Position numbers and translations under genes: made by a program | Assembly: GCA_965205795.1 (NCBI GenBank) | Contig: OZ242177.1 | Location: forward strand, 2,440,424 to 2,504,423 | Origin: Nitrospirales bacterium | GTDB taxonomy: Bacteria; Nitrospirota; Nitrospiria; Nitrospirales; UBA8639 | DNA: 64,000 bases | Direction of reading: 5' to 3' | The notes under the pieces: model-generated | What the model was told of the DNA's origin: nothing | The model's input: the letters and a program-made list of their open reading frames with translations, nothing else | The model's database searches: none | Shown: piece after piece, positions 1 to 64,000 of the stretch | How positions within the stretch are numbered: the first letter of the stretch is position 1 | Layout of the letters: every line of letters begins with the position of its first letter

Positions 1-3000
1 GGCGGCGCCGTGGTTACGACCATTGACACCGCCACCGGCCGGTTGTTCCTGCCCGGCGGCTTTGAGGCCCAGACCGGCGCCACCGGCCGCACCAACGGGC
101 AGGGCGCCTACGGCAGCTTCACCCTGACCACTGCCGGCATGTGGACCTATGCGCTGAATAACGCCGACCCCGCCACCAACGCGCTGGCGGGCGGCGTCCG
201 GGTCACCGACGTCTTTACGGCGGTCGCCGCCGACGCCAGCGAGACGCAAGCCGTCACCATCACCGTCATTGGCGCCAATGATGCGCCCACAGCGAACGCC
301 GGGGCTGATCAACCCGCCGTGCTTGTCGACGCCACGGTCACGCTGGAGGGCCGCGGCACCGACCCGGATGCCGGCGACAGCATTGTCGCCTACACTTGGA
401 CACAAAGCGGCGACCCGGCGGTAATCTTGAGCGCCGCCGATGTGGCCCGGCCGACCTTCACGGCGCCGGACGTGACGAGCGTCACCGCACTGACCTTTGC
501 CCTGGTGGTCAGCGACGGCGAAGCGGCTTCACCCGCCGACACCGTCACCATCACCGTCTACCCGGCCATCACCGGCGACACGACCGGCATGGTCATGGAA
601 GGCGGCGTCGCGGTTGCGACCATTGACACCGCTACCGGCCGGTTGACCCATGCCATCGGCGCCTTTGTGGCCCAGCCCGGCGCCGACCCCACCAACGGGC
701 AGGGCGCCTACGGCCGCTTCACCCTGGCCACCGGCGGGGCGTGGACCTATACGCTGGATAACGAGGCCCCCGACACCGACGCGCTCCCCGCCGGCGTGAC
801 GATGACCGATGTCTTTACGGCGGTGTCCAGCCTGAACGCGGCCGTGACGCAAGCCGTCACCATCACCGTCACCGGCGCCAATGACGCGCCGACCGCCGAC
901 GCGGGCGCCGCCCGGACAGTGCCCCAGAGCGCCACGGTAGCGCTGATTGGCCGCGGCACCGACCCGGACACCGGCGACCAGGCGGCGCTGGGCTATGTGT
1001 GGACACAGACCGGTGGCACGTCGACCGTCACCCTCGTCCCCGGGGTGGCCCCCACCACAGTCACCTTCCTCGCGCCCACGGTGACGGTGGACACGCCCCT
1101 GACGTTCACGCTGACCGTGACCGACCCGCAGCCGGTCGCGGCCACCGACACCGACACCGTGATCGTCACCATTAGCGCGGCCCTCACGGCCTCCACCATC
1201 ACCGGCAGCATTTTCGGCGGCATCACCGAAGACGCGGATCCGAACACCGCCATCGGCACGCTGACCGTGACCACGCTGCAGATCGTGGGTGATGACGTCA
1301 TCGGCACGTTCCAGCCGCAGACCGTGCCGGGCGTCTACGGCGCCTTCACGCTGGCCGACACCGGCGCGTGGACCTACACGCTGAACAACGAGAACATCGT
1401 CATCAACGCCCTGCCCCTGGGCTCCGAGGAGCTCCAGGAGACCTTCCGGGTGGTGGCCGTCGACAGCACCCCGGCGACCGTGACCATCTTTATCAACGGC
1501 GCCAATGACCTCCCCACCGTCGAGGTTGAGCCGACGCAGACCGTTGGCGAAGAGACTATTGTGACGCTGACCGGCACCGGCGATGACGTGGATACCGGCG
1601 ATCGGGACCGGTTGCGCTATCAGTGGACACAGATTGATTTTGAGCTTGACGACCCCACGGCTGTCACGCGGCAGGTCACGCTGACCAACGCGGACACCGC
1701 CACCGCCACCTTTACCGCGCCCAATTTCCTTGAGGCCACGCCCCTGACGTTCACGCTGACCGTCGCCGATGTGCATAGCGCCGGCGTCACCGCCACGGTG
1801 ATCGTCACCGTGACCGCGGTCAACGACCCGGTGCTCATCGGCGGCGAGCAGACCGGGAGCGTCACCGAAGACGGGGCGGTGTTGGCGCGGGGCGAGTTGA
1901 CGATCCGTGATCCGGATGGCCACGACCGCTTCCGGGCCCAGACGGCCGTGGCCGGCGACTATGGCACGCTGGCGAGCCTGACCGCCACCGGCGTGTGGGT
2001 CTACGCGCTGAACAACAATGACGAAGTCGTTCAGAACCTGCGGGCGACCGACGTGCGCACCGAGACCTTCACCGTGCGGGCCGAGGACAACACCCCCGTG
2101 AGCCTCACCATCACCGTCAACGGCGCCAATGACGCGCCGACTGCCACGGGCCGGTTCCGGAGCGACGCGCTGATCATTGACAGCAGCGTCATTGGGGGGA
2201 GTGCGGTGAGTCTGGTCGGCACGGGCACCGACCGGGATACCGGCGAGCAGGCGGCGTTGCGCTATGCATGGACGCAAGTCAGCGGCCAGCCCGACGTCCT
2301 GCTGACCGCCGCGGACACCGCCACCGCCACCTTCACCGCGCCGACGTTGCCCGCGGAGACGACGCTGGTGTTTGAGTTGACCGTCACCGACGGGCAAGAG
2401 GCCACCGCCATCGCGCCGGTGCGTGTGCTCGTGCGGGCGGCGGACAACATCCCGGCGGTCTTTGGCGGGACGCGCGGCCGCGTCACCGAAGACGGGGAGC
2501 CGACCGCCACCGCCACGCTGACCGTGACTGACGCGGATGGCTCTGATACTACCGTCCAGGCGCAGGCCGACCTTGTCGGCGCCTATGGCAGGTTCACGCT
2601 GAACGCCGCGACCAGCGTGTGGAGCTACACACTGAATAACGACACGGACGCCGTCCAGGGCCTGGCCGCGAACGAGGCCGTGCGTGAACGGTTTGCCGTG
2701 CGGGCCGCGGACGGCACGCGGGGCGAGGTCGTCATCACCGTCCACGGCGCCAACGACGCGCCGACCGTGACCGCCACCAGCGAGCCGGTGACGGCCAATG
2801 AGGGCACCACCGTGACCCTGACCGGCACCGGCACCGACCCGGATCGGCAAGACCGGTTGCGCTATCAGTGGACGCCGCCCGCCGGCATCCCGACCAGTGG
2901 GCTTCTCCCCTCCGCGACCTCGGCCCGCATCACCTTTGCCGTGCCGGATTTGCCCGGAGACACGGCCCTGGCGTTCACGCTGACCGTCACCGACCCGTCG

Positions 3001-4344
3001 GAGGTCACCGCCACCGCCATGGTCACCGTCATGGTCACGGCGGAGAACGATGCGGCGACCTTTGGCGGCACCCACACCGGCACGGTCATTGAAAACGACA
3101 GTGCGAACAGTGTGGCCGCGGGCGTGTTGACCGTCAGAGACCCGGACACCCTCCACCGCTTCACGGCGCAGACCGACCTGGCCGGCACCTACGGCCGGTT
3201 CACCCTGTTCGCCGACGGGCGCTGGCGGTACGTCCTGGACAACGACGATCTGGACACCAACGCGCTGGCCGCGAGTGAGGAAGCCACCGACCGCTTCCCG
3301 GTGGCGACCGAGGACGGCACGACGTTCCAGCTGACGACCACGGATGGCCCGACGCCCACGGAAGTGAACGCGGTAGTCATCACCATCACCGGCTTCAATG
3401 ACCCGCCGACCGTCGACGCCGGGGCCGCGCAGTTTGTGCCGACCGGGTCGACGGTGACGCTGGCCGGCATCGTCAGCGACCCGGAGAGTAGCGCGGAGGC
3501 CCTGACCTATGCGTGGACGCAAACCGGCGCCCCCGCCGTCGACCTTGCCGGCGACGCCACCGCCACCGCCACCTTCCTCGCGCCCCCGGTCCCCGCGGAC
3601 ACGCCCCTGATGTTCACGCTGACCGTCACCGCGCCGGCCGCGCCAGGCGAGACAAGCGAGACAGGGGCGCAGCAGACGGTCATGGACACGGTGATCGTCA
3701 CGGTGCGCCCGTTCAGCGTCCCGGCGGTCTTTAGCGGCGAGCGCACCGGCGGCGTCACCGAAGACGCGCCCACGAACACCGCCACCGCCACGTTGACCGT
3801 GACAGACGCGGATGGCCCGAATCTTGCCCGGGCGCAGACCGACATCGCCGGCACCTATGGCCGCTTCAGCATCATCGACACCGGCGAGTGGATGTACACC
3901 CTGAACAATGCCGTTGACGCGCCGACCCAGGCGCTGGCGGCGAATCAACAGGTCACCGAGCGGTTCACGGTTCAGGCCGTTGACGGCACGCCGGATGCGG
4001 TGGTCATCACCGTCACCGGCGCCAACGACGCGCCGAGCGCGACCATTGACGCGCCGGCGCAGAGCGCCAACGAGGGTACCCTCGTGACCTTGAGTGGCCG
4101 CGGCCGCGACCCGGACATGCTCGACCGGCTGGCCTATCAGTGGACGCAGCGTGGCGGCACGGCCGAGACCCGCGTCACGCTGGACAACATCGAATCCCCC
4201 GACAACACGATGACCATGGTCAGCTTCACCGCGCCCGAGATCACCGCAGCCACGCCCCTGACCTTTGAGTTGACCGTCACCGACCCGACCGCCAGCGACC
4301 CGGCCACGGCCACGGCGCTGGTGACCGTCCACCCGGTTCCGGGC
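1..4344 (+). repeat. VCBS / PKD-like di-domain array (7 units, period ~0.60-0.65 kb; left edge cut by window)
   Basis: The VCBS motif ...YG.FTL...G.WTYTL.N......AL..G....D.F.......VTITVTGANDAPTA alternates with the PKD-like motif ...V.L.G.GTDPD.GD.L.Y.WTQ.GG..V.L....A.A.FTAP.....T.L.F.LTVTD. Y.WTQ landmarks lie at 401, 994, 1618, 2263, 2863, 3508 and 4134. Confidence 0.85.
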
Positions 4345-7300
4345 ATCAGCAGCCTGGCGTTGACCTCGGATGCCGGTGATGGCGTCTACGCGATTGGCGA
4401 CGAGATTGAAGCGACCGTCACCTTCGACGCCCCGGTCATCGTCACCGGCCAGCCGCGGCTGGCGCTGGGTGTGGGCCCGGCGACGCGGCGCCAGGCGGTG
4501 GCGGTCCCCACCGACAGCAGCAGCAGGACGACGCTGGCCTTCCGCTACACGGTTCGCGCCGGCGACCTTGACGAGGACGGCGTGAGTATCGGCGCCAATG
4601 CGCTGAGCCACACCGCCGACAGCACGATACGAGCCGCGGCCGATGCTGCCGCCGACGCGCTGATCACGCATACCGTGACGCTGGCCGCGAGCACCGCCCA
4701 TCGCGTAGACGGCATTGCCCCGGCGGTGGACCGTGTCACCCTCAGCACCACCGGCCCGTACATTGCGGGCGACGCGATTGCGTTGACGGCAACCTTCATC
4801 GACGCCGTCACGGTAATCGGCACACCGCAGATCGCGCTGACGGTGGGCCCGGCGACGCGCCAGGCGGTCTACGCCAGCGCCCGCAGCACCCCCACGGCGC
4901 TGGTCTTCAGCTACACCGTCGTCGCCGGCGACCACGATGCCGATGGGGTTGACGTCGCACCCAATGCCCTGGCGGCCAACAGCGGCCTCATCGGGGACGC
5001 CGCCGGCAACGACGCGGTGCTTGCCCACGATGCCATTGCTGCGGTCAACGCCAATCGAGTGGACACCGCCGTGCCGACAGTCAGCACGGCAACAATTAAT
5101 GGCAGGACACTGACACTGACCTACGAGGAGGCGCTCGACGCCCGCTCGGTACCGGCACCGTCAGCCTACACGCTGACGCTGGCGTCGGGCACTGCCCCGA
5201 CGGTGGCCAACGGCGGCGTGGCCATCAGCGGGCAGACCGTGACGCTCACGCTGAGCACCGCCGTGGTATCGACCGATGCTGGCGTGACGCTGACCTACAC
5301 CGCCGGGCCGACTCCGCTGCTGGATCTGGCCGGCAACCAGGCCGACGACTTCAGTGACCAGGCGGTGACCAACACCACGCCCGATCTGGTTCCGGATTTC
5401 GAAGCGCAGACCATTGCCGCCCAGACCTACACCGTGGGCACCGACGTTGGCACCGTCACATTGCCGGCAGCCACCGGCGGCAACGGCGAATTGGCCTATA
5501 CCCTCAGTCCGGCCCTGCCCAGCGGCCTGGTCTATACCGCCGCCGCGCGCACCATCAGCGGCACCCCGGCACAAGGCACCGAGCAGGCCGCCACCCCCTA
5601 CACCTACACCGTGCGCGACCGCGACGGCAGCAGTGCGACCCTTGGCTTCACCCTCCGCATCACCCCGGCGGTCATGACCGGCGCGGTGACGGAAGACGAC
5701 CCCGACGCCACCACCACGAGCGGCCGGTTGACCCTGCCCGGCGGCTTTGCTCCCCAGACCGACGCGGTGGGCGCCTACGGCACCTTTGCTCTGGCTGGCA
5801 CCGGCGCCTGGACCTACACGCTGGACAACAACGATGTCGACACCGACGCGCTGGCCGCCGGCGACACGATGACCGATGTCTTGACCGCGGTCTCCACCGC
5901 CGACAGCACGGTGACGCGCCAGGTCACCATCACCGTCACCGGCGCCGATGACTCGGCGGAGATCAGCGGCACGACCACCGGCGGCGTCACCGAAAACGAT
6001 GCCACCACCACCGCCAGCGGCACGCTGACAATCATTGACCCGGACAGTGCCACCACCTTCACGTCGCTTGACGAAGCATCCGGCACCTACGGCGCCTTCA
6101 GGCTGGCCGCGAGCGGCGCGTGGACCTACACCCTGGACAACAGGGATGTGGACACCAACGCGCTGGCCGTGGACAGCGAGGGCACCGACGTGTTCACCGT
6201 GGTGACGAGCGACGCCACCACGGCACTCGTGACCCTCACCATCACCGGCGCCAACGACGCGCCGACCGCCGCGGCCGGCGTCGACCAGACCGTCACCGAA
6301 GGCGACCAGGTCGCGCTGAGCGGCACGGGCACCGACCCGGATACCGGGGATCTCCTGACCTATGCGTGGACGCAGACCGGCGACACAGCCGAGCCCGCAG
6401 TCGCGCTGACCAATGCCAACACCGCCCGCGCCACCTTCACTGCGCCGCAATTACCCGCGCCCGTGACGCTGACGTTCGTGCTGACCGTCACCGACCAACA
6501 GACCGCCCTCCACACCGACATGGTGCTGGTCACCGTTCAGGCGCAGAACACCCCGGCCGCCATCAGTGGTGCGCGCATGGGCAGCATCACCGAAAACGCG
6601 GCCCCGAACACGGTCACCGGCATGCTGACGGTCATGGATGAGGATGGCGACGACGACTTCAGCGCCGGGGTGATCTCCAGCATCTCCGACCCCGACCCCG
6701 CCCCGCTGGCCGACACCGGCGCCGGGTCGGTCTCCGGCGTCTACGGCAGCTTCACGCTGGCCGTCACCGGCGCGTGGACCTATACGTTGGACAACGGCAA
6801 CTCCAACACCGACGGGCTGATTGAGGACGCCACCATCACCGAGACGTTCCGGGTACAGACGGCCGACGGCACCGCGGAGACGGTCGTGCTCACCATCACC
6901 GGCGTCAATGACGCGCCGACTGCCATTGCCGGCGCCGCGCGCACCGTGTCCGAAGCCAGCCAGGTAACCCTGACCGGTCGCGGCGAAGACCCGGATGCCG
7001 GCGACACCCTGACGTATGCGTGGACACAGGTCGGCGGCACCCCCACGGTCACCCTCGCCGACGCCGCCACCACCCGCGCCAGCTTCATCACGCCGCAGTT
7101 GACCGCGTCGACCGCCCTGATGTTTGCGCTGACCGTGACCGACTCGTCCGGGGCCAGGGGCATCGACACCGTGGTGCTCACCGTCCAGGCCGACAACGAC
7201 CCGGCGGTGGTCACCGGCGTGCGCACCGGCATCGTCACCGAAAACGCGGCCCCGGACGAGAGCGCCGCCACCGGCCAGCTGACCGCGACCGATCCGGACA

Positions 7301-10300
7301 GCCTTGACACGTTCCAGATGCAGACGGACGTCCCCGGCACCTACGGCACATTCCGTGTGACGATGCAGGGCGCGTGGACCTACAGGCTGGACAATGCGCT
7401 CGCGGCCACCAATGCGCTGGCGGCGAACCAGTCCTCGGTGCAAGACCGCTTTGAGGTGCAGACCGCGGACGGCACCGCAGACGCGGTGGTCATCACCGTC
7501 CTCGGCGCCAATGACGGGCCGACCGCCATGGTCGTCGGCGACGACCGGAGCGTTAACGAGGGTGCCGCGGTCACGCTGACCGGCACCGGCACCGACCCGG
7601 ACACCGACGACGTGCTGACCTATCGGTGGGCGCAGACCGGTGGCACGCCCCGGATTGCGCTGACTGGCGCGAACACCAACAGCGTCAGCTTCACCGCGCC
7701 GCCGTTAGCCGCGGACGCGCCCTTTGTGTTCACGCTGACCGTCACCGACTCGGCGCTCGCCACCGCCACCGACACGGTGACCGTGACCATCCAGGCGGAT
7801 GATGACGCGGCGACCATCACCGGCGATCGCACCGGGGCGGTCACCGAAGACGCGGATACGAACACGGTCATCGGCCAGTTGACCGCGGACGACCCGGATG
7901 GCGACAACCGCTTCCGGCCCCAGCGCGCCCTCGGCACCGCCGGCCAGTACGGCACCTTCAGGCTGACCGCGACCGGGGTGTGGACCTACATGCTGGACAA
8001 CCGCGCGGACGTCACCAACGCCCTGGCCGAGGGGGCCAGCGTCACCGACACCTTCATGGTCGCCGCCAGCGACGGCACCTCGGACGCAGTGGTGATCACC
8101 GTCCTCGGCGCCAATGACGCGCCGACCGCCACGGCCGGCGCCTCGCGGACTGTGCCCGAAGCCGCGCAGGTGACCCTGGTGGCCACCGCGACGGACCCGG
8201 ATAGCGGGGATCTCCTGACCTATGCGTGGACGCAGCTCGCCGGCACGCCGGAGCAGATGCTGGACGGCGCCGACACCGCCAATGCCCGCTTCACCACGCC
8301 CCAGCTTGAGGACACCACCGCCTTCACATTCACGCTGACGGTCACCGACCGGGCGCGCGCCCAGGCCACCGACCGGGTCATCATCACCGTGGATGCGGAC
8401 AACGACGCGGCCACGATCACCGGCACCCCCACCGGCGCCGTCACCGAAGCCGGCATTGAAGCCGGCACCGAGACCGCAGGCGTGCCGACGACCACCGGCA
8501 CGTTGACCGTGACCGACCCGGATGGCGACGACCGCTTCCAGCCCCAGCCCGCCCCCGGCACCGCAGGCCGCTACGGCGCCTTGAGCCTGACCGAGAACGG
8601 GGTTTGGAGCTATACCCTGAGCAATGCGGATAGTGCCACCAACGCCCTGCTCGCGGACGCCATCGTCACCGACACCTTCCCGGTGGCCGCCAGTGACGGC
8701 ACCGAGGTGTTGGTGGCGATCACGGTCACCGGCGCCAATGACGCGCCGACCGCGAACGCCGGGGCGGATCAGGCCGACATTCCTGAAGGGCAACGGGTGT
8801 TCCTGTCTGGCAGCGGGAGCGACCCGGACACCGGCGATGCGGCGGCCCTGACGTATGTCTGGACGCAGACCGGCGGCACGCCCACCGTCACGTTCACCCC
8901 CTCCGGGCCGTCCAGAGTCGTCCGCTTCACCGCGCCGCAGTTGCTCGCAGGGACGACCCTGATGTTTGAGCTGACCGTGACCGACCCGCAGGGCGCCGTG
9001 GACCGTGATCAGGTGCAGGTCACCATTGAGGCGGACAATGACCCGGCGACCATCACTGGCCAGCGCACCGGAGCAGTCACCGAAGACGCGGAGCCCACCG
9101 TCACCGGCCAGCTGACCGTGACCGACCCGGATGGCGCCGACCGCTTTGCGGCGGTGGCGGATCCCGGCCTCGTCGGCATCTACGGCACCTTCACCCTGAC
9201 CGCCGAAGGCGCGTGGACCTACACCCTGGACAATGATGACCCGGACACCGATGCTCTGGCCGCGAATGCCCGCGTCACCGACACGTTCACCGTGCGGCCT
9301 GAGGACCCGGGTGACTCCGCCGAGGTCACCATCACCATCCTCGGCGCCAATGATCCGGCGGTCGCGATCACCGGCACGACCACCGGCGCCGTGACCGCCG
9401 TGCCCGCAGCCACGGCGCCCACCCTCGCCACCGGCACGCTGGTGGTGGATGATCCGGACGGCCCCGGCACCGTCCAGGCGCGGGAGACCCCCGGCGCCTA
9501 CGGCGTCTTCCGCGTGACCGCGCAAGGGGTCTGGACCTACACCCTGACCAACGCGGACCGGGACACCATCGCCCTGGCCGCGGGTGACACCGCGACCGAC
9601 GCGTTCACCGTGACCGCGGACGACGGCATCACGACGACCGTCACCATCACCGTCACCGGCGCGGATGACCCGGTGACGATCACCGGCACGACCACCGGCG
9701 CCGTGACCGAAGGCCGGGGGCCGTTCAGCGGCACATTGACCGCGACCGACCCGGACAGCCCGGCGTCCCCCGTCCTGTTCCAGGCATTGACCACCCCCGG
9801 CCTCTACGGCATCTTCAACGTGACCGCAGGCGGCGTCTGGCGCTACACGCTGGACAATGAGAATGCGGCCACCAACGCCCTGGCCGCGGACGCCACCGAG
9901 ACCGAACGTTTCACCGTGACCGCGGACGGCATCACGACGACCGTCACCATCACCGTCACCGGCGCCGATGACCCGTCCACCATCGGTGGTGATCTCACCG
10001 GCGCCGTCACCGACAACGCACCGACGACCACCGACAGCGGCACGCTGACCGCGATCGACCTGGACGAGATAGAGACCCCCATCGAATTCGTCCCCATCAC
10101 GTTCACGCTGCCGACGAGTGCCGGTGGCCCCTACGGCGGTGCCGGTGCCGGCATCTACGGCGGCCTGGAGCTGGCCGCGACCGGCGAGTGGACCTACACC
10201 CTGAACCTGGACGATGCGGACACCATCGCCCTGGCCGCGGGCGCCACCGCCACCGACGCGTTCACTGTCATGGCGACGAATGCCGGCGTTGACGATGCCG

Positions 10301-13300
10301 TGCTCACCATCACCATCACCGGCGCCGACGACCCGGTGGTCTTCAGCGGGTTCACCGGCAGTACGACAGAAGACGAGTTCATCGGCGGATTCAACGAGCT
10401 CAGCGGCTTCTTGAGTGCGACGGACCCGGACGCCCCCGGATTGCGCTACACCTTCCGCCTCGCGCCCGGCGACTTCCAGGGCACCTACGGCACCTTCACC
10501 CTCAACGCCGGTGGCCTCCCCCGCTGGCGCTACCGGCTGGACAATACTGACGCGGACACCAACGCCCTGGCCGCAGGTGCCACCGTCACCGACACGTTCA
10601 GCGTGATGGTCGCCGATGAAGACGGCAACGACATCACCGATGTGACGCCAGCCGTCACCATCACCGTCACCGGCGCCAATGACGCGCCGACCGCCGAGGC
10701 GGGCGACGACCAGACCGTGCCCCGGGGCGCCATGGTGGCGCTGATTGGCCGCGGCAGCGACCCGGACACCGGCGATGCGGCGATGCTGACCTATGCGTGG
10801 ACGCAGACCGCCGGCACGCCGACCGTCACGCTCACCCCCGGAGCGGGCGACACCACGGTCACCTTTATCGCGGACCCGGTCACCGCGGACACGACCGTGA
10901 CGTTCACGCTGACCGTGACTGACCGGCAGGGCGCCATGGACACCGACACCGTGACAGTCGCCATTGATGCGGGCAGCATGGCCTCCACCATCACCGGCGA
11001 CCTGACCGGCACCGTCACCGAAGACGCGGAGCCGAACACCGCCACCGGCATGCTGACCGCGACGGCTGGGGACAACACCGTGCGCAATTTCGTGGCACAG
11101 ACCGTGCCGGGCACCTACGGCACCTTCATGCTGACCGCGACCAATAGCTGGACCTACACGCTGGACAACACACCGGGCAGCGCCACCGACGCCCTGCCGA
11201 TGGACAGCGCACGCATTGAGCAATTCCCGGTGGCGGCCATCGACAGCAGCACGGCGCTGGTGACCATCACGGTCAACGGCGCCAATGACGCGCCGACCGC
11301 CGATGCCGGCGACGCCGTCAGCGTGAACGAAGGCGATCCGGTCACGCTGGACGGCAGCGGCTCCAGCGACCCGGATAGCGGTGAGGGAACGGCCCTGACC
11401 TATCAGTGGACGCCGGTTGCCGGCACGCCGACCGTCACGCTCACCGATGCCGAGACCGCCACGCCCCGTTTCACCGCGCCCGCAGTAGACGAAGACGCGA
11501 TACTGACGTTCATACTGACGGTCACCGACCCGCAGCGCGTCACGGACACCGCCACGGTGGCCGTCACCGTGCGTGCGCTGCCGGTCGTCACCCTGGTGCT
11601 GACCCCGCCCGCGATCACCCAGAGCGGCGGCGTGAGCACCGTCACGGCCAGGCTGGACCAGGCCTCGTCCGCGCCGACCACGGTGACCGTCAGTGCGGCC
11701 CCGGTCAGCCCGGCGGTCGAGGGTGATTACCGCTTGAGTGACCCGTCGGTGCTGACCATTGCCGCCGGGGCGACCAGCAGCACCGGAACCGTCACCATCA
11801 CTGCCGTGAATCGCGGCAGCACGATACCCCGGCAGGTGACGGTGTCGGCCGTGGCCGTCAACGCCAATGGCATCACGCAACCGGACTCCCAAACCCTGAG
11901 CATTGCCGCCGTGGGTGATGGTGATGATGACGGCCTGCGTTTCGCGGACAGGGCGGTGAATCTGTTCTATCCGCTGGGCGTGCCGATCACCGCCACGACA
12001 TTGCCGCGGGAGGCCACCGACGACGCCGGGGCGCTGGCCTACACCCTGAGCCATTTGCACCTGTCCTTGAGCGAGTTAGGGCTGGCCTTTAACCCGGCCA
12101 CCCGCACCCTGACCGGCACGCCGATCCTGGCCGGCGTCGGCCATGAAGAGGATGACGCGGATCAGTTCGGGTTTGAGTTTGGCTATACGGTGACCGACGA
12201 GGCCGGGCGCACGGCTGAGCTGGAAGTGTTCATCACCATCTGCGCAGTCGGTGCGGTGCCGGCCGGCACCACCGAGTGCGCCCCGCCAGCCTACGTGCCC
12301 CTGGCGTTTACCGCCACCGTGGAGGCGCAGAGCTATCCGGTCAACACGGCCATCTCCTCGCTGACCCTGCCGGATGCCACCGGCGGCACCGGCGCCAGCC
12401 CCCGCCTGACCTATGTCTTGTCCCCGCTGCCCGCCGGGCTGGCCTTTGACCCGGCCACCCGCATCCTGACCGGCACGCCGACTGACCCCGGCGTCACCGG
12501 GCTGACGTATGCCGTCACCGACGCTGCGAGCGACCGGAGCTTCGCGCAAGCCTTTACCGTGACAGTGACCGGGCCGACGCTGGGCAGTCAGGGCGATCTG
12601 ACCTACCCTGCGTCCATCGCGATCACCCCGGTGACCCTGCCATCAGCCACCGGCGGCGCCGCGCCGCTGGTCTACACCCTGACCGGGCCAAATGGCGAGT
12701 CGCTGGCGACCGCCGTGCCCGGGCTGGTCTTTGCCCCGGCCCCGGCCGACCGCATCCTGTCCGGCACGCCGACCGTGGCGGGCCTGACCACGCTGACCTA
12801 CACGGTCACCGACAGCGCCACCCCGCCGGCCACCGACGTACAGACCTTTACCGTGACGGTGACCGGGGCGACGCTGGCCCGGCCGGCCGACATCACCACT
12901 CCGCCCGGCACGCCGTTCACCAGCAGCCCGTTCCCGGAGCTTCTGAATGCTGCCGGGCCGATCACCTACGCCGTGACCCGGCCGAACGGCCTCCTGTTAC
13001 CCACCGGCCTGACCTTTACCCCGACCACCCGCGTGCTGTCCGGCCAGGTGGCCGTGGGCGGTGTGACCATCCCGTTGGAATACAGCGCCACCTTCGGGGG
13101 CGGCAATCTCCGGCAGCCGTTTAACTTGCAGGTGACCGGGCCGAGGTTGCCGGGCGTCGACAACCAGCTCTACCTGGTGAACGTGGCCATTGAACCGCTG
13201 ACGCTGCCGCTGTCCCCCGGCGGCGGCACCGGCGCGGTGGGCTACGCCCTGACCGGGATGAACGCCGGGCCGGGCGCCGCCAACCTGCCCGCCGGCCTGA

Positions 13301-16300
13301 CCTATACGGCGGCCACCCGCGTCCTGTCCGGCACGCCGACCGAAACCGGCACCACCATTTTGGCCTACACCGCCACCGACTCGGCCACGCCCCCGGCCGT
13401 CAGCACGCAGGTCTTTGGCGTCTCGGTGAACGCCATCCCGCTTGGGGATGGCCCGATTCTGCCGCTGATGATCCCGCTGACCTATACGCTCGACGAGCCG
13501 ATTCCGCCGACGACGCTGCCGATGGCCCTGGCGCAGAAAGCCGATAGCACCACTGTTGGGCCGTTGACGTACACCCTGACCGGGCCGGGCGGCGCCGCCC
13601 TGCCCGCCGGCCTGACCTTTACAGCGGCCACCCGCGCACTATCCGGCACCCCGACCGCCCTGGGCGTCACCCCGTTGACCTACACGGTCACCGACCTTGA
13701 CGATGACACCACCACCACGCGCATCTTCAACGTCGTGGTGATTGAGCCGGTGCCGATGCCGGGCGTAACGTTGCCCACGCCGGGCAATCAGCGCTATGTC
13801 CTTGACGAGGCGCTCACGCCTCCCGTGACCCTGCCGGCCTCCCCGGACTTCATCGGGACGCCCACCTACACCCTGACCGGGCCGGAAGGCGCGTTGCTGG
13901 GGACCGCCGTGCCGGGCCTCGTCTTTACCCCGGCCACCCGTGAGCTCTCCGGCACGCCGACCACCCTGGGCGTCACCCCGCTGACCTACACGGTCGCCGA
14001 CGCCGCTGGTGTCACCGGCGCCGTCAGTGTGACCTTCGACGTGGCGGTCGTCAGAGACGGCCCCCTGACCCTGCCCACTCCGGATGATCAGCGCTACGAG
14101 CTCAACCAGGCAATCACCCCGACGACCCTGCTGGCCGCCACCGACTTCACTGGCGCGGTGGTCCGCTACACCCTGACCGGGACGGACGGCACCCTGACCT
14201 TTGCCCTGCCCATCGGCCTGACCTTTAATCCGGTCGACCGCGTGCTGTCCGGCACGCCGAGGACCGGCTTCGACTTCGACTTCAGCTTCGTCAATACTCT
14301 GGCCTACACCGCCACCGACGAGAACGGCTCCGTCACGGAGAACTTTGACGTCACCATCACCGCGGTCGATGCGCCGGTCGCGACCGCGCCGGACAATCAG
14401 CGCTATACGGTCGGCCGGCTGATCACGCCCCTGACGCTGGAGTCTGGCCCGTCGAGTCCGGGGGTGACGACCTACACCCTGACCGGGCCGACCGCCGGGC
14501 CGGGCGACGCCGACCTGCCCGCCGGCCTGACCTTTACTCCGGCCACCCGTGTCCTGACCGGCACGCCGACCACCGTGGCCGACGCCGTCACGCTGACCTA
14601 CACGGTCACCGACACCGTCATCACCGACACGGCGACCTTTGACGTCACCATCACCCCGGAGACGGCGCCGACCATCACCGCCATTGCGTTGACCTCGGAC
14701 GCCGGCGACGGCGTCTATGCGCTTGGCGACGAGATTGAAGCGACCGTCACCTTCAGCGAGGCGGTCATCGTCACCGGCCAGCCGCGGCTGGCGCTGATCG
14801 TGGGCACGCAGACGCGCCAGGCGGTCTACGACAGTGGCCGCAGCACGGACACGACGCTGGTGTTCCGCTACACGGTGGCCGTCGGCGACCTTGACGATGA
14901 CGGCGTGAGCATCGGCATCAATGCGCTGACCCACACCACCGGCCCCGGCAGTGCGATTCTGGACGCGGCCGACGACACCGTCGACGCGCTGATCACGCAC
15001 AGTGTGACGGTGGCCGGCACCCCCGCGCATACCGTCGACGGCATCGCCCCGACGGTGAGCACGGCCACCATCAACGGCGCGGCCCTGATACTGACCTACA
15101 CCGAGACGCTTGACGACACCTCGGCGCCGGCGCCGGCAGACTACACGCTGACCCTGGAGTCGGGTGTTGCGCCGGTGGTGAGCGGTGTGGCCATCAACGG
15201 GGATACGGTGACGCTGACGCTGAACACGCCCGTGGTATTGAGCGACACAGTGATGCTGCTGACCTACACCGTCGGCGCCAACCCGGTGCAGGATGAGGCG
15301 GGCAACGATGCCGCCGGTTTCATCCGCTCAATGGTGCCTAACCAGACGCCGCCGCCAACGGCCAGTCTGGCCGCCCCGGCCAGCGCCACGCTGACGGAAG
15401 GGGGAGACACGACTACGACTACACTGGTGGTGAACCTGGATGCCGCAGCGCCGGTCGGCGGCGTGCAGGTGCAGTTGGACAGCCTGCAGACGGTGCCGTC
15501 CACCACGCCGCCCAACGTGACCTACGGGCTGGATTACGATGTGACGCTTCGGGTCACCACCGACCCCGACTCGACCTGCGCCAGCGCCGGTTTCAGTTTT
15601 GACGCCGCCGACCCGACCACGCTGATGTCCCGGCAGGTGGTGGTGCCGTTCCCCGCCGGCTGCACCAGCCAGACACTGACAGTGAGGGCGCTTGAAGACG
15701 TGGACGGACTGGACGAAACCCTGGTCTTCAGCCTGGCAATGCCGGCGGATGACGCCGGCTACACGGTCACGTCCGTGACCAACGAGGCCAGCCGCACCCT
15801 GACGGTCACCGACAATGAGCCGGTGGTGACGCTGCGTCCGCTGCGCGATCCGTCTCCGATGGTGAGCGTTGAAGATGTCGTCGCAGAGCAAAACAGGATC
15901 GCGGTCGACGCCCTTCTTCCGGGGTATGTTTCGGGGACCGTGACGGTCAATGTTATGGTCACCGGCGACATTGATAACGGGGATGTGACCCTGGAGAGCG
16001 GGACGGAAGCCACCCCGCTGCTGCAATTGAACACGCTGGTCATTAACGGGACGCGCACCCTGGACATCGGCGGCGCGCCGACGCCGGCGTCTGTGGAACA
16101 GATCTTTTCCGTCGTGCCCGATAACCTGGACGAGCCCGAAGAGACGGCGACCGTGATGCTGCTGCCGGGCAACGGCTACCGGTTGCCGGCCGCCGACCGC
16201 CGCCACAGCGTCAGGATACTGGACTCGCTGCGTGTGACCATCCCGAACACCGCCCCGCGCATCGCCGTTGAGGGAGGCGGGGAGGCCGCGGTGGCCAGGG

Positions 16301-19300
16301 TCACGCTGGAATTAAACCGGCCGATAAGGCCGGACCTGGCCGAGACCTCCGTCGTGGCGAATGTGAGTATCCGGCTGCCGACATCGAACCCGGAGTTTGC
16401 GGATAGTGAGTACGCCGTGGGCCTGGTCGAAAGCTCCACGGTGAAGTTCATCGGGCTTGACCCCGATCGCATCCCCCAGGTTGACGGTTTCTACACCGTG
16501 GAGTTCCCGACAGACGCAGGCAGTGTGCAAAGCGTCACGCTCACCATCACCGCGAATGAGGACGACAACGCCATTGACGAAGTGGTCACGCTCAGCCTGA
16601 TTGCGTTGCGTGTCAATATCCTCGGCCGCGCCTACACCACCACCCCGGCCCCGATGCCCGTGCTGATCACCCTGCAGGATAATGATGATGCCGGGGCGAC
16701 GCTGGCCGGCACCTTGACCGAAGACACCCTGAACGGCGCGACGGTGACGGTGACGCTGAACACCGAATACGAGCCGGAGACCGAGCTGACGGATGCCGAC
16801 TTCACGCTGACCACCACGAACGTGCCCGGGACGGTGACGGTGAGCGGTGTCAGCCGCGACAGCGCCACCGAGGCCACGTTGACGCTGACGTATGTCGGCG
16901 AGGACCTCACCGCCGACGGCACGTTGTCCGTCACGGTACTGGATTCCGGGCACACCGGCAGCGGCGATCTGATCACCAACAGCGTGCTGATCACGGCCAT
17001 CATTGACGACCTCACCGGCGCGGTTACGGAAGGCGGCGTCGCGGTTACGACCATTGACACCGACACCGGCCGGTTGTTCCTGCCCGGCGGTTTTGTGCCC
17101 CAGGCCGGCGACACCGACCGGGCCAACGGGCAGGGCGCCTACGGCAGCTTCACTCTGGCCGCCGCCGGGACGTGGACCTATACGCTGAATAACGACGACC
17201 CCGACACCAACGAGCTGGCCGCCGGCGTTACGATGACCGACATCTTCACCGCCGTCTCCGCCGCCGACGCCAGCGTGACGCAAGCTGTCACCATCACCGT
17301 CACCGGCGCCAATGATGCGCCCACAGCGAATGCCGGGTCGGACCAACCCGCCGTAACTGCCGGAGCCACCGTCACGCTGGACGGCAGCGGCAGCAGCGAC
17401 CCGGATACCGGTGATGCGATTGACACCTACACCTGGACGCAGCCCGGCGGCACGACAGTAACCTTGAGTGACAACAGCGCCATGCCGACCTTCACCGCGC
17501 CCGCGGTTGCCACTGACCTGACGTTTTCACTGATTGTCAACGACGGCAGTGTGGATTCCGCCGCCGACACCGTGACCATCACGGTGACCGACGCTGCTGG
17601 TGTGGGTGGCATCGTGCTGTTGCCGGCGAGTTTGACGGTCTCTGAGACCGGGAGCGCGTCTTACGATGTGTCGTTGTCAGTGGCGCCTTCGGGACGAGTG
17701 GATGTTGTCATAGCAGACGGAGCGGGTTCGGACGGATTGACATTTGACCCGACCGCACTGGTCTTTGATGCTGGCAATTGGAATGTTGCTCAGGCGGTCA
17801 CGGTAACGGCGGACCGTGGCGCTCAGTCGGGGAGTCGGACCCACACGGCAAGCGGCAGCGGCTACAGTGCCACGCAAGACTTGAGTGTCACGGTGCTGCC
17901 GCAGCCCGGACTTGTGCAGGACTTCACCGCCACTCCCAGACCTTTCGGTCGTGCGAGAGTCGTATTGAATTGGGCGGCGCCGGAAAATGCGGTTGCTGCT
18001 GCTGTCACCCAATACGAGCTGCAAAGGAGGGCAAGAAGTGCAACAGACTTTGTGCCTTTGGAGACACTCACAGTTGGTAGCACCACAACTCAATTCGTTC
18101 TCCCACCAGGGAATTCCGCCAGATCCTTTGAATTTCGTATAAGAGCATTGGCTGCGGGAGTGGTGGGTGAATGGGTGAGCTCTGACCCCAGTCCCGGCGC
18201 ATTGTTAAGCGTGAACACCCTCTTGGAGATAGACGAGGGTGGTACGGCGATCTATACGGTGGTATTGCAGACTAGGCCGACCGCTTCGGTAACAGTTGTG
18301 ATAAGGAGCACCGATGACGATGTGACGACCAATGTGCCGGAGACAGGCCTCACATTCACGGTGGCTAATTGGAATACTCCGCAAGAGGTGATTGTAACAG
18401 CGGCGCAGGATGATGATGCCTCTGATGATGTGGGTATTAGTCTCACTCACGATTTTCAGGGAGGCGGCTACGGAAGCGTTAGCGCGAGAGTGGATGTGGA
18501 TGTGGTGGACGATGACACTGCGCAATTGAGCGTCGTGGCGGCTCCGGTTACGGAGGGAGGCACTGCGACAGTAGAGGTACGTTTGGACAGAGCGGTTGCC
18601 GAAGGGTTCACGGTGAACTTTGCGACACAAGAAGGCGGCACTGCGACAGTTGTAGATGACTACACGGCGACATCGGGGACTCTGACCTTTGCGGGTTCTG
18701 CCGGCGAGGTTCAGACCTTCACGGTGGCAACGGTGCAGGATGAGATGGCTGAGTCCGATGAGACGGTGCAGGTTTCCTTGTCGGGATTGACCCCGTCTGA
18801 TCTGCCGATTGACCTTACCGGAGTAACAAATGTTGATGCGGTAACGATTACGGACGATGATGCTGCTGTGGACGGCGCCGGCATCGTGCTGTTGCCGGAG
18901 GATTTGACGGTATATGAGACCAGGAGCGCGTCGTACAATGTGTCGTTGTCAGAGGCGCCTTTGGGACCAGTGGCTGTTGCCATAGTTGCCAGAGCAGACG
19001 GAGCGGATTTGGGCGACTCATTGACATTGACCCCGCCCACACTGACCTTTAATGAGAGCACTTGGAATGTTGGTCAGGCGGTCACGGTAGCGGCGGCGGC
19101 TGGTATTTTGCCAGCAGACGGAAGTAGCAGTTTGACGCTGGATATCGTGCACAGGGCAAGCGGCGGCGGCTACAACAATGTTGAGGAAAGCTTGGAGTTA
19201 ACGGTGCGGCCGCAGCCCGGACGTGTGCAGACCTTCACAGCCGATCCTGCTGCTCGTGGTGGTCGTGTCATTTTGAGGTGGGAGGCGCCGGCCAATGCGG

Positions 19301-22300
19301 GTGTGGCGGCTGTAACCCACTACGAGCTGCAACGGAGGGCAAGAAGTGCAACAGACTTTGAGCCTTTGGAGACACTCACATCTGATAACACCGAAACGCA
19401 ATTCGTTCTCCCCCGAAGGACTTCCGTCACATCCTTTGAATTTCGTATCAGAGCATTGGCGGCGGGCGTGGAGGGTGAATGGGTGAGCTCTGACCCCAGT
19501 CCCGGCGCATTGTTAAGCGTGAACACCCTCCTGGAGATAGCAGAGGGTGGCACGGCGACCTATACGGTGGTCTTGCAGACTGTGCCGACCGCTTCGGTCA
19601 CAGTTGAGATAAGGAGCAACAATGGCGATGTGACGGCGACAGGCCTCACATTCACGGTGGACAATTGGGATATGCCGCAAGCGGTGATTGTCACCGCGGC
19701 GCAGGATGCTGATGCCATTGATGATGTGGGGATTAGTCTCACGCACGATTTTGAGGGAGGCGGCTACCGAAGCGTGAGCGCGAGAGTGGATGTGAGTGTG
19801 GTGGACGATGACACTGCGCAATTGAGCGTCGTGGCGGCTCCGGTTGCGGAGGGAGGAACTGCGACAGTAGCGGTACGTTTGGACAGAGCGGTTGCCGCAG
19901 GGTTCACGGTGAACTTTGCGACACAAGAAGGCGGCACTGCGACAGTTGTAGATGACTACACGGCGACATCGGGGACTCTGACCTTTGCGGGTTCTGCCGG
20001 CGAGGTTCAGACCTTCACGGTGGCCACGGTGCAGGATGAGATTGCTGAGACCGCTGAGACGGTGCAGGTTTCCTTGTCGGGATTGACCCCGTCTGATCTG
20101 CCGATTGACATTACCGGAGTAACAAATGTTGATGTGGTAACGATTACGGACGATGACCCGGCCTTCAGCACGACGACCGTTGCCGCCCAGACCTACACCG
20201 TGGGCATGGACATCGGCAGCGTCATCCTGCCGACCGCCACCGGCGGCAACGGCGCATTGACCTATACCCTTGCCCCGCTGCCGGACGGTCTGATGCTGAC
20301 CGACAACATGCTGTCCGGCATACCGGTGACGCCGCAGGCTGCGACCAACCTCGCCTACACCGTGACGGACGGCGACGGCAACACCGACACCATTGACTTC
20401 ACCATCACCATCAATGCCATCACCATCACCGGCGACACGACCGGCATGGTCACAGAAGGCGGCGTTGAGGTTGAGACCATTGACACCGCCACTGGCCGGT
20501 TGGTCAATCCCGCCGGCGACTTTGTGTCCCAGGCCGGCGCCACCGACCGGGCCAACGGGCAGGGCGCCTACGGCCGCTTCACCCTGGCCACCGGCGGCGC
20601 GTGGACCTATACGCTGGATAACGAGGACGACGACACCAACGCGCTGCCCGTCGGCGCCACGGTGACCGACATCTTTACCGCCGTCTCCCGCGCGAACGCG
20701 GGCGTGACGCAAGCCGTCACCATCACCGTCACCGGCGCCAATGACGCGCCGACCGCCGACGCGGGCGACGCCCGGACCGTGCCCCAGGGCTCCACGGTGG
20801 CGCTGATTGGCAGCGGCAGCGACCCGGACACCGGCGACCAGGCGGAGCTGACCTATGCGTGGACACAGACCGGTGGCACGCCGACCGTCACCTTCGTCCC
20901 CGGGATGGACGACACCACGGTCAATTTCGCCGCGCCTGCTGTTGGCGCGAACACGCCCCTGACGTTCACGCTGACCGTGACAGATCGGCAGACTGCCGCG
21001 GACACCGCCACCGTGACGGTCACCATTAATGCGGGCAGCACGGCCTCCGACATCACCGGCGACATTTTCGGCCTCGTCACCGAAGACGCGGAGCCGAACA
21101 CCGCCACCGGCGCGCTGACCGTGACGGCCGGCGGCACCGTTGGCGAGTTCCAGGCGCAGCCGATGCAGCCGACGGATCCGCCGGTGGTCGGCGTCTACGG
21201 CGCCTTCACGCTGGCCGACACCGGCGCGTGGACCTACACGCTGAACAACGAGAACATCGTCATCAACGCCCTGCCCCTGGGCTCCGAGGAGCTCCAGGAG
21301 ACCTTCCGGGTGGTGGCCGTCGACAGCACCCCGGCGACCGTGACCATCTTTATCAACGGCGCCAATGACCTCCCCACCGTCGAGGTTGAGCCGACGCAGA
21401 CCGTTGTCGAAGAGACCATTGTGACGCTGACCGGCACCGGCGATGACGTGGATACCGGCGACCTGTTGCGCTATCAGTGGACACAGATTGATTTTGAGCT
21501 TGCCGACCCCACGGCTGTCACGCGGCAGGTCACGCTGACCAACGCGGACACCGCCACCGCCACCTTCACCGCGCCCAATTTCCTCGCGGACACGCCCCTG
21601 ACGTTCACGCTGACCATCGCCGATGTGCATAGCGCCGGCGTCACCGCCACGGTGATCGTCACCGTGGACGCGGACGACGACCCGGTACTCATCGGCGGCG
21701 AGCAGACCGGGAGCGTCACCGAAGACGGGGCGGTGTTGGCGCGGGGCGAGTTGACGATCCGTGATCCGGATGGCCACGACCGCTTCCAGGCCCAGACGGA
21801 CGTGGCTGGCGTCTATGGCACGCTGGCGAGCCTGACCGCCACCGGCGTGTGGGTCTACGCGCTGAACAACAATGACGAAGTCGTTCAGAACCTGCGGGCG
21901 ACCGACGTGCGCACCGAGACCTTCACCGTGCAGGCCGAGGACAACACCCCCGTGATCCTCACCATCACCGTCACCGGCGCCAATGACGCGCCGACCGCCA
22001 CGGGCCGGTTCCGGAGCGACGCGCTGATCATTGACAGCAGCGTCATTGGGGGGAGTGCGGTGAGTCTGGTCGGCACGGGCACCGACCGGGATACCGGCGA
22101 GCAGGAAGCGTTGCGCTATGCATGGACGCAAGTCAGCGGCCAGCCCGACGTCACGCTGACCAACGCGGATATGGCCACCGCCACCTTCACCGCGCCGACG
22201 TTACCCGCGGAGACGACGCTGGTGTTTGCGTTGACCGTCACCGACGGGCAAGAGGCCACCGCCATCGCGCCGGTGCGTGTGCTCGTGCGGGCGGCGGACA

Positions 22301-25300
22301 ACATCCCGGCGGTCTTTACCGGGGGGACGCGCGGCCGCGTCACCGAAGACGGGGAGCCGACCGCCACCGCCACGCTGACCGTGACTGACGCGGATGGCTC
22401 TGATACTACCGTCCAGGCGCAGGCCGACCTTGTCGGCGCCTATGGCAGGTTCACGCTGAACGCCGCGACCAGCGTGTGGAGCTACACACTGAATAACGAC
22501 ACGGACGCCGTCCAGGGCCTGGCCGCGAACGAGGCCGTGCGTGAACGGTTTGCCGTGCGGGCCGCGGACGGCACGCGGGGCGAGGTCGTCATCACCGTCA
22601 ACGGCGCCAACGACGCGCCCGAAGTGTCGATTGAAGGGCCGGCAGCGGCCGTGCCCGAAGTCGATCCCGTTGGCACCCCCAGCATCGTGACCCTGACCGG
22701 CACCGGCACCGACCCGGATCGGCAAGACCGGTTGCGCTATCAGTGGACGCCGCCCGCCGGCATCCCGACCAGTGGGCTTCTCCCCTCCGCGACCTCGGCC
22801 CGCATCACCTTTGCCGTGCCGGATTTGCCCGGAGACACGGCCCTGGCGTTCACGCTGACCGTCACCGACCCGTCGGAGGTCACCGCCACCGCCATGGTCA
22901 CCGTCATGGTCACGGCGGAGAACGATGCGGCGACCTTTGGCGGCACCCACACCGGCACGGTCATTGAAAACGACAGTGCGAACAGTGTGGCCGCGGGCGT
23001 GTTGACCGTCAGAGACCCGGACACCCTCCACCGCTTCACGGCGCAGACCGACCTGGCCGGCACCTACGGCCGGTTCACCCTGTTCGCCGACGGGCGCTGG
23101 CGGTACGTCCTGGACAACGACGATCTGGACACCAACGCGCTGGCCGCGAGTGAGGAAGCCACCGACCGCTTCCCGGTGGCGACCGAGGACGGCACGACGT
23201 TCCAGCTGACGACCACGGATGGCCCGACGCCCACGGAAGTGAACGCGGTAGTCATCACCATCACCGGCTTCAATGACCCGCCGACCGTCGACGCCGGGGC
23301 CGCGCAGTTTGTGCCGACCGGGTCGACGGTGACGCTGGCCGGCATCGTCAGCGACCCGGAGAGTAGTGCGGAGGCCCTGACCTATGCGTGGACGCAAACC
23401 GGCGCTCCCGCCGTCGACCTTGCTGGCGCCGCCACCGCGACCGCCACCTTCCTCGCGCCCCCGGTCCCCGCGGACACGCCCCTGATGTTCACGCTGACCG
23501 TCACCGCGCCGGCCGCGCCAGGCGAGACAAGTGAGACAGGGGCGCAGCAGACGGTCATGGACACGGTGATCGTCACGGTGCGCCCGTTCAGCGTCCCGGC
23601 GGTCTTTAGCGGCGAGCGCACCGGCGGCGTCACCGAAGACGCGCCCACGAACACCGCCACCGCCACGTTGACCGTGACAGACGCGGATGGCCCGAATCTT
23701 GCCCGGGCGCAGACCGACATCGCCGGCACCTATGGCCGCTTCAGCATCGTCGACACCGGCGAGTGGATGTACACCCTGAACAATGCCGTTGACGCGCCGA
23801 CCCAGGCGCTGGCGGCGAATCAACAGGTCACCGAGCGGTTCACCGTCCAGGCCGTTGACGGCACGCCGGATGCGGTGGTCATCACCGTCACCGGCGCCAA
23901 CGACGCGCCGAGCGCGACCATTGACGCGCCGGCGCAGAGCGCCAACGAGGGTACCCTCGTGACCCTGAGTGGCCGCGGCCGCGACCCGGACACGCTCGAC
24001 CGGCTGACCTATGCGTGGACGCAGCGTGGCGGCACGGCCGAGACCCGCGTCACGCTGGACAACATCGAATCCCCCGACAACACGATGACCATGGTCAGCT
24101 TCACCGCGCCCGAGATCACCGCAGCCACGCCCCTGACCTTTGAGTTGACCGTCACCGACCCGACCGCCACCGACCCGGCCACGGCCACGGCGCTGGTCAC
24201 CGTCAACCCGGTTCCGGGCATCAGCAGCCTGGCGTTGACCTCAAATGCCGGTGATGGCGTCTACGCGATTGGCGACGAGATTGAAGCGACCGTCACCTTT
24301 GACGCGGCGGTCATCGTCACCGGCCAGCCGCGGCTGGCGCTGGGTGTGGGCCCGGCGACGCGGCGCCAGGCGGTGGCGGTCCCCACCGACAGCAGCAGCA
24401 GGACGACGCTGGCCTTCCGCTACACGGTTCGCGCCGGCGACCTTGACGAGGACGGCGTGAGTATTGGCGCCAATGCGCTGAGCCACACCGCCGACAGCGC
24501 GATACGAGCCGCGGCCGATGCTGCCGCCGACGCGCTGATCACGCATACCGTGACGCTGGCCGCGAGCACCGCCCATCGCGTAGACGGCATTGCCCCGGCG
24601 GTGGACCGTGTCACCCTCAGCACCACCGGCCCGTACATTGCGGGCGACGCGATTGCGTTGACGGCAACCTTCATCGACGCCGTCACGGTAATCGGCACAC
24701 CGCAGATCGCGCTGACGGTAGGCCCGGCGACGCGCCAGGCGGTCTACGCCAGCGCCCGCAGCACCCCCACGGCGCTGGTCTTCAGCTACACCGTCGTCGC
24801 CGGCGACCACGATGCCGATGGGGTTGACGTCGCACCCAATGCCCTGGCGGTCAACAGCGGCCTCATCGGGGACGCCGCCGGCAACGATGCGGTGCTTGCC
24901 CACGATGCCATTGCCGCGGTCAACGCCAATCGAGTGGACACCGCCGTGCCGACAGTCAGCACGGCAACAATTAATGGCAGGACACTGACACTGACCTACG
25001 ATGAGGCACTTGACGCCCGCTCGGTACCGGCACCGTCAGCCTACACGCTGACGCTGGCGTCGGGCACTGCCCCGACGGTGGCCAATGGCGGCGTGGCCAT
25101 CAGCGGGCAGACCGTGACGCTCACGCTGCGCACCGCCGTGGTATCGACCGATGCGGGCGTGACGCTGACCTACACTGCCGGGCCGACTCCGCTGCTGGAT
25201 CTGGCCGGCAACCAGGCCGACAACTTCAGTGACCAGGCGGTGACCAACACCACGCCCGATCTGGTTCCGGATTTCGAAGCGCAGACCATTGCCGCCCAGA

Positions 25301-28300
25301 CCTACACCGTGGGCACCGACGTTGGCACCGTCACATTGCCGGCAGCCACCGGCGGCAACGGCGAATTGGCCTATACCCTCAGTCCGGCCCTGCCCAGCGG
25401 CCTGGTCTATACCGCCGCCGCGCGCACCATCAGCGGCACCCCGGCACAAGGCACCGAGCAGGCCGCCACCCCCTACACCTACACCGTGGGCGACCGCGAC
25501 GGCAGCAGTGTGGCCCTTGGCTTCACCCTCCGCATCACCCCGGCGGTCATGACCGGCGCGGTGACGGAAGACGACCCCGCCGCCACCACCGCGAGCGGCC
25601 GGTTGACCCTGCCCGGCGGCTTTGCTCCCCAGACCGACGCGGTGGGCGCCTACGGCACCTTTGCTCTGGCTGACACCGGCGCCTGGACCTACACGCTGGA
25701 CAACAACGATGTCGACACCGACGCGCTGGCCGCCGGCGACACGATGACCGATGTCTTGACCGCAGTCTCCACCGCCGACAGCACGGTGACGCGCCAGGTC
25801 ACCATCACCGTCACCGGCGCCGATGACCCGGCGGAGATCAGCGGCACGACCACCGGCGGCGTCACCGAAAACGATGCCACCACCACCGCCAGCGGCATGC
25901 TGACAATCATTGACCCGGACAGTGCCACCACCTTCACGTCGCTTGACGAAGCATCCGGCACCTACGGCGCCTTCAGGCTGGCCGCGAGCGGCGCGTGGAC
26001 CTACACCCTGGACAACAGGGATGTGGACACCAACGCGCTGGCCGTGGACAGCGAGGGCACCGACGTGTTCACCGTGGTGACGAGCGACGCCACCACGGCA
26101 CTCGTGACCCTCACCATCACCGGCGCCAACGACGCGCCGACCGCCGCGGCCGGCGTCGACCAGACCGTCACCGAAGGCGACCAGGTCGCGCTGAGCGGCA
26201 CGGGCACCGACCCGGATACCGGGGATCTCCTGACCTATGCGTGGACGCAGACCGGCGACACAGCCGAGCCCGCAGTCGCGCTGACCAATGCCAACACCGC
26301 CCGCGCCACCTTCACTGCGCCGCAATTACCCGCGCCCGTGACGCTGACGTTCGTGCTGACCGTCACCGACCCGCAGACCGCTTTCCACACCGACACGGTG
26401 CTGGTCACCGTGAATGCGCAGAACGCCCCGGCCGCCATCAGCGGGATGTTCACCGGCAGCATCACCGAAAACGCGGCCCCGAACACGGTCACCGGCATGC
26501 TGACGGTCATGGATGAGGATGGCGACGACGACTTCAGCGCCGGGGTGATCTCCAGCATCTCCGACCCCGACCCCGCCCCGCTGGCCGACACCGGCGCCGG
26601 GTCGGTCTCCGGCGTCTACGGCAGCTTCACGCTGGCCGTCACCGGCGCGTGGACCTATACGTTGGACAACGGCAACTCCAACACCGACGGGCTGATTGAG
26701 GACGCCACCATCACCGAGACGTTCCGGGTACAGACGGCCGACGGCACCGCGGAGACGGTCGTGCTCACCGTCACCGGCGTCAATGACGCGCCGACCGCCA
26801 TTGCCGGCGCCGCGCGCAACGTGTCCGAAGCCAGCCAGGTAACCCTGACCGGTCGCGGCGAAGACCCGGATGCCGGCGACACCCTGACGTATGCGTGGAC
26901 GCAGGTCGGCGGCACCCCCACGGTCACCCTCGCCGCCGCCGCCACCACCCGCGCCAGCTTCATCACGCCGCAGTTGACCGCGTCGACCGCCCTGGTGTTT
27001 GCGCTGACCGTGACCGACTCGTTGGGGGCCACGGGCATCGACACCGTGGTGCTCACCGTCCAGGCCGACAACGACCCGGCGGTGGTCACCGGCGTGCGCA
27101 CCGGCATCGTCACCGAAAACGCGGCCCCGGACGAGAGCGCCGCCACCGGCCAGCTGACCGCGACCGATCCGGACAGCCTTGACACGTTCCAGATGCAGAC
27201 GGACATCCCCGGCACCTACGGCACGTTCCGTGTGACGATGCAGGGCGCGTGGACCTACAGGCTGGACAATGCGCTCGCGGCCACCAATGCGCTGGCAGCG
27301 AACCGGCCCTCGGTGCAAGACCGCTTTGAGGTGCAGACCGCGGACGGCACCGCAGACGCGGTGGTCATCACCGTCCTCGGCGCCAATGACGGGCCGACCG
27401 CCATGGTCGTCGGCGACGACCAGGACGTTAACGAGGGTGCCGCGGTCACGCTGACCGGCACCGGCACCGACCCGGACACCGACGACGTGCTGACCTATCG
27501 GTGGGCGCAGACCGGTGGCACGCCCCGGATTGCGCTGACTGGCGCGAACACCGCCAGCGTCAGCTTCACCGCGCCGCCGTTAGCCGCGGACGCGCCCTTT
27601 GTGTTCACGCTGACCGTCACCGACTCGGCGCTCGCCACCGCCACCGACACGGTGACCGTGACCATCCGGGCGGATGATGACGCGGCGACCATCACCGGCG
27701 ATCTCACCGGGGCGGTCACCGAAGACGCGGATACGGACACCGTCATCGGCCAGTTGACCGCGGACGACCCGGATGGCGACAACCGCTTCCGGCCCCAGCG
27801 CGCCCTCGGCACCGCCGGCCAGTACGGCACCTTCAGGCTGACCGCGACCGGGGTGTGGACCTACATGCTGGACAACCGCGCGGACGTCACCAACGCCCTG
27901 GCCGAGGGGGCCAGCGTCACCGACACCTTCATGGTCGCCGCCAGCGACGGCACCTCGGACGCAGTGGTGATCACCGTCCTCGGCGCCAATGACGCGCCGA
28001 CCGCCACGGCTGGCGCGTCGCGGACTGTGCCCGAAGCCGCGCAGGTGACCCTGGTGGCCACCGCGACGGACCCGGATAGCGGGGATCTCCTGACCTATGC
28101 GTGGACGCAGCTCGCCGGCACGCCGGAGCAGATGCTGGACGGCGCCGACACCGCCAATGCCCGCTTCACCACGCCCCAGCTTGAGGACACCACCGCCTTC
28201 ACATTCACGCTGACGGTCACCGACCGGGCGCGCGCCCAGGCCACCGACCGGGTCATCATCACCGTGGATGCGGACAACGACGCGGCCACGATCACCGGCA

Positions 28301-31300
28301 CCCCCACCGGCGCCGTCACCGAAGCCGGCATTGAAGCCGGCACCGAGACCGCAGGCGTGCCGACGACCACCGGCACGTTGACCGTGACCGACCCGGATGG
28401 CGACGACCGCTTCCAGCCCCAGCCCGCCCCCGGCACCGCAGGCCGCTACGGCGCCTTGAGCCTGACCGAGAACGGGGTTTGGAGCTATACCCTGAGCAAT
28501 GCGGATAGTGCCACCAACGCCCTGCTCGCGGACGCCATCGTCACCGACACCTTCCCGGTGGCCGCCAGTGACGGCACCGAGGTGTTGGTGGCGATCACGG
28601 TCACCGGCGCCAATGACGCGCCGACCGCGAACGCCGGGGCGGATCAGGCCGACATTCCTGAAGGGCAACGGGTGTTCCTGTCTGGCAGCGGGAGCGACCC
28701 GGACACCGGCGATGCGGCGGCCCTGACGTATGTCTGGACGCAGACCGGCGGCACGCCCACCGTCACGTTCACCCCCTCCGGGCCGTCCAGAGTCGTCCGC
28801 TTCACCGCGCCGCAGTTGCTCGCAGGGACGACCCTGATGTTTGAGCTGACCGTGACCGACCCGCAGGGCGCCGTGGACCGTGATCAGGTGCAGGTCACCA
28901 TTGAGGCGGACAATGACCCGGCGACCATCACTGGCCAGCGCACCGGAGCAGTCACCGAAGACGCGGAGCCCACCGTCACCGGCCAGCTGACCGTGACCGA
29001 CCCGGATGGCGCCGACCGCTTTGCGGCGGTGGCGGATCCCGGCCTCGTCGGCATCTACGGCACCTTCACCCTGACCGCCGAAGGCGCGTGGACCTACACC
29101 CTGGACAATGATGACCCGGACACCGATGCTCTGGCCGCGAATGCCCGCGTCACCGACACGTTCACCGTGCGGCCTGAGGACCCGGGTGACTCCGCCGAGG
29201 TCACCATCACCATCCTCGGCGCCAATGATCCGGCGGTCGCGATCACCGGCACGACCACCGGCGCCGTGACCGCCGTGCCCGCAGCCACGGCGCCCACCCT
29301 CGCCACCGGCACGCTGGTGGTGGATGATCCGGACGGCCCCGGCACCGTCCAGGCGCGGGAGACCCCCGGCGCCTACGGCGTCTTCCGCGTGACCGCGCAA
29401 GGGGTCTGGACCTACACCCTGACCAACGCGGACCGGGACACCATCGCCCTGGCCGCGGGTGACACCGCGACCGACGAGTTCACCGTGACCGCGGACGACG
29501 GCATCACGACGACCGTCACCATCACCGTCACCGGCGCGGATGACCCGGTGACGATCACCGGCACGACCACCGGCGCCGTGACCGAAGGCCGGGGGCCGTT
29601 CAGCGGCACATTGACCGCGACCGACCCGGACAGCCCGGCGTCCCCCGTCCCGTTCCAGGCATTGACCACCCCCGGCCTCTACGGCACCTTCAGCGTGACC
29701 GAAGGCGGGGTCTGGCGCTACACGCTGGACAATGAGAATGCGGCCACCAACGCCCTGGCCGCGGACGCCACCGAGACCGAGAGTTTCACCGTGACCGCGG
29801 ACGGCGTCACGACCACCGTCACCATCACCGTCACCGGCGCCGATGACCCGTCCACCATTGGTGGCGATCTCACCGGCGCCGTCACCGACAACGCGCCGAC
29901 GACCACCGACAGCGGCACGCTGACCGCGATCGACCTGGACGAGATAGAGACCCCCATCGAATTCGTCCCCATCACGTTCACGCTGCCGACGAGTGCCGGT
30001 GGCCCCTACGGCGGTGCCGGTGCCGGCATCTACGGCGGCCTGGAGCTGGCCGCGACCGGCGAGTGGACCTACACCCTGAACCTGGACGATGCGGACACCA
30101 TCGCCCTGGCCGCGGGCGTCACCGCCACCGACGCGTTCACTGTCATGGCGACGAATGCCGGCGTTGACGATGCCGTGCTCACCATCACCATCACCGGCGC
30201 CGACGACCCGGTGGTCTTCAGCGGGTTCACCGGCAGTACGACAGAAGACGAGTTCATCGGCGGATTCAACGAGCTCAGCGGCTTCTTGAGTGCGACGGAC
30301 CCGGACGCCCCCGGATTGCGCTACACCTTCCGCCTCGCGCCCGGCGACTTCCAGGGCACCTACGGCACCTTCACCCTCAACGCCGGTGGCCTCCCCCGCT
30401 GGCGCTACCGGCTGGACAATACTGACGCGGACACCAACGCCCTGGCCGCAGGTGCCACCGTCACCGACACGTTCAGCGTGATGGTCGCCGATGAAGACGG
30501 CAACGACATCACCGATGTGACGCCAGCCGTCACCATCACCGTCACCGGCGCCAATGACGCGCCGACCGCCGAGGCGGGCGACGACCAGACCGTGCCCCGG
30601 GGCGCCATGGTGGCGCTGATTGGCCGCGGCACCGACCCGGACACCGGCGATGCGGCGATGCTGACCTATGCGTGGACGCAGACCGCCGGCACGCCGACCG
30701 TCACGCTCACCCCCGGAGCGGGCGACACCACGGTCACCTTTATCGCGGACCCGGTCACCGCGGACACGACCGTGACGTTCACGCTGACCGTGACTGACCG
30801 GCAGGGCGCCATGGACACCGACACCGTGACAGTCGCCATTGATGCGGGCAGCATGGCCTCCACCATCACCGGCGACCTGACCGGCACCGTCACCGAAGAC
30901 GCGGAGCCGAACACCGCCACCGGCATGCTGACCGCGACGGCCGGGGACAACACCGTGCGCAATTTCGTGGCACAGACCGTGCCGGGCACCTACGGCACCT
31001 TCATGCTGACCGCGACCAATAGCTGGACCTACACGCTGGACAACACACCGGGCAGCGCCACCGACGCCCTGCCGATGGACAGCGCACGCATTGAGCAATT
31101 CCCGGTGGCGGCCATCGACAGCAGCACGGCGCTGGTGACCATCACGGTCAACGGCGCCAATGACGCGCCGACCGCCGATGCCGGCGACGCCGTCAGCGTG
31201 AACGAAGGCGATCCGGTCACGCTGGACGGCAGCGGCTCCAGCGACCCGGATAGCGGTGAGGGAACGGCCCTGACCTATCAGTGGACGCCGGTTGCCGGCA

Positions 31301-34300
31301 CGCCGACCGTCACGCTCACCGATGCCGAGACCGCCACGCCCAGCTTCACCGCGCCCGCAGTAGACGAGGACGCGAGACTGACATTCATACTGACGGTCAC
31401 CGACCCGCAGCGCGTCACGGACACCGCCACGGTGGCCGTCACCGTGCGTGCGCTGCCGGTCATCTCCATCGCCGCCGTGACATCCCCGGTGACCGAGGGG
31501 ACGGCGGCGACCTTCACGCTGACGGCGAGCTCTGCACCGGTGGCAGACCTGACGGTCAGTGTGACGGTCACCGACCCGGGCAACTTCATTGCCGGGCCGG
31601 CGCCGACGATGGTGACGATTGCCGCCAGCGCAACGACGGCCACGCTGACCGTGCCGACCACAGCTGACACCGCCGACGAGGCCAACGACACGATAACGGT
31701 GGAGGTGGCGCCGAACGCCGGCTACACGGTTGGCGACCCGGCCACAGCCAGTGTCAGGATAGACGACGACGACGACGTGCCGACGCTGGCGATTAGCTCG
31801 TCAGAGCCACCGGCAGTGGAGGAGGGCGACGACAGCGAGAGCGAGTCGCCGGCGCGATTGCTCTACACGGTGACGCTGACCGGGGAGACGGAGCGGACGG
31901 TGACCGTGGAGTACGGCATGAGTGGCACGGCGACCGAGAACACCGACTACCGGGTGAACACGGGGGTCGGCCCCGTTGGCCGTCTGACGTTTGCGCCGGA
32001 CACGATGAGCCGGACGATTGAAGTGCTGGTAACGGGTGACACGATTGACGAGGATGACGAGACGGTCATCATCACGCTGTCAAACCCGGACAACGCAACG
32101 ATCACAACAGCCGCCGGCACGGGCACGGGTACGATTACCGACGATGACACCCTGAGCCTCTCGATCGTCGCCGTGACACCCTCGGTGACCGAAGGGACGG
32201 CGGCGACCTTCATGCTGACGACCGTGACGGCAGACCCTGCTCCGGCGACGGCGTTGACAGTCATGGTGTCCGTCACCGACTCAGGCAATTTCCTTGCCGG
32301 GCCGGTGCCGACGATGGTGACGATTGCCGTCGGCGAAACGACCGCCCTGCTGACGGTGGAGACCGATGACGACAGCATCGGCGAGGCGAACGGCATGATC
32401 ACGGCCACGGTGACCAACGGTATGGGCTATACAGTCGGCGACCCGGCCACCGCCGAAGTCACGATCACCGATAACGATGTCCCAACGCTGGCGATTGACT
32501 CGCCGAGTGTGCGGGAAGACGCAGCGGGATTGACCTACACGGTGACGCTGACCGGGGCGAGGGAGCAGACGGTGACGGTGGGCTACGCGGTGACAGATGG
32601 TACGGCGACCACGGCCGACTACACCGCCGTGTCCACCGCCGGCACACTGACGTTTACGCCGGGCACGCTGACACAGACGATTGAGGTGACGGTGACGGAT
32701 GACAGCATTGACGAGACCGACGAGACGGTCATCGTCACCCTGTCGACTCCGGTCAACGCGACGATCACCGCCGCCACCGGCACCGGCACGATTACCGACG
32801 ACGACGCGGCCCCCGTGGTCACCCTGGTGCTGACCCCGGCCACGATCGCCCAGAGCGGCGGCGTGAGCACCGTCACGGCCAGGCTGGACCAGGCCTCGTC
32901 CGCGTCAACCACGGTGACCGTCAGTGCGACCCCGGTCAGCCCGGCGGTTGCGGGTGATTACAACTTGAGTGACCCGTCGATGCTGACCATTGCCGCCGGG
33001 GCGACCAGCAGCACCGGGCTCGTCACCATCACCGCCGTGAATCGCGGTACCACGACTCCCCGGGAGGTGACGGTGTCGGCCATGGTCGTCAACGACAACG
33101 GCTTCACGGGGCCGGCTGACGAAACCCTGACCATCGCCGCCGCGGTGCCGGGGGATGATGACGGCCTGCGTTTCGCGGACGGGGCGGTGAATCTGTTCTA
33201 TCCGCTGAACATGCCGATCACCCCCACGACATTGCCGCGGGAGGCCACCGACGACGACGGGGCGCTGGCCTACACCCTGAGCCATTTGCACCTGTCCTTG
33301 AGCGAGTTGGGGCTGGCCTTTCACCCGGCCACCCGCACCCTGACCGGCACGCCGACCCTGGCCGGCGCCGGCTATGACGCGGATCAGTTCGGGTTTGAGT
33401 TTGGCTATACGGTGACCGACGAGGCCGGGCGCACGGCTGAGCTGGAAGTGTTCATCACCATCTGCGAAGTCGGTGCGGTGCCGGCCGGCACCACCGAGTG
33501 CGCCCCGCCAGCCTATGTGGATCTGGCGTTTACCGCCACCGTGGAGGCGCAGAGCTATCCGGTCAACACGGCCATCTCCTCGCTGACCCTGCCGGATGCC
33601 ACCGGCGGCACTGGCGACAGCCCCCGCCTGATCTATGTCTTGTCCCCGCTGCCCGCCGGGCTGGCCTTTGACCCGGCCACCCGTATTCTGACCGGCACGC
33701 CGACCGACCCCGGCGTCACCGGGCTGACGTATGCCGTCACCGACGCTGCGAGCGACCGGAGCTTCGCGCAGGCCTTTACCGTGACAGTGACCGGGCCGAC
33801 GCTGGGCAGTCAGGGCGATCTGACCTACCCTGCGTCCATCGCGATCACCCCGGTGACCCTGCCATCAGCCACCGGCGGCGCCGCGCCGCTGGTCTACACC
33901 CTGACCGGGCCAAATGGCGAGTCGCTGGCGACCGCCGTGCCCGGGCTGGTCTTTGCCCCGGCCCCGGCCGACCGCATCCTGTCCGGCACGCCGACCGTGG
34001 CGGGCCTGACCACGCTGACCTACACGGTCACCGACAGCGCCACCCCGCCGGCCACCGACGTACAGACCTTTACCGTGACGGTGACCGGGGCGACGCTGGC
34101 CCGGCCGGCCGACATCACCACTCCGCCCGGCACGCCGTTCACCAGCGACTCGTTCCCGGAGCTCCTGAATGCCGCCGGGCCGATCACCTACACCGTGACC
34201 CGGCCGAACGGCCTCCTGTTGCCCACCGGCCTGACCTTTACCCCGACCACTCGCGTGCTGTCCGGCCAGGTGGCCGTGGGCGGTGTGACCATCCCGTTGG

Positions 34301-37300
34301 AATACAGCGCCACCTTCAGTGGCGGCAATCTCCGGCAGTCGTTTAACTTGCAGGTGACCGGGCCGAGGTTGCCGGTCGTCGACAACCAGCTCTACGTGGT
34401 GAACGTGGCCATTGAGCCGCTGACGCTGCCGCTGTCCCCCGGCGGCGGCACCGGCGCGGTGAGCTACGCCCTGACCGGGATGAACGCCGGGCCGGGCGCC
34501 GCCAACCTGCCCGCCGGCCTGACCTATGCGGCGGCCACCCGCGTCCTGTCCGGCACGCCGACCGAAACCGGCACCACCATTTTGGCCTACACCGCCACCG
34601 ACTCGGCCACGCCCCCGGCCGTCAGCACGCAGGTCTTTGGCGTCTCGGTGAACGCCATCCCGCTTGGGGATGGCCCGATTCTGCCGCTGATGATCCCGCT
34701 GACCTATACGCTCGACGAGCCGATTCCGCCGACGACGCTGCCGATGGCCCTGGCGCAGAAAGCCGATAGCACCACTGTTGGGCCGTTGACGTACACCCTG
34801 ACCGGGCCGGGTGGCGCCGCCCTGCCCGCCGGCCTGACCTATACGGCGGCCACCCGCGCACTATCCGGCACCCCGACCACCCTGGGCGTCACCCCGCTGA
34901 CCTACACGGTCACCGACCTTGACGATGACACCACCACCACGCGCATCTTCAACGTCGTGGTGATTGAGCCGGTGCCGGTGCCGGGCGTAACGTTGCCCAC
35001 GCCGGGCAATCAGCGCTATGTCCTTGACGAGGCGCTCACGCCTCCCGTGACCCTGCCGGCCTCTCCGGACTTCATCGGGACGCCCACCTACACCCTGACC
35101 GGGCCGGAAGGCGGGTTGCTGGCGACCGCCGTGCCGGGCCTCGTCTTTACCCCGGCCACCCGTGAGCTCTCCGGCACGCCGACCACCCTGGGCGTCACCC
35201 CGCTGACCTACACGGTCGCCGACGCCACCAGTGCCACTAGTGTGACCTTCGACGTGGCGGTCGTCAGAAACGGCCCCCTGACCCTGCCCACCCCGGCGGA
35301 TCAGCGCTACGGGCCCAACCAGGCGCTCATCCCTCCCGTGACGCTGCCGGCCGCCACCGACTTCACCGGCGCGACGGTCCGCTACACCCTGGCCGGGACG
35401 GACGCCCCCGCCCTGCCCACCGGCCTGACCTTTACTCCGGCCGACCGCGTGCTGTCCGGCAGGGCGCCTGACTTCGGCTTCAACTTCGTCAGTACCCTGG
35501 CCTACACCGCCACCGACGAGAACGGCTCCGTCACGGTGATGTTTGACTTCATCGTCGCCGGTGCCGGTGCGCCGGTCGCGACCGCGCCGTCCGCTCAGAG
35601 CTATACGGTCGGCAGACCGATCACCCCCCTGACGCTGGAGTCTGGCCCGTCGAATTCGGCGGTGACGACCTACACCCTGACCGGGCCGACCGCCGGGCCG
35701 GGCGACGCCGATTTGCCCGCCGGCCTGACCTTTACCCGTGCCACCCGCGTCCTGTCCGGCACGCCGACCACCGTGGCCGACGCCGTCACGCTGACCTACA
35801 CGGTCACCGACACCGTCATCACCGACACGGCGACCTTTGACGTCACCATCACCCCGGAGACGGCGCCGACCATCACCGCCATTGCGTTGACCTCGGACGC
35901 CGGCGACGGCGTCTATGCGCTTGGCGACGAGATTGAAGCGACCGTCACCTTCAGCGAGGCGGTCATCGTCACCGGCCAGCCGCGGCTGGCGCTGATCGTG
36001 GGCACGCAGACGCGCCAGGCGGTCTACGACAGTGGCAGCACGCCCCCGACCCCGACGCTGGTGTTCCGCTACACGGTGGCCGACAACGATCTTGACACTG
36101 ACGGCGTGAGCATCGGCCCCGATGCGCTGACCCACGTCGCCGGCAGCACGATTCGCGACGTGGCCGATACCGAAGAGGCGCGGCTCACGCATGCCATGGT
36201 GGCCGATGCCGCCGCACATACCGTTGACGGCATCGTCCCGACGGTGAGCACGGCCACCATCAACGGCGCTGCCCTGACGCTGACCTACACCGAGGCGCTC
36301 AACAACAACCCGCTGCCGGCGCCGACCGCCTACACGCTGACGCTGGAGTCGGGCGCCACTGCCCCGACGGTGAACCCCGGCGGCGTGGCGATATCATCCG
36401 ACAGGACGATGCTGACGCTGACGCTGAACGAGCCCGTGGCATCAAGCGACGTCGTGACACTGACCTACACCGTCGGCGCCAATCCGGTGCAGGATGAGGC
36501 GGGCAACGCTGCCGCCGGCTTCACTGACCTGACGGTGCCCAACGTCACGCCGCCGCCATCAGCCAGGGCGGTGCTGACCGGCACACTGACCGAAGACACC
36601 CTGAACGGCGCGACGGTGACGGTGACGCTGGAGAACACCGCATACGTGGGCACGCCGAGTACAGCCGACTTCAGCCTGACCACTGATGCGCCTGGGGTGA
36701 CGGTGAGCGGTGTCAGCCGCGACAGCGCCACCGCGGCCACGCTGACGCTGGCGTATGATGGCACGGACCTCACCACCGACGGCACGTTGTCCGTGACGGT
36801 ACTGGATTCCGGGCACACCGGCCTCGGCGTCCTGACCACCAACAGCGTGTCGATCACGGCCATCATTGACGACCTCACCGGCGCGGTCACGGAAGACGAC
36901 GATGACGCCAACACCGCCACCGGCCGGTTGTTCCTGCTCGGTGGCTTTGAGGCCCAGACCGGCGCCTCCGACCGCGCCAACGGGCAGGGCGCCTACGGCC
37001 GCTTCACCCTGACCGCCGCCGGGACGTGGACCTATACGCTGAATAACGACGACCCCGACACCAACGAGCTGGCCGCCGGCGTTACGGTCACCGACGTCTT
37101 CACCGCCGTCTCCGCCGCCGACACCAACGAGACGCAAGCCGTCACCATCACCGTCACCGGCGCCAATGATGCGCCCACAGCGAACGCCGGGCCGGACCAA
37201 CCCGCCGTACCTGTCGGCGCCACCGTCACGCTGGACGGCAGCGGCAGCAGCGACCCGGATACCGGTGATGCGATTGACACCTACACCTGGACGCAGATCG

Positions 37301-40300
37301 GCGGCACGACAGTAACCTTGAGTGACAACAGCGCCATGCCGACCTTCACCGCGCCCGCGGTTGCCACTGCCCTGACGTTTTCACTGATTGTCAACGACGG
37401 CCGTGTGGATTCCGCCGCCGACACCGTGACCATCATAACGATGCGGCCGTTGCCCGGACTTGTGCGGAACTTCACCGCCGCTCCTGCGGCTCGTGGTGGT
37501 CGTGTCATTTTGAGGTGGGAGGCGCCGGACAATGCGGTTGTGGCGGATGTAACCCACTACGAGCTGCAAAGTAAGGCAAGCAGTGCAACAGCCTTTGAGC
37601 CTTTTGAAACACTCCCGGTTGGGAGCACCACCACGCAATTCGTTCTCCCCCGCAGGACATCCGTCACCTCCTTTGAATTTCGTATCAGAGCCTTGGCGGC
37701 GGGAGCGGTGGGTGACTGGGTGAGCACTGACGGCCCCAGTCCCGGCGCCTTGTTAAGCGTGAACACCCTTCTGGAGATCGCAGAGGGTGGCACGGCGACC
37801 TATACGGTGGTCTTGCAGACTGTGCCGACCGCTTCGGTCACAGTTGTGATCAGTAGCGACAATGACGATGTGACGGCGACAGGCCTCACATTCACGGTGG
37901 CGAATTGGAATATTCCGCAAGCGGTGATTGTCACCGCGGCGCAGGATGCTGATGGCTCTGATGATGTGGGTATTAGTCTCACGCACGTTTTTGAGGGAGG
38001 CGGCTACAGAGGTGTGAGCGCGAGAGTGGATGTGAATGTGGTGGACGATGACCCGACCTTCGGCACGACGACCATTGCCGCCCAGATCTACACCGTGGGT
38101 GTGGACATCGGCAGCGTCATCCTGCCGACCGCCACCACCGGCACCGGCGCATTGACCTATACCCTGACCCCGCTGCCGGCCGGTCTGACCCTGACCGACA
38201 ACATGCTGTCCGGCAGACCGGAGACGATGCAGGCTGCGACCAACCTCACCTACGCAGTGACGGACAGCGACGGCAACACCGACACCATTGACTTCACCGT
38301 CACCATCAACGTTTCTCCGGGCATCACCGGCGACACGACCGGCATGGTCACAGAAGGCGCGACCGTCACCACCGCGACCGGCCGGTTGGACAATCCCGCC
38401 GGCGACTTTGTGTCCCAGGCCGGCGCCACCGACCGCACCAACGGGCAGGGCGCCTACGGCAGCTTCACCCTGACCGGGAACGGCGCGTGGACCTATACGC
38501 TGGATAACGAGGACGACGACACCAACGCGCTGCCCGTCGGCGCCACGGTGACCGACATCTTTACCGCCATCTCCGCCGCCGACACCAGCGTGACGCAAGC
38601 CGTCACCATCACCGTCACCGGCGCCAATGACGCGCCGACCGCCGATGCGGGCGACGCCCGGACCGTGCCCCAGGGCTCCACGGTGGCGCTGATTGGCCGC
38701 GGCACCGACCCGGACACCGGCGACCAGGCGGAGCTGACCTATGCGTGGACACAGACCGGTGGCACGCCGGCCGTCACCCTCGTCCCCGGGATGGACGACA
38801 CCACGGTCAATTTCGCCGCGCCTGCTGTTGACGCGAACACGCCCCTGACGTTCACGCTGACCGTGACCGACCGGCAGACTGTCGCGGACACCGACATCGT
38901 GACGGTCACCATTAATGCGGGCAGCACGGCCTCCACCATCACCGGCGACATTTTCGGCCTCGTCACCGAAGACGCGGAGCCGAACACCGCCACCGGCGCG
39001 CTGACCGTCACGGACGGGGGCGGCGCCGTGCGCAATTTCGCGGCACAGGCCGTGCCGGGCACCTACGGCAGCTTCACGCTGGCCGCGAGCGGTGTCTGGA
39101 CCTACACGCTGAACAACGAGAACATCGTCATCAACGCCCTGTCTCTGGGCTCCGAGGAGCTCCAGGAGACCTTCCGGGTGGTGGCCGCCGACAGCACCCC
39201 GGCGACCGTGACCATCTTTATCAACGGCGCCAATGACCTCCCCACCGTCGAGGTTGAGCCGACGCAGACCGTTGGCGAAGAGACCCTCGTGACGCTGACC
39301 GGCACCGGCGATGACGTGGATACCGGCGACCTGTTGCGCTATCAGTGGACACAGATTGATTTCGAGCTTGCCGACCCCACGGCTGTCACGCGGCAGGTCA
39401 CGCTGACCAACGCGGACACCGCCACCGCCACCTTCACCGCGCCCAATTTCCTTGAGCCCACGCCCCTGACGTTCACGCTGACCGTCGCCGATGTGCATAG
39501 CGCCGGCGTCACCGCCACGGTGATCGTCACCGTGGACGCGGACGACGACCCGGTGCGCATCGGCGGCGAGCAGACCGGCAGCGTCACCGAAGACGGGGCG
39601 GTGTTGGCGCGGGGCGAGTTGACGATCCGTGATCCGGATGGCCACGACCGCTTCCGGGCCCAGACAGCCGTGGCCGGCGCCTATGGCACGCTGGCGAGCC
39701 TGACCGCCACCGGCGTGTGGGTCTACGCGCTGAACAACAATGACGAAGTCGTTCAGAACCTGCGGGCGACCGACGTGCGCACCGAGACCTTCACCGTGCG
39801 GGCCGAGGACAACACCCCCGTGAGCCTCACCATCACCGTCAACGGCGCCAATGACGCGCCGACCGCCAGGGGCCGGTTCCGGAGCGACGCGCTGATCATT
39901 GACAGCAGCGTCACCGGGGGGAGTGCGGTGAGTCTGGTCGGCACGGGCACCGACCGGGATACCGGCGAGCAGGCGGCGTTGCGCTATGCATGGACGCAGG
40001 TCAGCGGCCAGCCCGACGTCCTGCTGACCGACGCGGACACCGCCACCGCCACCTTCACCGCGCCGTTGTTGCTCGCGGAGACGACGCTGGTGTTTGAGTT
40101 GACGGTCACCGACGGGCAAGCGGCCGCCATCGCGCCGGTGCGCGTGCCCGTGCGGGCGGCGGACAACATCCCGGCGGTCTTTACCGGCGGGACGCGCGGC
40201 CGCGTCACCGAAGACGGGGAGCCGACCGCCACCGACACGCTGACCGTGACCGACGCGGATGGCTCTGATAATACCGTCCAGCCGCAGGCCGACATTGTCG

Positions 40301-43300
40301 GCGCCTATGGCAGGTTCACGCTGAACGCCGCGACCGGCGTGTGGAGCTACACACTGAATAACGGCACGGACGCCGTCCAGGGCCTGGCCGCGAACGAGGC
40401 CGTGGTGGAGCGGTTTGCGGTGCGGGCCGCGGACGGCACGCGGGGCGAGGTCGTCATCACCGTCCACGGCGCCAACGACGCGCCGACCGTGACCGCCACC
40501 AGCGAGCCGGTGACGGCCAATGAGGGCACCACCGTGACCCTGACCGGCACCGGCACCGACCCGGATCGGCAAGACCGGTTGCGCTATCAGTGGACGCCGT
40601 CCGCCGGCACCCCGACCATCGGGCTCTTCCCCTCCGCGACCTCGGCCATCGTCACCTTTGTCGCGCCGGAGTTGATCGACGGCACGGATCTGGCGTTCAC
40701 GCTGACCGTCACCGACCCGTCGGAGGTCACCGCCACCGCCACGGTCACCGTCATGGTCACGGCGGATGACGATGCGGCGGTCTTTGGCGGCACCCGCACC
40801 GGCAGTGTCACCGAAAGCAGTGCCACCGAAAACAACGCGCAGGAGAGCCTGGCCTTTGGCCTGCTGACCGTCACCGACGCGGACGGCCCCAACCGCTTTG
40901 AGGCGCAGACCGGCGTGGCCGGCACCTACGGCACGTTCACCCTGTTCGCCGCCGGGAACTGGCGGTACGATCTGGATAACGACCTTCCCGCCACCAATGC
41001 CCTGGCCGCACCCGTTGCGGGCACCGACCTGGCCACCGAGCGCTTCCCGGTGCGGCAGGCCACCGAGGACACCATCGGGGGCGCCGAGGACCCGGCGGGT
41101 GTGGTCATCACCATCACCGGCGTCAATGACGCGCCGACCGTCCTGGCTGGCGACGACCGGATTGTGAGGGAGACCGTTGCGGTGACCCTGACCGGCACGG
41201 GCACCGACCCGGAGACCAGCGACCCGGCGGCCCTGACCTATGCGTGGACGCAGACCGGCACGCCGACCGTCACGCTGACCAACGCGGACACCGCCACGGC
41301 CACCTTCACCGCGCCCGATTTGACCGCGAACACAGACCTGACGTTTACGCTGACCGTGACCGACCCGCAGAGCGCCGAGGGCACGGATACGGTGGTCATC
41401 GTGGTGACCGCCCTCGTCAACAGACCGGCGATCATCAGCGGTGACAGGACCGGCACCGTGACCGAAGACGCTCCCGCCACTGTCGCCAACGGCCGGCTGG
41501 AGGTGTTCGACTCGGACGACGGCGACAGCACTGACGTCCAGTTACAGGGCGGCCCCCTCGGCCTCGGCACCTACGGCACCTTCACGGTGGCCACGGGCGG
41601 GCTGTGGACCTATACGCTGGATAACGACGACGACGACACCAACGCGCTGGCGGGCGGCGACCGGGGCACTGAGCGGTTCACGGTTGTGACCGGCGACGGC
41701 ACCGAAGTGCTGGTGGCGATCACCGTCATCGGCGCCGATGATCTCCCGGAGGCGATCACCGGCCAGACCACCGGCCGCGTCACCGAAGATGCCGACGTGG
41801 CGGAGACCACCGGCACGCTGACCGTGACCGACCCGGATGGCCCGGCGGGTGCAGCTGTGTTCCAGGCGCAGGGGCGCGTCGTAGGTATCTACGGCACGTT
41901 CACCCTGGCCGCGACCGGCGAGTGGACCTATACGCTGGATAACGCCGACCCCGAGACCAACGCCCTGGCCGCGGGCGCCACGGCGACGGACGTCTTGACG
42001 GCGGTCGCCGCTGACGCCCCCGGCCTGACGCAAGTGATCACCATCACCATCACCGGCGCCGCCGCCCCGGTGATCGTCGGCGGCCAGCTCACCGGCAGGA
42101 CAACGGAAGACGCGCTCCGCGACTCAGTCAACCCAGGCATCATCAACGAAATCAGCGGCATCTTGAGCGCGACGGACCCGGATAACCCCGGATTGAGATA
42201 CACCTTCCGTCTCGCGCCCGGCGACTTCCAGGGCACCTACGGCACCTTCACCCTCGGCGGCGTTGGCCCCCCCCGCTGGCGCTACCGGCTGGACAATGCT
42301 GACCCGGACACCGACCTCCTGACCGCGGGTGAGACCGTCACCGACACGTTCACCTTGACGGTGGAAGATGCAGACGGAACCCGCATCACCCGGCTCCAGG
42401 ATGCAGACGGCAACGCCATAGACACGTTGGCCGTCACCATCACCATCGTCGGCACGGATGACCCGCCGACGATCATCGGCGCGCTCACCGGGGCGGTCAC
42501 GGAAGACGGCGACGAGGTCATGACCACTGCCACCGGCATGCTGACCGTGACCGACGTGGACAACGCTGATCCCGCTCCCGCCACCGCGTTTGCTCCGGCA
42601 GATGACGACGGTACCTACGGCGCCTTCACGCTGACCGATGACGGCGCGTGGACCTATACGCTGGATAACGCCGTCCCCGAGACCAACGCGCTGGCTGCGG
42701 GCGTGACGATGCGCGACGTCTTTACGGCAGTCTTCGCCACCGACACCAGCGTGACGCAAGCCGTCACCATCACGGTCACCGGGGCCAATGACGCGCCGAC
42801 CGCCGACGCGGGTGCCTCCCAGTCCGTGTTTGTCGGCGACACGGTCACGCTGGCGGGCCGCGGCACCGACCTGGATACCGGCGACAGCATTGCCGCCTAC
42901 GCCTGGACGCAAAGCGCCGGGCCGGCAGTGACCTTGAGTGCCACCGACGTGGCCCAGCCGACCTTCGCGGCGCCGAGTGTGACGAGCGCCACCGCGCTGA
43001 CCTTTGCCTTGGTGGTCAGCGACGGCGAAGCGGATTCACTCGCCGACACCGTCACCATCACCGTCTTCCCGGGCATCACCGGCGACACGACCGGCATGGT
43101 CACGGAAGACGCGACCGTCACCACCGCGACCGGCGTGTTGGACAATCCCATCGGCGGCTTTGAGGCCCAGGCCGGCGCCTCCGACCGGGCCAACGGGCAG
43201 GGCGCCTACGGCCGCTTCACCCTGGCCACCGACGGGGTGTGGACCTATACGCTGGATAACGCCGCCGCCGACACCAACGCGTTGCCCGCCGGCGCCACGG

Positions 43301-46300
43301 TGACCGACATCTTTACCGCCGTCTCCAATATGAACGCGGGCGTGACGCAAGCCGTCACCATCACCGTCACCGGCGCCAATGACGCGCCGACTGCGCTGCC
43401 CGGCGACGACCGGACCGTGCCCCAGGAGGCCCCGGTGACTCTGAGCGGCCGCGGCACCGACCCGGACACCGGCGACCAGTTGACCTATGCGTGGACACAG
43501 ACCGGTGGCACGCCGACCGTCACCCTCGCCCCCGCCCCCGGGGCCCCCGCCACCGGGGTCACCTTCACCGCGCCCATGGTTGGCATGGATGACACGCCCC
43601 TGACGTTCACGCTGACCGTGACCGACCGGCAGGGCGCCGCGGACACCGCCCCCGTGATGGTCACCATTGATGCGGACAGCACGGCCTCCGACATCACCGG
43701 CGACATTTTCGGCGGCATCACCGAAGACGCGGAGCCGAACACCGCCACCGGTGCGCTGACCGTGACCACGTCGCAGGTCGGGAGCACTGACATCATGGGC
43801 ACGTTCCAGCCGACCGACGTGGTCGGCCCCTACGGCACCTTCACGCTGGCCGCCACCGGCGCGTGGACCTACACGCTGAACAACGAGGCGGCCGCCACCG
43901 ACGCCCTGTCCTCGGACGCTGAGATTCAGGAGACCTTCCGGGTGGTGGCCGCCGACCCGGCCGGCACCCCGGTGACCGTGACCATCTTTATCAACGGCGC
44001 CAACGACCGCCCCACCGTCGTGGTCGAGCCGGAGCAGACCGTGAACGAAGAGACCCCCGACGGTGCTGCGACCCTCGTGACGCTGACCGGCACTGGCGAT
44101 GACGTGGATACCGGCGATCGGGACCGGTTGCGCTATCAGTGGACACAGATTGATTTTGAGCTTGCCGACCCCACGGCTGTCACGCGGCAGGTCACGCTGA
44201 CCAACGCGGACACCGCCACCGCCACCTTCACCGCGCCCAATTTCATCGAGCCCACGCCCCTGACCTTCACGCTGACCGTCGCCGATGTGCTTAGCGCCGC
44301 CGTCACCGCCACGGTGATCGTCACCGTGGACGCGGACAATGACCCGGTGCGCATCGGCGGCGAGCAGACCGGCAGCGTCACCGAAGACGGGGCGGTGTTG
44401 GCGCGGGGCGAGTTGACGATCCGTGATCCGGATGGCCACGACCGCTTCCAGGCCCAGACGGACGTGGCCGGCACCTATGGCACGCTGGATAGCCTGACCG
44501 CCACCGGCGTGTGGGTCTACGCGCTGAACAACGGTGACGAAGACATCCAGAGCCTGACGGCGACCGACGTGCGCACCGAGACCTTCACCGTGCGGGCCGA
44601 GGACGGCACCGAGGGGAGCCTCACCATCACCGTCACCGGCGCCAATGACGCGCCGACCGCCAGGGGCCGGTTCCGGAGCGACGCGGTGATCATCGACAGC
44701 AGCGTCACCGGGGGGAGTGCGGTGAGTCTGGTTGGCACGGGCACCGACCGGGATACCGGCGAGCAGGCGGCGTTGCGCTATCAATGGACGCAGGTCAGCG
44801 GCCAGCCCGACGTCACGCTGACCGACGCGGACACCGCCACCGCCACCTTCACCGCGCCGTTGTTGCCCGCGGAGACGACGCTGGTGTTTGCGTTGACCGT
44901 CACCGACGGGCAAGCGGCCGCCATTGCGCCGGTGCGCGTGCCCGTGCGGGCGGCGGACAACATCCCGGCGGTCTTTGGCGGGACCCGCGGCAGCGTCACC
45001 GAAGACGGGGAGCTGACCGCCACCGACACGCTGACCGTGACCGACGCGGACCCGGACGACTCGGATACCGTCCAGGCGCAGGCCGACCTTGTCGGCGCCT
45101 ATGGCACGTTCACGCTGGACGCCGCGACCAGCGTGTGGAGCTACACATTGAATAACGACCTGGGCGCCGTCCAGGGCCTGGCCGCGAACGAGGCCGTGGT
45201 TGAGCGGTTTGCCGTGCGGGCCGCGGACGGCACGCGGGGCGAGGTGGTCATCACCGTCAACGGCGCCAACGACGCGCCGACCGCGACCGCCACCGGACCG
45301 GCGACGGCCGAGGAGGGTACCACCGTGACCCTGACCGGCACCGGCACCGACCCGGATCGGCAAGACCGGTTGCGCTATCAGTGGACGCCGCCCGCCGGCA
45401 TCCCGACCATCGGGCTTCTCCCCTCCGCGACCTCGGCCCGCATCACCTTTGTCGCGCCGGAGTTGATCGACGGCACGGATCTGACGTTCACGCTGACCGT
45501 CACCGACCCGTCGGAGGTCACCGCCACCGCCATGGTCACCGTCATGGTCACGGCGGAGAACGATGCGGCGGTCTTTGGCGGCACCCACACCGGCAGTGTC
45601 ACCGAAAGCAGTGCCACCGAAAACAACGCGCAGAGGAGCCTGGCCTTTGGCCTGCTGACCGTCACCGACTCGGACGGCCCCAACCGCTTTGCGGCGCAGA
45701 CCGGCGTGGCCGGCACCTACGGCACGTTCACCCTGTTCGCCGCCGGGAACTGGCGGTACGATCTGGATAACGACCTTTCCGCCACCAATGCCCTGGCCGC
45801 GCCCGTTGCGGGCACCGACCTGGCCACCGAGAGCTTCCCGGTGCAGCAGGCCTCCGAGGGCGCCACCGAGGGCACCGTTGACCCGGCGGGTGTGGTCATC
45901 ACCATCACCGGCGTCAATGACGCGCCGACCGTCCTGGCTGGCGACGACCGGATTGTGAGGGAGACCGTCGCGGTGACCCTGACCGGCACGGGCACCGACC
46001 CGGAGACCAGCGCCCCGGCGGCCCTGACCTATGCGTGGACGCAGACCGGCGGCACGCCGACCGTCACGCTGACCAACGCGGACACCGCCACGGCCACCTT
46101 CACCGCGCCCGATTTGACCGCGAACACAGACCTGACGTTTACGCTGACCGTGACCGACCCGCAGAGCGCCGAGGGCACGGATACGGTGGTCATTGTGGTG
46201 ACCGCCCTCGTCAACAGACCGGCGATCATCAGCGGTGACCGGACCGGCACCGTGACCGAAGACGCTCCCGCCACTGTCGCCAACGGCCAGCTGGAGGTGT

Positions 46301-49300
46301 TTGACTCGGACGACGGCGACAGCACTGACGTCCAGTTACAGGGCGGCCCCCTCGGCCTCGGCACCTACGGCACCTTCACGGTGGCCACGGGCGGGCTGTG
46401 GACCTATACGCTGGATAACGCCGACCCCGAGACCAACGCGCTGGCGGGCGGCGACCGGGGCACGGAGCAGTTCACGGTTGCGACCGGCGACGGCACCGAG
46501 GTGCTGGTGGCGATCACCGTCATCGGCGCCGATGATCTTCCGACGGCGATCACCGGCCAGACCACCGGCCGCGTCACCGAAGATGCCGACGTGGCGGAGA
46601 CCACCGGCACGCTGACCGTGACCGACCCGGATGGTCCGGCGGGTGCAGCCGCGTTCCAGGCGCAGGGGCGCGTCGTGGGCATCTACGGCACGTTCACCCT
46701 GGCCGCGAATGGCGGGTGGACCTATACGCTGGATAACGCCGACCCCGAGACCAACGCCCTGGCCGCGGACGCCACGGCGACGGACGTCTTTACGGCGGTC
46801 GCCGCTGACGACACCGGCCTGACGCAAGTGATCACCATCACCATCACCGGCGCCGCCGCCCCGGTGGTCGTCGGCGGCCAGCTCACCGGCAGTACGACGG
46901 AAGATGAGTTCACCGACGACGGATTCAACGAAATCAACGGCTTCTTGAGCGCGACGGACCCGGATAACCCCGGATTGAGATACACCTTCCGTCTCGCGCC
47001 CGGCGACTTCCAGGGCACCTACGGCACCTTCACCCTCGGCGGCGTTGGCCCCCCCCGCTGGCGCTACCGGCTGGACAATGCTGACCCGGACACCGACCTC
47101 CTGACCGCGGGTGAGACCGGCACCGACACGTTCACCTTGACGGTGGAAGATGCAGACGGAACCCGCATCACCCTGCTCCAGGATGAAGACGGCAACGCCA
47201 TAGACACGTTGGCCGTCACCATCACCATCTTCGGCACGGATGACGCGCTGCCGGTCATCTCCATCGCCGCCGTGACATCCCCGGTGACCGAGGGGACGGC
47301 GGCGACCTTCACGCTGACGGCGAGCTCTGCACCGGTGGCAGACCTGACGGTCAGTGTGACGGTCACCGACCCGGGCAACTTCATTGCCGGGCCGGCGCCG
47401 ACGATGGTGACGATTGCCGCCAGCGCAACGACGGCCACGCTGACCGTGCCGACCACACCTGACAACGCCGACGAGGCCAACGACACGATAACGGTGGAGG
47501 TGGCGCCGAACGCCGGCTACACGGTTGGCGACCCGGCCACAGCCAGTGTCAGGATAGACGACGACGACGACGTGCCGACGCTGGCGATTAGCTCGTCAGA
47601 GCCACCGGCAGTGGAGGAGGGCGACGACAGCGAGAGCGAGTCGCCGGCGCGATTGCTCTACACGGTGACGCTGACCGGGGAGACGGAGCGGACGGTGACC
47701 GTGGAGTACGGCATGAGTGGCACGGCGACCGAGAACACCGACTACCGGGTGAACACGGGGGTCGGAATACCCGGCCGTCTGACGTTTGCGCCGGACACGA
47801 CGAGCCGGACGATTGAAGTGCTGGTAACGGGTGACACGATTGACGAGGATGACGAGACGGTCATCATCACGCTGTCAAACCCGGACAACGCAACGATCAC
47901 AACAGCCGCTGGCACGGGCACGGGTACGATTACCGACGATGACACCCTGAGCATCTCGATCGTCGCCGTGACACCCTCGGTGACCGAAGGGACGGCGGCG
48001 ACCTTCATGCTGACGACCGTGACGGCAGACCCTGCTCCGGCGACGGCGTTGACAGTCATGGTGTCCGTCACCGACTCAGGCAATTTCCTTGCCGGGCCGG
48101 CGCCGACGATGGTGACGATTGCCGTCGGCGAAACGACCGCCCTGCTGACGGTGGAGACCGATGACGACAGCATCGGCGAGGCGAACGGCATGATCACGGC
48201 CACGGTGACCGACGGGATCGGCTATACAGCCGGCGACCCCCCGGCCACCGCCGATGTCACGATCACCGATAACGATGTCCCAACGCTGGCGATTGACTCG
48301 CCGAGTGTGCGGGAAGACGCAGCGGGATTGACCTACACGGTGACGCTGACCGGGGCGACGGAGCAGACGGTGACGGTGGGCTACGCGGTGACAGATGGTA
48401 CGGCGACCACGGCCGACTACACCGCCGTGTCCACCGCCGGCACACTGACGTTTACGCCGGGCACGCTGACACAGACGATTGAGGTGACGGTGACGGATGA
48501 CAGCATTGAAGAGACCGACGAGACGGTCATCGTCACCCTGTCGACTCCGGTCAACGCAACGATCACCACCGCCATCGGCACCGGCACGATTACCGACGAC
48601 GACGCGGACCCCGTGGTCACCCTGGTGCTGACCCCGGCCACGATCGCCCAGAGCGGCGGCGTGAGCACCGTCACGGCCAGGCTGGACCAGGCCTCGTCCG
48701 CGCCAACCACGGTGACCGTCAGTGCGACCCCGGTCAGCCCGGCGGTTGCGGGTGATTACAACTTGAGTGACCCGTCGATGCTGACCATTGCCGCCGGGGC
48801 GACCAGCAGCACCGGGCTCGTCACCGTCACCGCCGTGAATCGCGGTGCCACGACTCTCCGTGAGGTGACGGTGTCGGCCACGGTCGTCAACGACAACGGC
48901 TTCACGGGGCCGGCTGACGAAACCCTGACCATCGCCGCCGCGGTGCCGGTGCCGGGGGCGGTGCTGGTCGGCACACTGACCGAAGCCACCCTGAACGGTG
49001 CGACGGTGACGGTGACGCTGGAGAACACGGCATACGTGGGCTCGCTGAGTACAGACAACTTCACGCTGACGCCGCAGAACGTGCCGGGCGTCCTGAGAGT
49101 GAACACGGTCAGCCTCGACAGCAACACCGAGGCTACGCTGACGCTGGCGTATGATGGCACGGACCTCACTGCCAACGGCACGTTGTCCGTCACGGTACTG
49201 GATTCCGGGCACACCGGCAGCGGCGACCTGACCACCGACAGCGTGCCGATTCTGGCCATCACCGACGGCATCACCGGCGCCACGACCGGCACGGTGACGG

Positions 49301-52300
49301 AAGACGATCCTCTGGCCGCCACGGCGAACGGTCAGTTGACCCTGGCCGGCGACTTTGTGGCCCAGACTGACGCCACTGCCACGACGGGTACCTACGGCAC
49401 CTTTGACCTGACCGCCGCCGGGGCGTGGACCTATATGCTGAATAACGACGACCCCGAGACCAACGCGCTGGCGGGCGGCACCCAGGTCACCGACGTCTTT
49501 ACCGCCGTCTCCGCCGACGACGCCAGCGAGACGCAAGCCGTCACCATCACCGTCACCGGGGCCAATGACGCGCCGACCGCGAATGCCGGGGCTGATCAAC
49601 CCGACGTGCTTGTCGGCGCCACGGTCACGCTGGACGGCCGCGGCAGCACCGACCCGGATACCGACGGCCGCATTGCCACCTATGCCTGGACGCAACGCGC
49701 CGGGCCGGAGGTAACCTTGAGCGCCACCAACGTGGCCCGGCCGACCTTCACGGCGCCGAGTAGTATGACGCGCGTCACCGCGCTGACCTTTGAGCTGATT
49801 GTCAACGACGGCAGTGTGGATTCCGCCGCCGACACCGTGACCATCATAACGATGCGGCCGTTGCCCGGACTTGTGCGGAACTTCACCGCCGCTCCTGCGG
49901 CTCGTGGTGGTCGTGTCATTTTGAGGTGGGAGGCGCCGGACAATGCGGTTGTGGCGGATGTAACCCACTACGAGCTGCAAAGTAAGGCAAGCAGTGCAAC
50001 AGCCTTTGAGCCTTTTGAAACACTCCCAGTTGGTAGCACCACCACGCAATTCGTTCTCCCCCGCAGGACATCCGTCACCTCCTTTGAATTTCGTATCAGA
50101 GCCTTGGCGGCGGGAGCGGTGGGTGACTGGGTGAGCACTGACGGCCCCAGTCCCGGCGCCTTGTTAAGCGTGAACACCCTTCTGGAGATCGCAGAGGGTG
50201 GCACGGCGACCTATACGGTGGTCTTGCAGACTGTGCCGACCGCTCCGGTCACAGTTGCGATCAGTAGCGACAATGACGATGTGACGGCGACAGGCCTCAC
50301 ATTCACGGTGGCGAATTGGAATATTCCGCAAGCGGTGATTGTCACCGCGGCGCAGGATGCTGATGGCTCTGATGATGTGGGTATTAGTCTCACGCACGTT
50401 TTTGATGGAGGCGGCTACAGAGGTGTGAGCGCGAGAGTGGATGTGAATGTGGTGGACGATGACCCGACCTTCGGCACTGCGACCATTGACGCCCAGATCT
50501 ACACCGTGGGCATGGACATCGGCAGCGTCATCCTGCCGACCGCCACCACCGGCACCGGCGCATTGACCTATACCCTGACCCCGCTGCCGGCCGGTCTGAC
50601 CCTGACCGACAACATGCTGTCCGGCATACCGGAGACGATGCAGGCGACGACCAACCTCACCTACACAGTGACGGACAGCGACGGCAACACCGACACCATT
50701 GGCTTCACCGTCACCATCAACGTCTCCCCGGGCATCACCGGCGACACTGTCGGCGTGGTCACGGAAGGCGGCGCCGCGGTTACGACCATTGATACCGCCA
50801 CCGGCCGGTTGTTCCTGCCCGGCGGCTTTGAGGCCCAGACCGGCGCCACCGGCCGCACCAACGGGCAGGGCGCCTACGGCAGCTTCACCCTGACCACCGC
50901 CGGCGTGTGGACCTATGCGCTGAATAACGCCGACCCCGACACCAACGAGCTGGCGGGCGGCGTCCGGGTCACCGACGTCTTTACCGCCGTTTCCGCCGAC
51001 GACGCCAGCGAGACGCAAGCCGTCACCATCACCGTCACCGGCGCCAATGATGCGCCGACCGCCGACGCGGGTGCCTCCCAGTCCGTGTTTGTCGGCGACA
51101 CGGTCACGCTGGCGGGCCGCGGCACCGACCCGGATACCGGCGACAGCATTGCCGCCTATGCCTGGACGCAAAGCGGCAGCCCGACGGTGATCTTGAGTGA
51201 CGCCACCGTGGCCCGGCCGACCTTCACGGCGCCGGACGTGATGAGCGCCACCACGCTGACCTTTGCGCTGGTGGTCAACGATGGCGAAGCGGATTCAGAC
51301 CGCGCCGACACCGTCACCATCACCGTCTTCCCGGGCATCACCGGCGACACGACCGGCATGGTCACAGAAGACGCGACCGTCACCACCGCGACCGGCGTGT
51401 TGGACAATCCCATCGGCGGCTTTGAGGCCCAGGCCGGCGCCTCCGACCGGGCCAACGGGCAGGGCGCCTACGGCCGCTTCACCCTGGTCACCGGCGGGGC
51501 GTGGACCTATACGCTGGATAACGCCGCCGCCGCCACCGACGCGCTGCCCGCCGGCGCCACGGTGACCGACATCTTTACCGCCGTCTCCAGCGAGAACCCG
51601 GGCGTGACGCAAGCCGTCACCATCACCGTCACCGGCGCCAATGACGCGCCGACCGCGCTGCCCGGCGACGACCGGACCGTGCCCCAGGAGGCCATGGTGA
51701 ATCTGAGCGGCCGCGGCACTGACCCGGACACCGGCGACCAGGCGGAGTTGACCTATGCGTGGACACAGACCGGTGGCACGCCGACCGTCACCCTCGCCCC
51801 CGCCCCCGGGGCCCCCGCCACCGGGGTCACCTTCACCGCGCCCATGGTGATGGATGACACGACCCTGACGTTCACGCTGACCGTGACCGACCGGCAGGGC
51901 GCCGCGGACACCGCCCCCGTGATGGTCACCATTGATGCGGACAGCACGGCCTCCGACATCACCGGCGACATTTTCGGTTTCGTCACCGAAGACGCGGAGA
52001 CCGCCACCGCCACCGGCATCCTGACCGTGACGGCCGGCGGCACCGTTGGCGAGTTCCAGGCGCAGCCGATGCAGCCGACGGATCCGCCGGTGGTCGGCGT
52101 CTACGGCACCTTCACCCTGGCCGCCACCGGCGCGTGGACCTACACGCTGGACAACGAGGACATCGACACCGACGCCCTGTCTCTGGGCCCCGAGGAGATC
52201 CAGGAGACCTTCCGGGTGGTGGCCGACGACATGGTCGGCACCCCGGTGACCGTGACCATCTTTATCAACGGCGCCAACGACCGCCCCACCGTCATGGTTG

Positions 52301-55300
52301 CGCCGACGCAGACCGTTGGCGAAGAGACCATTGTGACGCTGACCGGCACTGGCGATGACGTGGATGCCGGCGACATGTTGCGCTATCGGTGGACACAGAG
52401 CGATTTTGAGCTTGCCGACCCCACGGCTGTCACGCGGCAGGTCACGCTGACCAACGCGGACACCGCCACCGCCACCTTCACCGCGCCCAATTTCATCGAG
52501 CCCACGCCCCTGACGTTCACGCTGACCGTCGCCGATGTGCATAGCTCCGGCGTCACCGCCACGGTGATCGTCACCGTGACCGCGAACGACGACCCGGTGC
52601 GCATCGGCGGCGAGCAGACCGGCAGTGTCACCGAAGACGGGGCGACGTTGGCGCGGGGCGAGTTGACGATCCGTGATCCGGATGGCCACGACCGCTTCCG
52701 GGCCCAGACGGCCGTGGCCGGCGACTATGGCACGCTGGCGAGCCTGACCGCCCCCGGCGTGTGGGTCTACGTGCTGAACAACAATGACGATGTCGTGCAG
52801 AACCTGCGGGCGACCGACGTGCGCACCGAGACCTTTACCGTGGAGGCCGAGGACGACACCCGCGTGATCCTCACCATCACCGTCACCGGCGCCAATGACG
52901 CGCCGACCGCCACGGGCCGGTTCCGGAGCGACGCGGTGATCATTGACAGCAGCGTCACCGGGGGGAGTGCGGTGAGTCTGGTTGGCACGGGCACCGACCG
53001 GGATACCGGCGAGCAGGAAGCATTGCGCTATCAATGGAGGCAAGTCAGCGGCCAGCCCGACGTCACGCTGACCGACGCGGATATGGCCACCGCCACCTTC
53101 ACCGCGCCGTTGTTGCCCGCGGAGACGACGCTGGTGTTTGAGTTGACGGTCACCGACGGGCAAGCGGCCGCCATTGCGCCGGTGCGCGTGCCCGTGCGGG
53201 CGGCGGACAACAGCCCGGCGGTCTTTAGCGGGACGCGCGGCCGCGTCACCGAAGACGGGGAGCTGACCGCCACCGCCACGCTGACCGTGACCGACGCGGA
53301 CCCGGACGACCCGGAGACCATCCAGGCGCAGGACGACGACCTTGTCGGCACCTATGGCACGTTCACGCTGGACGCCGCGACCGGCGTGTGGAGCTACACA
53401 TTGAATAACGACCTGGGCGCCGTCCAGGGCCTGGCCGCGAACGAGGCCGTGGTTGAGCGGTTTGCCGTGCGGGCCGCGGACGGCACACGGGGCGAGGTCG
53501 TCATCACCGTCAACGGCGCCAACGACGCGCCGACCGCGACCGCCACCGGACCGGCGACGGCCGAGGAGGGTACCACCGTGACCCTGACTGGCACCGGCAG
53601 CGACCCGGATCGGCAAGACCGGTTGCGCTATCAGTGGACGCCGCCCGCCGGCATCCCGACCATCGGGCTTCTCCCCTCCGCGACCTCGGCCATCGTCACC
53701 TTTGTCGCGCCGGAGTTGATCGACGGCACGGATCTGGCGTTCACGCTGACCGTCACCGACCCGTCGGAGGTCACCGCCACCGCCACGGTCACCGTCATGG
53801 TCACGGCGGATGACGATGCGGCGACCTTTGGCGGCACCCGCACCGGCAGTGTCACCGAAAGCAGTGCCACCGAAAACAACGTGCAGAGGAGCCTGGCCTT
53901 TGGCCTGCTGACCGTCACCGACGCGGACGGCCCCAACCGCTTTGCGGCGCAGACCGGCGTGGCCGGCACCTACGGCACGTTCACCCTGTTCGCCACCGGG
54001 AACTGGCGGTACGATCTGGATAACGACCTTTCCGCCACCAATGCCCTGGCCGCGCCCGTTGCGGGCACCGCGCTGGCCACCGAGCGCTTCCTGGTGCGGC
54101 AGGCCACCGAGGACACCATCGGGGGCGCCGAGGACCCGGAGCGTGTGGTCATCACCATCACCGGCGTCAATGACGCGCCGACCGTCCTGGCTGGCGACGA
54201 CCGGATTGTGAGGGAGAACGTTGCGGTGACCCTGACCGGCACGGGCACCGACCCGGAGACCAGCGACACGGCGGCCCTGACCTATGCGTGGACGCAGACC
54301 GGCACGCCGACCGTCACGCTGACCAACGCGGACACCGCCACGGCCACCTTCACCGCGCCCGATTTGACCGAGGATATGCCTCTGACGTTTACGCTGACCG
54401 TGACCGACCCGCAGAGCGCCGAGGGCACGGATACGGTGGTTATCGTGGTGACCGCCCTCGTCAACAGACCGGCGATCATCAGCGGTGACCGGACCGGCAC
54501 CGTGACCGAAGACGCTCCCGCCACTGTCGCCAACGGCCAGCTGGAGGTGTTTGACTCGGACGGCGGCGACAGCACTGACGTCCAGTTACAGGGCGGCCCC
54601 CTCGGCCTCGGCACCTACGGCACCTTTGAGGTGGACACGGACGGCGAGTGGACCTATACGCTGGATAACGCCGACCCCGAGACCAACGCGCTGGCGGGCG
54701 GCGACCGGGGCACTGAGCGGTTCACGGTTGTGACCGGCGACGGCACCGAAGTGCTGGTGGCGATCACCGTCATCGGCGCCGATGATCTCCCGGAGGCGAT
54801 CACCGGCCAGACCACCGGCCGCGTCACCGAAGATGCCGTCGTGGTGGAGACCACCGGCATGCTGGCCGTGACCGACCCGGATGGTCCGGCGGGTGCTGCC
54901 GCGTTCCAGGCGCAGGGGAGCGTCGTGGGTATCTACGGCACGTTCACCCTGGCCGCGAATGGCGAGTGGACCTATACGCTGGATAACGCCGACCCCGAGA
55001 CCAACGCCCTGGCCGCGGACGCCACGGCGACGGACGTCTTTACGGCGGTCGCCGCTGACGACACCGGCCTGACGCAAGTGATCACCATCACCATCACCGG
55101 CGCCGCCGCCCCGGTGGTCGTCGGCGGCCAGCTCACCGGCAGTACGACGGAAGATGAGTTCACCGACGACGGATTCAACGAAATCAACGGCTTCTTGAGC
55201 GCGACGGACCCGGATAACCCCGGATTGAGATACACCTTCCGTCTCGCGCCCGGCGACTTCCAGGGCACCTACGGCACCTTCACCCTCGGCGGCGTTGGCC

Positions 55301-58300
55301 CCCCCCGCTGGCGCTACCGGCTGGACAATGCTGACCCGGACACCGACCTCCTGACCGCGGGTGAGACCGGCACCGACACGTTCACCTTGACGGTGGAAGA
55401 TGCAGACGGAACCCGCATCACCCTGCTCCAGGATGAAGACGGCAACGCCATAGACACGTTAGCCGTCACCATCACCATCGTCGGCACGGATGACCCGCCG
55501 ACGATCAGCGGCGCGCTCACCGGGGCGGTCACGGAAGACAGCGACGAAGACAGGACCACCGGCCTGCTGACCGTGACCGCCGTGGACAACGCTGATCTCG
55601 TCACCGCGTTTACTGAGCAGGCCGATGTCCCCGGCACCTACGGCAGCTTCACGCTGACCGAGGGCGGCGCGTGGACCTATACGCTGGATAACGCCGACCC
55701 CGAGACCAACGCGCTGGCCGCGGGCGTGACGAGGAGCGACGTCTTTACGGTCGTCTTCGCCGCCGACACCAGTGTGACGCAAGCCGTCACCATCACCGTC
55801 ACCGGGGCCAATGACGCGCCGACCGCCGACGCGGGTGCCTCCCAGTCCGTGTTTGTCGGCGACACGGTCACGCTGGACGGCCGCGGCGGCACCGACCCGG
55901 ATACCGGCGACAGCATTGCCGCCTACACCTGGACGCAAAGCGGCAGCCCGACGGTGACCTTGAGTGACGCCACCGTGGCCCGGCCGACCTTCACGGCGCC
56001 GGACGTGATGAGTGCCACCGCGCTGACCTTTGCGCTGGTGGTCAACGACGGCGAAGCGGATTCAGACCGCGCCGACACCGTCACCATCACCGTCTTCCCG
56101 GGCATCACCGGCGACACGACCGGCATGGTCACAGAAGACGCGACCGTCACCACCGCGACCGGCGTGTTGGACAATCCCATCGGCGGCTTTGAGGCCCAGG
56201 CCGGCGCCTCCGACCGGGCCAACGGGCAGGGCGCCTACGGCCGCTTCACCCTGGTCACCGGCGGGGCGTGGACCTATACGCTGGATAACGCCGCCGCCGC
56301 CACCGACGCGCTGCCCGCCGGCGCCACGGTGACCGACATCTTTACCGCCGTCTCCAATACGAACGCGGGCGTGACGCAAGCCGTCACCATCACCGTCACC
56401 GGCGCCAATGACGCGCCGACCGCGCTGCCCGGCGACGACCGGACCGTGCCCCAGGAGGCCATGGTGAATCTGAGCGGCCGCGGCACTGACCCGGACACCG
56501 GCGACCAGGCGGAGTTGACCTATGCGTGGACACAGACCGGTGGCACGCCGACCGTCACCCTCGCCCCCGCCCCCGGGGCCCCCGCCACCGGGGTCACCTT
56601 CACCGCGCCCATGGTGATGGATGACACGACCCTGACGTTCACGCTGACCGTGACCGACCGGCAGGGCGCCGCGGACACCGCCCCCGTGATGGTCACCATT
56701 GATGCGGACAGCACGGCCTCCGACATCACCGGCGACATTTTCGGTTTCGTCACCGAAGACGCGGAGACCGCCACCGCCACCGGCATCCTGACCGTGACGG
56801 CCGGCGGCACCGTTGGCGAGTTCCAGGCGCAGCCGATGCAGCCGACGGATCCGCCGGTGGTCGGCGTCTACGGCACCTTCACCCTGGCCGCCACCGGCGC
56901 GTGGACCTACACGCTGGACAACGAGGACATCGACACCGACGCCCTGTCTCTGGGCCCCGAGGAGATCCAGGAGACCTTCCGGGTGGTGGCCGACGACATG
57001 GTCGGCACCCCGGTGACCGTGACCATCTTTATCAACGGCGCCAACGACCGCCCCACCGTCATGGTTGCGCCGACGCAGACCGTTGGCGAAGAGACCATTG
57101 TGACGCTGACCGGCACTGGCGATGACGTGGATGCCGGCGACATGTTGCGCTATCGGTGGACACAGAGCGATTTTGAGCTTGCCGACCCCACGGCTGTCAC
57201 GCGGCAGGTCACGCTGACCAACGCGGACACCGCCACCGCCACCTTTACCGCGCCCAATTTCATCGAGCCCACGCCCCTGACCTTCACGCTGACCGTCGCC
57301 GATGTGCATAGCTCCGGCGTCACCGCCACGGTGATCGTCACCGTGGACGCGGACAATGACCCGGTACTCATCGGCGGCGAGCAGACCGGCAGCGTCACCG
57401 AAGACGGGGCGGTGTTGGCGCGGGGCGAGTTGACGATCCGTGATCCGGATGGCCACGACCGCTTCCGGGCCCAGACGGCCGTGGCCGGCGCCTATGGCAC
57501 GCTGGCGAGCCTGACCGCCCCCGGCGTGTGGGTCTACGCGCTGAACAACAATGACGAAGTCGTGCAGAACCTGCGGGCGACCGACGTGCGCACCGAGACC
57601 TTCACCGTGCAGGCCGAGGACAACACCCCCGTGATCCTCACCATCACCGTCACCGGCGCCAATGACGCGCCGACCGCCACGGGCCGGTTCCGGAGCGACG
57701 CGCTGATCATTGACAGCAGCGTCATTGGGGGGAGTGCGGTGAGTCTGGTCGGCACGGGCACCGACCGGGATACCGGCGAGCAGGAAGCATTGCGCTATCA
57801 ATGGAGGCAAGTCAGCGGCCAGCCCGACGTCCTGCTGACCGCCGCGGACACCGCCACCGCCACCTTCACCGCGCCGTTGTTGCCCGCGGAGACGACGCTG
57901 GTGTTTGAGTTGACGGTCACCGACGGGCAAGCGGCCGCCATTGCGCCGGTGCGCGTGCCCGTGCGGGCGGCGGACAACAGCCCGGCGGTCTTTAGCGGGA
58001 CGCGCGGCCGCGTCACCGAAGACGGGGAGCTGACCGCCACCGCCACGCTGACCGTGACCGACGCGGACCCGGACGACCCGGAGACCATCCAGGCGCAGGA
58101 CGACGACCTTGTCGGCGCCTATGGCACGTTCACGCTGAACGCCGCGACCGGCGTGTGGAGCTACACATTGAATAACGACCTGGGCGCCGTCCAGGGCCTG
58201 GCCGCGAACGAGGCCGTGGTTGAGCGGTTTGCCGTGCGGGCCGCGGACGGCACGCGGGGCGAGGTCGTCATCACCGTCAACGGCGCCAACGACGCGCCGA

Positions 58301-61300
58301 CCGCGACCGCCACCGGACCGGCGACGGCCGAGGAGGGTACCACCGTGACCCTGACCGGCACCGGCACCGACCCGGATCGGCAAGACCGGTTGCGCTATCA
58401 GTGGACGCCGCCCGCCGGCATCCCGACCATCGGGCTTCTCCCCTCCGCGACCTCGGCCCGCATCACCTTTGTCGCGCCGGAGTTGATCGACGGCACGGAT
58501 CTGACGTTCACGCTGACCGTCACCGACCCGTCGGAGGTCACCGCCACCGCCATGGTCACCGTCATGGTCACGGCGGAGAACGATGCGGCGGTCTTTGGCG
58601 GCACCCACACCGGCAGTGTCACCGAAAGCAGTGCCACCGAAAACAACGCGCAGAGGAGCCTGGCCTTTGGCCTGCTGACCGTCACCGACTCGGACGGCCC
58701 CAACCGCTTTGCGGCGCAGACCGGCGTGGCCGGCACCTACGGCACGTTCACCCTGTTCGCCGCCGGGAACTGGCGGTACGATCTGGATAACGACCTTTCC
58801 GCCACCAATGCCCTGGCCGCGCCCGTTGCGGGCACCGACCTGGCCACCGAGAGCTTCCCGGTGCAGCAGGCCACCGAGGGCGCCACCGAGGGCACCGTTG
58901 ACCCGGCGGGTGTGGTCATCACCATCACCGGCGTCAATGACGCGCCGACCGTCCTGGCTGGCGATGACCGGATTGTGAGGGAGAACGTTGCGGTGACCCT
59001 GACCGGCACGGGCACCGACCCGGAGACCAGCGACACGGCGGCCCTGACCTATGCGTGGACGCAGACCGGCGGCACGCCGACCGTCACGCTGACCAACGCG
59101 GACACCGCCACGGCCACCTTCACCGCGCCCGATTTGACCGCGAACACAGACCTGACGTTTACGCTGACCGTGACCGACCCGCAGAGCGCCGAGGGCACGG
59201 ATACGGTGGTCATCGTGGTGACCGCCCTCGTCAACAGACCGGCGATCATCAGCGGTGACCGGACCGGCACCGTGACCGAAGACGCTCCCGCCACTGTCGC
59301 CAACGGCCAGCTGGAGGTGTTTGACTCGGACGGCGGCGACAGCACTGACGTCCAGTTACAGGGCGGCCCCCTCGGCCTCGGCACCTACGGCACCTTTGAG
59401 GTGGACACGGACGGCGAGTGGACCTATACGCTGGATAACGCCGACCCCGAGACCAACGTGCTGGCGGGCGGCGACCGGGGCACTGAGCGGTTCACGGTTG
59501 TGACCGGCGACGGCACCGAAGTGCTGGTGGCGATCACCGTCATCGGCGCCGATGATCTCCCGGAGGCGATCACCGGCCAGACCACCGGCCGCGTCACCGA
59601 AGATGCCGACGTGGTGGAGACCACCGGTACGCTGGCCGTGACCGACCCGGATGGTCCGGCGGGTGCTGCCGCGTTCCAGGCGCAGGGGCGCGTCGTGGGT
59701 ATCTACGGCACGTTCACCCTGGCCGCGAATGGCGAATGGACCTATACGCTGGATAACGCCGACCCCGAGACCAACGCCCTGGCCGCGGACGCCACGGCGA
59801 CGGACGTCTTTACGGCGGTCGCCGCTGACGACACCACCCTGACGCAAGTGATCACCATCACCATCACCGGCGCCGCCGCCCCGGTGGTCGTCGGCGGCCA
59901 GCTCACCGGCAGTACGACGGAAGATGAGTTCACCGACGACGGATTCAACGAAATCAACGGCTTCTTGAGCGCGACGGACCCGGATAACCCCGGATTGAGA
60001 TACACCTTCCGTCTCGCGCCCGGCGACTTCCAGGGCACCTACGGCACCTTCACCCTCGGCGGCGTTGGCCCCCCCCGCTGGCGCTACCGGCTGGACAATG
60101 CTGACCCGGACACCGACCTCCTGACCGCGGGTGAGACCGGCACCGACACGTTCACCTTGACGGTGGAAGATGCAGACGGAACCCGCATCACCCTGCTCCA
60201 GGATGAAGACGGAAACGCCATAGACACGTTGGCCGTCACCATCACCATCGTCGGCGCCAATGACGCGCCGACCGCCGACGCGGGCAACGCCCAGACCGTG
60301 CCCCGGAACGCCATGGTGAATCTGATCGGTAGCGGCACCGACACGGAAACCGGCGATGCGGCGGCGCTGACCTATGCGTGGACGCAGATCGACATCACGC
60401 CCGGCGTCACGCCCGGCGTCACGCTCGACCCGACCGGGCTCGCCTCATCGGTCACCTTCATAGCACCCCCGGTCACCGAGGACACGCCCCTGACGTTTGA
60501 GCTGACCGTGACCGACCCGCAGGGCGCCACGGGCACCGACACCGTGCGCATCACCATTGATGCGGACCGCACGGCGTCCATCATCAGCGGCGACTTTGCC
60601 GGCACCGTCACCGAAGACGTGGAGCCGAACACCGCCACCGGCATGCTGACCGCGACGGCCGAGGACACCATGCGCGATTTCGTGCCCCAGACCGTGCCGG
60701 GCACCTACGGCAGCTTCATGCTGGCCGCCACTGGCACGTGGACCTACACGCTGGACAACACGCCGGGCAGCGCCACCGACGCTCTGCCGATGGACAGCGC
60801 ACGCACTGAGCAATTCCCGGTGGCGGACATTGACAGCAGCCCGGCGCTGGTGAACATCACGGTCACCGGCGCCAATGACCCGCCGACCGCCGATGCCGGC
60901 AACGCCTTCAGCGTTGACGAAGGCGATCCGGTCACGCTGGACGGCAGCGGCTCCAGCGACCCGGATGTCGACGAGGGAATGGCCCTGACCTATCAGTGGA
61001 CGCCGGTCGCCGGCACGCCGACCGTCACGCTCACTGATGCCGATACCGCCACGCCCGGCTTCACCGCGCCCGCAGTAGACGAGGACGCGATCCTGACATT
61101 CATACTGACGGTCACCGACCCGCAGCGCGTCACGGACACCGCCACGGTGGCCGTCACCGTGCGTGCGCTGCCGGTCGTCACTCTGGTGCTGACCCCGCCC
61201 GCGATCACCCAGAGCGGCGGCGTGAGCACCGTCACGGCCAGGCTGGACCAGGCCTCGTCCGCGCCGACCACGGTGACCGTCAGTGCGGCCCCGGTCAGCC

Positions 61301-64000
61301 CGGCGGTCGAGGGTGATTACCGCTTGAGTGACCCGTCGGTGCTGACCATTGCCGCCGGGGCGACCAGCAGCACCGGAACCGTCACCATCACCGCCGTGAA
61401 TCGCGGCAGCACGATACCCCGGCAGGTGACGGTGTCGGCCGTGGCCGTCAACGCCAACGGCATCATGGGTCCGGACTCCCAAACCCTGAGCATTGCCGCC
61501 GTGGGTGATGGTGATGATGACGGCCTGCGTTTCGCGGACGGGGCGGTGAATCTGTTCTATCCGCTGAACATGCCGATCACCCCCACGACATTGCCGCGGG
61601 AGGCCACCGACGACGCCGGGGCGCTGGCCTACACCCTGAGCCATTTGCACCTGTCCTTGAGCGAGTTGGGGCTGGCCTTTCACCCGGCCACCCGCACCCT
61701 GACCGGCACGCCGATCCTGGCCGGCGCCGGCCATGACGCGGATCAGTTCGGGTTTGAGTTTGGCTATACGGTGACCGACGAGGCCGGGCGCACGGCTGAG
61801 CTGGAAGTGTTCATCACCATCTGCGAAGTGGGTGCGGTGCCGGCCGGCACCACCGAGTGCGCCCCGCCGGCCTATGTGGATCTGGCGTTTACCGCCACCG
61901 TGGAGGCGCAGAGCTATCCGGTCAACACGGCCATCTCCTCGCTGACCCTGCCGGATGCCACCGGCGGCACCGGCGCCAGCCCCCGCCTGACCTATGTCTT
62001 GTCCCCGCTGCCCGCCGGGCTGGCCTTTGACCCGGCCACCCGCATCCTGACCGGCACGCCGACTGACCCCGGCGTCACCGGGCTGACGTATGCCGTCACC
62101 GACGTTGCGAGCGACCAGAGCCTCACGCAGGCCTTTACCGTGACAGTGACCGGGCCGACGCTGGGCAGTCAGCGCGATCTGACCTACCCTGCGTCCATCG
62201 CGATCCCCCCGGTGACCCTGCCCTCGGCCACCGGCGGCGCCGCGCCGCTGACCTACACCCTGACCGGGCCGAACGGCGAGCCGCTGGCGACCGCCGTGCC
62301 CGGGCTGGCCTTTGCCCCGGCCCCGGCCGACCGCATCCTGTCCGGCACGCCGACCGTGGCGGGCCTGACCACGCTGACCTACACGGTCACCGACAGCGCC
62401 ACCCCGCCGGCCACCGACGTCCAGACCTTTACCGTGACGGTGACCGGGGCGACGCTGGCCCAACCGGAAGACATCACCACTCCGCCCGGCACGCCGTTCA
62501 CCAGCAGCCCGTTCCCGGAGCTCCTGAATGCCGCCGGGCCGATCACCTACACCGTGACCCGGTCGAACGGCCTCCTGTTACCCACCGGCCTGACCTTTAC
62601 CCCGACCACTCGCGTGCTGTCCGGCCAGGTGGCCGTGGGCGGTGTGACCATCCCGTTGGAATACAGCGCCACCTTCGGGGGCGGCAATCTCCGGCAGCCG
62701 TTTAACTTGCAGGTGACCGGGCCGAGGTTGCCGGTCGTCGACAACCAGCTCTACGTGGTGAACGTGGCCATTGAACCGCTGACGCTGCCGCTGTCCCCCG
62801 GCGGCGGCACCGGCGCGGTGAGCTACGCCCTGACCGGGATGAACGCCGGGCCGGGCGCCGCCAACCTGCCCGCCGGCCTGACCTATGCGGCGGCCACCCG
62901 CGTGCTGTCCGGCACGCCGACCGAAACCGGCACCACCATTTTGGCCTACACCGCCACCGACTCGGCCACGCCCCCGGCCGTCAGCACGCAGGTCTTTGGC
63001 GTCTCGGTGAACGCCATCCCGCTTGGGGATGGCCCGATTCTGCCGCTGATTATCCCCCGAACCTATACGCTCGACGAGCCGATTCCGCAGACGACGCTGC
63101 CGATGGCCCAGGAGCGGAAAGCCGATGGCACCACTGTTGGGCCGTTGACGTACACCCTGACCGGGCCGGGCGGCGCCGCCCTGCCCGCCGGCCTGACCTT
63201 TACGGCGGCCACCCGCGCACTATTCGGCACCCCGACCGCCCTGGGCGTCACCCCGTTGACCTACACGGTCACCGACCTTGACGATGAGAGCACCACCACG
63301 CGCATCTTCAACGTCGTGGTGATTGAGCCGGTGCCGGGCGGGACGCTGCCCACGCCGGACAATCAGCGCTATGTCCTTGACGAGGCGCTCACGCCTTCCG
63401 TGACCCTGCCGGCCTCTCCGGACTTCGTCGGGACGCCCACCTACACCCTGACCGGGCCGGATGGCGCGTTGCTGGCGACCGCCGTGCCGGGCCTCGTCTT
63501 TACCCCGGCCACCCGTGAGATAGCCGGCACGCCGACCACTCTGGGCGTCACCAGGCTGACCTACACGGTCGCCGACGCCACCAGTGCCACCCGTGTGACC
63601 TTCGACGTGGCGGTCGTCAGAGACGGCCCCCTGACCCTGCCCACCCCGGCGGATCAGCGCTACGAGCCCAACCAGGCGCTCATCCCTCCCGTGACGCTGC
63701 CGGCCGCCACCGACTTCACCGGCGCGACGGTCCGCTACACCCTGGCCGGGACGGACGCCCCCGCCCTGCCCGCCGGCCTGACCTTTAATCCGGTCGACCG
63801 CGTGCTGTCCGGCAGGGCGCCTGACTTCGGCTTCAACTTCGTCAGTACCCTGGCCTACACCGCCACCGACGAGAACGGCTCCGTCACGGTGATGTTTGAC
63901 TTCATCGTCGCCGATGCCGGTGCGCCGGTCGCGACCGCGCCGTCCGCTCAGAGCTATACGGTCGGCCGACCGATCATGCCCCTGACTCTGGAGTCTGGCC
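1..64000 (+). CDS. Internal fragment of a single giant (>21,333 aa) repetitive, acidic, beta-sandwich-domain cell-surface/adhesin-like protein (VCBS + PKD-like + He_PIG + Calx-beta + FN3 + SwmB-like repeats); both gene ends lie outside the window
   Basis: Hand translation of frame +1 at 1-1020, 4321-5700, 11521-12300, 15301-16700, 17581-20460, 31441-32160, 37420-37800, 42061-42480, 49261-49500, 60301-60430 and 63961-63999 shows no stop and continuous domain motifs. The ORF track has no +1-frame entry at all although an in-frame ATG exists at 139-141, which is expected only if no +1 stop follows. Codon position 3 is G/C-rich. Offsets between long repeats (19875, 13020, 12411, 4767, 15795, 21222, 49581) are all multiples of 3. 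Confidence 0.93.
4345..5076 (+). other. Two tandem copies of an unnamed ~120-aa repeat (here called G repeat)
   Basis: First copy: ISSLALTSDAGDGVYAIGDEIEATVTFDAPVIVTGQPRLALGVGPATRRQAV...LAFRYTVRAGDLDEDGVSIGANAL...HRVDGIAP. A diverged second copy follows: ...TATFIDAVTVIGTPQIALTVGPATRQAVY...LVFSYTVVAGDHDADGVDVAPNAL. The same repeat recurs at 14656, 24220 and 35854. Confidence 0.6.
5077..5385 (+). other. SwmB-like repeat (resembles TIGR02059 swm_rep_I / SWM_repeat)
   Basis: DTAVPTVSTATINGRTLTLTYEEALDARSVPAPSAYTLTLASGTAPTVANGGVAISGQTVTLTLSTAVVSTDAGVTLTYTAGPTPLLDLAGNQADDF. The pattern is as I remember it for the Synechococcus SwmB repeat; not checked with an HMM. Confidence 0.5.
5386..5667 (+). 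other. Single He_PIG / dystroglycan-type cadherin-like Ig domain
   Basis: TIAAQTYTVGTDVGTVTLPAATGGNGELAYTLSPALPSGLVYTAAARTISGTPAQGTEQAATPYTYTVRDRDGSSATLGFTLRI matches the LP.ATGG.G.L.Y.L...LP.GL.......SGTP pattern. Confidence 0.78.
5668..11580 (+). repeat. VCBS / PKD-like array (about 12 VCBS and 7 PKD-like domains; run of five consecutive VCBS at ~9050-10690)
   Basis: Representative VCBS 5668-5958 (AVMTGAVTEDDPDATTTSGRLTLPGGFAPQTDAVGAYGTFALAGTGAWTYTLDNNDVDTDALAAGDTMTDVLTAV...VTITVTGADD). Representative PKD-like 6268-6549 (AAAGVDQTVTEGDQVALSGTGTDPDTGDLLTYAWTQTGDTAEPAVALTNANTARATFTAPQLPAPVTLTFVLTVTD). Y.W.Q landmarks lie at 6361, 7015, 7621, 8221, 8864, 10792 and 11401. Confidence 0.85.
11581..11910 (+). 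other. Calx-beta-like domain with GDY motif (here called T domain)
   Basis: PVVTLVLTPPAITQSGGVSTVTARLDQASSAPTTVTVSAAPVSPAVEGDYRLSDPSVLTIAAGATSSTGTVTITAVNRGS...; recurs at 32812, 48608 and 61171. Confidence 0.55.
11911..14655 (+). repeat. Array of 9 tandem He_PIG / dystroglycan-type cadherin-like domains (~95-105 aa each)
   Basis: Nine successive units share the pattern ...Y.....I.P.TLP.A.GG...L.Y.L.GP......LP.GL.F.PATR.LSGTPT..G...LTYTVTD.......F.VTV. Approximate unit starts: 11940, 12240, 12570, 12860, 13140, 13430, 13745, 14055 and 14365. Confidence 0.8.
14656..15051 (+). other. G repeat (unnamed ~125-aa repeat), single copy
   Basis: ITAIALTSDAGDGVYALGDEIEATVTFSEAVIVTGQPRLALIVGTQTRQAVYDSGRSTDTTLVFRYTVAVGDLDDDGVSIGINAL...HTVDGIAP. 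Confidence 0.6.
15052..15348 (+). other. SwmB-like repeat
   Basis: TVSTATINGAALILTYTETLDDTSAPAPADYTLTLESGVAPVVSGVAINGDTVTLTLNTPVVLSDTVMLLTYTVGANPVQDEAGNDAAGF. Confidence 0.5.
15349..16695 (+). other. Three divergent Calx-beta-like domains; block occurs only once in the window (X block)
   Basis: Hand translation of 15301-16700 finds Calx-type motifs: GLDYDV...TLTVRALEDVDGLDETLVFSL (ends ~15810), ...FSVVPDNLDEPEETATVMLL (ends ~16225), and ADSEYAV...LTITANEDDNAIDEVVTLSL (ends ~16690). No counterpart exists at the equivalent position (36550) of the next super-module. Confidence 0.55.
16696..17004 (+). other. Unnamed ~105-aa repeat (here called L repeat)
   Basis: ATLAGTLTEDTLNGATVTVTLNTEYEPETELTDADFTLTTTNVPGTVTVSGVSRDSATEATLTLTYVGEDLTADGTLSVTVLDSGHTGSGDL; recurs at 36550 and 48946. 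Confidence 0.55.
17005..17590 (+). repeat. Single VCBS + PKD-like di-domain
   Basis: VCBS part: DDLTGAVTEGGVAVTTIDTDTGRLFLPGGFVPQAGDTDRANGQGAYGSFTLAAAGTWTYTLNNDDPDTNELAAG...VTITVTGANDAPTANAG. PKD-like part: ...TLDGSGSSDPDTGDAIDTYTWTQPGGTTVTLSDNSAMPTFTAP...LTFSLIVNDG. Confidence 0.85.
17899..18198 (+). other. Fibronectin type III domain
   Basis: PQPGLVQDFTATPRPFGRARVVLNWAAPENAVAAAVTQYELQRRARSATDFVPLETLTVGSTTTQFVLPPGNSARSFEFRIRALAAGVVGEWVSS. Confidence 0.8.
18517..18861 (+). other. Calx-beta domain
   Basis: TAQLSVVAAPVTEGGTATVEVRLDRAVAEGFTVNFATQEGGTATVVDDYTATSGTLTFAGSAGEVQTFTVATVQDEMAESDETVQVSLSGL. Confidence 0.85.
19207..19506 (+). other. Fibronectin type III domain
   Basis: RPQPGRVQTFTADPAARGGRVILRWEAPANAGVAAVTHYELQRRARSATDFEPLETLTSDNTETQFVLPRRTSVTSFEFRIRALAAGVEGEWVSS. 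Confidence 0.8.
19813..20160 (+). other. Calx-beta domain
   Basis: TAQLSVVAAPVAEGGTATVAVRLDRAVAAGFTVNFATQEGGTATVVDDYTATSGTLTFAGSAGEVQTFTVATVQDEIAETAETVQVSLSGL. Confidence 0.85.
20161..20418 (+). other. Single He_PIG / cadherin-like Ig domain
   Basis: TTVAAQTYTVGMDIGSVILPTATGGNGALTYTLAPLPDGLMLTDNMLSGIPVTPQAATNLAYTVTDGDGNTDTIDFTITI. Confidence 0.78.
20419..24219 (+). repeat. VCBS / PKD-like array (paralogue of 560-4344)
   Basis: Starts ITGDTTGMVTEGGVEVETIDTATGRLVNPAGDFVSQAGATDRANGQGAYGRFTLATGGAWTYTLDN. Co-linear with 568-4344 at offsets 19860, 19854 and 19875. Confidence 0.85.
24220..25542 (+). other. G repeat x2 + SwmB-like repeat + He_PIG domain (paralogue of 4345-5667)
   Basis: Same sequence as 4345-5667 shifted by exactly 19875 nt, with a few substitutions (for example ISSLALTSNAGDGVY versus ISSLALTSDAGDGVY). 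Confidence 0.7.
25543..31455 (+). repeat. VCBS / PKD-like array (paralogue of 5668-11580)
   Basis: Offset is exactly 19875 nt. Shadow-ORF translations in the track are identical or nearly identical between the copies. Confidence 0.85.
31456..32811 (+). repeat. Calx-beta x4 cassette (alternating variant/canonical domains, A-B-A-B)
   Basis: Hand translation gives four domains. (a) PVISIAAVTSPVTEGTAATFTLTASSAPVADLTVSVTVTDPGNFIAGP...DTITVEVAPNAGYTVGDPATASVRIDDDDD. (b) VPTLAISSSEPPAVEEGDD...TVTVEYGMSGTATENTDYRVNTGVG..GRLTFAPDTMSRTIEVLVTGDTIDEDDETVIITLS. (c) and (d) repeat the pattern (...GTATTADYTAVSTAGTLTFTPGTLTQTIEVTVTDDSIDETDETVIVTLS). Confidence 0.85.
32812..33150 (+). other. T domain (Calx-beta-like, GDY motif)
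   Basis: PVVTLVLTPATIAQSGGVSTVTARLDQASSASTTVTVSATPVSPAVAGDYNLSDPSMLTIAAGATSSTGLVTITAVNRG. Confidence 0.55.
33151..35853 (+). repeat. He_PIG x9 array, second copy
   Basis: Co-linear with 11911-14655 (offsets 21240 and 21222). For example, shadow ORF 34188..34385 matches 12966..13163. Confidence 0.8.
35854..36549 (+). other. G repeat + SwmB-like repeat
   Basis: G repeat: ITAIALTSDAGDGVYALGDEIEATVTFSEAVIVTGQPRLALIVGTQTRQAVY...HTVDGIVP. SwmB-like repeat: TVSTATINGAALTLTYTEALNNNPLPAPTAYTLTLESG...LTYTVGANPVQDEAGNAAAGF. Confidence 0.55.
36550..36867 (+). other. L repeat
   Basis: AVLTGTLTEDTLNGATVTVTLENTAYVGTPSTADFSLTTDAPGVTVSGVSRDSATAATLTLAYDGTDLTTDGTLSVTVLDSGHTG. Confidence 0.55.
36868..37443 (+). 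repeat. Single VCBS + PKD-like di-domain
   Basis: DDLTGAVTEDDDDANTATGRLFLLGGFEAQTGASDRANGQGAYGRFTLTAAGTWTYTLNNDDPDTNELAAG...GANDAPTANAG...DTYTWTQIGGTTVTLSDNSAMPTFTAP. Confidence 0.85.
37444..37747 (+). other. Fibronectin type III domain
   Basis: RPLPGLVRNFTAAPAARGGRVILRWEAPDNAVVADVTHYELQSKASSATAFEPFETLPVGSTTTQFVLPRRTSVTSFEFRIRALAAGAVGDWVS. Confidence 0.8.
37748..38052 (+). other. Unnamed NWN-type beta-sandwich-like domain
   Basis: LLSVNTLLEIAEGGTATYTVVLQTVPTASVTVVISSDNDDVTATGLTFTVANWNIPQAVIVTAAQDADGSDDVGISLTHVFEGGGYRGVSARVDVNVVDDD. Confidence 0.5.
38053..38310 (+). other. Single He_PIG / cadherin-like Ig domain
   Basis: TTIAAQIYTVGVDIGSVILPTATTGTGALTYTLTPLPAGLTLTDNMLSGRPETMQAATNLTYAVTDSDGNTDTIDFTVTI. 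Confidence 0.78.
38311..47247 (+). repeat. VCBS / PKD-like array (~28 domains) made of two ~4.76-kb higher-order units (i ~38323-43074, ii ~43075-47247)
   Basis: Both units open with ITGDTTGMVTE and are co-linear (offsets 4752-4794 between shadow ORFs, for example 40587..40925 versus 45378..45716). Confidence 0.85.
47248..48607 (+). repeat. Calx-beta x4 cassette, second copy
   Basis: Near-identical to 31456-32811 (offset 15795-15798). It starts with the same CTGCCGGTCATCTCCATC. Confidence 0.85.
48608..48945 (+). other. T domain (Calx-beta-like, GDY motif)
   Basis: PVVTLVLTPATIAQSGGVSTVTARLDQASSAPTTVTVSATPVSPAVAGDYNLSDPSMLTIAAGATSSTGLVTVTAVNRG. Confidence 0.55.
48946..49260 (+). other. L repeat (joined directly to the T domain; no He_PIG array here)
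   Basis: AVLVGTLTEATLNGATVTVTLENTAYVGSLSTDNFTLTPQNVPGVLRVNTVSLDSNTEATLTLAYDGTDLTANGTLSVTVLDSGHTGSGDL. Confidence 0.55.
49261..49854 (+). repeat. Single VCBS + PKD-like di-domain
   Basis: TDGITGATTGTVTEDDPLAATANGQLTLAGDFVAQTDATATTGTYGTFDLTAAGAWTYMLNNDDPETNALAGG...GANDAPTANAG...ATYAWTQRAGPEVTLSATNVARPTFTAP. Confidence 0.85.
49855..50158 (+). other. Fibronectin type III domain
   Basis: Same as 37444-37747 shifted by 12411 nt. Confidence 0.8.
50159..50463 (+). other. Unnamed NWN-type domain
   Basis: Same as 37748-38052 shifted by 12411 nt, with a few substitutions. Confidence 0.5.
50464..50721 (+). other. Single He_PIG / cadherin-like Ig domain
   Basis: ATIDAQIYTVGMDIGSVILPTATTGTGALTYTLTPLPAGLTLTDNMLSGIPETMQATTNLTYTVTDSDGNTDTIGFTVTI. 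Confidence 0.78.
51061..55484 (+). repeat. Tandem near-identical repeat, copy iii (period 4767-4770 nt)
   Basis: 51753..52043 = 56520..56810, 52046..52249 = 56813..57016 and 52140..52376 = 56907..57143 (identical shadow-ORF translations). Confidence 0.9.
55825..60254 (+). repeat. Tandem near-identical repeat, copy iv
   Basis: See copy iii. Matching ends where copy iii continues GTDDPPTISG (VCBS) and copy iv continues GANDAPTADAG (PKD-like). Confidence 0.9.
61171..61500 (+). other. T domain (Calx-beta-like, GDY motif)
   Basis: PVVTLVLTPPAITQSGGVSTVTARLDQASSAPTTVTVSAAPVSPAVEGDYRLSDPSVLTIAAGATSSTGTVTITAVNRGS; offset 49590 from 11581. Confidence 0.55.
61501..64000 (+). repeat. He_PIG array, third copy (8 domains plus the start of the 9th; cut by window end)
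   Basis: Co-linear with 11911-14410 (offsets 49590 and 49581). The last codons, VGRPIMPLTLESG, match YTVGRLITPLTLESGP at 14404-14451. Confidence 0.8.

Follow-up and report, generated by a model that had tools for sequence, protein, structure and literature searches.

Can a bacterial reading frame that runs through 64 kb without a stop be one intact gene, and what would the product of such a gene do? The locus analyzed here, a stretch of 64,000 nt (the window), raises both questions. The original prediction was that a single open reading frame (ORF) spans the window and that the gene exceeds it. We detected no stop codon in frame +1 from nt 1 to 64000 (uninterrupted ORF at 1..64000, + strand, 21,333 codons), versus ~434 stops predicted from base composition alone, and the other five frames contain 49 to 1,256 stops each. 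The GC content at codon positions 1, 2 and 3 of frame +1 is 62.5, 55.6 and 86.3%, which is a coding signature, and every 1,000-aa tile of the translation was matched by Pfam and NCBIfam domains. The window lies within a real, intact giant gene that is longer than 64 kb and has both ends outside the window, in agreement with the prediction. With more than 21,333 aa, the product belongs to the "large" class of at least 10,000 aa, the "giant" class beginning at 30,000 aa (bioRxiv 10.1101/2023.11.21.568195). The sequences of the relatives suggest a full gene size of ~90–100 kb.

The encoded protein is very acidic, nearly devoid of Lys and Cys, and built of ~200 beta-sandwich modules in tandem (2.17 MDa, pI 4.05 and net charge of ~ -1,940 for the 21,333 aa), and no catalytic domain, transmembrane helix or enzyme fold was detected in the window. 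The local HMM map comprises 176 domains, with an estimated ~28 further modules without a family. The VCBS, PKD-like, He_PIG, Calx-beta, FN3 and SwmB-like modules named in the original prediction were all matched by the Pfam/NCBIfam profile search (TIGR01965/Cadherin_4, K319L-like PKD, PF05345, PF03160, PF00041 and PF13753, respectively), and its statement that this mixture is not a described family agrees with the literature search, which found no paper on the family. In the window TIGR01965 (VCBS) corresponds to Pfam Cadherin_4 (PF17803); TIGR01965 scores up to 343 bits (cutoff 15.5) and PF17803 up to 167 bits, with 76 copies mapped after overlap resolution, in the tandem arrangement of VCBS/bacterial cadherin-like proteins.

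On the + strand, the window opens with a Cadherin_4(VCBS)-PKD di-domain array of 7 units of ~200 aa / 600 nt (4..4329; PF17803, PF22352 and PF17963 in the Pfam search; TIGR01965 299 bits; local HMM map), followed by the first of the SWM_repeat modules (5059..5304) and a Cadherin_4/PKD array of 19 domains, five of them consecutive Cadherin_4 (5650..11571; local HMM map). A He_PIG array of nine copies at 11998..14652 (+) has paralogous arrays at 33229-35850 (nine copies) and 61588-63909 (eight copies, cut by the window end); the PF05345 matches have E values of 9e-50, 7e-47 and 1e-21. The block at 17923..20157 (+) alternates FN3 (PF00041; 17923-18174 and 19234-19482) with Calx-beta (PF03160; 18553-18861 and 19849-20157), and modules of ~125 aa without a family lie between these named domains. 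Repeat comparison, Pfam and the HMM map place the second copy of a large segment at 20401..31446 (+), with Cadherin_4/PKD arrays, SWM_repeat at 24934-25179 and He_PIG at 25333-25536. Calx-beta pairs follow at 31846..32805 (+; 31846-32148 and 32518-32805) and at 47641-47943 and 48316-48603, with PF03160 E values of 3e-23 and 8e-22 and partial TIGR00845 matches on the CBD region. Two large Cadherin_4/PKD arrays (+) occupy most of the remainder. The one at 38284..47103 has 28 domains in internal units of ~4.7 kb (38262-42477 and 43014-47259, 91% identity), and the one at 50695..61161 has 33 domains (50869-55502 and 55633-60272, 97% identity) and is paralogous to 38295-47248 (93%). Permissive Pfam scans of all spacers without a family gave nothing significant.

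The module map is overlaid by large-scale duplications: segment 545-11592 recurs at 20399-31467 (~11 kb, 97% identity), and further repeats of 9 kb (93%) and 4.6 kb (97%) were detected. The differences between the two 11-kb copies cluster as a mosaic. All internal copies have diverged and all are in frame; the large ones are 82-97% identical, and every indel between internal copies (67/67) is a multiple of 3. Tandem Repeats Finder reported nothing at period <=500 and score 200 in the window, because the repeats are module-scale and diverged.

The closest relative is a long-read ENA contig (ERZ25069326 ctg78484) with 95-96% nt identity to the window, in which adjacent gene calls of 21,589, 1,696 and 5,760 aa are separated by two frame breaks (1-nt indels). 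Protein P0221, considered as the third of these calls, has the same length of 5,760 aa and was rejected as an unrelated LRR protein. By sequence identity, neither ctg78484 nor the circular contig ctg77936 is the source of the window, and scans of GTDB representatives and of JGI metagenomes did not turn up the source contig. An orthologue is present on CBDBJR010000002.1, a MAG of Ca. Poriferihabitaceae (Arenicellales), where four sampled loci from 43,865 to beyond 143,312 are open in one frame; the ORF would reach at least 33,149 codons, on condition that the two gaps at 62,223-72,807 and 95,022-110,217 are open as well. The identity of these loci to the window is 61-67% (aa) over codon alignments of ~1,800 and 3,400 aa. 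The window itself most likely derives from a sponge-associated gammaproteobacterium near Ca. Poriferihabitaceae. The relatives are sponge symbionts, and cadherin and FN3 genes were reported to be enriched and laterally transferred among such symbionts (PMC8163846).

Repeats on this scale raise the question whether the length is partly produced by the assembly, from a shorter repeat gene that was over-expanded or chimerically joined. Exact repeats of >=100 bp cover 53% of the window, with identical runs up to 1,460 nt; frame breaks occur in related low-coverage contigs, and one 79-kb contig that was flagged circular and consists of nearly nothing but giant-gene calls looks like a repeat-induced circle. 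We nevertheless consider such an artefact quite unlikely: no pair of large copies is identical, the frame is preserved at every junction and indel, unique segments are interspersed among the repeats, and the same family has ORFs of 22 kb up to at least 99 kb in chromosome-scale records that were assembled independently. Halving the copy number would still leave more than 10,000 codons.

The comparison of copies revealed an unusual pattern of evolution. Whether paralogues, near-orthologues or orthologues are compared, the dN/dS ratio is ~0.75-1.06 and the substitutions fall evenly over the codon positions, as would be expected if the ORF, though open, had no function or were in decay, a repeat of recent expansion from which no single protein is made; the splitting of the near-identical ENA locus by 1-nt indels points in the same direction. 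Among 1,315 substitutions between copies, however, ~20 stops and ~27 Lys codons were expected and none of either was observed. Lys is almost absent from the encoded chain. Its 8 Cys in 21,333 aa are all paired 12 or 28 residues apart, and Cys is involved in 0/783 paralogue differences. The indels are all in frame, the peculiar amino-acid composition is kept across the family and the phylum, and a relative at dS 0.25-0.34 keeps the ORF open over at least 99 kb, all of which makes a functionless frame very unlikely. Amino-acid replacement in the protein is nearly neutral, whereas stops, frameshifts, Lys and Cys are kept out. What selection maintains is the open frame and the exclusion of Lys and Cys, with individual residues hardly constrained, and the gene may have grown and been homogenized by in-frame segmental duplication and gene conversion.

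How such a chain is secreted has to be read from relatives. Within the window, the local scan and the barrel HMM detected no signal peptide, head module or barrel. Because the gene's own ends lie outside the window, we infer from the sequences of relatives that it encodes a Sec-exported fibre with a type Va barrel anchor. The giant ORF of the Poriferihabitaceae orthologue starts with a Sec signal peptide, MLKRLITLFLLLSALAPASASA|Q. A Poriferihabitaceae chromosome encodes a paralogue carrying both signal peptide and barrel, and also an ORF that continues for at least 7,321 aa into a barrel. A Nitrospirales homologue (L009) has PF03797 at its C-terminal end (33 bits), and the barrel-bearing relatives include L007 and, with E 1.5e-81, L008. 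Complete autotransporters of 4.2-4.9 kaa with head and barrel have Lys-poor passengers and share the head with the giant orthologue; in one relative the head module is also internal, so the head is a weaker guide to the ends of the giant protein than it first appears. The protein libraries searched appear limited to entries of ~2.45 kaa and ~7.6 kaa, so the giant proteins themselves are absent from both; among 268 relatives, a C-terminal autotransporter barrel was found in 53 and RTX repeats in 6 (~9-fold). In a barrel-profile search, no passenger of a barrel protein exceeded 60% identity to the window; the highest value was 58%. Two candidates were rejected: L014, a fragmented gene of ~6.6 kaa ending in a barrel, has only ~72% nt identity to the window, in isolated modules, and the signal peptide of P0160 was a regex false positive, P0160 being an internal fragment.

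The original prediction drew an analogy to LapA/SiiE-type adhesins. A LapA/SiiE/MpIBP-like protein would have no signal peptide, would leave the cell in a single step by a type I secretion system (T1SS) through a C-terminal RTX/T1SS signal, would be retained in TolC by an N-terminal plug, and would have ABC/MFP/TolC and LapG/LapD genes as neighbours. Giant T1SS adhesins typically contain VCBS/Cadherin_4, Calx-beta and Ig-like repeats, and the acidic, Cys-poor composition fits them too; the BapA/Bap/LapF model NF045619 gave partial, sub-threshold matches (22-39 bits, cutoff 180), and a distant Kordiimonadaceae homologue (29% identity) ends in GGxGxD repeats, C-terminal RTX motifs being those of the 6 relatives counted above. 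The 21,333 aa of the window, which do not include the true C-terminus, contain no RTX motif (GGxGxD count 0), and the family-level relatives terminate in barrels. To our knowledge, T1SS substrates lack a Sec signal peptide, and the classical one on the orthologous giant ORF argues against the T1SS RTX/LapA-type family. We therefore regard T1SS export as unlikely and did not retain the analogy. The preferred reading, an intact giant gene whose ~200 beta-sandwich modules form a Sec-exported, type Va barrel-anchored fibre for cell-surface attachment, is assigned a probability of a little under 0.6.

According to this type Va reading, a Sec signal peptide like that of the relatives would bring the chain into the periplasm, and a C-terminal 12-stranded type Va barrel, again known from relatives, would insert in the outer membrane. 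The passenger would be threaded out from C to N, each Ig-like module folding outside and probably stabilized by Ca2+. The outcome would be a cell-anchored fibre of ~0.7-1.4 um that may attach the bacterium in the sponge matrix, to cells of the host or to other microbes. The surface fibre of the original prediction, read here as acidic and Ca-binding, is kept as the best functional reading, with secretion route, Ca dependence and adhesive role as its probable rather than observed properties.

The four SWM_repeat modules (PF13753; 5059..5304, 15034-15273, 24934-25179 and 36223-36474; 42-48 bits, cutoff 27) speak for a SwmB-like motility protein or an S-layer-type surface protein rather than an adhesin. 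They are only 4 of ~200 modules, cadherin-like and PKD units dominate the architecture, and the relatives live in sponges and are not swimming cyanobacteria, making this alternative extremely improbable. The surface-motility analogy of the original prediction was abandoned, as these four modules are all that it rests on. SwmB of marine Synechococcus has 10,791 aa; it has SWM_repeat and VCBS-type repeats in common with the window, and differs in lineage and lifestyle, the window having only 4 SWM modules. The SWM_repeat matches represent domain sharing with SwmB only, with no evidence for orthology, function or a role in motility.

Several known systems resemble the putative fibre in part. The relatives are like classical type Va autotransporters: they have an N-terminal Sec signal peptide, their passenger is acidic and poor in Cys, and the last residue of their C-terminal PF03797 barrel is aromatic. 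In the window itself, the passenger is Cys-poor with closely spaced pairs only, as expected for type Va, and such pairs are tolerated in autotransporter passengers (PMC3546941). It is, however, a string of Ig-like/Calx-beta/PKD beta-sandwich modules almost free of Lys and not the beta-helix that is typical, though not obligatory, for the type. The largest autotransporter on record is BigE with 10,429 aa (PMC3419190); the window is at least twice as long and a relative possibly ~3 times, so that there would be no precedent for a passenger of 21-33 kaa. Inverse autotransporters (type Ve: intimin, invasin) also have tandem Ig-like passengers, sometimes with a lectin-like cap, and their secretion is believed to be driven by the Ig domains folding one after another (PMC6555100). 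Their topology is reversed in comparison with the C-terminal PF03797 barrel of the relatives, and they are one to two orders of magnitude smaller. Giant RTX adhesins of T1SS (LapA, SiiE, MpIBP, BapA) are likewise giant acidic, repetitive adhesion fibres with Ca-binding Ig-like/VCBS/Calx-beta modules, from which the window is set apart by the absence of RTX repeats, the signal peptide of its orthologue and its barrel-ended relatives.

In size, the gene product is comparable to the giant proteins of Chlorobium chlorochromatii (36,805 aa) and Omnitrophota (at least 30,000 aa), which are believed to establish contact between cells in bacteria that are epibiotic or live with a host (bioRxiv 10.1101/2023.11.21.568195). 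The lineages are unrelated, and the window is purely beta-sandwich, whereas the Omnitrophota giants have many enzymatic domains. Among huge proteins, signal peptides reportedly occur almost only in those of <20,000 aa (PMC11573180), unlike the one on the giant orthologue. The cadherin/FN3 attachment genes of sponge MAGs (PMC8163846) share the domain types, the ecological setting and the spread across phyla, the last seen here through the Nitrospirales homologue. Those genes are of ordinary size and come from short-read MAGs, and that study describes neither a giant form in a single ORF nor anchoring by a barrel.

A broader hypothesis is tentatively proposed, with somewhat less than even chances: this may be the largest autotransporter passenger by 2-3 times (2-3.5 MDa, ~1 um, Ig-like, Lys/Cys-free, Sec and type Va), from a family distributed over sponge-symbiont phyla (Arenicellales, Nitrospirales), enlarged as units the size of a gene fused and duplicated in frame, and evolving near-neutrally under selection almost only on the open frame and Lys exclusion. 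If so, the secretion route or the sponge environment would impose an additional constraint, for instance through amine-directed cross-linking or recognition by the host. The passengers for which type V secretion is usually considered suitable have 1-3 kaa. Barrel anchoring, if true, would mean that more than 20,000 residues are moved through the periplasm and outer membrane without ATP, providing a stringent test for folding-driven or charge-driven ratchet models, and that unrelated sponge symbionts have in common a very large surface structure beyond the reach of short-read MAG assembly. The fibre is a candidate for how symbionts hold their position in the host or are recognized by it. The selection pattern is itself unusual, in that residues turn over as if neutral while stops, frameshifts, Lys and Cys are absolutely excluded.

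One clade-specific stretch of 565 aa (15274..16968, + strand) is single-copy in the window except for its last ~90 aa, has no Pfam match at E<=1 and has only 8 homologues among 5.8e9 proteins. The AF2 model of this stretch is all-beta (pLDDT 65) with four beta-sandwich modules, and a Foldseek search of the model against the PDB matched only Ig-like/Calx-beta strings; on the structure model and fold search, a hidden enzyme or toxin domain was rejected. By eye only, the stretch is similar to the segment next to the N-terminal head, on its C-terminal side, of the Poriferihabitaceae orthologue.

The window belongs to a real giant surface-fibre gene, a conclusion in which we are highly confident. 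The original prediction of a single uninterrupted frame through the whole window agrees with the stop map of the six frames, which detected no stop codon in frame +1 from nt 1 to 64000 (21,333 codons) and 49 to 1,256 stops in each of the remaining five frames. From base composition alone, ~434 stops were predicted for frame +1. The GC content of its three codon positions is 62.5/55.6/86.3%, the usual coding-frame signature in high-GC organisms, and this pattern, together with the lack of stops, demonstrates that the giant ORF observation is correct and far beyond chance. Neither the gene start nor the gene end lies inside the 64-kb window. The antisense frame with only 49 stops (minus strand, frame 2) has open stretches of up to 4.6 kb, for instance 58841-63469, 51926-56293, and 32201-36418; these are shadow ORFs of the sort expected in genes with very high GC3, and a gene caller might annotate them in error.

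Segmental duplications were detected between 545-11592 and 20399-31467 (97% identity), 38295-47248 and 51309-60268 (93%), 50869-55502 and 55633-60272 (97%), 11581-15365 and 32812-36566 (92%), and 32812-35647 and 61171-64000 (95%), with no identical large copies among them. All copy-to-copy offsets are multiples of 3, as are 67/67 indels in six well-aligned copy pairs, and the 1,315 substitutions of five copy pairs introduce no new stop (~20 expected without selection, P ~3e-9). The inter-copy differences are strongly clustered (variance/mean ~25), and patches of 14-24% divergence adjoin stretches of up to 1,460 nt without any difference between the window copies, a mosaic that is expected of gene conversion between repeats and not of read errors. 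Exact repeats of at least 100 bp make up 53% of the window, so that assembly is possible only with long accurate reads, and the copy number is given as assembled, certifiable only from reads.

The inter-copy differences are distributed evenly across codon positions. The dN/dS ratio is 0.75-0.97 for paralogous copies within the window, 0.73-1.06 for the window and the 95-96% identical ENA locus, and ~0.9 for the window and the orthologue on contig CBDBJR010000002.1 (dS only 0.25-0.34), all as rough NG86-type estimates in which the strong GC3 bias lowers dS and gene conversion confounds pairwise comparisons. Values near 1 suggest that residues turn over close to the neutral rate, with the frame strictly kept. 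Composition is strictly kept alongside the reading frame. Lys accounts for 0.03% of the window protein (6 of 21,333 residues, at 3 unique positions), against 486 predicted from position-specific base frequencies; in related genomes the Lys share of ordinary genes is 3.1-3.8%. None of the 783 inter-copy amino acid differences involves Lys, Cys, or Trp, compared with 78 for Arg and 9 for His, and ~27 Lys-creating substitutions were expected and none observed (P ~3e-12). His is at 0.29%, Arg is kept at 3.2%, and Cys is present as 4 closely spaced pairs. The Lys depletion was noted in loci L001-L009; it is common to all giant homologues, the Nitrospirales one included, and was found in 47 of the 268 collected relatives.

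Each 1,000-aa tile of the window protein has Pfam/NCBIfam domain matches, and the VCBS, PKD-like, He_PIG, Calx-beta, FN3, and SwmB-like modules proposed originally are all matched by profiles: PF22352 (K319L-like PKD; Big_9 matches the same modules), PF17803 (Cadherin_4), PF05345 (He_PIG), PF03160 (Calx-beta), PF00041 (fn3), and PF13753 (SWM_repeat). Cadherin_4 is the same module as VCBS_repeat TIGR01965, which scores up to 343 bits (cutoff 15.5). The local iterated-HMM map of the window, with overlaps resolved, contains 76 Cadherin_4, 55 PKD, 31 He_PIG, 6 Calx-beta, 4 SWM, and 4 FN3 domains, and an estimated ~28 more modules of roughly 115-140 aa each, in four recurrent classes, have no family. 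The prevailing unit, a Cadherin_4-PKD di-domain, measures ~200 aa. Of the stretches that match no family, aa 5092-5656 is the longest; it is single-copy in the window except for its last ~90 aa and has just 8 homologues in 5.8 billion proteins. Its AlphaFold model is all-beta, in four blocks (mean pLDDT 65), and its PDB matches are solely strings of Ig-like or Calx-beta domains, including integrin legs, PrgB, NCX1/CALX CBD12, antigen I/II, and titin. The part encoded by the window has by itself a mass of 2.17 MDa, a pI of 4.05, and a net charge of ~-1,940, and would form ~0.7-0.9 um of fibre at an assumed 3.5-4.5 nm per module.

Homologue scans took in GTDB-representative genomes and JGI metagenomes. 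The closest DNA is the 357-kb contig ctg78484_14x_l of ENA ERZ25069326, which contains window segments at 95-96% identity in a different order. Between its adjacent same-strand calls of 21,589, 1,696, and 5,760 aa (sum 29,045 aa) the frame changes at the same places where 1-nt indels distinguish the contig from the window copies, some of them at short homopolymer runs. In the locus fetched from this contig (L001) the frame shifts twice (+1, then back), at nt ~9920-10060 and ~14990-15040, with some of the indels at homopolymers such as C or G; either the assembly retained errors at 14x coverage or the gene was broken recently. The same ENA sample holds two more family contigs. One of them, ctg77936_5x_c (79,309 bp, flagged circular, 5x coverage; locus L016 spans 11832-33991), consists almost wholly of three successive giant-gene calls of 16,855, 719, and 7,292 aa, the last reaching the contig end; this would be either an artificial circle that repeats induced during assembly or a small replicon consisting, in essence, of a single gene.

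Among classified genomes, a Candidatus Poriferihabitaceae MAG (Gammaproteobacteria, Arenicellales) is the closest. Four loci fetched from its contig CBDBJR010000002.1 share one open frame, from 43,865 to beyond 143,312, which amounts to at least 33,149 codons provided that the two gaps between them are also open, and their amino acid identity to the window is 61-67% (codon alignments of ~1,800 and 3,400 aa). Immediately upstream of this ORF an IS481-like transposase (rve, rve_3, HTH_32) was detected at nt 2131-3378 of locus L005. Other family members are on a second Poriferihabitaceae chromosome, OZ243042.1, and on the Nitrospirales chromosome OZ243044.1. Assemblies of this kind are made from sponge holobionts with PacBio HiFi data and metaMDBG (PMC12859430). 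In the circular record OZ243044.1, a large homologous ORF seems to span the point where start and end meet: the record is open over 13 kb to its last base and over 7.5 kb from base 1, the two parts being one or two bases out of frame at the junction.

The relatives suggest how the protein may be exported. At the start of the giant ORF of CBDBJR010000002.1 stands a classical Sec signal peptide, MLKRLITLFLLLSALAPASASA|Q, and next comes a ~240-aa head module that has no Pfam family. Two complete proteins, 4,202 and 4,857 aa long, have the same head after a signal peptide (E 5e-40 and 4e-29); in each, the passenger is poor in Lys and an autotransporter barrel forms the C-terminus. At the end of the Nitrospirales homologue lies a PF03797 match (33 bits, cutoff 26). 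On a Poriferihabitaceae chromosome, a 1.8-kaa paralogue has both signal peptide and barrel, and a 22-kb fully open ORF, starting beyond the fetched DNA, leads straight into a barrel (E 1.5e-81). The barrel was found in 53 of the 268 relatives and C-terminal RTX repeats in 6, so that the relatives lend no support to the analogy with LapA/SiiE-type (T1SS) adhesins proposed earlier. The window protein itself contains no GGxGxD motif and no TM helix (maximum hydropathy 1.97), and the local scan of the window found neither head nor barrel. All of its 8 Cys are in pairs, with a spacing of 12 or 28 residues, in agreement with the rule that disulfides in autotransporter passengers are tolerated only when closely spaced (PMC3546941). 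Among the 268 relatives and in the barrel searches, passenger identity to the window did not exceed 60% for any barrel protein. In locus L017 (ENA ERZ25069326 ctg73463_2x_l, nt ~4436-5282) the head is internal, after He_PIG repeats and without a signal peptide, which weakens the head-based reasoning on export; the arrangement suggests that giant ORFs may have grown by in-frame fusion of gene-sized units. Judged from the relatives, the type Va route is somewhat favoured for the window gene, with a probability of about 0.55-0.6. In the best-supported model, a sponge symbiont makes a Ca-binding beta-sandwich fibre, exports it through Sec, and anchors it by a barrel. We infer, as proposed originally, a Ca-dependent surface fibre in general; the suggested analogy with motility found no support from the relatives. 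At locus L014, where a fragmented gene ends in a barrel, the barrel is closely followed by an rve transposase.

Giant repetitive surface proteins are already known as a kind: those described include one of 36,805 aa in Chlorobium chlorochromatii and others in Omnitrophota that reach at least 30,000 aa (bioRxiv 10.1101/2023.11.21.568195), and huge proteins in general have been surveyed (PMC11573180). Among recorded autotransporters BigE, with 10,429 aa and a beta-helical passenger, is the largest (PMC3419190), and inverse (type Ve) autotransporters typically have tandem Ig-like passengers (PMC6555100). In sponge MAGs, cadherin and FN3 genes are known to be over-represented and to have undergone lateral transfer (PMC8163846). 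We found no paper that describes fibres encoded as one giant ORF in Poriferihabitaceae or in other symbionts of sponges. In P0221, a 5,760-aa protein of the representative library, numerous LRR blocks alternate with Calx-like modules, and the Lys/Cys content is normal; it matches the window through Calx/Ig-like modules only and is a large sponge-metagenome-type protein of a different kind.

Follow-up and report, generated by a model that had tools for sequence, protein, structure and literature searches.

Recombination between in-frame repeats of a probable giant adhesin gene in a Nitrospirales bacterium

The window analyzed here, a 64,000-nt stretch of DNA from a Nitrospirales bacterium, appears to be an internal piece of one gene of at least 64 kb that encodes a fibrillar, calcium-binding-type surface adhesin and whose repeats recombine homologously with one another as the gene evolves. 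We give these two readings a joint probability of about 0.8. The repeat pair at the center of this work, copies A and B, is one of many in-frame segmental duplications that are nested in one another and together occupy the window. It is the homogenized core of a longer super-repeat, the two copies lying in successive units of roughly 18 to 20 kb. A preliminary description had proposed that a single open reading frame (ORF) had undergone either a very recent duplication or continuing gene conversion, with an assembly artefact as the alternative. That proposal was supported, and gene conversion was favored of the two.

One giant reading frame of adhesin-like domains

Frame 1 of the plus strand contained no stops across 63,999 nt (21,333 codons), versus 576 to 1,055 stops in each of the other plus-strand frames, and neither the start nor the stop of the gene lies within the window. 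The GC content of this frame at codon positions 1, 2, and 3 was 62%, 56%, and 86%, respectively. The preliminary description had relied on minus-strand ORFs, and the near identity of their translations between the two copies was reproduced in all four comparisons: three pairs were identical at the nucleotide level, and the pair 5161-6450 and 25036-26325 differed at 14 nt, which change 8 minus-strand residues. However, these ORFs are high-GC shadows of plus-strand frame 1, which is the real gene. With coding-type composition and domains throughout, the uninterrupted frame belongs among the giant genes (more than 10,000 amino acids).

In the domain map, approximately 215 tandem Ig-like/VCBS beta-sandwich domains made up 89% of the window. 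Pfam matches were obtained to K319L-like PKD, Cadherin_4, Big_9, He_PIG, Calx-beta, and SWM_repeat, and within the first 30 kb the NCBIfam VCBS_repeat model matched 19 plus 16 stretches. The sole PDB sequence match was 6XI1 (E = 1.7e-47), the extender tetra-tandemer from the Aeromonas RTX adhesin AhLap (PMC7493085). The encoded protein is acidic and contains few positively charged residues, and its best full-length relatives include Vibrio, Aliivibrio, and Shewanella proteins of the "VCBS / retention module-containing" kind, which have RTX domains. No match to PF00353 (HemolysinCabind) was found by Pfam in window positions 1-59988, and no NCBIfam match to a retention module was found in the first 30 kb; the window is internal to the gene, whose C terminus and N terminus both lie beyond it. 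The window is ORF from end to end and contains no genes for a type I secretion system (ABC transporter, membrane fusion protein, or TolC). Since the gene ends fall outside the window, the putative secretion route and the probable adhesin or stalk function of the giant protein are proposed from domain homology.

Table 1. Coordinates of the giant gene fragment, its repeat blocks, and the tracts that distinguish them
Feature	Position	Strand	Basis or remark
Internal fragment of single giant gene	1-63999	+	Stop count, GC3 (86%), Pfam, NCBIfam, domain map
Copy A of duplicated block (P1-Q1-R1), ~35 domains	566-11586	+	blastn, global alignment
Homogenized high-identity tract, copy A	1329-11586 (partner 21189-31461)	+	~98.8% identity
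Further perfect A/B tracts	2811-3491, 10245-10756, 6024-6496	+	Exact-repeat comparison
Densest difference patch, 17 in 83 nt, at domain junction	6497-6579 (partner 26372-26454)	+	A/B alignment
Longest perfect A/B tract, 1,459 nt	8143-9601 (partner 28018-29476)	+	Simulation
S1 block, ~ten He_PIG-type domains, continues copy A unit	11587-15365	+	Homologous to S2 and S3
U module, sole stretch without a paralog of at least 80% in window	15365-16690	+	Self-comparison
Copy B of duplicated block (P2-Q2-R2)	20423-31461	+	blastn, global alignment
Mosaic upstream part of copy B	20423-21188	+	Six-copy alignment with sliding identities, PHI
Linker patch replaced in copy B only (net +18 nt versus A 2770-2808)	22627-22682	+	Alignments
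T cassette of four Calx-beta-type domains (450 codons, 1,350 nt)	31462-32811	+	In copy B, missing from A
S2 block, continues copy B unit past T cassette	32812-36566	+	Nearer S3 (95.6%) than S1
P3, copy of P block	38295-41362	+	Third-party partner in mosaic
Remaining further P-block copies, mosaic partners	43074-46156, 51336-54406, 56103-59176	+	blastn, six-copy alignment
Paralog of T cassette, with one S-type domain	47257-48949	+	98.1% over 1,705 columns with copy B 31462-33151
R3, third R-block copy	59719-61176	+	~85% to R1 and R2; blastn, alignment
S3 block	61171-64000	+	Homologous to S1

The repeat pair and its edges

Segment 1331-11586 had been described as recurring at 21191-31461, and self-BLAST and global alignment upheld this, with the high identity beginning at 1329. 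Over their full extents, copies A and B were 97.16% identical in 11,058 columns. In bins of 200 nt, identity from 1329 to 11586 ranged from 93 to 100%, save at a divergent indel patch (2770-2808 / 22627-22682). The ungapped core, 2809-11586 at an offset of 19,875 nt, comprises 8,778 nt with 109 substitutions (98.76% identity), zero indels, a dS of 0.019, a dN/dS of 0.52, and a Ts/Tv of 1.87. The offset equals 3 x 6,625, and the copies are co-oriented and in the same frame. As had been claimed, net changes of offset inside the high-identity tract are divisible by 3, and so are the offsets of all 15 exact repeats of at least 300 nt in the window.

Upstream of the high-identity tract, at 561-1328, A/B identity fell to approximately 75 to 88%, in agreement with the earlier observation of a homologous but more diverged stretch of about 0.75 kb. 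The upstream part of copy B is a mosaic: it was merely 61 to 93% identical to copy A in sliding windows, whereas positions 20540-21050 were nearest to P3 at ~38.5 kb (93 to 98%) and positions 21050-21185 were nearest to P5/P6 (93 to 96%). Because upstream copy B fits these other paralogs better than it fits A, the identity step at 21188/21189 (A 1328/1329), which lies inside a Cadherin_4-type domain, is a conversion or recombination breakpoint. Within the high-identity tract, the sequence of copy A at 2770-2808 matches P3 at 100%, and a related contig (L003, see below) has the A type in each of its two copies of the block. No donor was found within the window for the replaced patch of copy B or for the densest difference patch.

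The right edge is of a different kind. A/B identity drops to ~50% directly after CTGCCGGTC at 11586/31461, and the abrupt end noted previously is thus real as far as it goes. However, the stop arises because the T cassette is present only in copy B, and homology resumes beyond its 1,350 nt, where 11587-15365 and 32812-36566 are 92 to 93% identical. The cassette itself is 98% identical to 47257-48609, and its left junction carries a 12-nt microhomology, GCGCTGCCGGTC, in common with 47245-47256. The longer stretch 47257-48949 is the partner of copy B 31462-33151 in a recent exchange. Block junctions sit in an inter-domain linker motif, ...PV|V/I...

All but about 1.3 kb of the window has a paralog elsewhere in it. 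The exception, the U module, had no Pfam match and was predicted, with low confidence, to be all-beta; its seven homologs were all found in one sponge-type metagenome. At the far end of the window, R3 is followed by S3, the two being joined by the same R/S junction sequence as in copy A.

Probable gene conversion and the alternative accounts

We propose that unequal crossing-over between paralogous domain-coding stretches would duplicate or delete whole blocks, every product remaining in frame because the partners are homologous and lie in the same frame. Nonreciprocal gene conversion would then overwrite stretches of one copy with those of another, leaving perfect tracts of 0.3 to 1.5 kb, sharp identity steps, and patches resembling a third paralog. 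The machinery is presumably RecA-type homologous recombination. Under this scheme, the A/B core is among the three most recently homogenized tracts in the window (dS of ~0.02). Its right edge at 11586 is an indel, placed precisely at a linker, of the four domains of the T cassette, which has in turn undergone a recent exchange with its 47-kb counterpart. Several observations bear on this proposal. The nearest paralog changes along the P block in the six-copy alignment with sliding identities, and the PHI statistic was 0.255, compared to 0.341 +/- 0.009 under permutation, with 0/2,000 permutations as low. Perfect tracts were also present in older pairs that are 93 to 97% identical overall, namely, 375 nt in S1/S2 (12550-12924 / 33772-34146), 606 nt in U4/U6, and 880 nt in U5/U6, each of which was matched in 0/20,000 simulations. 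In a related metagenome-assembled genome (MAG), two stop-free stretches of 21 kb, separated by 38 kb, contain the blocks of the window in another order; the loci L001 and L002 of this relative consist of ORF throughout.

A related, independently assembled contig provided a comparison between genomes. This contig, L003 (~94% identical), holds the P-Q-R block twice in tandem with a period of 12.9 kb (12,907 nt) and offers weak independent support, since its coverage is 2x, its frameshifts are numerous, and it is flagged "c" (circular). With c1 and c2 denoting its two copies, the site pattern AB|c1c2 was found 331 times versus 17 and 22 for the other patterns, as read from this 2x contig. Such closeness within genomes, along with the difference in repeat period (19,875 versus 12,907 nt), would fit independent duplication of the block in the two organisms, the block being in that case newly doubled in each rather than duplicated long ago and kept similar by conversion. 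Against this, 19 columns were variable both between A and B and between c1 and c2, compared to 2.2 expected (P = 3.5e-13), an approximately ninefold excess, and 16 of the coinciding sites had the same two alleles. In addition, the shorter unit of L003 is accounted for if sequence was deleted between two homologous Big_9-type domains, whose equivalents in the window lie at ~10.7 and 17.3 kb. Independent duplication is therefore doubtful, and an old duplication maintained by conversion is preferred: paralogs within a genome are closer than their counterparts between genomes and yet have some paralog-specific variants in common, with the 2x contig as the comparator.

The same mosaicism could be the work of a dedicated surface-variation system, in which frequent and selected cassette exchange within and between several giant genes varies the exposed stalk. 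The pervasiveness of the mosaicism, the linker-precise exchange of cassettes, and dN/dS values near 1 all fit such a system. So does the presence of several giant genes in the relative, another one of which contains a part that is 79% identical to a 1-kb Q segment. However, silent donor loci, a site-specific recombinase, a DGR, and other dedicated machinery are all absent from the window, and every one of these features is expected under ordinary homologous recombination among long repeats. The high dN/dS between repeats (0.5 to 1.1) could reflect weak constraint rather than function. We consider a dedicated system unlikely and retain ordinary recombination between the repeats as the explanation.

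One tandem duplication of ~10 to 20 kb in the very recent past, followed by point mutation alone and no gene conversion, would account for the high identity and low dS of the core and for the shared orientation and frame of the copies. It does not account for the distribution of the differences. These were strongly clustered (dispersion index, 4.3), and the longest perfect A/B run greatly exceeded the simulated maximum (mean, 417 nt; 99.9th percentile, 876 nt) and was matched in 0/5,000 simulations. Identity was stepwise along the unit, with dS values from the upstream part to the S block of 0.18, 0.03, 0.02, and 0.08. The better fit of upstream copy B to P3 and then to P5/P6 than to A, the significant PHI, and the occurrence of a tandem pair in a related population, with 16 two-allele variants in common with A/B, also argue against this account, to which we attach little probability. 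Taken together, the clustered differences, the significant PHI, the perfect tracts in older pairs, and the variants in common with the relative mean that ongoing gene conversion is better supported than one fresh duplication.

Finally, an assembly artefact, either a false duplication or a chimera threading two strain variants of one locus in tandem through a repeat graph, is quite unlikely: although assemblers visibly struggle with this giant-ORF family (two "c"-flagged contigs in the relative's sample, L003 at 26 kb or 2.03 units and ctg77936_5x_c at 79 kb, consist of giant-ORF repeats only), the copies differ by 258 mismatches and also in structure (T cassette, patch specific to B, mosaic stretch upstream); are divided by an 8.8-kb spacer that includes single-copy sequence; keep frame at every junction across 64 kb, with the junctions at domain linkers; differ in the core by substitutions with a Ts/Tv and an absence of indels that are unlike sequencing error; and have a tandem counterpart in L003. 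Because the family provokes repeat-induced errors such as "circular" ORF-only contigs, copy numbers from metagenome assemblies call for long-read verification.

Relation to known systems and significance

Concerted evolution, in which unequal crossing-over and gene conversion keep intragenic tandem repeats alike, is familiar from bacterial surface-protein repeats, rDNA arrays, and eukaryotic super-repeat genes such as titin and nebulin. The window likewise has closer copies within than between genomes, mosaic identity, perfect tracts, and a repeat number that varies between relatives; its differences are uneven and tract-like, with a statistical signal of recombination among paralogs, and its copies are co-oriented in one frame at offsets that are multiples of 3. 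The A/B pair is a clear example of this known process and no new kind of system, although repeat units as large as these (10 to 20 kb, ~35 to 60 domains) are unusual within one bacterial ORF. Cassette-based antigenic variation of the pilE/pilS or vlsE type was rejected as a model: all identified partners lie within the same ORF, and no separate silent donor loci are visible within the window.

As for the protein, the window ORF resembles the type I-secreted RTX giant adhesins (AhLap, MhLap, MpIBP, LapA, and SiiE) in its long runs of ~100-amino-acid beta-sandwich repeats, and its many tandem repeats form a central extender with direct sequence homology to that of AhLap. The VCBS, Big_9, and Cadherin_4 repeat types are alike, as is the acidic composition with few positive charges, and repeats inside one RTX adhesin can be 94 to 100% identical (PMC7493085). 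In contrast, RTX adhesins have 1,500 to 15,000 amino acids and one short repeat unit of ~100 amino acids, whereas the window fragment alone encodes 21,333 amino acids in hierarchical multi-domain units of 1.4 to 20 kb with mixed domain types. The giant genes Cag_663 (110,418 bp) and Cag_665 (61,941 bp) of Chlorobium chlorochromatii (bioRxiv 10.64898/2026.03.19.712371) and those of Omnitrophota are also single ORFs of tens of kilobases for repetitive extracellular proteins, and their hosts live attached to or inside a partner, which we count as a further likeness. Those proteins are built of haemagglutinin or beta-helix and of HEAT or dockerin elements rather than Ig-like/VCBS domains, and they come from other lineages. 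In the window, moreover, the course of internal duplication can be read directly from the sequence.

Proteins of more than 10,000 amino acids are rare, and their elongation through duplication is an open topic (bioRxiv 10.1101/2023.11.21.568195). How bacterial genes grow to tens of kilobases remains an open question, for which the window, whose ORF already exceeds Cag_665 in length, is an unusually legible record of nested in-frame duplications of 1.4 to 20 kb, linker-exact cassette indels, and conversion tracts of graded age. Such recombination would make stalk length and surface differ among strains. A more speculative reading, to which we assign a low probability, is that sponge-associated Poriferihabitaceae-like bacteria keep a family of giant stalk proteins that contain almost no lysine and whose multi-domain cassettes are often swapped within and between genes by linker-guided recombination. 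If so, each strain, and even each subpopulation, would display a stalk of its own length and surface, and this recombination-driven variation may serve persistence in a phagocytic, filter-feeding host or escape from phages.

One open reading frame composed of repeated blocks

Frame 1 of the + strand was free of stop codons throughout the window (21,333 codons, GC3 of 86%), compared to 576 to 1,055 stops in the other + frames. Minus-strand ORFs were rejected as genes: the + frame had 0 stops and frame -2 still had 49, this low number being due to the GC3 richness of the + frame, of which the minus-strand ORFs of the preliminary description are shadows. Dozens of K319L-like PKD, bacterial cadherin (Cadherin_4), Big_9, He_PIG, Calx-beta, and SWM_repeat domains were found with Pfam, and NCBIfam gave 19 + 16 stretches of VCBS repeats in the first 30 kb. 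With HMMs seeded from the window, approximately 215 domains of approximately 100 amino acids each tiled 89% of the sequence; cross-hits between the models make the family labels loose. The sole solved structure matched by sequence was 6XI1 (E = 1.7e-47), a fragment of four extender repeats from the Aeromonas hydrophila RTX adhesin AhLap, whose rod is stiffened by calcium in the linkers (PMC7493085). Taken together, the stop-free frame, the Ig-like and VCBS domains, and the 6XI1 match argue that the window is an internal piece of a putative giant fibrillar adhesin-type gene. Its predicted RTX-adhesin family membership applies only to the extender region; the window includes neither the termini nor the secretion genes.

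The repeated pair flagged in the preliminary description is not isolated. All of the window except about 15.4 to 16.6 kb was matched by a paralog (at least 80% identity) at another position in it, and the two flagged copies, A (566-11586) and B (20423-31461), correspond to P-Q-R in two super-repeat units that follow one another and measure about 18 to 20 kb each.

Repeat blocks, large repeated pairs, and other features of the window
Feature	Positions	Size and copies	Remarks
P block	540-3631, 20424-23506, 38295-41362, 43074-46156, 51336-54406, 56103-59176	3.1 kb, six copies	
Q block	3631-10150, 23506-30025	6.5 kb, two copies	
R block		1.4 kb, three copies	
T block		1.35 kb, two copies	
S block		3.8 kb, three copies	
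X, V, W, Y blocks		smaller blocks	
Large pair	38295-47248 / 51309-60268		93% identity (self-BLAST)
Large pair	50869-55502 / 55633-60272		97.2% identity (self-BLAST)
Large pair	32812-35647 / 61171-64000		95.6% identity (self-BLAST)
U module	15365-16690		only stretch without a paralog of at least 80%
Spacer tandem duplication	17608-18860 / 18880-20156	about 1.27 kb	local, between copies A and B; 85% identity
Y-type blocks	37436-38052, 49847-50463		related to the spacer duplication; weak fn3 similarity

A ligand-binding or enzymatic domain was sought in the U module and in the stretches left unassigned, with no Pfam match. The AF2 model was all-beta at low confidence (pLDDT 64), and the U module carries Calx-beta-like acidic motifs. 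Only 7 homologs were found among 5.8 billion proteins, all in one ENA sample, and the module is itself repeated several times in relatives (contig ctg77936_5x_c). Among species representatives, the non-repeated segment matched one genome, a Candidatus Poriferihabitaceae MAG (Gammaproteobacteria, Arenicellales; a data note describing a HiFi/metaMDBG metagenome from a sponge uses this family name [PMC12859430]), at 78% and 50% amino acid identity at two sites of a 3.36-Mb contig that lie 38 kb apart. Because both 21-kb loci (L001 and L002) around these matches are stop-free throughout, a homologous gene of some 60 kb or longer is very probable in this relative. The window's blocks are present in it in a different order. 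A metagenome scan gave relatives at 38% only, and the closest match in protein searches was P0002 (93%), with none of the matches listed exceeding about 3.8 kaa.

Lysine avoidance was extreme, with 6 Lys and 8 Cys per 21,333 residues compared to approximately 485 Lys that the position-specific base composition would predict; there were 692 Arg and 2,637 Asp plus Glu. The relative's ortholog (L001 and L002) had 5 Lys in 7,063 residues and 2 in 7,028, and the relative's housekeeping genes of similar GC had 1.9 to 4.4% Lys. The window's cysteines are paired and lie at equivalent positions across the S copies.

Boundaries of the repeated pair

The recurrence of a segment of approximately 10.3 kb, given in the preliminary description, was borne out by self-BLAST of the window: copies A and B were 97.16% identical over 11,058 columns, which is far beyond chance, and all four shadow-ORF comparisons between the copies were exactly reproduced. 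In the global alignment, positions 561-1328, which cover nearly all of the approximately 0.75 kb that had been described as homologous but much more diverged, were indeed only about 75 to 88% identical to copy B, and positions 1329-11586 were 93 to 100% identical per 200-nt bin except for one divergent indel patch (2770-2808 / 22627-22682). The core (2809-11586, offset 19,875) aligned without gaps over 8,778 nt with 109 substitutions (98.76%).

The left boundary was resolved in an alignment of the six P copies. Copy B was closest to P3 at 20540-21050 (93 to 98%) and to P5/P6 at 21050-21185 (93 to 96%), and from 1325/21185 on it matched copy A at 98 to 100%. At 2714-2790, copy A was 100% identical to P3 and copy B had a private patch. 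The step at 1329, inside a domain, is a conversion or recombination breakpoint. For the dense patches of differences in the Q core, no donor sought in the window exceeded about 75 to 89% identity, and conversion from a third copy is therefore shown for the P and T/S parts only.

At the right boundary, the matching had been said to stop abruptly after CTGCCGGTC (11586/31461). Identity did fall to approximately 50% directly past this point in the global alignment, but unit homology restarted farther on, between 11587-15365 and 32812-36566 (92 to 93%). The R-S junction of copy A (...VRALPV/VTLVLTPP..., recurring at 61.1 kb) differs from the R-T junction of copy B (...VRALPV/ISIAAV...), which leads into a T cassette of exactly 1,350 nt, or 450 codons, encoding four Calx-beta-type domains, followed by the T-S junction (...DDAAPV/VTLVLTPA...). 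The T cassette and first S domain of copy B (31450-33151) were 98% identical to 47245-48949, and the left junction of copy B had just 12 nt of microhomology, GCGCTGCCGGTC, in common with this 47-kb locus. What looked like an abrupt stop is therefore a linker-exact cassette indel, accompanied by a recent exchange involving the 47-kb copy. Copy B may have gained the cassette or copy A may have lost it, both being compatible with the relative, used as outgroup, which has the T-S adjacency twice and no R-T junction.

Age and homogenization of the copies

The 109 core differences were clustered (index of dispersion, 4.3), leaving perfect runs of 1,459, 681, 512, and 473 nt between A and B; the simulated maximum run averaged 417 nt (99.9th percentile, 876), and 0 of 5,000 simulations reached the observed maximum. 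For the six P copies, PHI was 0.255 versus 0.341 +/- 0.009 when permuted (0 of 2,000 permutations as low). Older pairs also held perfect tracts, of 375 nt in S1/S2 (93% background), 606 nt in U4/U6, and 880 nt in U5/U6, each matched in 0 of 20,000 simulations. Values of dS changed stepwise, from 0.18 (566-1330) to 0.032 (1331-2769), 0.019 (core), and 0.083 (S block).

We then judged strain-level copy-number variation from one contig only, ctg76862_2x_c (L003), independently assembled from the relative's sample (ENA ERZ25069326). Its identity to the window was about 94%, and it held the same block twice in tandem (period of 12,907 nt, copies c1 and c2 97.9% identical), its shorter unit corresponding to a deletion between two homologous domains with window equivalents at approximately 10.7 and 17.3 kb. 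In a four-way alignment, 331 sites grouped A with B and c1 with c2, versus 17 and 22 for the alternative groupings. Within the core, A/B-variable and c1/c2-variable sites coincided at 19 columns versus 2.2 expected (P = 3.5e-13), with the same two alleles at 16 of the 19. The clustering, PHI, perfect tracts, dS steps, and L003 patterns together bear the signature of an old duplication that would predate the split of the two populations, with conversion keeping the copies similar within each genome. Of the earlier reading, a very recent duplication or ongoing conversion within a single ORF, the single ORF stands, and conversion is better supported than a simple fresh duplication. A small chance is left to independent duplication in the two lineages, which the shared alleles at the coinciding columns must be set against. 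That the pair is an assembly artefact is unlikely: this gene family is clearly hard for assemblers, as L003 and a 79-kb contig, nearly all giant ORF, are flagged "c", but the copies differ by 258 mismatches and structural features, are separated by 8.8 kb including single-copy sequence, keep every junction in frame and in domain linkers over 64 kb, differ in the core by substitutions (Ts/Tv of 1.87) without indels, and have the L003 tandem as a counterpart in a second assembly.

The two "c" (apparently circular) contigs were 26,160 nt (L003; 2.03 copies of the 12.9-kb unit) and 79,309 nt (ctg77936_5x_c). Their flags are probably repeat-induced circularization artefacts and not real circular elements, which calls for caution when "circular" contigs are mined in such metagenomes.

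Possible module sharing and the predicted stalk

At another locus of the relative's MAG (L006), at least three more giant genes lie within 30 kb (9,946, 3,574, and 20,669 amino acids); the first ends in leucine-rich repeats and the last starts with a Sec-like signal peptide. They are paralogs of the window gene, bearing LRR ends and a Sec-like signal, and were rejected as its ortholog; its termini are not revealed by them. Because window positions 4339-5378 (1 kb of the Q block) are 79% identical in nucleotide sequence to part of the 3,574-amino-acid gene, modules may be shared between different giant genes. This LRR/SWM gene is flanked by 300-nt tandem arrays of 5.4 and 4.5 copies with 97 to 98% matches (L006 6494-8125 and 21042-22389; ctg78838_38x_l, about 325 to 341 kb). 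Each unit was called as a 46-amino-acid ORF with short inverted repeats inside, an rve-family transposase gene adjoins one array, and a search of the arrays against Rfam gave no match.

RTX and other fibrillar adhesins are well known for near-identical tandem repeats and for repeat numbers that change through recombination, and giant genes are documented; repeats within one adhesin are 94 to 100% identical, with a recombination risk noted (PMC7493085). The window fragment, at 63,999 nt, is already longer than Cag_665 (61,941 bp), cited among the largest prokaryotic ORFs (bioRxiv 10.64898/2026.03.19.712371). Three aspects of the window are less common: its hierarchical scale, with repeat units of 10 to 20 kb inside a single bacterial ORF; a succession of events that can be read; and the lineage of the host. 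Values of dN/dS among paralogous blocks (0.5 to 1.1) would fit surface residues that diversify or are under weak constraint, on a conserved fold. RTX-adhesin extenders span roughly 4 to 5 nm per domain, and by analogy the stalk encoded by the window alone would approach a micrometer. We infer that all of these features are explained by ordinary homologous recombination, acting between repeats that are long, co-oriented, and in frame: unequal exchange would add or remove whole blocks, conversion would homogenize tracts, and linker-encoding microhomology would allow cassette-precise joins. Each such event would alter the number and order of beta-sandwich domains and, with them, the length and surface of the stalk.

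Follow-up and report, generated by a model that had tools for sequence, protein, structure and literature searches.

A late-spreading, compositionally distinct domain cassette in two giant autotransporter genes

Introduction

Genes can become mosaic by sub-genic recombination, as in the penicillin-binding-protein genes of Streptococcus pneumoniae and Neisseria. The cassette described here resembles these genes in being an in-frame block with sharp breakpoints, whose divergence, composition and history differ from those of its flanks. Unlike in the penicillin-binding-protein genes, it comprises a whole set of structural domains, is multiplied about 15-fold across two paralogues, and no donor species was found for it. 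A second comparison is offered by the concerted evolution and gene conversion in the repeats of giant adhesins (LapA/RTX-type, Bap and SiiE-like), with which the locus shares a patchwork similarity and tracts that are far closer to each other than their flanks are. The unit propagated here differs from those repeats in that it is compositionally marked, so that GC3 suffices to follow its spread.

Compositional genomic islands and the amelioration model reportedly go back to Lawrence and Ochman in 1997, and according to this model the composition is expected to decay towards that of the recipient over time. The cassette shares with such islands a patchy taxonomic distribution and possibly an atypical codon usage, but it is intragenic and lacks borders with integrase, tRNA or direct repeats; furthermore, the local recipient sequence, i.e. 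the bulk of the giant gene, has a composition that departs strongly from the genome mean, and no amelioration signal is detectable. Finally, a length-dependent codon bias is said to have been attributed to translational accuracy or processivity by Eyre-Walker in 1996. In the host genome the GC3/C3 bias is likewise stronger in longer ORFs and increases within the giant ORF, but here the ribosomal-protein genes do not share it, and the trend is confounded by all giants belonging to one protein class. The locus is a case of a known process and involves no new mechanism.

Results

The window, by which we mean the whole 64-kb stretch of DNA analyzed (1..64000, + strand), proved in an open-frame scan to be the interior of a single ORF of 41,539 codons (genome 2390216-2514832). 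The encoded protein starts with a signal peptide (N-terminus MLKRLITLLLLLSVLAPASASAQ), continues with Ig-like repeats over thousands of residues and ends with a C-terminal autotransporter beta-domain, PF03797 being matched in the last 1400 aa with 36.2 bits (cut-off 26). The combination that marks type Va autotransporters, an N-terminal signal peptide and a C-terminal PF03797, is hence present. The gene of the window (g1) has a giant autotransporter paralogue (g2), and the two together carry 15 copies of the cassette.

A low-GC block had been reported at 17591-20160 in a first-pass annotation of this DNA. The underlying G+C counts of single 60-nt lines (44, 37, 31 and 31 of 60) are exact and the block is real, but its GC is 0.574 (~57%) and not ~52%. 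GC3 amounts to 0.593 within the block and to 0.880 in the remainder of the frame; 2570-nt windows of the bulk (n = 167) average 0.881 (sd 0.014, minimum 0.836), the island lying about 20 sd lower. The shift in GC3 is clear at all three places where it had been proposed (17.6-20.2, 37.4-38.1 and 49.9-50.5 kb), with GC3 values of 0.631 for 37444-38052 and 0.616 for 49855-50463. It is nearly confined to the third position, where mainly C3 drops from 0.537 in the bulk to 0.257 in the island and G3 is constant at 0.34-0.35. The codons formerly listed as typical of the block are indeed enriched according to their RSCU (island vs bulk), e.g. Arg AGA 1.83 vs 0.18 and AGG 1.42 vs 0.50, TTG 2.93 vs 0.84, GTT 0.83 vs 0.21, GCT 0.82 vs 0.11 and ACA 1.04 vs 0.12, and the reading frame passes unbroken through the island, again as claimed. 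Both edges are sharp (~17605 and ~20150) and coincide with domain borders, the right one being located within the end of copy f (…VVTITDDD / PAFSTTTV…).

The island consists of a cassette of four beta-sandwich domains that is present twice in tandem, each copy being composed of an NWN/LapA-like Ig domain (N1), an FN3 domain, a second NWN domain (N2) and a Calx-beta domain (Table 1). The two short FN3-NWN versions that had been noticed further downstream were confirmed, their homology starting 6 nt earlier than noted. For all 15 copies and all three length variants, the limits of low GC3/C3 are identical to the limits of homology among the copies, and past the breakpoint the same frame returns to a GC3 of ~0.88.

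Table 1 Positions of the cassette copies and of the domains of copy e in the window.
Feature	Position	Strand	Remarks
Copy e, full form, 429 codons	17590..18876	+	GC3 ~0.55-0.6, C3 ~0.2-0.3
Copy e, N1 (NWN-type Ig)	~17608-17904	+	
Copy e, FN3	~17905-18198	+	
Copy e, N2 (NWN-type Ig)	~18199-18519	+	
Copy e, Calx-beta	~18520-18876	+	PF03160, 43.9 bits (cut-off 27), cassette residues 322-424; above the Pfam gathering threshold
Copy f, tandem second full copy	18877..20160	+	84% nt / 78% aa identity to copy e; same low GC3
Copy g, FN3-N2 core only	37438..38052	+	GC3 0.63; directly continuous with the end of the PKD-like domain in front of it (…DTVTIITMRPLPGLV…)
Copy h, FN3-N2 core only	49849..50463	+	99% identical to copy g; flanks of g and h only 76-88% identical

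With respect to the other domains, fn3 (PF00041) was matched in copy f with 39.1 bits (cut-off 25) in a 1600-aa scan; copy e alone gave no match at E<=1, and a six-frame search of the genome yielded 24.1 bits. The NWN domains score below the Pfam gathering threshold of the LapA domain PF20579 (13.9 bits, cut-off 27), which is present on many of their database homologues. In the AF2 model of copy e (mean pLDDT 73) all four domains are predicted as beta-sandwiches, the NWN domains having an Ig-like fold at pLDDT 80-95 and the FN3 region a pLDDT of only 50-70, and a Foldseek search with this model returned only generic tandem Ig/FN3 proteins. The borders of the cassettes are in-frame domain junctions within the single ORF and have nothing in common but the domain-end motif (I/L)TV-R/L-P-x-PG; no mobility signatures (integrase, tRNA, direct repeats) were found at them. 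An embedded non-coding element was considered and rejected (sigma-70-like sites 0 vs 1.0 expected, no terminator excess). No Rfam match at E<=0.1 was obtained in 16-22 kb, and 17.6-19.5 kb is free of long ORFs in other frames.

All nine copies inside g1 are in frame, diverge by 1-16% in their core and occupy three different contexts, and g2 holds three further diverged copies besides copies m, n and o. The latter may be assembly duplicates, given that the final ~10.5 kb of the contig, whose ends fall within g2, matches window 11.1-21.6 kb with 100% identity; the end-to-start junction is moreover 1 nt out of frame. These irregularities would also suit an origin of the low-GC block in a chimeric assembly or in a wrong join with DNA of a different organism from the sample. 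Considering the nine in-frame g1 copies with their divergence and varied contexts, the three diverged copies in g2 and the independent contigs of another assembly that contain the same PKD-to-cassette junction (see below), we hold such an artefact to be extremely improbable.

The synonymous divergence between the copies is 2-20x below that of their flanks, dS for the same copy pairs being 0.01-0.18 in the cassette and 0.14-0.79 in the flanks. Copies that comprise only FN3-N2 and reside in differing repeat contexts have core dS values of 0.10-0.18 (0.014 for g-h) with flank values of 0.26-0.79 upstream and 0.14-0.55 downstream (0.32 and 0.14 for g-h). Core dS is mostly <=0.18 and at most 0.30. 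For comparison, the g1/g2 pairs a-j and d-l served as rate control: their core dS (0.035 and 0.028) is not lower than their flank dS (0.013-0.026 and 0.000). Since these pairs display no core deficit, the low core dS does not originate from a reduced mutation rate or from synonymous constraint and, therefore, the cassette must have spread or have been homogenised later than its surroundings. A dS well under that of both flanks, combined with the rate control, is the pattern of a gene-conversion or recent-duplication tract, and among the repeat units similarity is distributed as a patchwork in which some tracts are far more alike than their flanks. The propagation that had been proposed is thus supported by 15 copies in two paralogous giant genes, and the younger age, which had been listed as another option, by the low dS and by the distribution among congeners described below.

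We also considered that low GC and rare codons are required, e.g. to make translation pause while the passenger folds or is secreted or to provide an mRNA/DNA signal, and are therefore kept in every copy. All 15 copies and those of an uncultured relative do remain low-GC and, unlike the bulk, the cassette has no excess of AT->GC synonymous changes. On the other hand, NWN and Calx-beta domains recur in the same protein at a GC3 of ~0.88, so that low GC is a matter of descent rather than of the type of domain. Substitutions do accumulate at the synonymous sites of the cassette (dS up to 0.30), in the control pairs as fast as at those of the flanks, and the lack of promoter-like sites, terminator excess and Rfam matches mentioned above speaks against a nucleic acid signal. 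We consider selection improbable, and the earlier suggestion of slow-translating codons received no positive support. Polarisation of the synonymous changes by tree parsimony yielded a W->S : S->W ratio of 16:25 for the island (implied GC3* ~0.5) compared to u/v of 2.5-3.5 for the bulk, and no drift of the cassette towards the bulk composition was seen. If real, this contrast points to a locally different regime and not to a simple lack of time; for singletons only, a conservative version of the test, it is not significant (p = 0.1-0.2), and the parsimony test, being vulnerable to rooting errors and recombination, was not relied upon.

A different picture arises when the island is compared with the host genome, which has 59.5% GC and whose ordinary ORFs have a median GC3 of 0.685 (sd 0.09). 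The island (GC3 ~0.59) corresponds to about the 15th percentile of native ORFs and is within the native range. Consequently, the compositional outlier is the bulk of the giant genes (GC3 86-88%) and not the cassette. The first-pass annotation was correct about the shift relative to the gene bulk, but its frame of reference was incomplete. Along PC1 of a codon-usage PCA the island is found at the 84-89th percentile, inside the native cloud, and the bulk at the 0.3rd, every giant ORF being extreme. The signs of the third-position skews of the island (G3>C3, T3>A3) are those of native leading-strand genes and the opposite of those of the bulk. Furthermore, longer ORFs have a higher GC3 (rho 0.26, medians increasing from 0.66 to 0.83), and within g1 it climbs along the gene (rho 0.32), the unique N-terminal parts being lower.

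These observations would all fit a cassette that derives from, or had its place in, DNA of ordinary host composition and was lately taken up by the giant gene. The bulk would then be the true anomaly, driven to C-ending codons by a length- or repeat-dependent force (selection for accurate or processive translation, or GC-biased gene conversion) to which the cassette was exposed only briefly. We judge such a native origin to be rather unlikely. The native codon model describes the cassette better than that of the bulk does, the gain being 0.19-0.30 nat per codon. Scored with the native model, its per-codon likelihood ranks at the 1-7th percentile among native genes, and its codon choice (Arg AGA/AGG/CGT, Leu TTG, Ala GCG >> GCC) is unlike theirs. 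No native FN3 paralogue was found outside the cassettes, the weak fn3 match at 822954 being unrelated at the sensitivity used. In addition, the bias of the bulk is not the usual expression-linked one because ribosomal-protein and tuf genes are not C3-rich. Repeat number as a cause of GC3, as the gBGC idea would have it, was rejected, the correlation being weak (rho 0.25) and the 15-copy cassette a clear outlier. The bulk being the outlier raises a testable question as to the force behind the extreme use of C-ending codons in very long repeat genes. The dinucleotide signatures of the island (delta* 0.165) and of the bulk (0.18) are both far from native DNA, which probably stems from amino-acid make-up and renders the signature uninformative.

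Within the host genome the cassette FN3 is matched 15 times, and in 37 further congeneric species, most of which are represented by closed genomes, no match exceeds 37% identity; the related NWN + Calx-beta arrays that were read in two genomes (G014 and G016) are all high-GC3. Two ENA metagenome contigs of an uncultured relative (ERZ25069326) contain the cassette with 86-91% nt identity as a low-GC patch (0.50-0.58), next to flanks that align at only ~45-71%, and repeat the PKD-to-cassette junction of the host. The identity of 86-91% could be ordinary orthologous divergence beside hyper-variable flanks. One of these contigs carries extra low-GC Calx/NWN modules absent from the host genome, which suggests a larger low-GC layer. 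The distribution among close relatives is patchy, one uncultured relative having the cassette, whose FN3 is without a match above that level in the 37 congeners.

Apart from these two contigs, no close homologue or donor was detected in GTDB genomes, a 5.8-billion-protein set or JGI metagenomes, and no matches to the cassette occurred in viral contigs (IMG/VR) or plasmids (PLSDB). Per domain, the best matches from outside have 30-53% identity and are scattered over many phyla. In an exhaustive HMMER search with the FN3-N2 core, whose matches were dominated by giant proteins with NWN domains by the dozen, FN3-NWN pairs were seen to exist elsewhere, the closest at ~40-46% identity. N2 is ~50% identical to the bulk NWN modules of the host genome and about equally so to those of unrelated phyla and, because of this similar distance, was not recently derived from the local bulk. 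Thus, searching with the cassette for its closest relatives and their taxonomy brought out no donor taxon, and of the acquisition from a lower-GC donor with subsequent propagation, as put forward in the first-pass annotation, the propagation stands and the import is plausible but unproven.

Discussion

With modest confidence, we consider it probable that the island is a younger cassette, specific to the species lineage, which entered after the bulk had diversified, brought along a codon usage from elsewhere in composition and was then copied. According to this scenario, the bulk repeat modules would have diversified first, and the cassette would then have entered the giant autotransporter adhesin gene with the codon usage of a different compositional background. 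We infer an external origin, the favoured source being a piece of the adhesin gene of another bacterium that was imported by recombination, i.e. sub-genic horizontal transfer. Subsequently, the cassette would have been copied to at least 9 sites in g1 and 3-6 sites in g2, through the duplication of larger units as well as through gene conversion of repeats that were already in place and had diverged, with N1 and/or Calx-beta being lost from some copies at the conserved domain-end motif. Its low GC would persist owing to too little time for the synonymous sites to approach the extreme C-ending usage of the bulk.

Beyond this, the cassette might be part of an exchangeable pool of low-GC adhesin domains that moves between host-associated strains or species by sub-genic recombination into giant adhesin genes, a broader proposal that we regard as unlikely. 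If it held true, the contrast between cassette and bulk would represent a built-in clock for the pace at which an unusually strong, length-dependent force on codon usage remodels incoming sequence in genes of 10^4-10^5 codons.

The history of the cassette makes the growth and remodelling of a 125-kb gene directly visible, since a late-arriving, compositionally tagged cassette that is spread and homogenised across two giant paralogues leaves a readable trace in GC3. GC3 profiling can offer a cheap way to stratify the ages of modules in giant adhesins. In a scan of the 14 ORFs of at least 3000 aa, the internal low-GC3 runs of at least 600 nt outside the N-terminal regions were cassette copies, with a single exception, a 600-nt run in a 3,265-aa ORF (1528717-1538511).

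Composition and anatomy of the low-GC block

The base counts behind the low-GC island proposed in the first-pass annotation were exact, and the compositional shift that it had described at 17.6-20.2, 37.4-38.1 and 49.9-50.5 kb is correct and highly significant. The long block (GC 0.574) has a GC3 of 0.593 and the two short ones (copies g and h, see below) 0.63 and 0.62, vs 0.880 in the rest of the frame (the bulk), where windows of island size averaged 0.881 ± 0.014 and never fell below 0.836. The shift is mostly confined to the third position: C3 falls from 0.537 in the bulk to 0.257 in the island, A3 and T3 rise and G3 stays the same (0.342 vs 0.346), and every codon listed in the annotation is enriched. 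At 30-codon resolution the composition switches within one or two windows, and both edges are domain borders (slash), …TVTDAAGVGG/IVLLPASL… on the left and …VVTITDDD/PAFSTT… on the right.

The island consists of two tandem copies (84% nucleotide and 78% amino acid identity) of a 429-codon unit, the cassette, with the domain order NWN-type Ig (N1), FN3, NWN-type Ig (N2) and Calx-beta. Pfam recognised Calx-beta (43.9 bits) and, in copy f only, fn3 (39.1 bits), while the LapA-domain match to N2 was sub-threshold. An AF2 model from 13 sequences predicts four beta-sandwich domains with a mean pLDDT of 73 (N1 and N2 80-95, FN3 50-70), for which Foldseek returned generic tandem Ig/FN3 proteins only. 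BLAST and codon alignment located 15 copies (a-o), all within the host gene g1 and its giant paralog g2; elsewhere in the genome BLAST found none at the nucleotide level. Copies c, e, f, k, m and n have the full form, d, i, l and o are N1-FN3-N2, and a, b, g, h and j comprise the FN3-N2 core. In core-only copies FN3 comes immediately after a PKD-like domain. Long and short forms share the upstream joining motif (I/L)TV-R/L-P-x-PG, which is common to the ends of the PKD-like domain and N1; a deletion or recombination event at this microhomology is a plausible route for the loss of N1.

Coordinates of the features discussed
Feature	Reference	Position
Low-GC block	window	17591-20160
Composition switches	window	~17605; ~20150
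Cassette copy e	window	17590-18876
Cassette copy f	window	18877-20160
Cassette copy g	window	37438-38052
Cassette copy h	window	49849-50463
Upstream joining motif	window	17460-17600; 37400-37465; 49810-49875
Bulk repeat modules (examples)	window	36566-37440; 38100-38750; 15361-17400
Leucine-rich-repeat modules	window-equivalent	-30707; -10007
Identical to the last ~10.5 kb of g2	window	11.1-21.6 kb
Counterpart of the first 5 kb of the contig	window-equivalent	65.7-70.7 kb
g1, stop to stop	genome	2390216-2514832
Contig-end segments (g2)	genome	2582573-2608990; 1-5000
3,265-aa ORF	genome	1528717-1538511
Extra low-GC modules	L032 (ctg66338)	4800-5950

Host gene and assembly

Frame +1 is open throughout the 64 kb of the window (G000:C1:2440424-2504423), which lies on a single contig of 2.609 Mb. 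The complete frame, g1, has 41,539 codons; its protein starts with a signal peptide (MLKRLITLLLLLSVLAPASASAQ) and carries an autotransporter beta-domain (PF03797, 36.2 bits vs cut-off 26) in the last 1400 residues. Long repeats at 80-98% identity make up g1 as a mosaic, and the nearest named matches outside the genome, including an Arenicellales MAG and the sponge symbiont AqS3, show 30-38% amino acid identity. The genome holds ~19 ORFs above 1500 aa, among them ones of 13,322, 13,941 and 17,241 aa; g2 exceeds 27,556 aa and runs off the contig end.

The contig ends inside g2, whose last ~10.5 kb are 100% identical to part of the window, and the first 5 kb of the contig are 99.96% identical to g1 (see table). 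The end-to-start junction falls within a PKD-like domain, 1 nt out of frame. Circularisation may have been imperfect or a repeat collapsed, gene conversion may have taken place very recently, or g2 may be broken; m, n and o are possibly copies duplicated by the assembly. The cassette copies are not independent samples. An assembly artefact can be ruled out for those that lie in g1.

Cassette, bulk and native genes

Genome-wide statistics were obtained with our own greedy ORF set as gene calls. In this genome (GC 59.5%) ~1565 ordinary ORFs have a median GC3 of 0.685 (5th-95th percentile 0.47-0.78) and third positions of A.134, C.33, G.345 and T.19. The giant ORFs, all at GC3 0.74-0.85, occupy the far C-ending extreme of a codon-usage PCA, on which the window bulk lies at the 0.3rd percentile and the cassette copies at the 84-89th, within the native cloud. 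The usual expression-linked bias does not account for the bulk, since C3 is only 0.2-0.28 in ribosomal-protein, rpoBC and tuf genes. Judged from native genes, g1 lies on the leading strand; the skew signs G3>C3 and T3>A3 are common to the cassette and native leading-strand genes and opposite in the bulk.

Even so, the cassette differs from typical native DNA. Scored with the native model, it reaches a per-codon likelihood in the 1-7th percentile, owing to its use of Ala GCG >> GCC, Leu TTG and Arg AGA/AGG/CGT and to flat Thr and Val usage, and the native model beats the bulk model on it by 0.19-0.30 nat per codon. In the 14 ORFs of at least 3000 aa, N-terminal regions aside, the internal low-GC3 runs of at least 600 nt are cassette copies and a single 600-nt run in the 3,265-aa ORF. 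Two short leucine-rich-repeat modules of g1 outside the window (19-25 copies) lie at GC3 0.62-0.67, so that the FN3 cassette, though the lowest and longest, is not the sole below-bulk class.

Extreme C-ending usage was observed in every ORF above 2000 aa on either strand (GC3 0.74-0.85, C3 ~0.5 vs native 0.68 and 0.33) and also in related NWN arrays of the Arenicellales MAG, AqS3 and two comparison genomes (G014, G016). Longer ORFs have a higher GC3 (rho 0.26 below 1200 aa; medians from 0.66 up to 0.83). GC3 also increases along g1 (rho 0.32) and correlates weakly with repeat copy number (rho 0.25), a trend from which the 15-copy cassette departs strongly. These trends are compatible with a force on the bulk that is linked to length or to repeats, without identifying it; candidate causes for the bias of the giant ORFs are gBGC and selection for accuracy or processivity.

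Descent, age and spread

When the 15 copies are aligned, low GC3 and C3 start and stop exactly at the limits of cassette homology. Where homology ends after N2, the next Calx-beta-sized stretch has a GC3 of ~0.88 and ~16% identity to the cassette Calx-beta. In the bulk and in other giants, the NWN and Calx-beta domains are GC3-rich and share 42-53% identity with their cassette counterparts, so the amino acid sequence does not force low GC. The composition thus follows descent, not domain type. Selection for slow-translating codons, also considered in the annotation, found no positive support.

Synonymous divergence was compared for FN3-N2-only copies in homologous but diverged contexts, with flanks of 200 codons on each side. 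The core dS was 0.10-0.18 (0.014 for g-h), vs 0.32-0.79 upstream and 0.14-0.55 downstream. A lower synonymous rate in the cassette is excluded by the g1/g2 duplicate pairs a-j and d-l, in which core dS (0.035 and 0.028) is not below flank dS (0.013-0.026 and 0.000). Given these equal rates, the cassette copies coalesce later than their surroundings; together with the 15 copies in g1 and g2 and the overall dS of 0.014-0.18 vs 0.14-0.79, this supports the propagation and younger age suggested earlier. The high-identity tract of g-h runs ~240 nt into the GC-rich flank, the pattern expected for gene conversion.

For the cassette dN/dS was 0.35-0.77, and for the bulk flanks ~0.7-0.95. Bulk repeat modules compared with paralogous copies likewise gave ~0.7-0.95, with amino acid identity lower than their synonymous differences suggest; the evolution of the Ig-like bulk repeats is nearly neutral or shaped by diversifying selection.

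Parsimony at synonymous third positions yielded W->S : S->W = 16:25 for the core of the cassette, implying an equilibrium GC3 of ~0.5, and u/v of 2.8-4.3 (implied GC3 0.73-0.81) in three bulk families. The cassette ratio would be very unlikely under the bulk ratio, but rooting and recombination can affect this test; restricted to singletons, it showed the same trend (u/v ~1.0 vs 2.5) with p 0.1-0.2. We conclude only that the cassette bears no sign of amelioration towards the bulk.

Distribution and origin

In 37 congeneric species the cassette FN3 had no match above 37% identity, IMG/VR and PLSDB held no cassette relatives, and JGI metagenomes offered nothing closer than ~50%-identical NWN domains. 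Two protein fragments of an uncultured relative, from the ENA assembly ERZ25069326, are 76-82% identical to N2 and Calx-beta. In their contigs (2x long-read assemblies, frameshifted) the cassette shows 86-91% nucleotide identity and is again a low-GC patch (0.50-0.58), and the adjoining sequence, including the syntenic PKD-like domain, reaches only ~45-71% alignment identity.

The island is best read as a young cassette, specific to the lineage and separate in compositional origin, that spread by duplication and gene conversion; its source may be either another organism or DNA of native composition. It is a clear new case of processes already known, namely mosaic genes and the concerted evolution of adhesin repeats, and not a new kind of element. 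In the relative, contig ctg66338 carries a further ~1.1 kb of low-GC Calx-beta-like/NWN modules (GC 0.50-0.56) without a nucleotide-level counterpart here, and this longer island is a hint that the pool of low-GC modules is larger.

Follow-up and report, generated by a model that had tools for sequence, protein, structure and literature searches.

A single open frame of nested repeats

The 64-kb window, the whole stretch of DNA that was analysed, is occupied by a single open reading frame (1..63999, + strand, frame 1) that is open at both window ends and specifies more than 21,333 residues; both protein termini and the neighbouring genes lie outside the window. Over these 21,333 codons frame +1 contains 0 stop codons, as compared to 49-1256 in each of the other five frames. 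A random change would create a stop with a chance of 1.5%, yet the frame holds none. The third-position GC content (GC3) of the frame is 86%, and every indel between the repeat units described below is a multiple of 3. Domain matches show VCBS/cadherin-like modules alternating with PKD domains, accompanied by He_PIG, Calx-beta, fn3 and SWM segments; TIGR01965 (VCBS) is matched at E=2e-162 in nine stretches per unit, and further matches are to Cadherin_4, Big_9 and K319L-PKD. In the PDB, the VCBS-type modules match the extender tetra-tandemer of the Aeromonas RTX adhesin AhLap (6XI1, E=3e-35), whose extender repeats are stiffened by Ca2+ (PMC7493085). The predicted protein is acidic and threonine-rich, and the RTX nonapeptide motif GGxGxDxUx occurs 0 times in the 21,333 residues of the window, which do not include the C-terminus. 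Judging from its domain content, the region probably forms the extender part of a giant surface adhesin-like protein, and its function and secretion route would follow from the same content.

The repeats are organized hierarchically, as ~100-residue β-sandwich domains build ~600-nt VCBS+PKD modules (PKD motifs are spaced by 600-650 nt), about seven to eight modules build a 4.2-kb unit, and the units lie within four super-units of 13-20 kb, which contain all six units found in the window. In self-comparison, modules offset by ~600 and ~1250 nt are 63-70% similar, while units reach 92-98%; the multi-module units are thus far more similar than the modules inside any one of them, as expected of a higher-order repeat. 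Each unit opens with the motif ITGDTTGMV, which is located at nt 568, 20425, 38323, 43075, 51337 and 56104. These positions bear out the initial annotation, which had described four units (i to iv) and had seen the same opening at the first two positions. The six units and the segments joining them, all on the + strand, are as follows:

568..3150, +, head (5' part) of the fifth unit, o1; patches in common with i, ii and iv
20425..23000, +, head (5' part) of the sixth unit, o2; patches in common with i, iii and iv
38323..42480, +, core of unit i (4158 nt); 5' 2 kb closest to the 568 and 20425 units, 3' 2 kb of the i-iv type
42481..43074, +, i-ii linker, comprising a junction and an 'L' element (42614-43074)
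43075..47262, +, core of unit ii (4188 nt)
47245..51336, +, spacer between the tandem pairs, comprising a Calx-beta segment, a segment at 49762-50550 and an L element at 50767-51336
51337..55512, +, core of unit iii (4176 nt)
55513..56103, +, iii-iv linker, a junction and an L element, homologous to 42481-43074 (86-93%)
56104..60276, +, core of unit iv (4173 nt)

A strict head-to-tail order was not found among the six units, as the tandem arrangement is limited to i-ii and iii-iv, with a 4.1-kb spacer between these pairs, and the remaining two copies are located 18-38 kb upstream. Unit-to-unit periods are 4752 nt (i to ii), 8262 nt (ii to iii) and 4767 nt (iii to iv). The repeat length of 4.77 kb proposed originally therefore describes the period of the two tandem pairs only (4.75-4.77 kb, including a linker of 0.59 kb), and the conserved core is 4.16-4.19 kb. 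Other copies of the L element are found at 1-545, 50767-51336 and 55633-56103. The spacer is itself composed of repeats, as its Calx-beta segment (47245-48949) is 98% identical to 31450-33151 and the segment at 49762-50550 is 97-99% identical to 37350-38140. The long repeats in the window include one 11-kb pair at 97% identity and exact blocks of up to 1459 nt. The super-units also differ by large indels: super-units 1 and 4 lack a 1.35-kb segment (31464-32812), no 'T' tail follows unit ii, and an additional L element precedes unit iii.

Mosaic relationships among the units

Over the ~4.17-kb cores, identity is 97.8% for iii-iv, 95.3% for ii-iv and 94.2% for ii-iii, and unit i is equally far from the other three (92.4% to ii, 92.5% to iii and 92.7% to iv). 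These averages conceal a patchwork. Sliding identities and scans with 300-nt tiles show that the nearest paralogue changes repeatedly along all six units. Clustering was tested on an alignment of units i-iv with 436 variable sites. Its informative sites divide into 65 supporting (i,ii)(iii,iv), 25 supporting (i,iii)(ii,iv) and 6 supporting (i,iv)(ii,iii), and neighbouring informative sites agree in 79 of 95 cases, where permutation gives a mean of 50 and a maximum of 65 (p<=1e-4). The PHI test is also significant (p~0.001), and the longest stretches of identical variable sites exceed their permutation maxima for iii/iv (156 against 52), ii/iv (37 against 24) and ii/iii (27 against 18), with p<=2e-4 in these run tests. 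Tree signals conflict from one part of the alignment to another and cluster spatially, and the switches of nearest neighbour are non-random, so the reticulate similarity described initially is upheld. The tracts and sites that carry the signal are:

51599..52478 = 56366..57245, +, exact tract of 880 nt shared by iii and iv
45247..45852 = 58267..58872, +, exact tract of 606 nt shared by ii and iv, 13,020 nt apart
46716..47210 = 54966..55460, +, exact tract of 495 nt shared by ii and iii
40648..41088 (unit-i coordinates), +, block of 18 (i,iii)(ii,iv) sites; differences in alignment columns 2400-2700 all non-synonymous
46048..46053 (ii) and 59068-59073 (iv), +, 3-nt indel site reading GGC GGC; single GGC at 41257-41259 (i) and 54301-54303 (iii)

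The identities first reported for short intervals are complete and lie within longer tracts: 51753..52043 equals 56520..56810 at 291 of 291 positions inside the 880-nt block, and 45378..45716 equals 58398..58736 at 339 of 339 inside the 606-nt block. The ii/iv tract forms the centre of a patch of ~0.8-1.0 kb where iv diverges from iii; across ~58.2-59.1 kb unit iv is 98-100% identical to ii, and on either flank it is 98-100% identical to iii. This patch has two breakpoints inside the unit, leaves its length unchanged and has its partner 13 kb away, and transfers with two such breakpoints were probably non-reciprocal. Of the 495-nt tract shared by ii and iii, 375 nt are also identical in iv (59838-60212). 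On a finer scale, at ~41.0-41.3 kb (unit-i position) iv switches back and forth between the states of ii and iii every 30-100 nt.

The exchange network is wider than had been recognized, as it takes in the units at 568 and 20425. Variants of unit i reappear at homologous positions in o1 and o2, and an exact block of 224 nt is common to o2 and iv (21886-22109 = 57565-57788). Units o2, iii and iv have exactly the same 84-nt hypervariable cassette (21117-21200 = 52023-52106 = 56790-56873), which is unalignable in i and ii; more generally, short variant clusters are common, exactly, to differing subsets of the six units.

An older 13-kb duplication of a two-unit segment, later partly overwritten, had been proposed to explain these pairings. 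Its premise that the tandem pair is old stands, because i and iii have the unit-to-linker junction in common (86-93%), and L002, a unit from a related organism, has it too. The duplication history itself is plausible and not required by the data. In addition to the equidistance of unit i, the nearest relatives of its first 2 kb are the 568 and 20425 units (93-98%), not iii, and the (i,iii)(ii,iv) signal extends over only about 0.45 kb (18 sites). Here the pairing reported initially is correct by a slight margin, as 40587..40925 (i) matches 53631..53969 (iii) at 329 of 339 positions, while i-ii agree at 323 and iii-ii and iii-iv at 327 of 339. Such a signal can arise from one patch, by overwriting of iv from ii or equally of iii from an i-like donor. 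The 3-nt indel was also read correctly (TQTG-TPTV in i and iii, TQTGGTPTV in ii and iv); it is a slippage-prone GGC/GGCGGC site, and two sites joining iv with iii stand between it and the (i,iii)(ii,iv) block ('B block'). Finally, colinearity at the 13-kb offset is limited to the 9-kb two-unit part, and the pieces downstream of ii (47245-48949, similar to 31450-33151) and of iv (60300-61200, similar to 30595-31350) differ.

Comparison between genomes and origin of the patches

The closest named genome is a sponge-symbiont metagenome-assembled genome (MAG) of Candidatus Poriferihabitaceae, and comparison with it is the decisive test of concerted evolution. In unit columns 600-2500, window copies of both unit types group apart from the MAG copies with 100% bootstrap support, whereas in columns 2560-2950, the type-specific 3' tail, the MAG copy L007 joins the o-type (568/20425) units with 93% support. 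In the same sense, 329 sites support (o1,o2)(Ra,Rb), while the two orthologous pairings have 17 and 22. Copies in one genome are thus closer to each other than to their positional or type orthologues in another, which is true concerted evolution and confirms the claim made from the window only; part of the within-genome likeness of o1/o2 and Ra/Rb could stem from independent duplication in each lineage. Grouping by genome was not seen in columns 1-600, and homogenization is therefore regional. Within columns 600-1100, unit i pairs with Rb of the relative (95.4%), as R does with Ra. L002 mixes the two states of the (i,iii)(ii,iv) sites and has the long form (GGCGGC) of the indel.

We consider it very probable that the six units undergo intragenic recombination, mostly as short gene-conversion patches with occasional unequal exchange, in the extender of a giant adhesin, and that this leads to their concerted evolution. 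The original placing of the exchange inside one gene is correct, as frame +1 is stop-free across the window. The checkerboard would arise from the high similarity of the six units, which allows them to exchange sequence by non-allelic homologous recombination within a chromosome or between sister chromosomes. The majority of events would be short non-reciprocal conversions, from tens of nucleotides to about 1 kb long, with partners 4.8 to ~36 kb away, and unit and super-unit content would be altered now and then by unequal crossing-over or deletion. Selection would hold the frame open and tolerate or favour amino-acid change, so that units evolve in concert within a genome and diverge between genomes. 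The mosaic, the two-breakpoint patches, the shared cassette 'alleles', the clustering by genome or by type and the conserved frame are direct observations; RecA-type recombination with patchy mismatch repair is the presumed enzymology, and the direction of individual conversion events is likewise presumptive.

A bolder version, which we regard as doubtful, holds that the gene is its own cassette library, in which short-patch conversion, under diversifying selection, shuffles short variants from a limited pool among the translated units. If so, the cell lines of what would be a sponge-associated bacterium would each display a giant protein whose host- or matrix-facing surfaces are combined differently. 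The 84-nt hypervariable piece would fit, as it exists in three unalignable forms, each exactly common to a different subset of units, and dN/dS is about 1 at shallow and deep divergence alike, with one 300-nt stretch having 0 synonymous and 7-10 non-synonymous differences. The presence of both states of the (i,iii)(ii,iv) sites in the related organism points the same way. However, the strong codon bias (GC3 86%) inflates dN/dS, the same values are explained if stalk domains are weakly constrained, and the data analysed show no sign of a raised or regulated exchange rate.

The mixed states of the relative's unit would also be expected if some patches had been imported from alleles of related bacteria by homologous recombination, rather than copied from paralogues in the same gene. 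The grouping of unit i with Rb and of R with Ra in columns 600-1100 is compatible with import, and tracts of recombination between strains are known in other giant surface-protein genes (PMC12863079). We nonetheless judge this source unlikely. The exact identities of 880, 606, 495, 224 and 84 nt are all between paralogues of this sequence, so internal donors suffice; neither close relatives nor a closer external donor were found in genome, viral, JGI metagenome or plasmid collections, and shared old variants are also expected if conversion acts on an ancestral pool.

The large indels between super-units and the hybrid-like unit i, with its o-type 5' part and i-iv-type 3' part, show that unequal exchange clearly took place, and they raise the question of whether overlapping segmental duplications, deletions and unequal crossovers could account for the whole pattern with no non-reciprocal patches. 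This is quite improbable, as each unequal crossover leaves a single breakpoint and alters the number of copies, whereas the ii/iv tract has two breakpoints, a preserved unit length and a partner 13 kb away, and the combinations of variant clusters across six units would need implausibly many exactly length-preserving events.

Least credible is an artefact of assembly or polishing, in which units were mis-ordered, strains merged or false identical tracts created by mis-mapped reads. The window is indeed dense in long repeats, close relatives come only from metagenome assemblies (the related contigs of ERZ25069326 have 2x coverage and contain frameshifts), and assemblers stumble on this gene family, given that a 26-kb related contig at 2x, labelled circular in its name, is simply two tandem super-units; but the window's contig crosses the 1.46-kb exact and 11-kb 97% repeats, which implies accurate reads far longer than the identical tracts of 0.2-0.9 kb, whole-unit mis-ordering cannot yield two-breakpoint patches or 30-100-nt alternations, the frame is intact end to end, and independent assemblies of other organisms (L002, ctgR and the Poriferihabitaceae MAG loci L005-L007) have the same unit and super-unit architecture with mosaics of their own.

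Relation to known repeat systems

Intragenic recombination among the six units appears to be a clear, large-scale instance of gene conversion between repeats, which is an established process and not a new one. Judged by its sequence, the encoded protein resembles the RTX/LapA-type adhesins (AhLap 6XI1, MhLap 6XI3, MpIBP 4P99 and SiiE), as it would be a tandem extender of Ca2+-binding β-sandwich (VCBS/BIg) type, very long and composed almost wholly of Ig-like repeats, with Calx-beta segments and an acidic, threonine-rich composition in common. The ~120 extender repeats of MpIBP are nearly identical in DNA and have also undergone concerted evolution. The present protein differs in that VCBS alternates with PKD, where the RTX/LapA-type proteins have a single-domain array, and in its three repeat levels (module, 4.2-kb unit and 13-20-kb super-unit) over a visible part of at least 21,333 residues; neither a retention module nor RTX repeats nor genes for type I secretion were seen, as these would lie beyond the window.

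Homogenization of coding repeats within a gene has been described for spidroin genes (PMC3933166), Candida glabrata megasatellites (PMC2566889) and, through ectopic recombination, yeast FLO genes (PMC3512402). These are also surface or structural proteins whose repeats are closer within a genome than between species and whose units are mosaics produced by gene conversion and unequal exchange, but they are eukaryotic, and their units measure tens to hundreds of nucleotides, up to ~1 kb, and are not 4-kb units nested in 13-20-kb ones. Among bacteria, very large extracellular proteins are encoded by the giant genes of Apilactobacillus kunkeei and of Omnitrophota (bioRxiv 10.1101/2023.11.21.568195). 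Recombination tracts and homogenization are documented in the A. kunkeei surface-protein genes (PMC12863079), where exchange takes place mainly among strains and among adjacent genes (3,000-8,000 residues), whereas here it involves internal units of one frame. In the MgPa repeats of Mycoplasma genitalium (PMC2169797), short segments are likewise copied between diverged repeats to produce surface-protein mosaics, with a high dN/dS. However, MgPa-type systems draw on silent donor cassettes outside the expression site, and no such silent donors were seen in the window, where every copy is translated in one frame and the data carry no sign of a programmed or high-frequency switch.

Arrays in which diverged monomers form highly similar multi-monomer units are familiar from eukaryotic satellite higher-order repeats, the LPA kringle IV-2 array and the nebulin super-repeats, where homogenization works on whole higher-order units, as it does in the window. 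Unlike these arrays, the repeats described here are bacterial, fully coding and only partly tandem, with two pairs and two dispersed copies.

Reading frame and repeat hierarchy

Frame +1 runs through all 21,333 codons of the window with 0 stops and is open at both ends, whereas the other five frames contain 49 to 1,256 stops, and GC content by codon position is 86% at third, 62% at first and 56% at second positions. The window thus covers an interior part of a single very large gene, which must exceed 64 kb as its frame is open at both ends. The predicted product is rich in Thr (18%), Ala, Val, Gly and Asp, and its 21,333 residues include just 6 Lys and 8 Cys. In its domain layout, VCBS/cadherin-like/Big_9 modules alternate with K319L-type PKD modules, whose motifs are spaced 600-650 nt apart, and He_PIG, SWM, Calx-beta and fn3 segments are interspersed between them. 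The VCBS-type modules match (E=3e-35) the extender repeats of AhLap, the Aeromonas hydrophila RTX adhesin (PDB 6XI1), which act as beta-sandwich spacers stiffened by Ca2+ (PMC7493085); no RTX nonapeptide was found in the protein encoded by the window, and both termini fall beyond it. Depletion of Lys and Cys was rejected as a special feature of this gene: its homologues are also Lys-poor (median 0.9%, many zero), so low Lys is a family trait. A halophile origin, considered from the acidic, K-poor and GC-rich composition, was dropped, as the relatives are sponge-microbiome metagenome-assembled genomes (MAGs). Long minus-strand ORFs (e.g. 532-5160 and 7708-12075) were likewise dismissed as genes, being by-products of GC3-rich plus-strand coding; frame -2 has only 49 stops and its longest open stretch spans 1,543 codons, and gene callers could mis-report such stretches as genes.

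Self-comparison and a 300-nt tile scan divide the window into four super-units.

Super-units of the window.
About 1-20.4 kb; super-unit 1; 19.9 kb
20.4-38.3 kb; super-unit 2; 17.9 kb
38.3-51.3 kb; super-unit 3, carrying units i and ii; 13.0 kb
51.3 kb to beyond 64 kb; super-unit 4, carrying units iii and iv; at least 12.7 kb

Super-units 1 and 2 share an 11-kb pair (545-11592 and 20399-31467) at 97% identity and an offset of ~19,860 nt, within which 8143-9601 and 28018-29476 form a 1,459-nt exact block. GC3 drops to 0.54-0.77 (window median 0.88) at 17401-20424, 37201-38400 and 49801-50400, which are the Calx-beta/fn3 segments ahead of super-units and may be of lower-GC, foreign origin; internally, 17608-18860 and 18880-20156 repeat a 1.27-kb stretch in tandem at 84% identity.

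Units opening with ITGDTTGMV begin at 568 and 20425 (o1 and o2) and at 38323, 43075, 51337 and 56104 (i to iv). The repeat described in the initial annotation is confirmed, as is each specific observation made on it. The 4.75-4.77-kb period holds in two tandem pairs only and includes a 0.59-kb linker; o1 and o2 have their first ~2.5 kb in common with i-iv and then diverge, forming a second, o-type unit. Over the core of 4.16-4.19 kb, unit i is 92.4%, 92.5% and 92.7% identical to ii, iii and iv, respectively, and the remaining pairs reach 94.2% (ii-iii), 95.3% (ii-iv) and 97.8% (iii-iv). The identical stretches quoted between units hold, and each lies inside a longer exact block.

Exact blocks between units.
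51599-52478 = 56366-57245; units iii and iv; 880 nt
45247-45852 = 58267-58872; units ii and iv; 606 nt
46716-47210 = 54966-55460; units ii and iii; 495 nt

Exchange extends beyond these four units. Over 38.4-40.4 kb, identity of unit i is 93-98% with o1 or o2 against only 77-90% with ii-iv; iii and iv are nearest to o2 at 51.9-52.2 kb; and o2 and iv have a 224-nt exact block in common (21886-22109 = 57565-57788) across 35.7 kb. These comparisons were made by tile-by-tile BLAST and on re-aligned segments in place of a global six-unit nucleotide MAFFT alignment, which was misaligned past column ~2500, where the unit types differ, making its 55-68% values unreliable. Differences that fall in short clusters resemble a small set of alternative cassettes, shared among the units in varying combinations. 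Units o2, iii and iv carry the same 84-nt hypervariable piece (21117, 52023 and 56790), in place of which i and ii have unalignable 66- and 78-nt versions, 10 variant clusters of unit i recur exactly at homologous sites of o1 and/or o2, and one cluster of unit ii recurs in o1. A 31-nt variant (ATAACGCCGACCCCGAGACCAACGCGCTGGC), common to ii and iii (46415 and 54665), also occurs out of register at 55688 in the linker element ahead of iv, which hints at exchange between non-homologous modules.

Mosaic structure of units i to iv

A codon-guided alignment of units i-iv contains 436 variable sites, and no single tree fits the whole unit. Parsimony-informative sites support (i,ii)(iii,iv) at 65 positions, (i,iii)(ii,iv) at 25 and (i,iv)(ii,iii) at 6. 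Neighbouring informative sites agree in 79 of 95 cases (permutation mean 50, maximum 65; p<=1e-4), and the pairwise homoplasy (PHI) test gives p~0.001. GENECONV-style runs of identical variable sites reach 156 for iii/iv, 37 for ii/iv and 27 for ii/iii, against permutation maxima of 52, 24 and 18, respectively.

Unequal exchange and deletion clearly took place at the locus, because the super-units differ by the presence or absence of kb-scale segments; that duplication and such processes alone made the mosaic is nevertheless very unlikely. On either side of ~58.2-59.1 kb, unit iv matches iii at 98-100% identity, but inside that interval its match at 98-100% is to ii, with unit length unchanged and the partner 13 kb away; such a two-breakpoint patch is beyond the reach of unequal crossover, because each event yields one breakpoint and a change in copy number. 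Within the patch, iv switches from ii-like to iii-like states and back over 30-100 nt, an alternation that several short patches, or one heteroduplex repaired patchily, would be expected to leave. An assembly or polishing artefact is an unlikely explanation, as the contig crosses exact repeats of 1.46 kb and 97%-identical repeats of 11 kb, implying long accurate reads that far exceed the identical tracts, mis-ordering of whole units could not make internal patches, and three independent assemblies of related genes have the same architecture with mosaics of their own.

With the mosaic read as conversion between copies, the ii=iv patch arose either by copying of ii into iv or by replacement of iii sequence from an i-like donor. 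Outgroup polarisation of the (i,iii)(ii,iv) sites gave no donor or recipient call, the o-type units being too diverged there and R, an i-iv-type unit from a related contig (locus L002), being itself mosaic. The initial annotation had proposed a specific history, in which a 13-kb two-unit duplication was later partly overwritten by homogenisation. A two-unit ancestor is plausible, since the unit-to-linker junction is common to i and iii (86-93%) and is also present in R, but the evidence offered for the duplication is thin. The affinity of i and iii at 40587-40925 is real but slight (329/339 identical positions versus 323-327 for other pairs), and the (i,iii)(ii,iv) block amounts to 18 sites within 40648-41088, where R mixes both states. 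The 3-nt indel between units is confirmed; it is a GGC/GGCGGC slippage site at which R has the long form, and two sites where iv sides with iii lie between it and the block. Furthermore, ii, iii and iv are all equally distant from unit i, and past the 9-kb two-unit part both copies run into different segments, leaving the 13-kb history under-determined.

Relatives and concerted evolution

Single-protein scans of genome_contigs, viral_contigs and JGI metagenome contigs and a plasmid megablast returned no close relative. The nearest proteins are encoded by two contigs of ENA assembly ERZ25069326, whose units are ~94-95% identical to the window copies with mostly in-frame differences.

Related contigs of ERZ25069326.
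26 kb; two o-type super-units of 12.9 kb (Ra and Rb)
8.4 kb; one i-iv-type unit (R)

The larger contig (ena:ERZ25069326:ctg76862_2x_c; 26,160 nt; L001 and L003) is flagged by its name as circular and 2x; it actually consists of two tandem 12.9-kb super-units with fragmented gene calls, and the repeats probably led to a false circularisation. An alignment-based scan identified the closest named genome as a Candidatus Poriferihabitaceae MAG (Gammaproteobacteria, Arenicellales), whose giant gene has the same order of tail, linker (L) element and unit, at loci that are stop-free over their full length. Four of these (L005, L006, L007 and L011; CBDBJR010000002.1, 50.8-136.9 kb) spread across 86 kb, each stop-free over 8.7 kb; should they prove continuous, the gene would be more than 86 kb long. 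The genome_contigs scan placed homologues with 43-45% amino-acid identity (loci L005-L065) almost only in sponge-microbiome MAGs of many phyla (Pseudomonadales, Dehalococcoidia, Thermoanaerobaculia, Latescibacterota, Binatia, Nitrospirales and Porifericomitaceae), a distribution suggestive of either a family linked to the niche or transfer among symbionts; the relatives derive from sponge metagenomes sequenced with PacBio HiFi reads and assembled with metaMDBG (PMC12859430).

These relatives support and strengthen the earlier claim of concerted evolution within the gene, in the strict sense that the 5' heads of the units cluster by lineage and their type-specific 3' tails by type. Among the o-type copies, 329 sites group (o1,o2)(Ra,Rb), versus 17 and 22 for the orthologous pairings. 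The tail of MAG locus L007 is o-type, being 80% identical to o1/o2 and 58% to i-iv in a multiple alignment, and in the tile scan L007 continues into o-specific sequence at 88-91% identity, whereas the other two MAG copies lean towards i-iv; the two types must thus have existed before the lineages split. Over columns 600-2500, window copies of both types are 86-97% identical to one another and 73-82% to any MAG copy, and the split between MAG copies and all others has 100% bootstrap support; over columns 2560-2950, 93% bootstrap supports L007 and the o-type copies against the rest. The heads have thus been homogenised across types within the lineage, and the tails have kept their ancestry. Columns 1-600 do not group by genome, so the homogenisation is regional.

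Selection and comparison with known systems

Indels between units always span a multiple of three nucleotides, which holds even when the nucleotide alignment is unconstrained, and the window frame has no stop, although ~1.5% of random single-base changes would create one. Simple Nei-Gojobori dN/dS values, which strong codon bias inflates, are 1.0-1.2 among i-iv, 0.74 for o1-o2 and ~1.0-1.1 against the Poriferihabitaceae MAG (dS ~0.22); in alignment columns 2400-2700, units i-iv differ by 0 synonymous and 7-10 non-synonymous changes. Even allowing for the bias, the amino-acid sequence is weakly constrained or in part diversifying, and protection of the frame is strong.

How bacterial genes reach tens of kb and stay intact has been little studied, and elongation through domain duplication is named as an open, unexplored topic in a recent survey of giant genes. 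The window locus shows growth at three nested scales in one frame, with clear conversion tracts, a sharp boundary between homogenised and non-homogenised parts, and layers that can be dated against a relative that is ~5% diverged and a MAG with ~22% synonymous divergence. It is a good natural case for measuring the length of conversion tracts and the distance that conversion spans, as well as how frame-preserving selection is balanced against free change of amino acids. In practical terms, such genes are a warning, since they lead to contigs wrongly taken as circular, to broken-up gene calls and to long antisense ORFs that are spurious. There is good documentation of coding repeats being homogenised in spider silk genes (PMC3933166), yeast adhesin megasatellites (PMC2566889) and FLO genes (PMC3512402), and Apilactobacillus genes for giant surface proteins have been reported to contain recombination tracts (PMC12863079). 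Compared with these systems, the window gene adds scale and hierarchy, and no new mechanism: 4-kb units are nested in 13-20-kb super-units within one bacterial frame of at least 64 kb, with exchange over up to ~36 kb.
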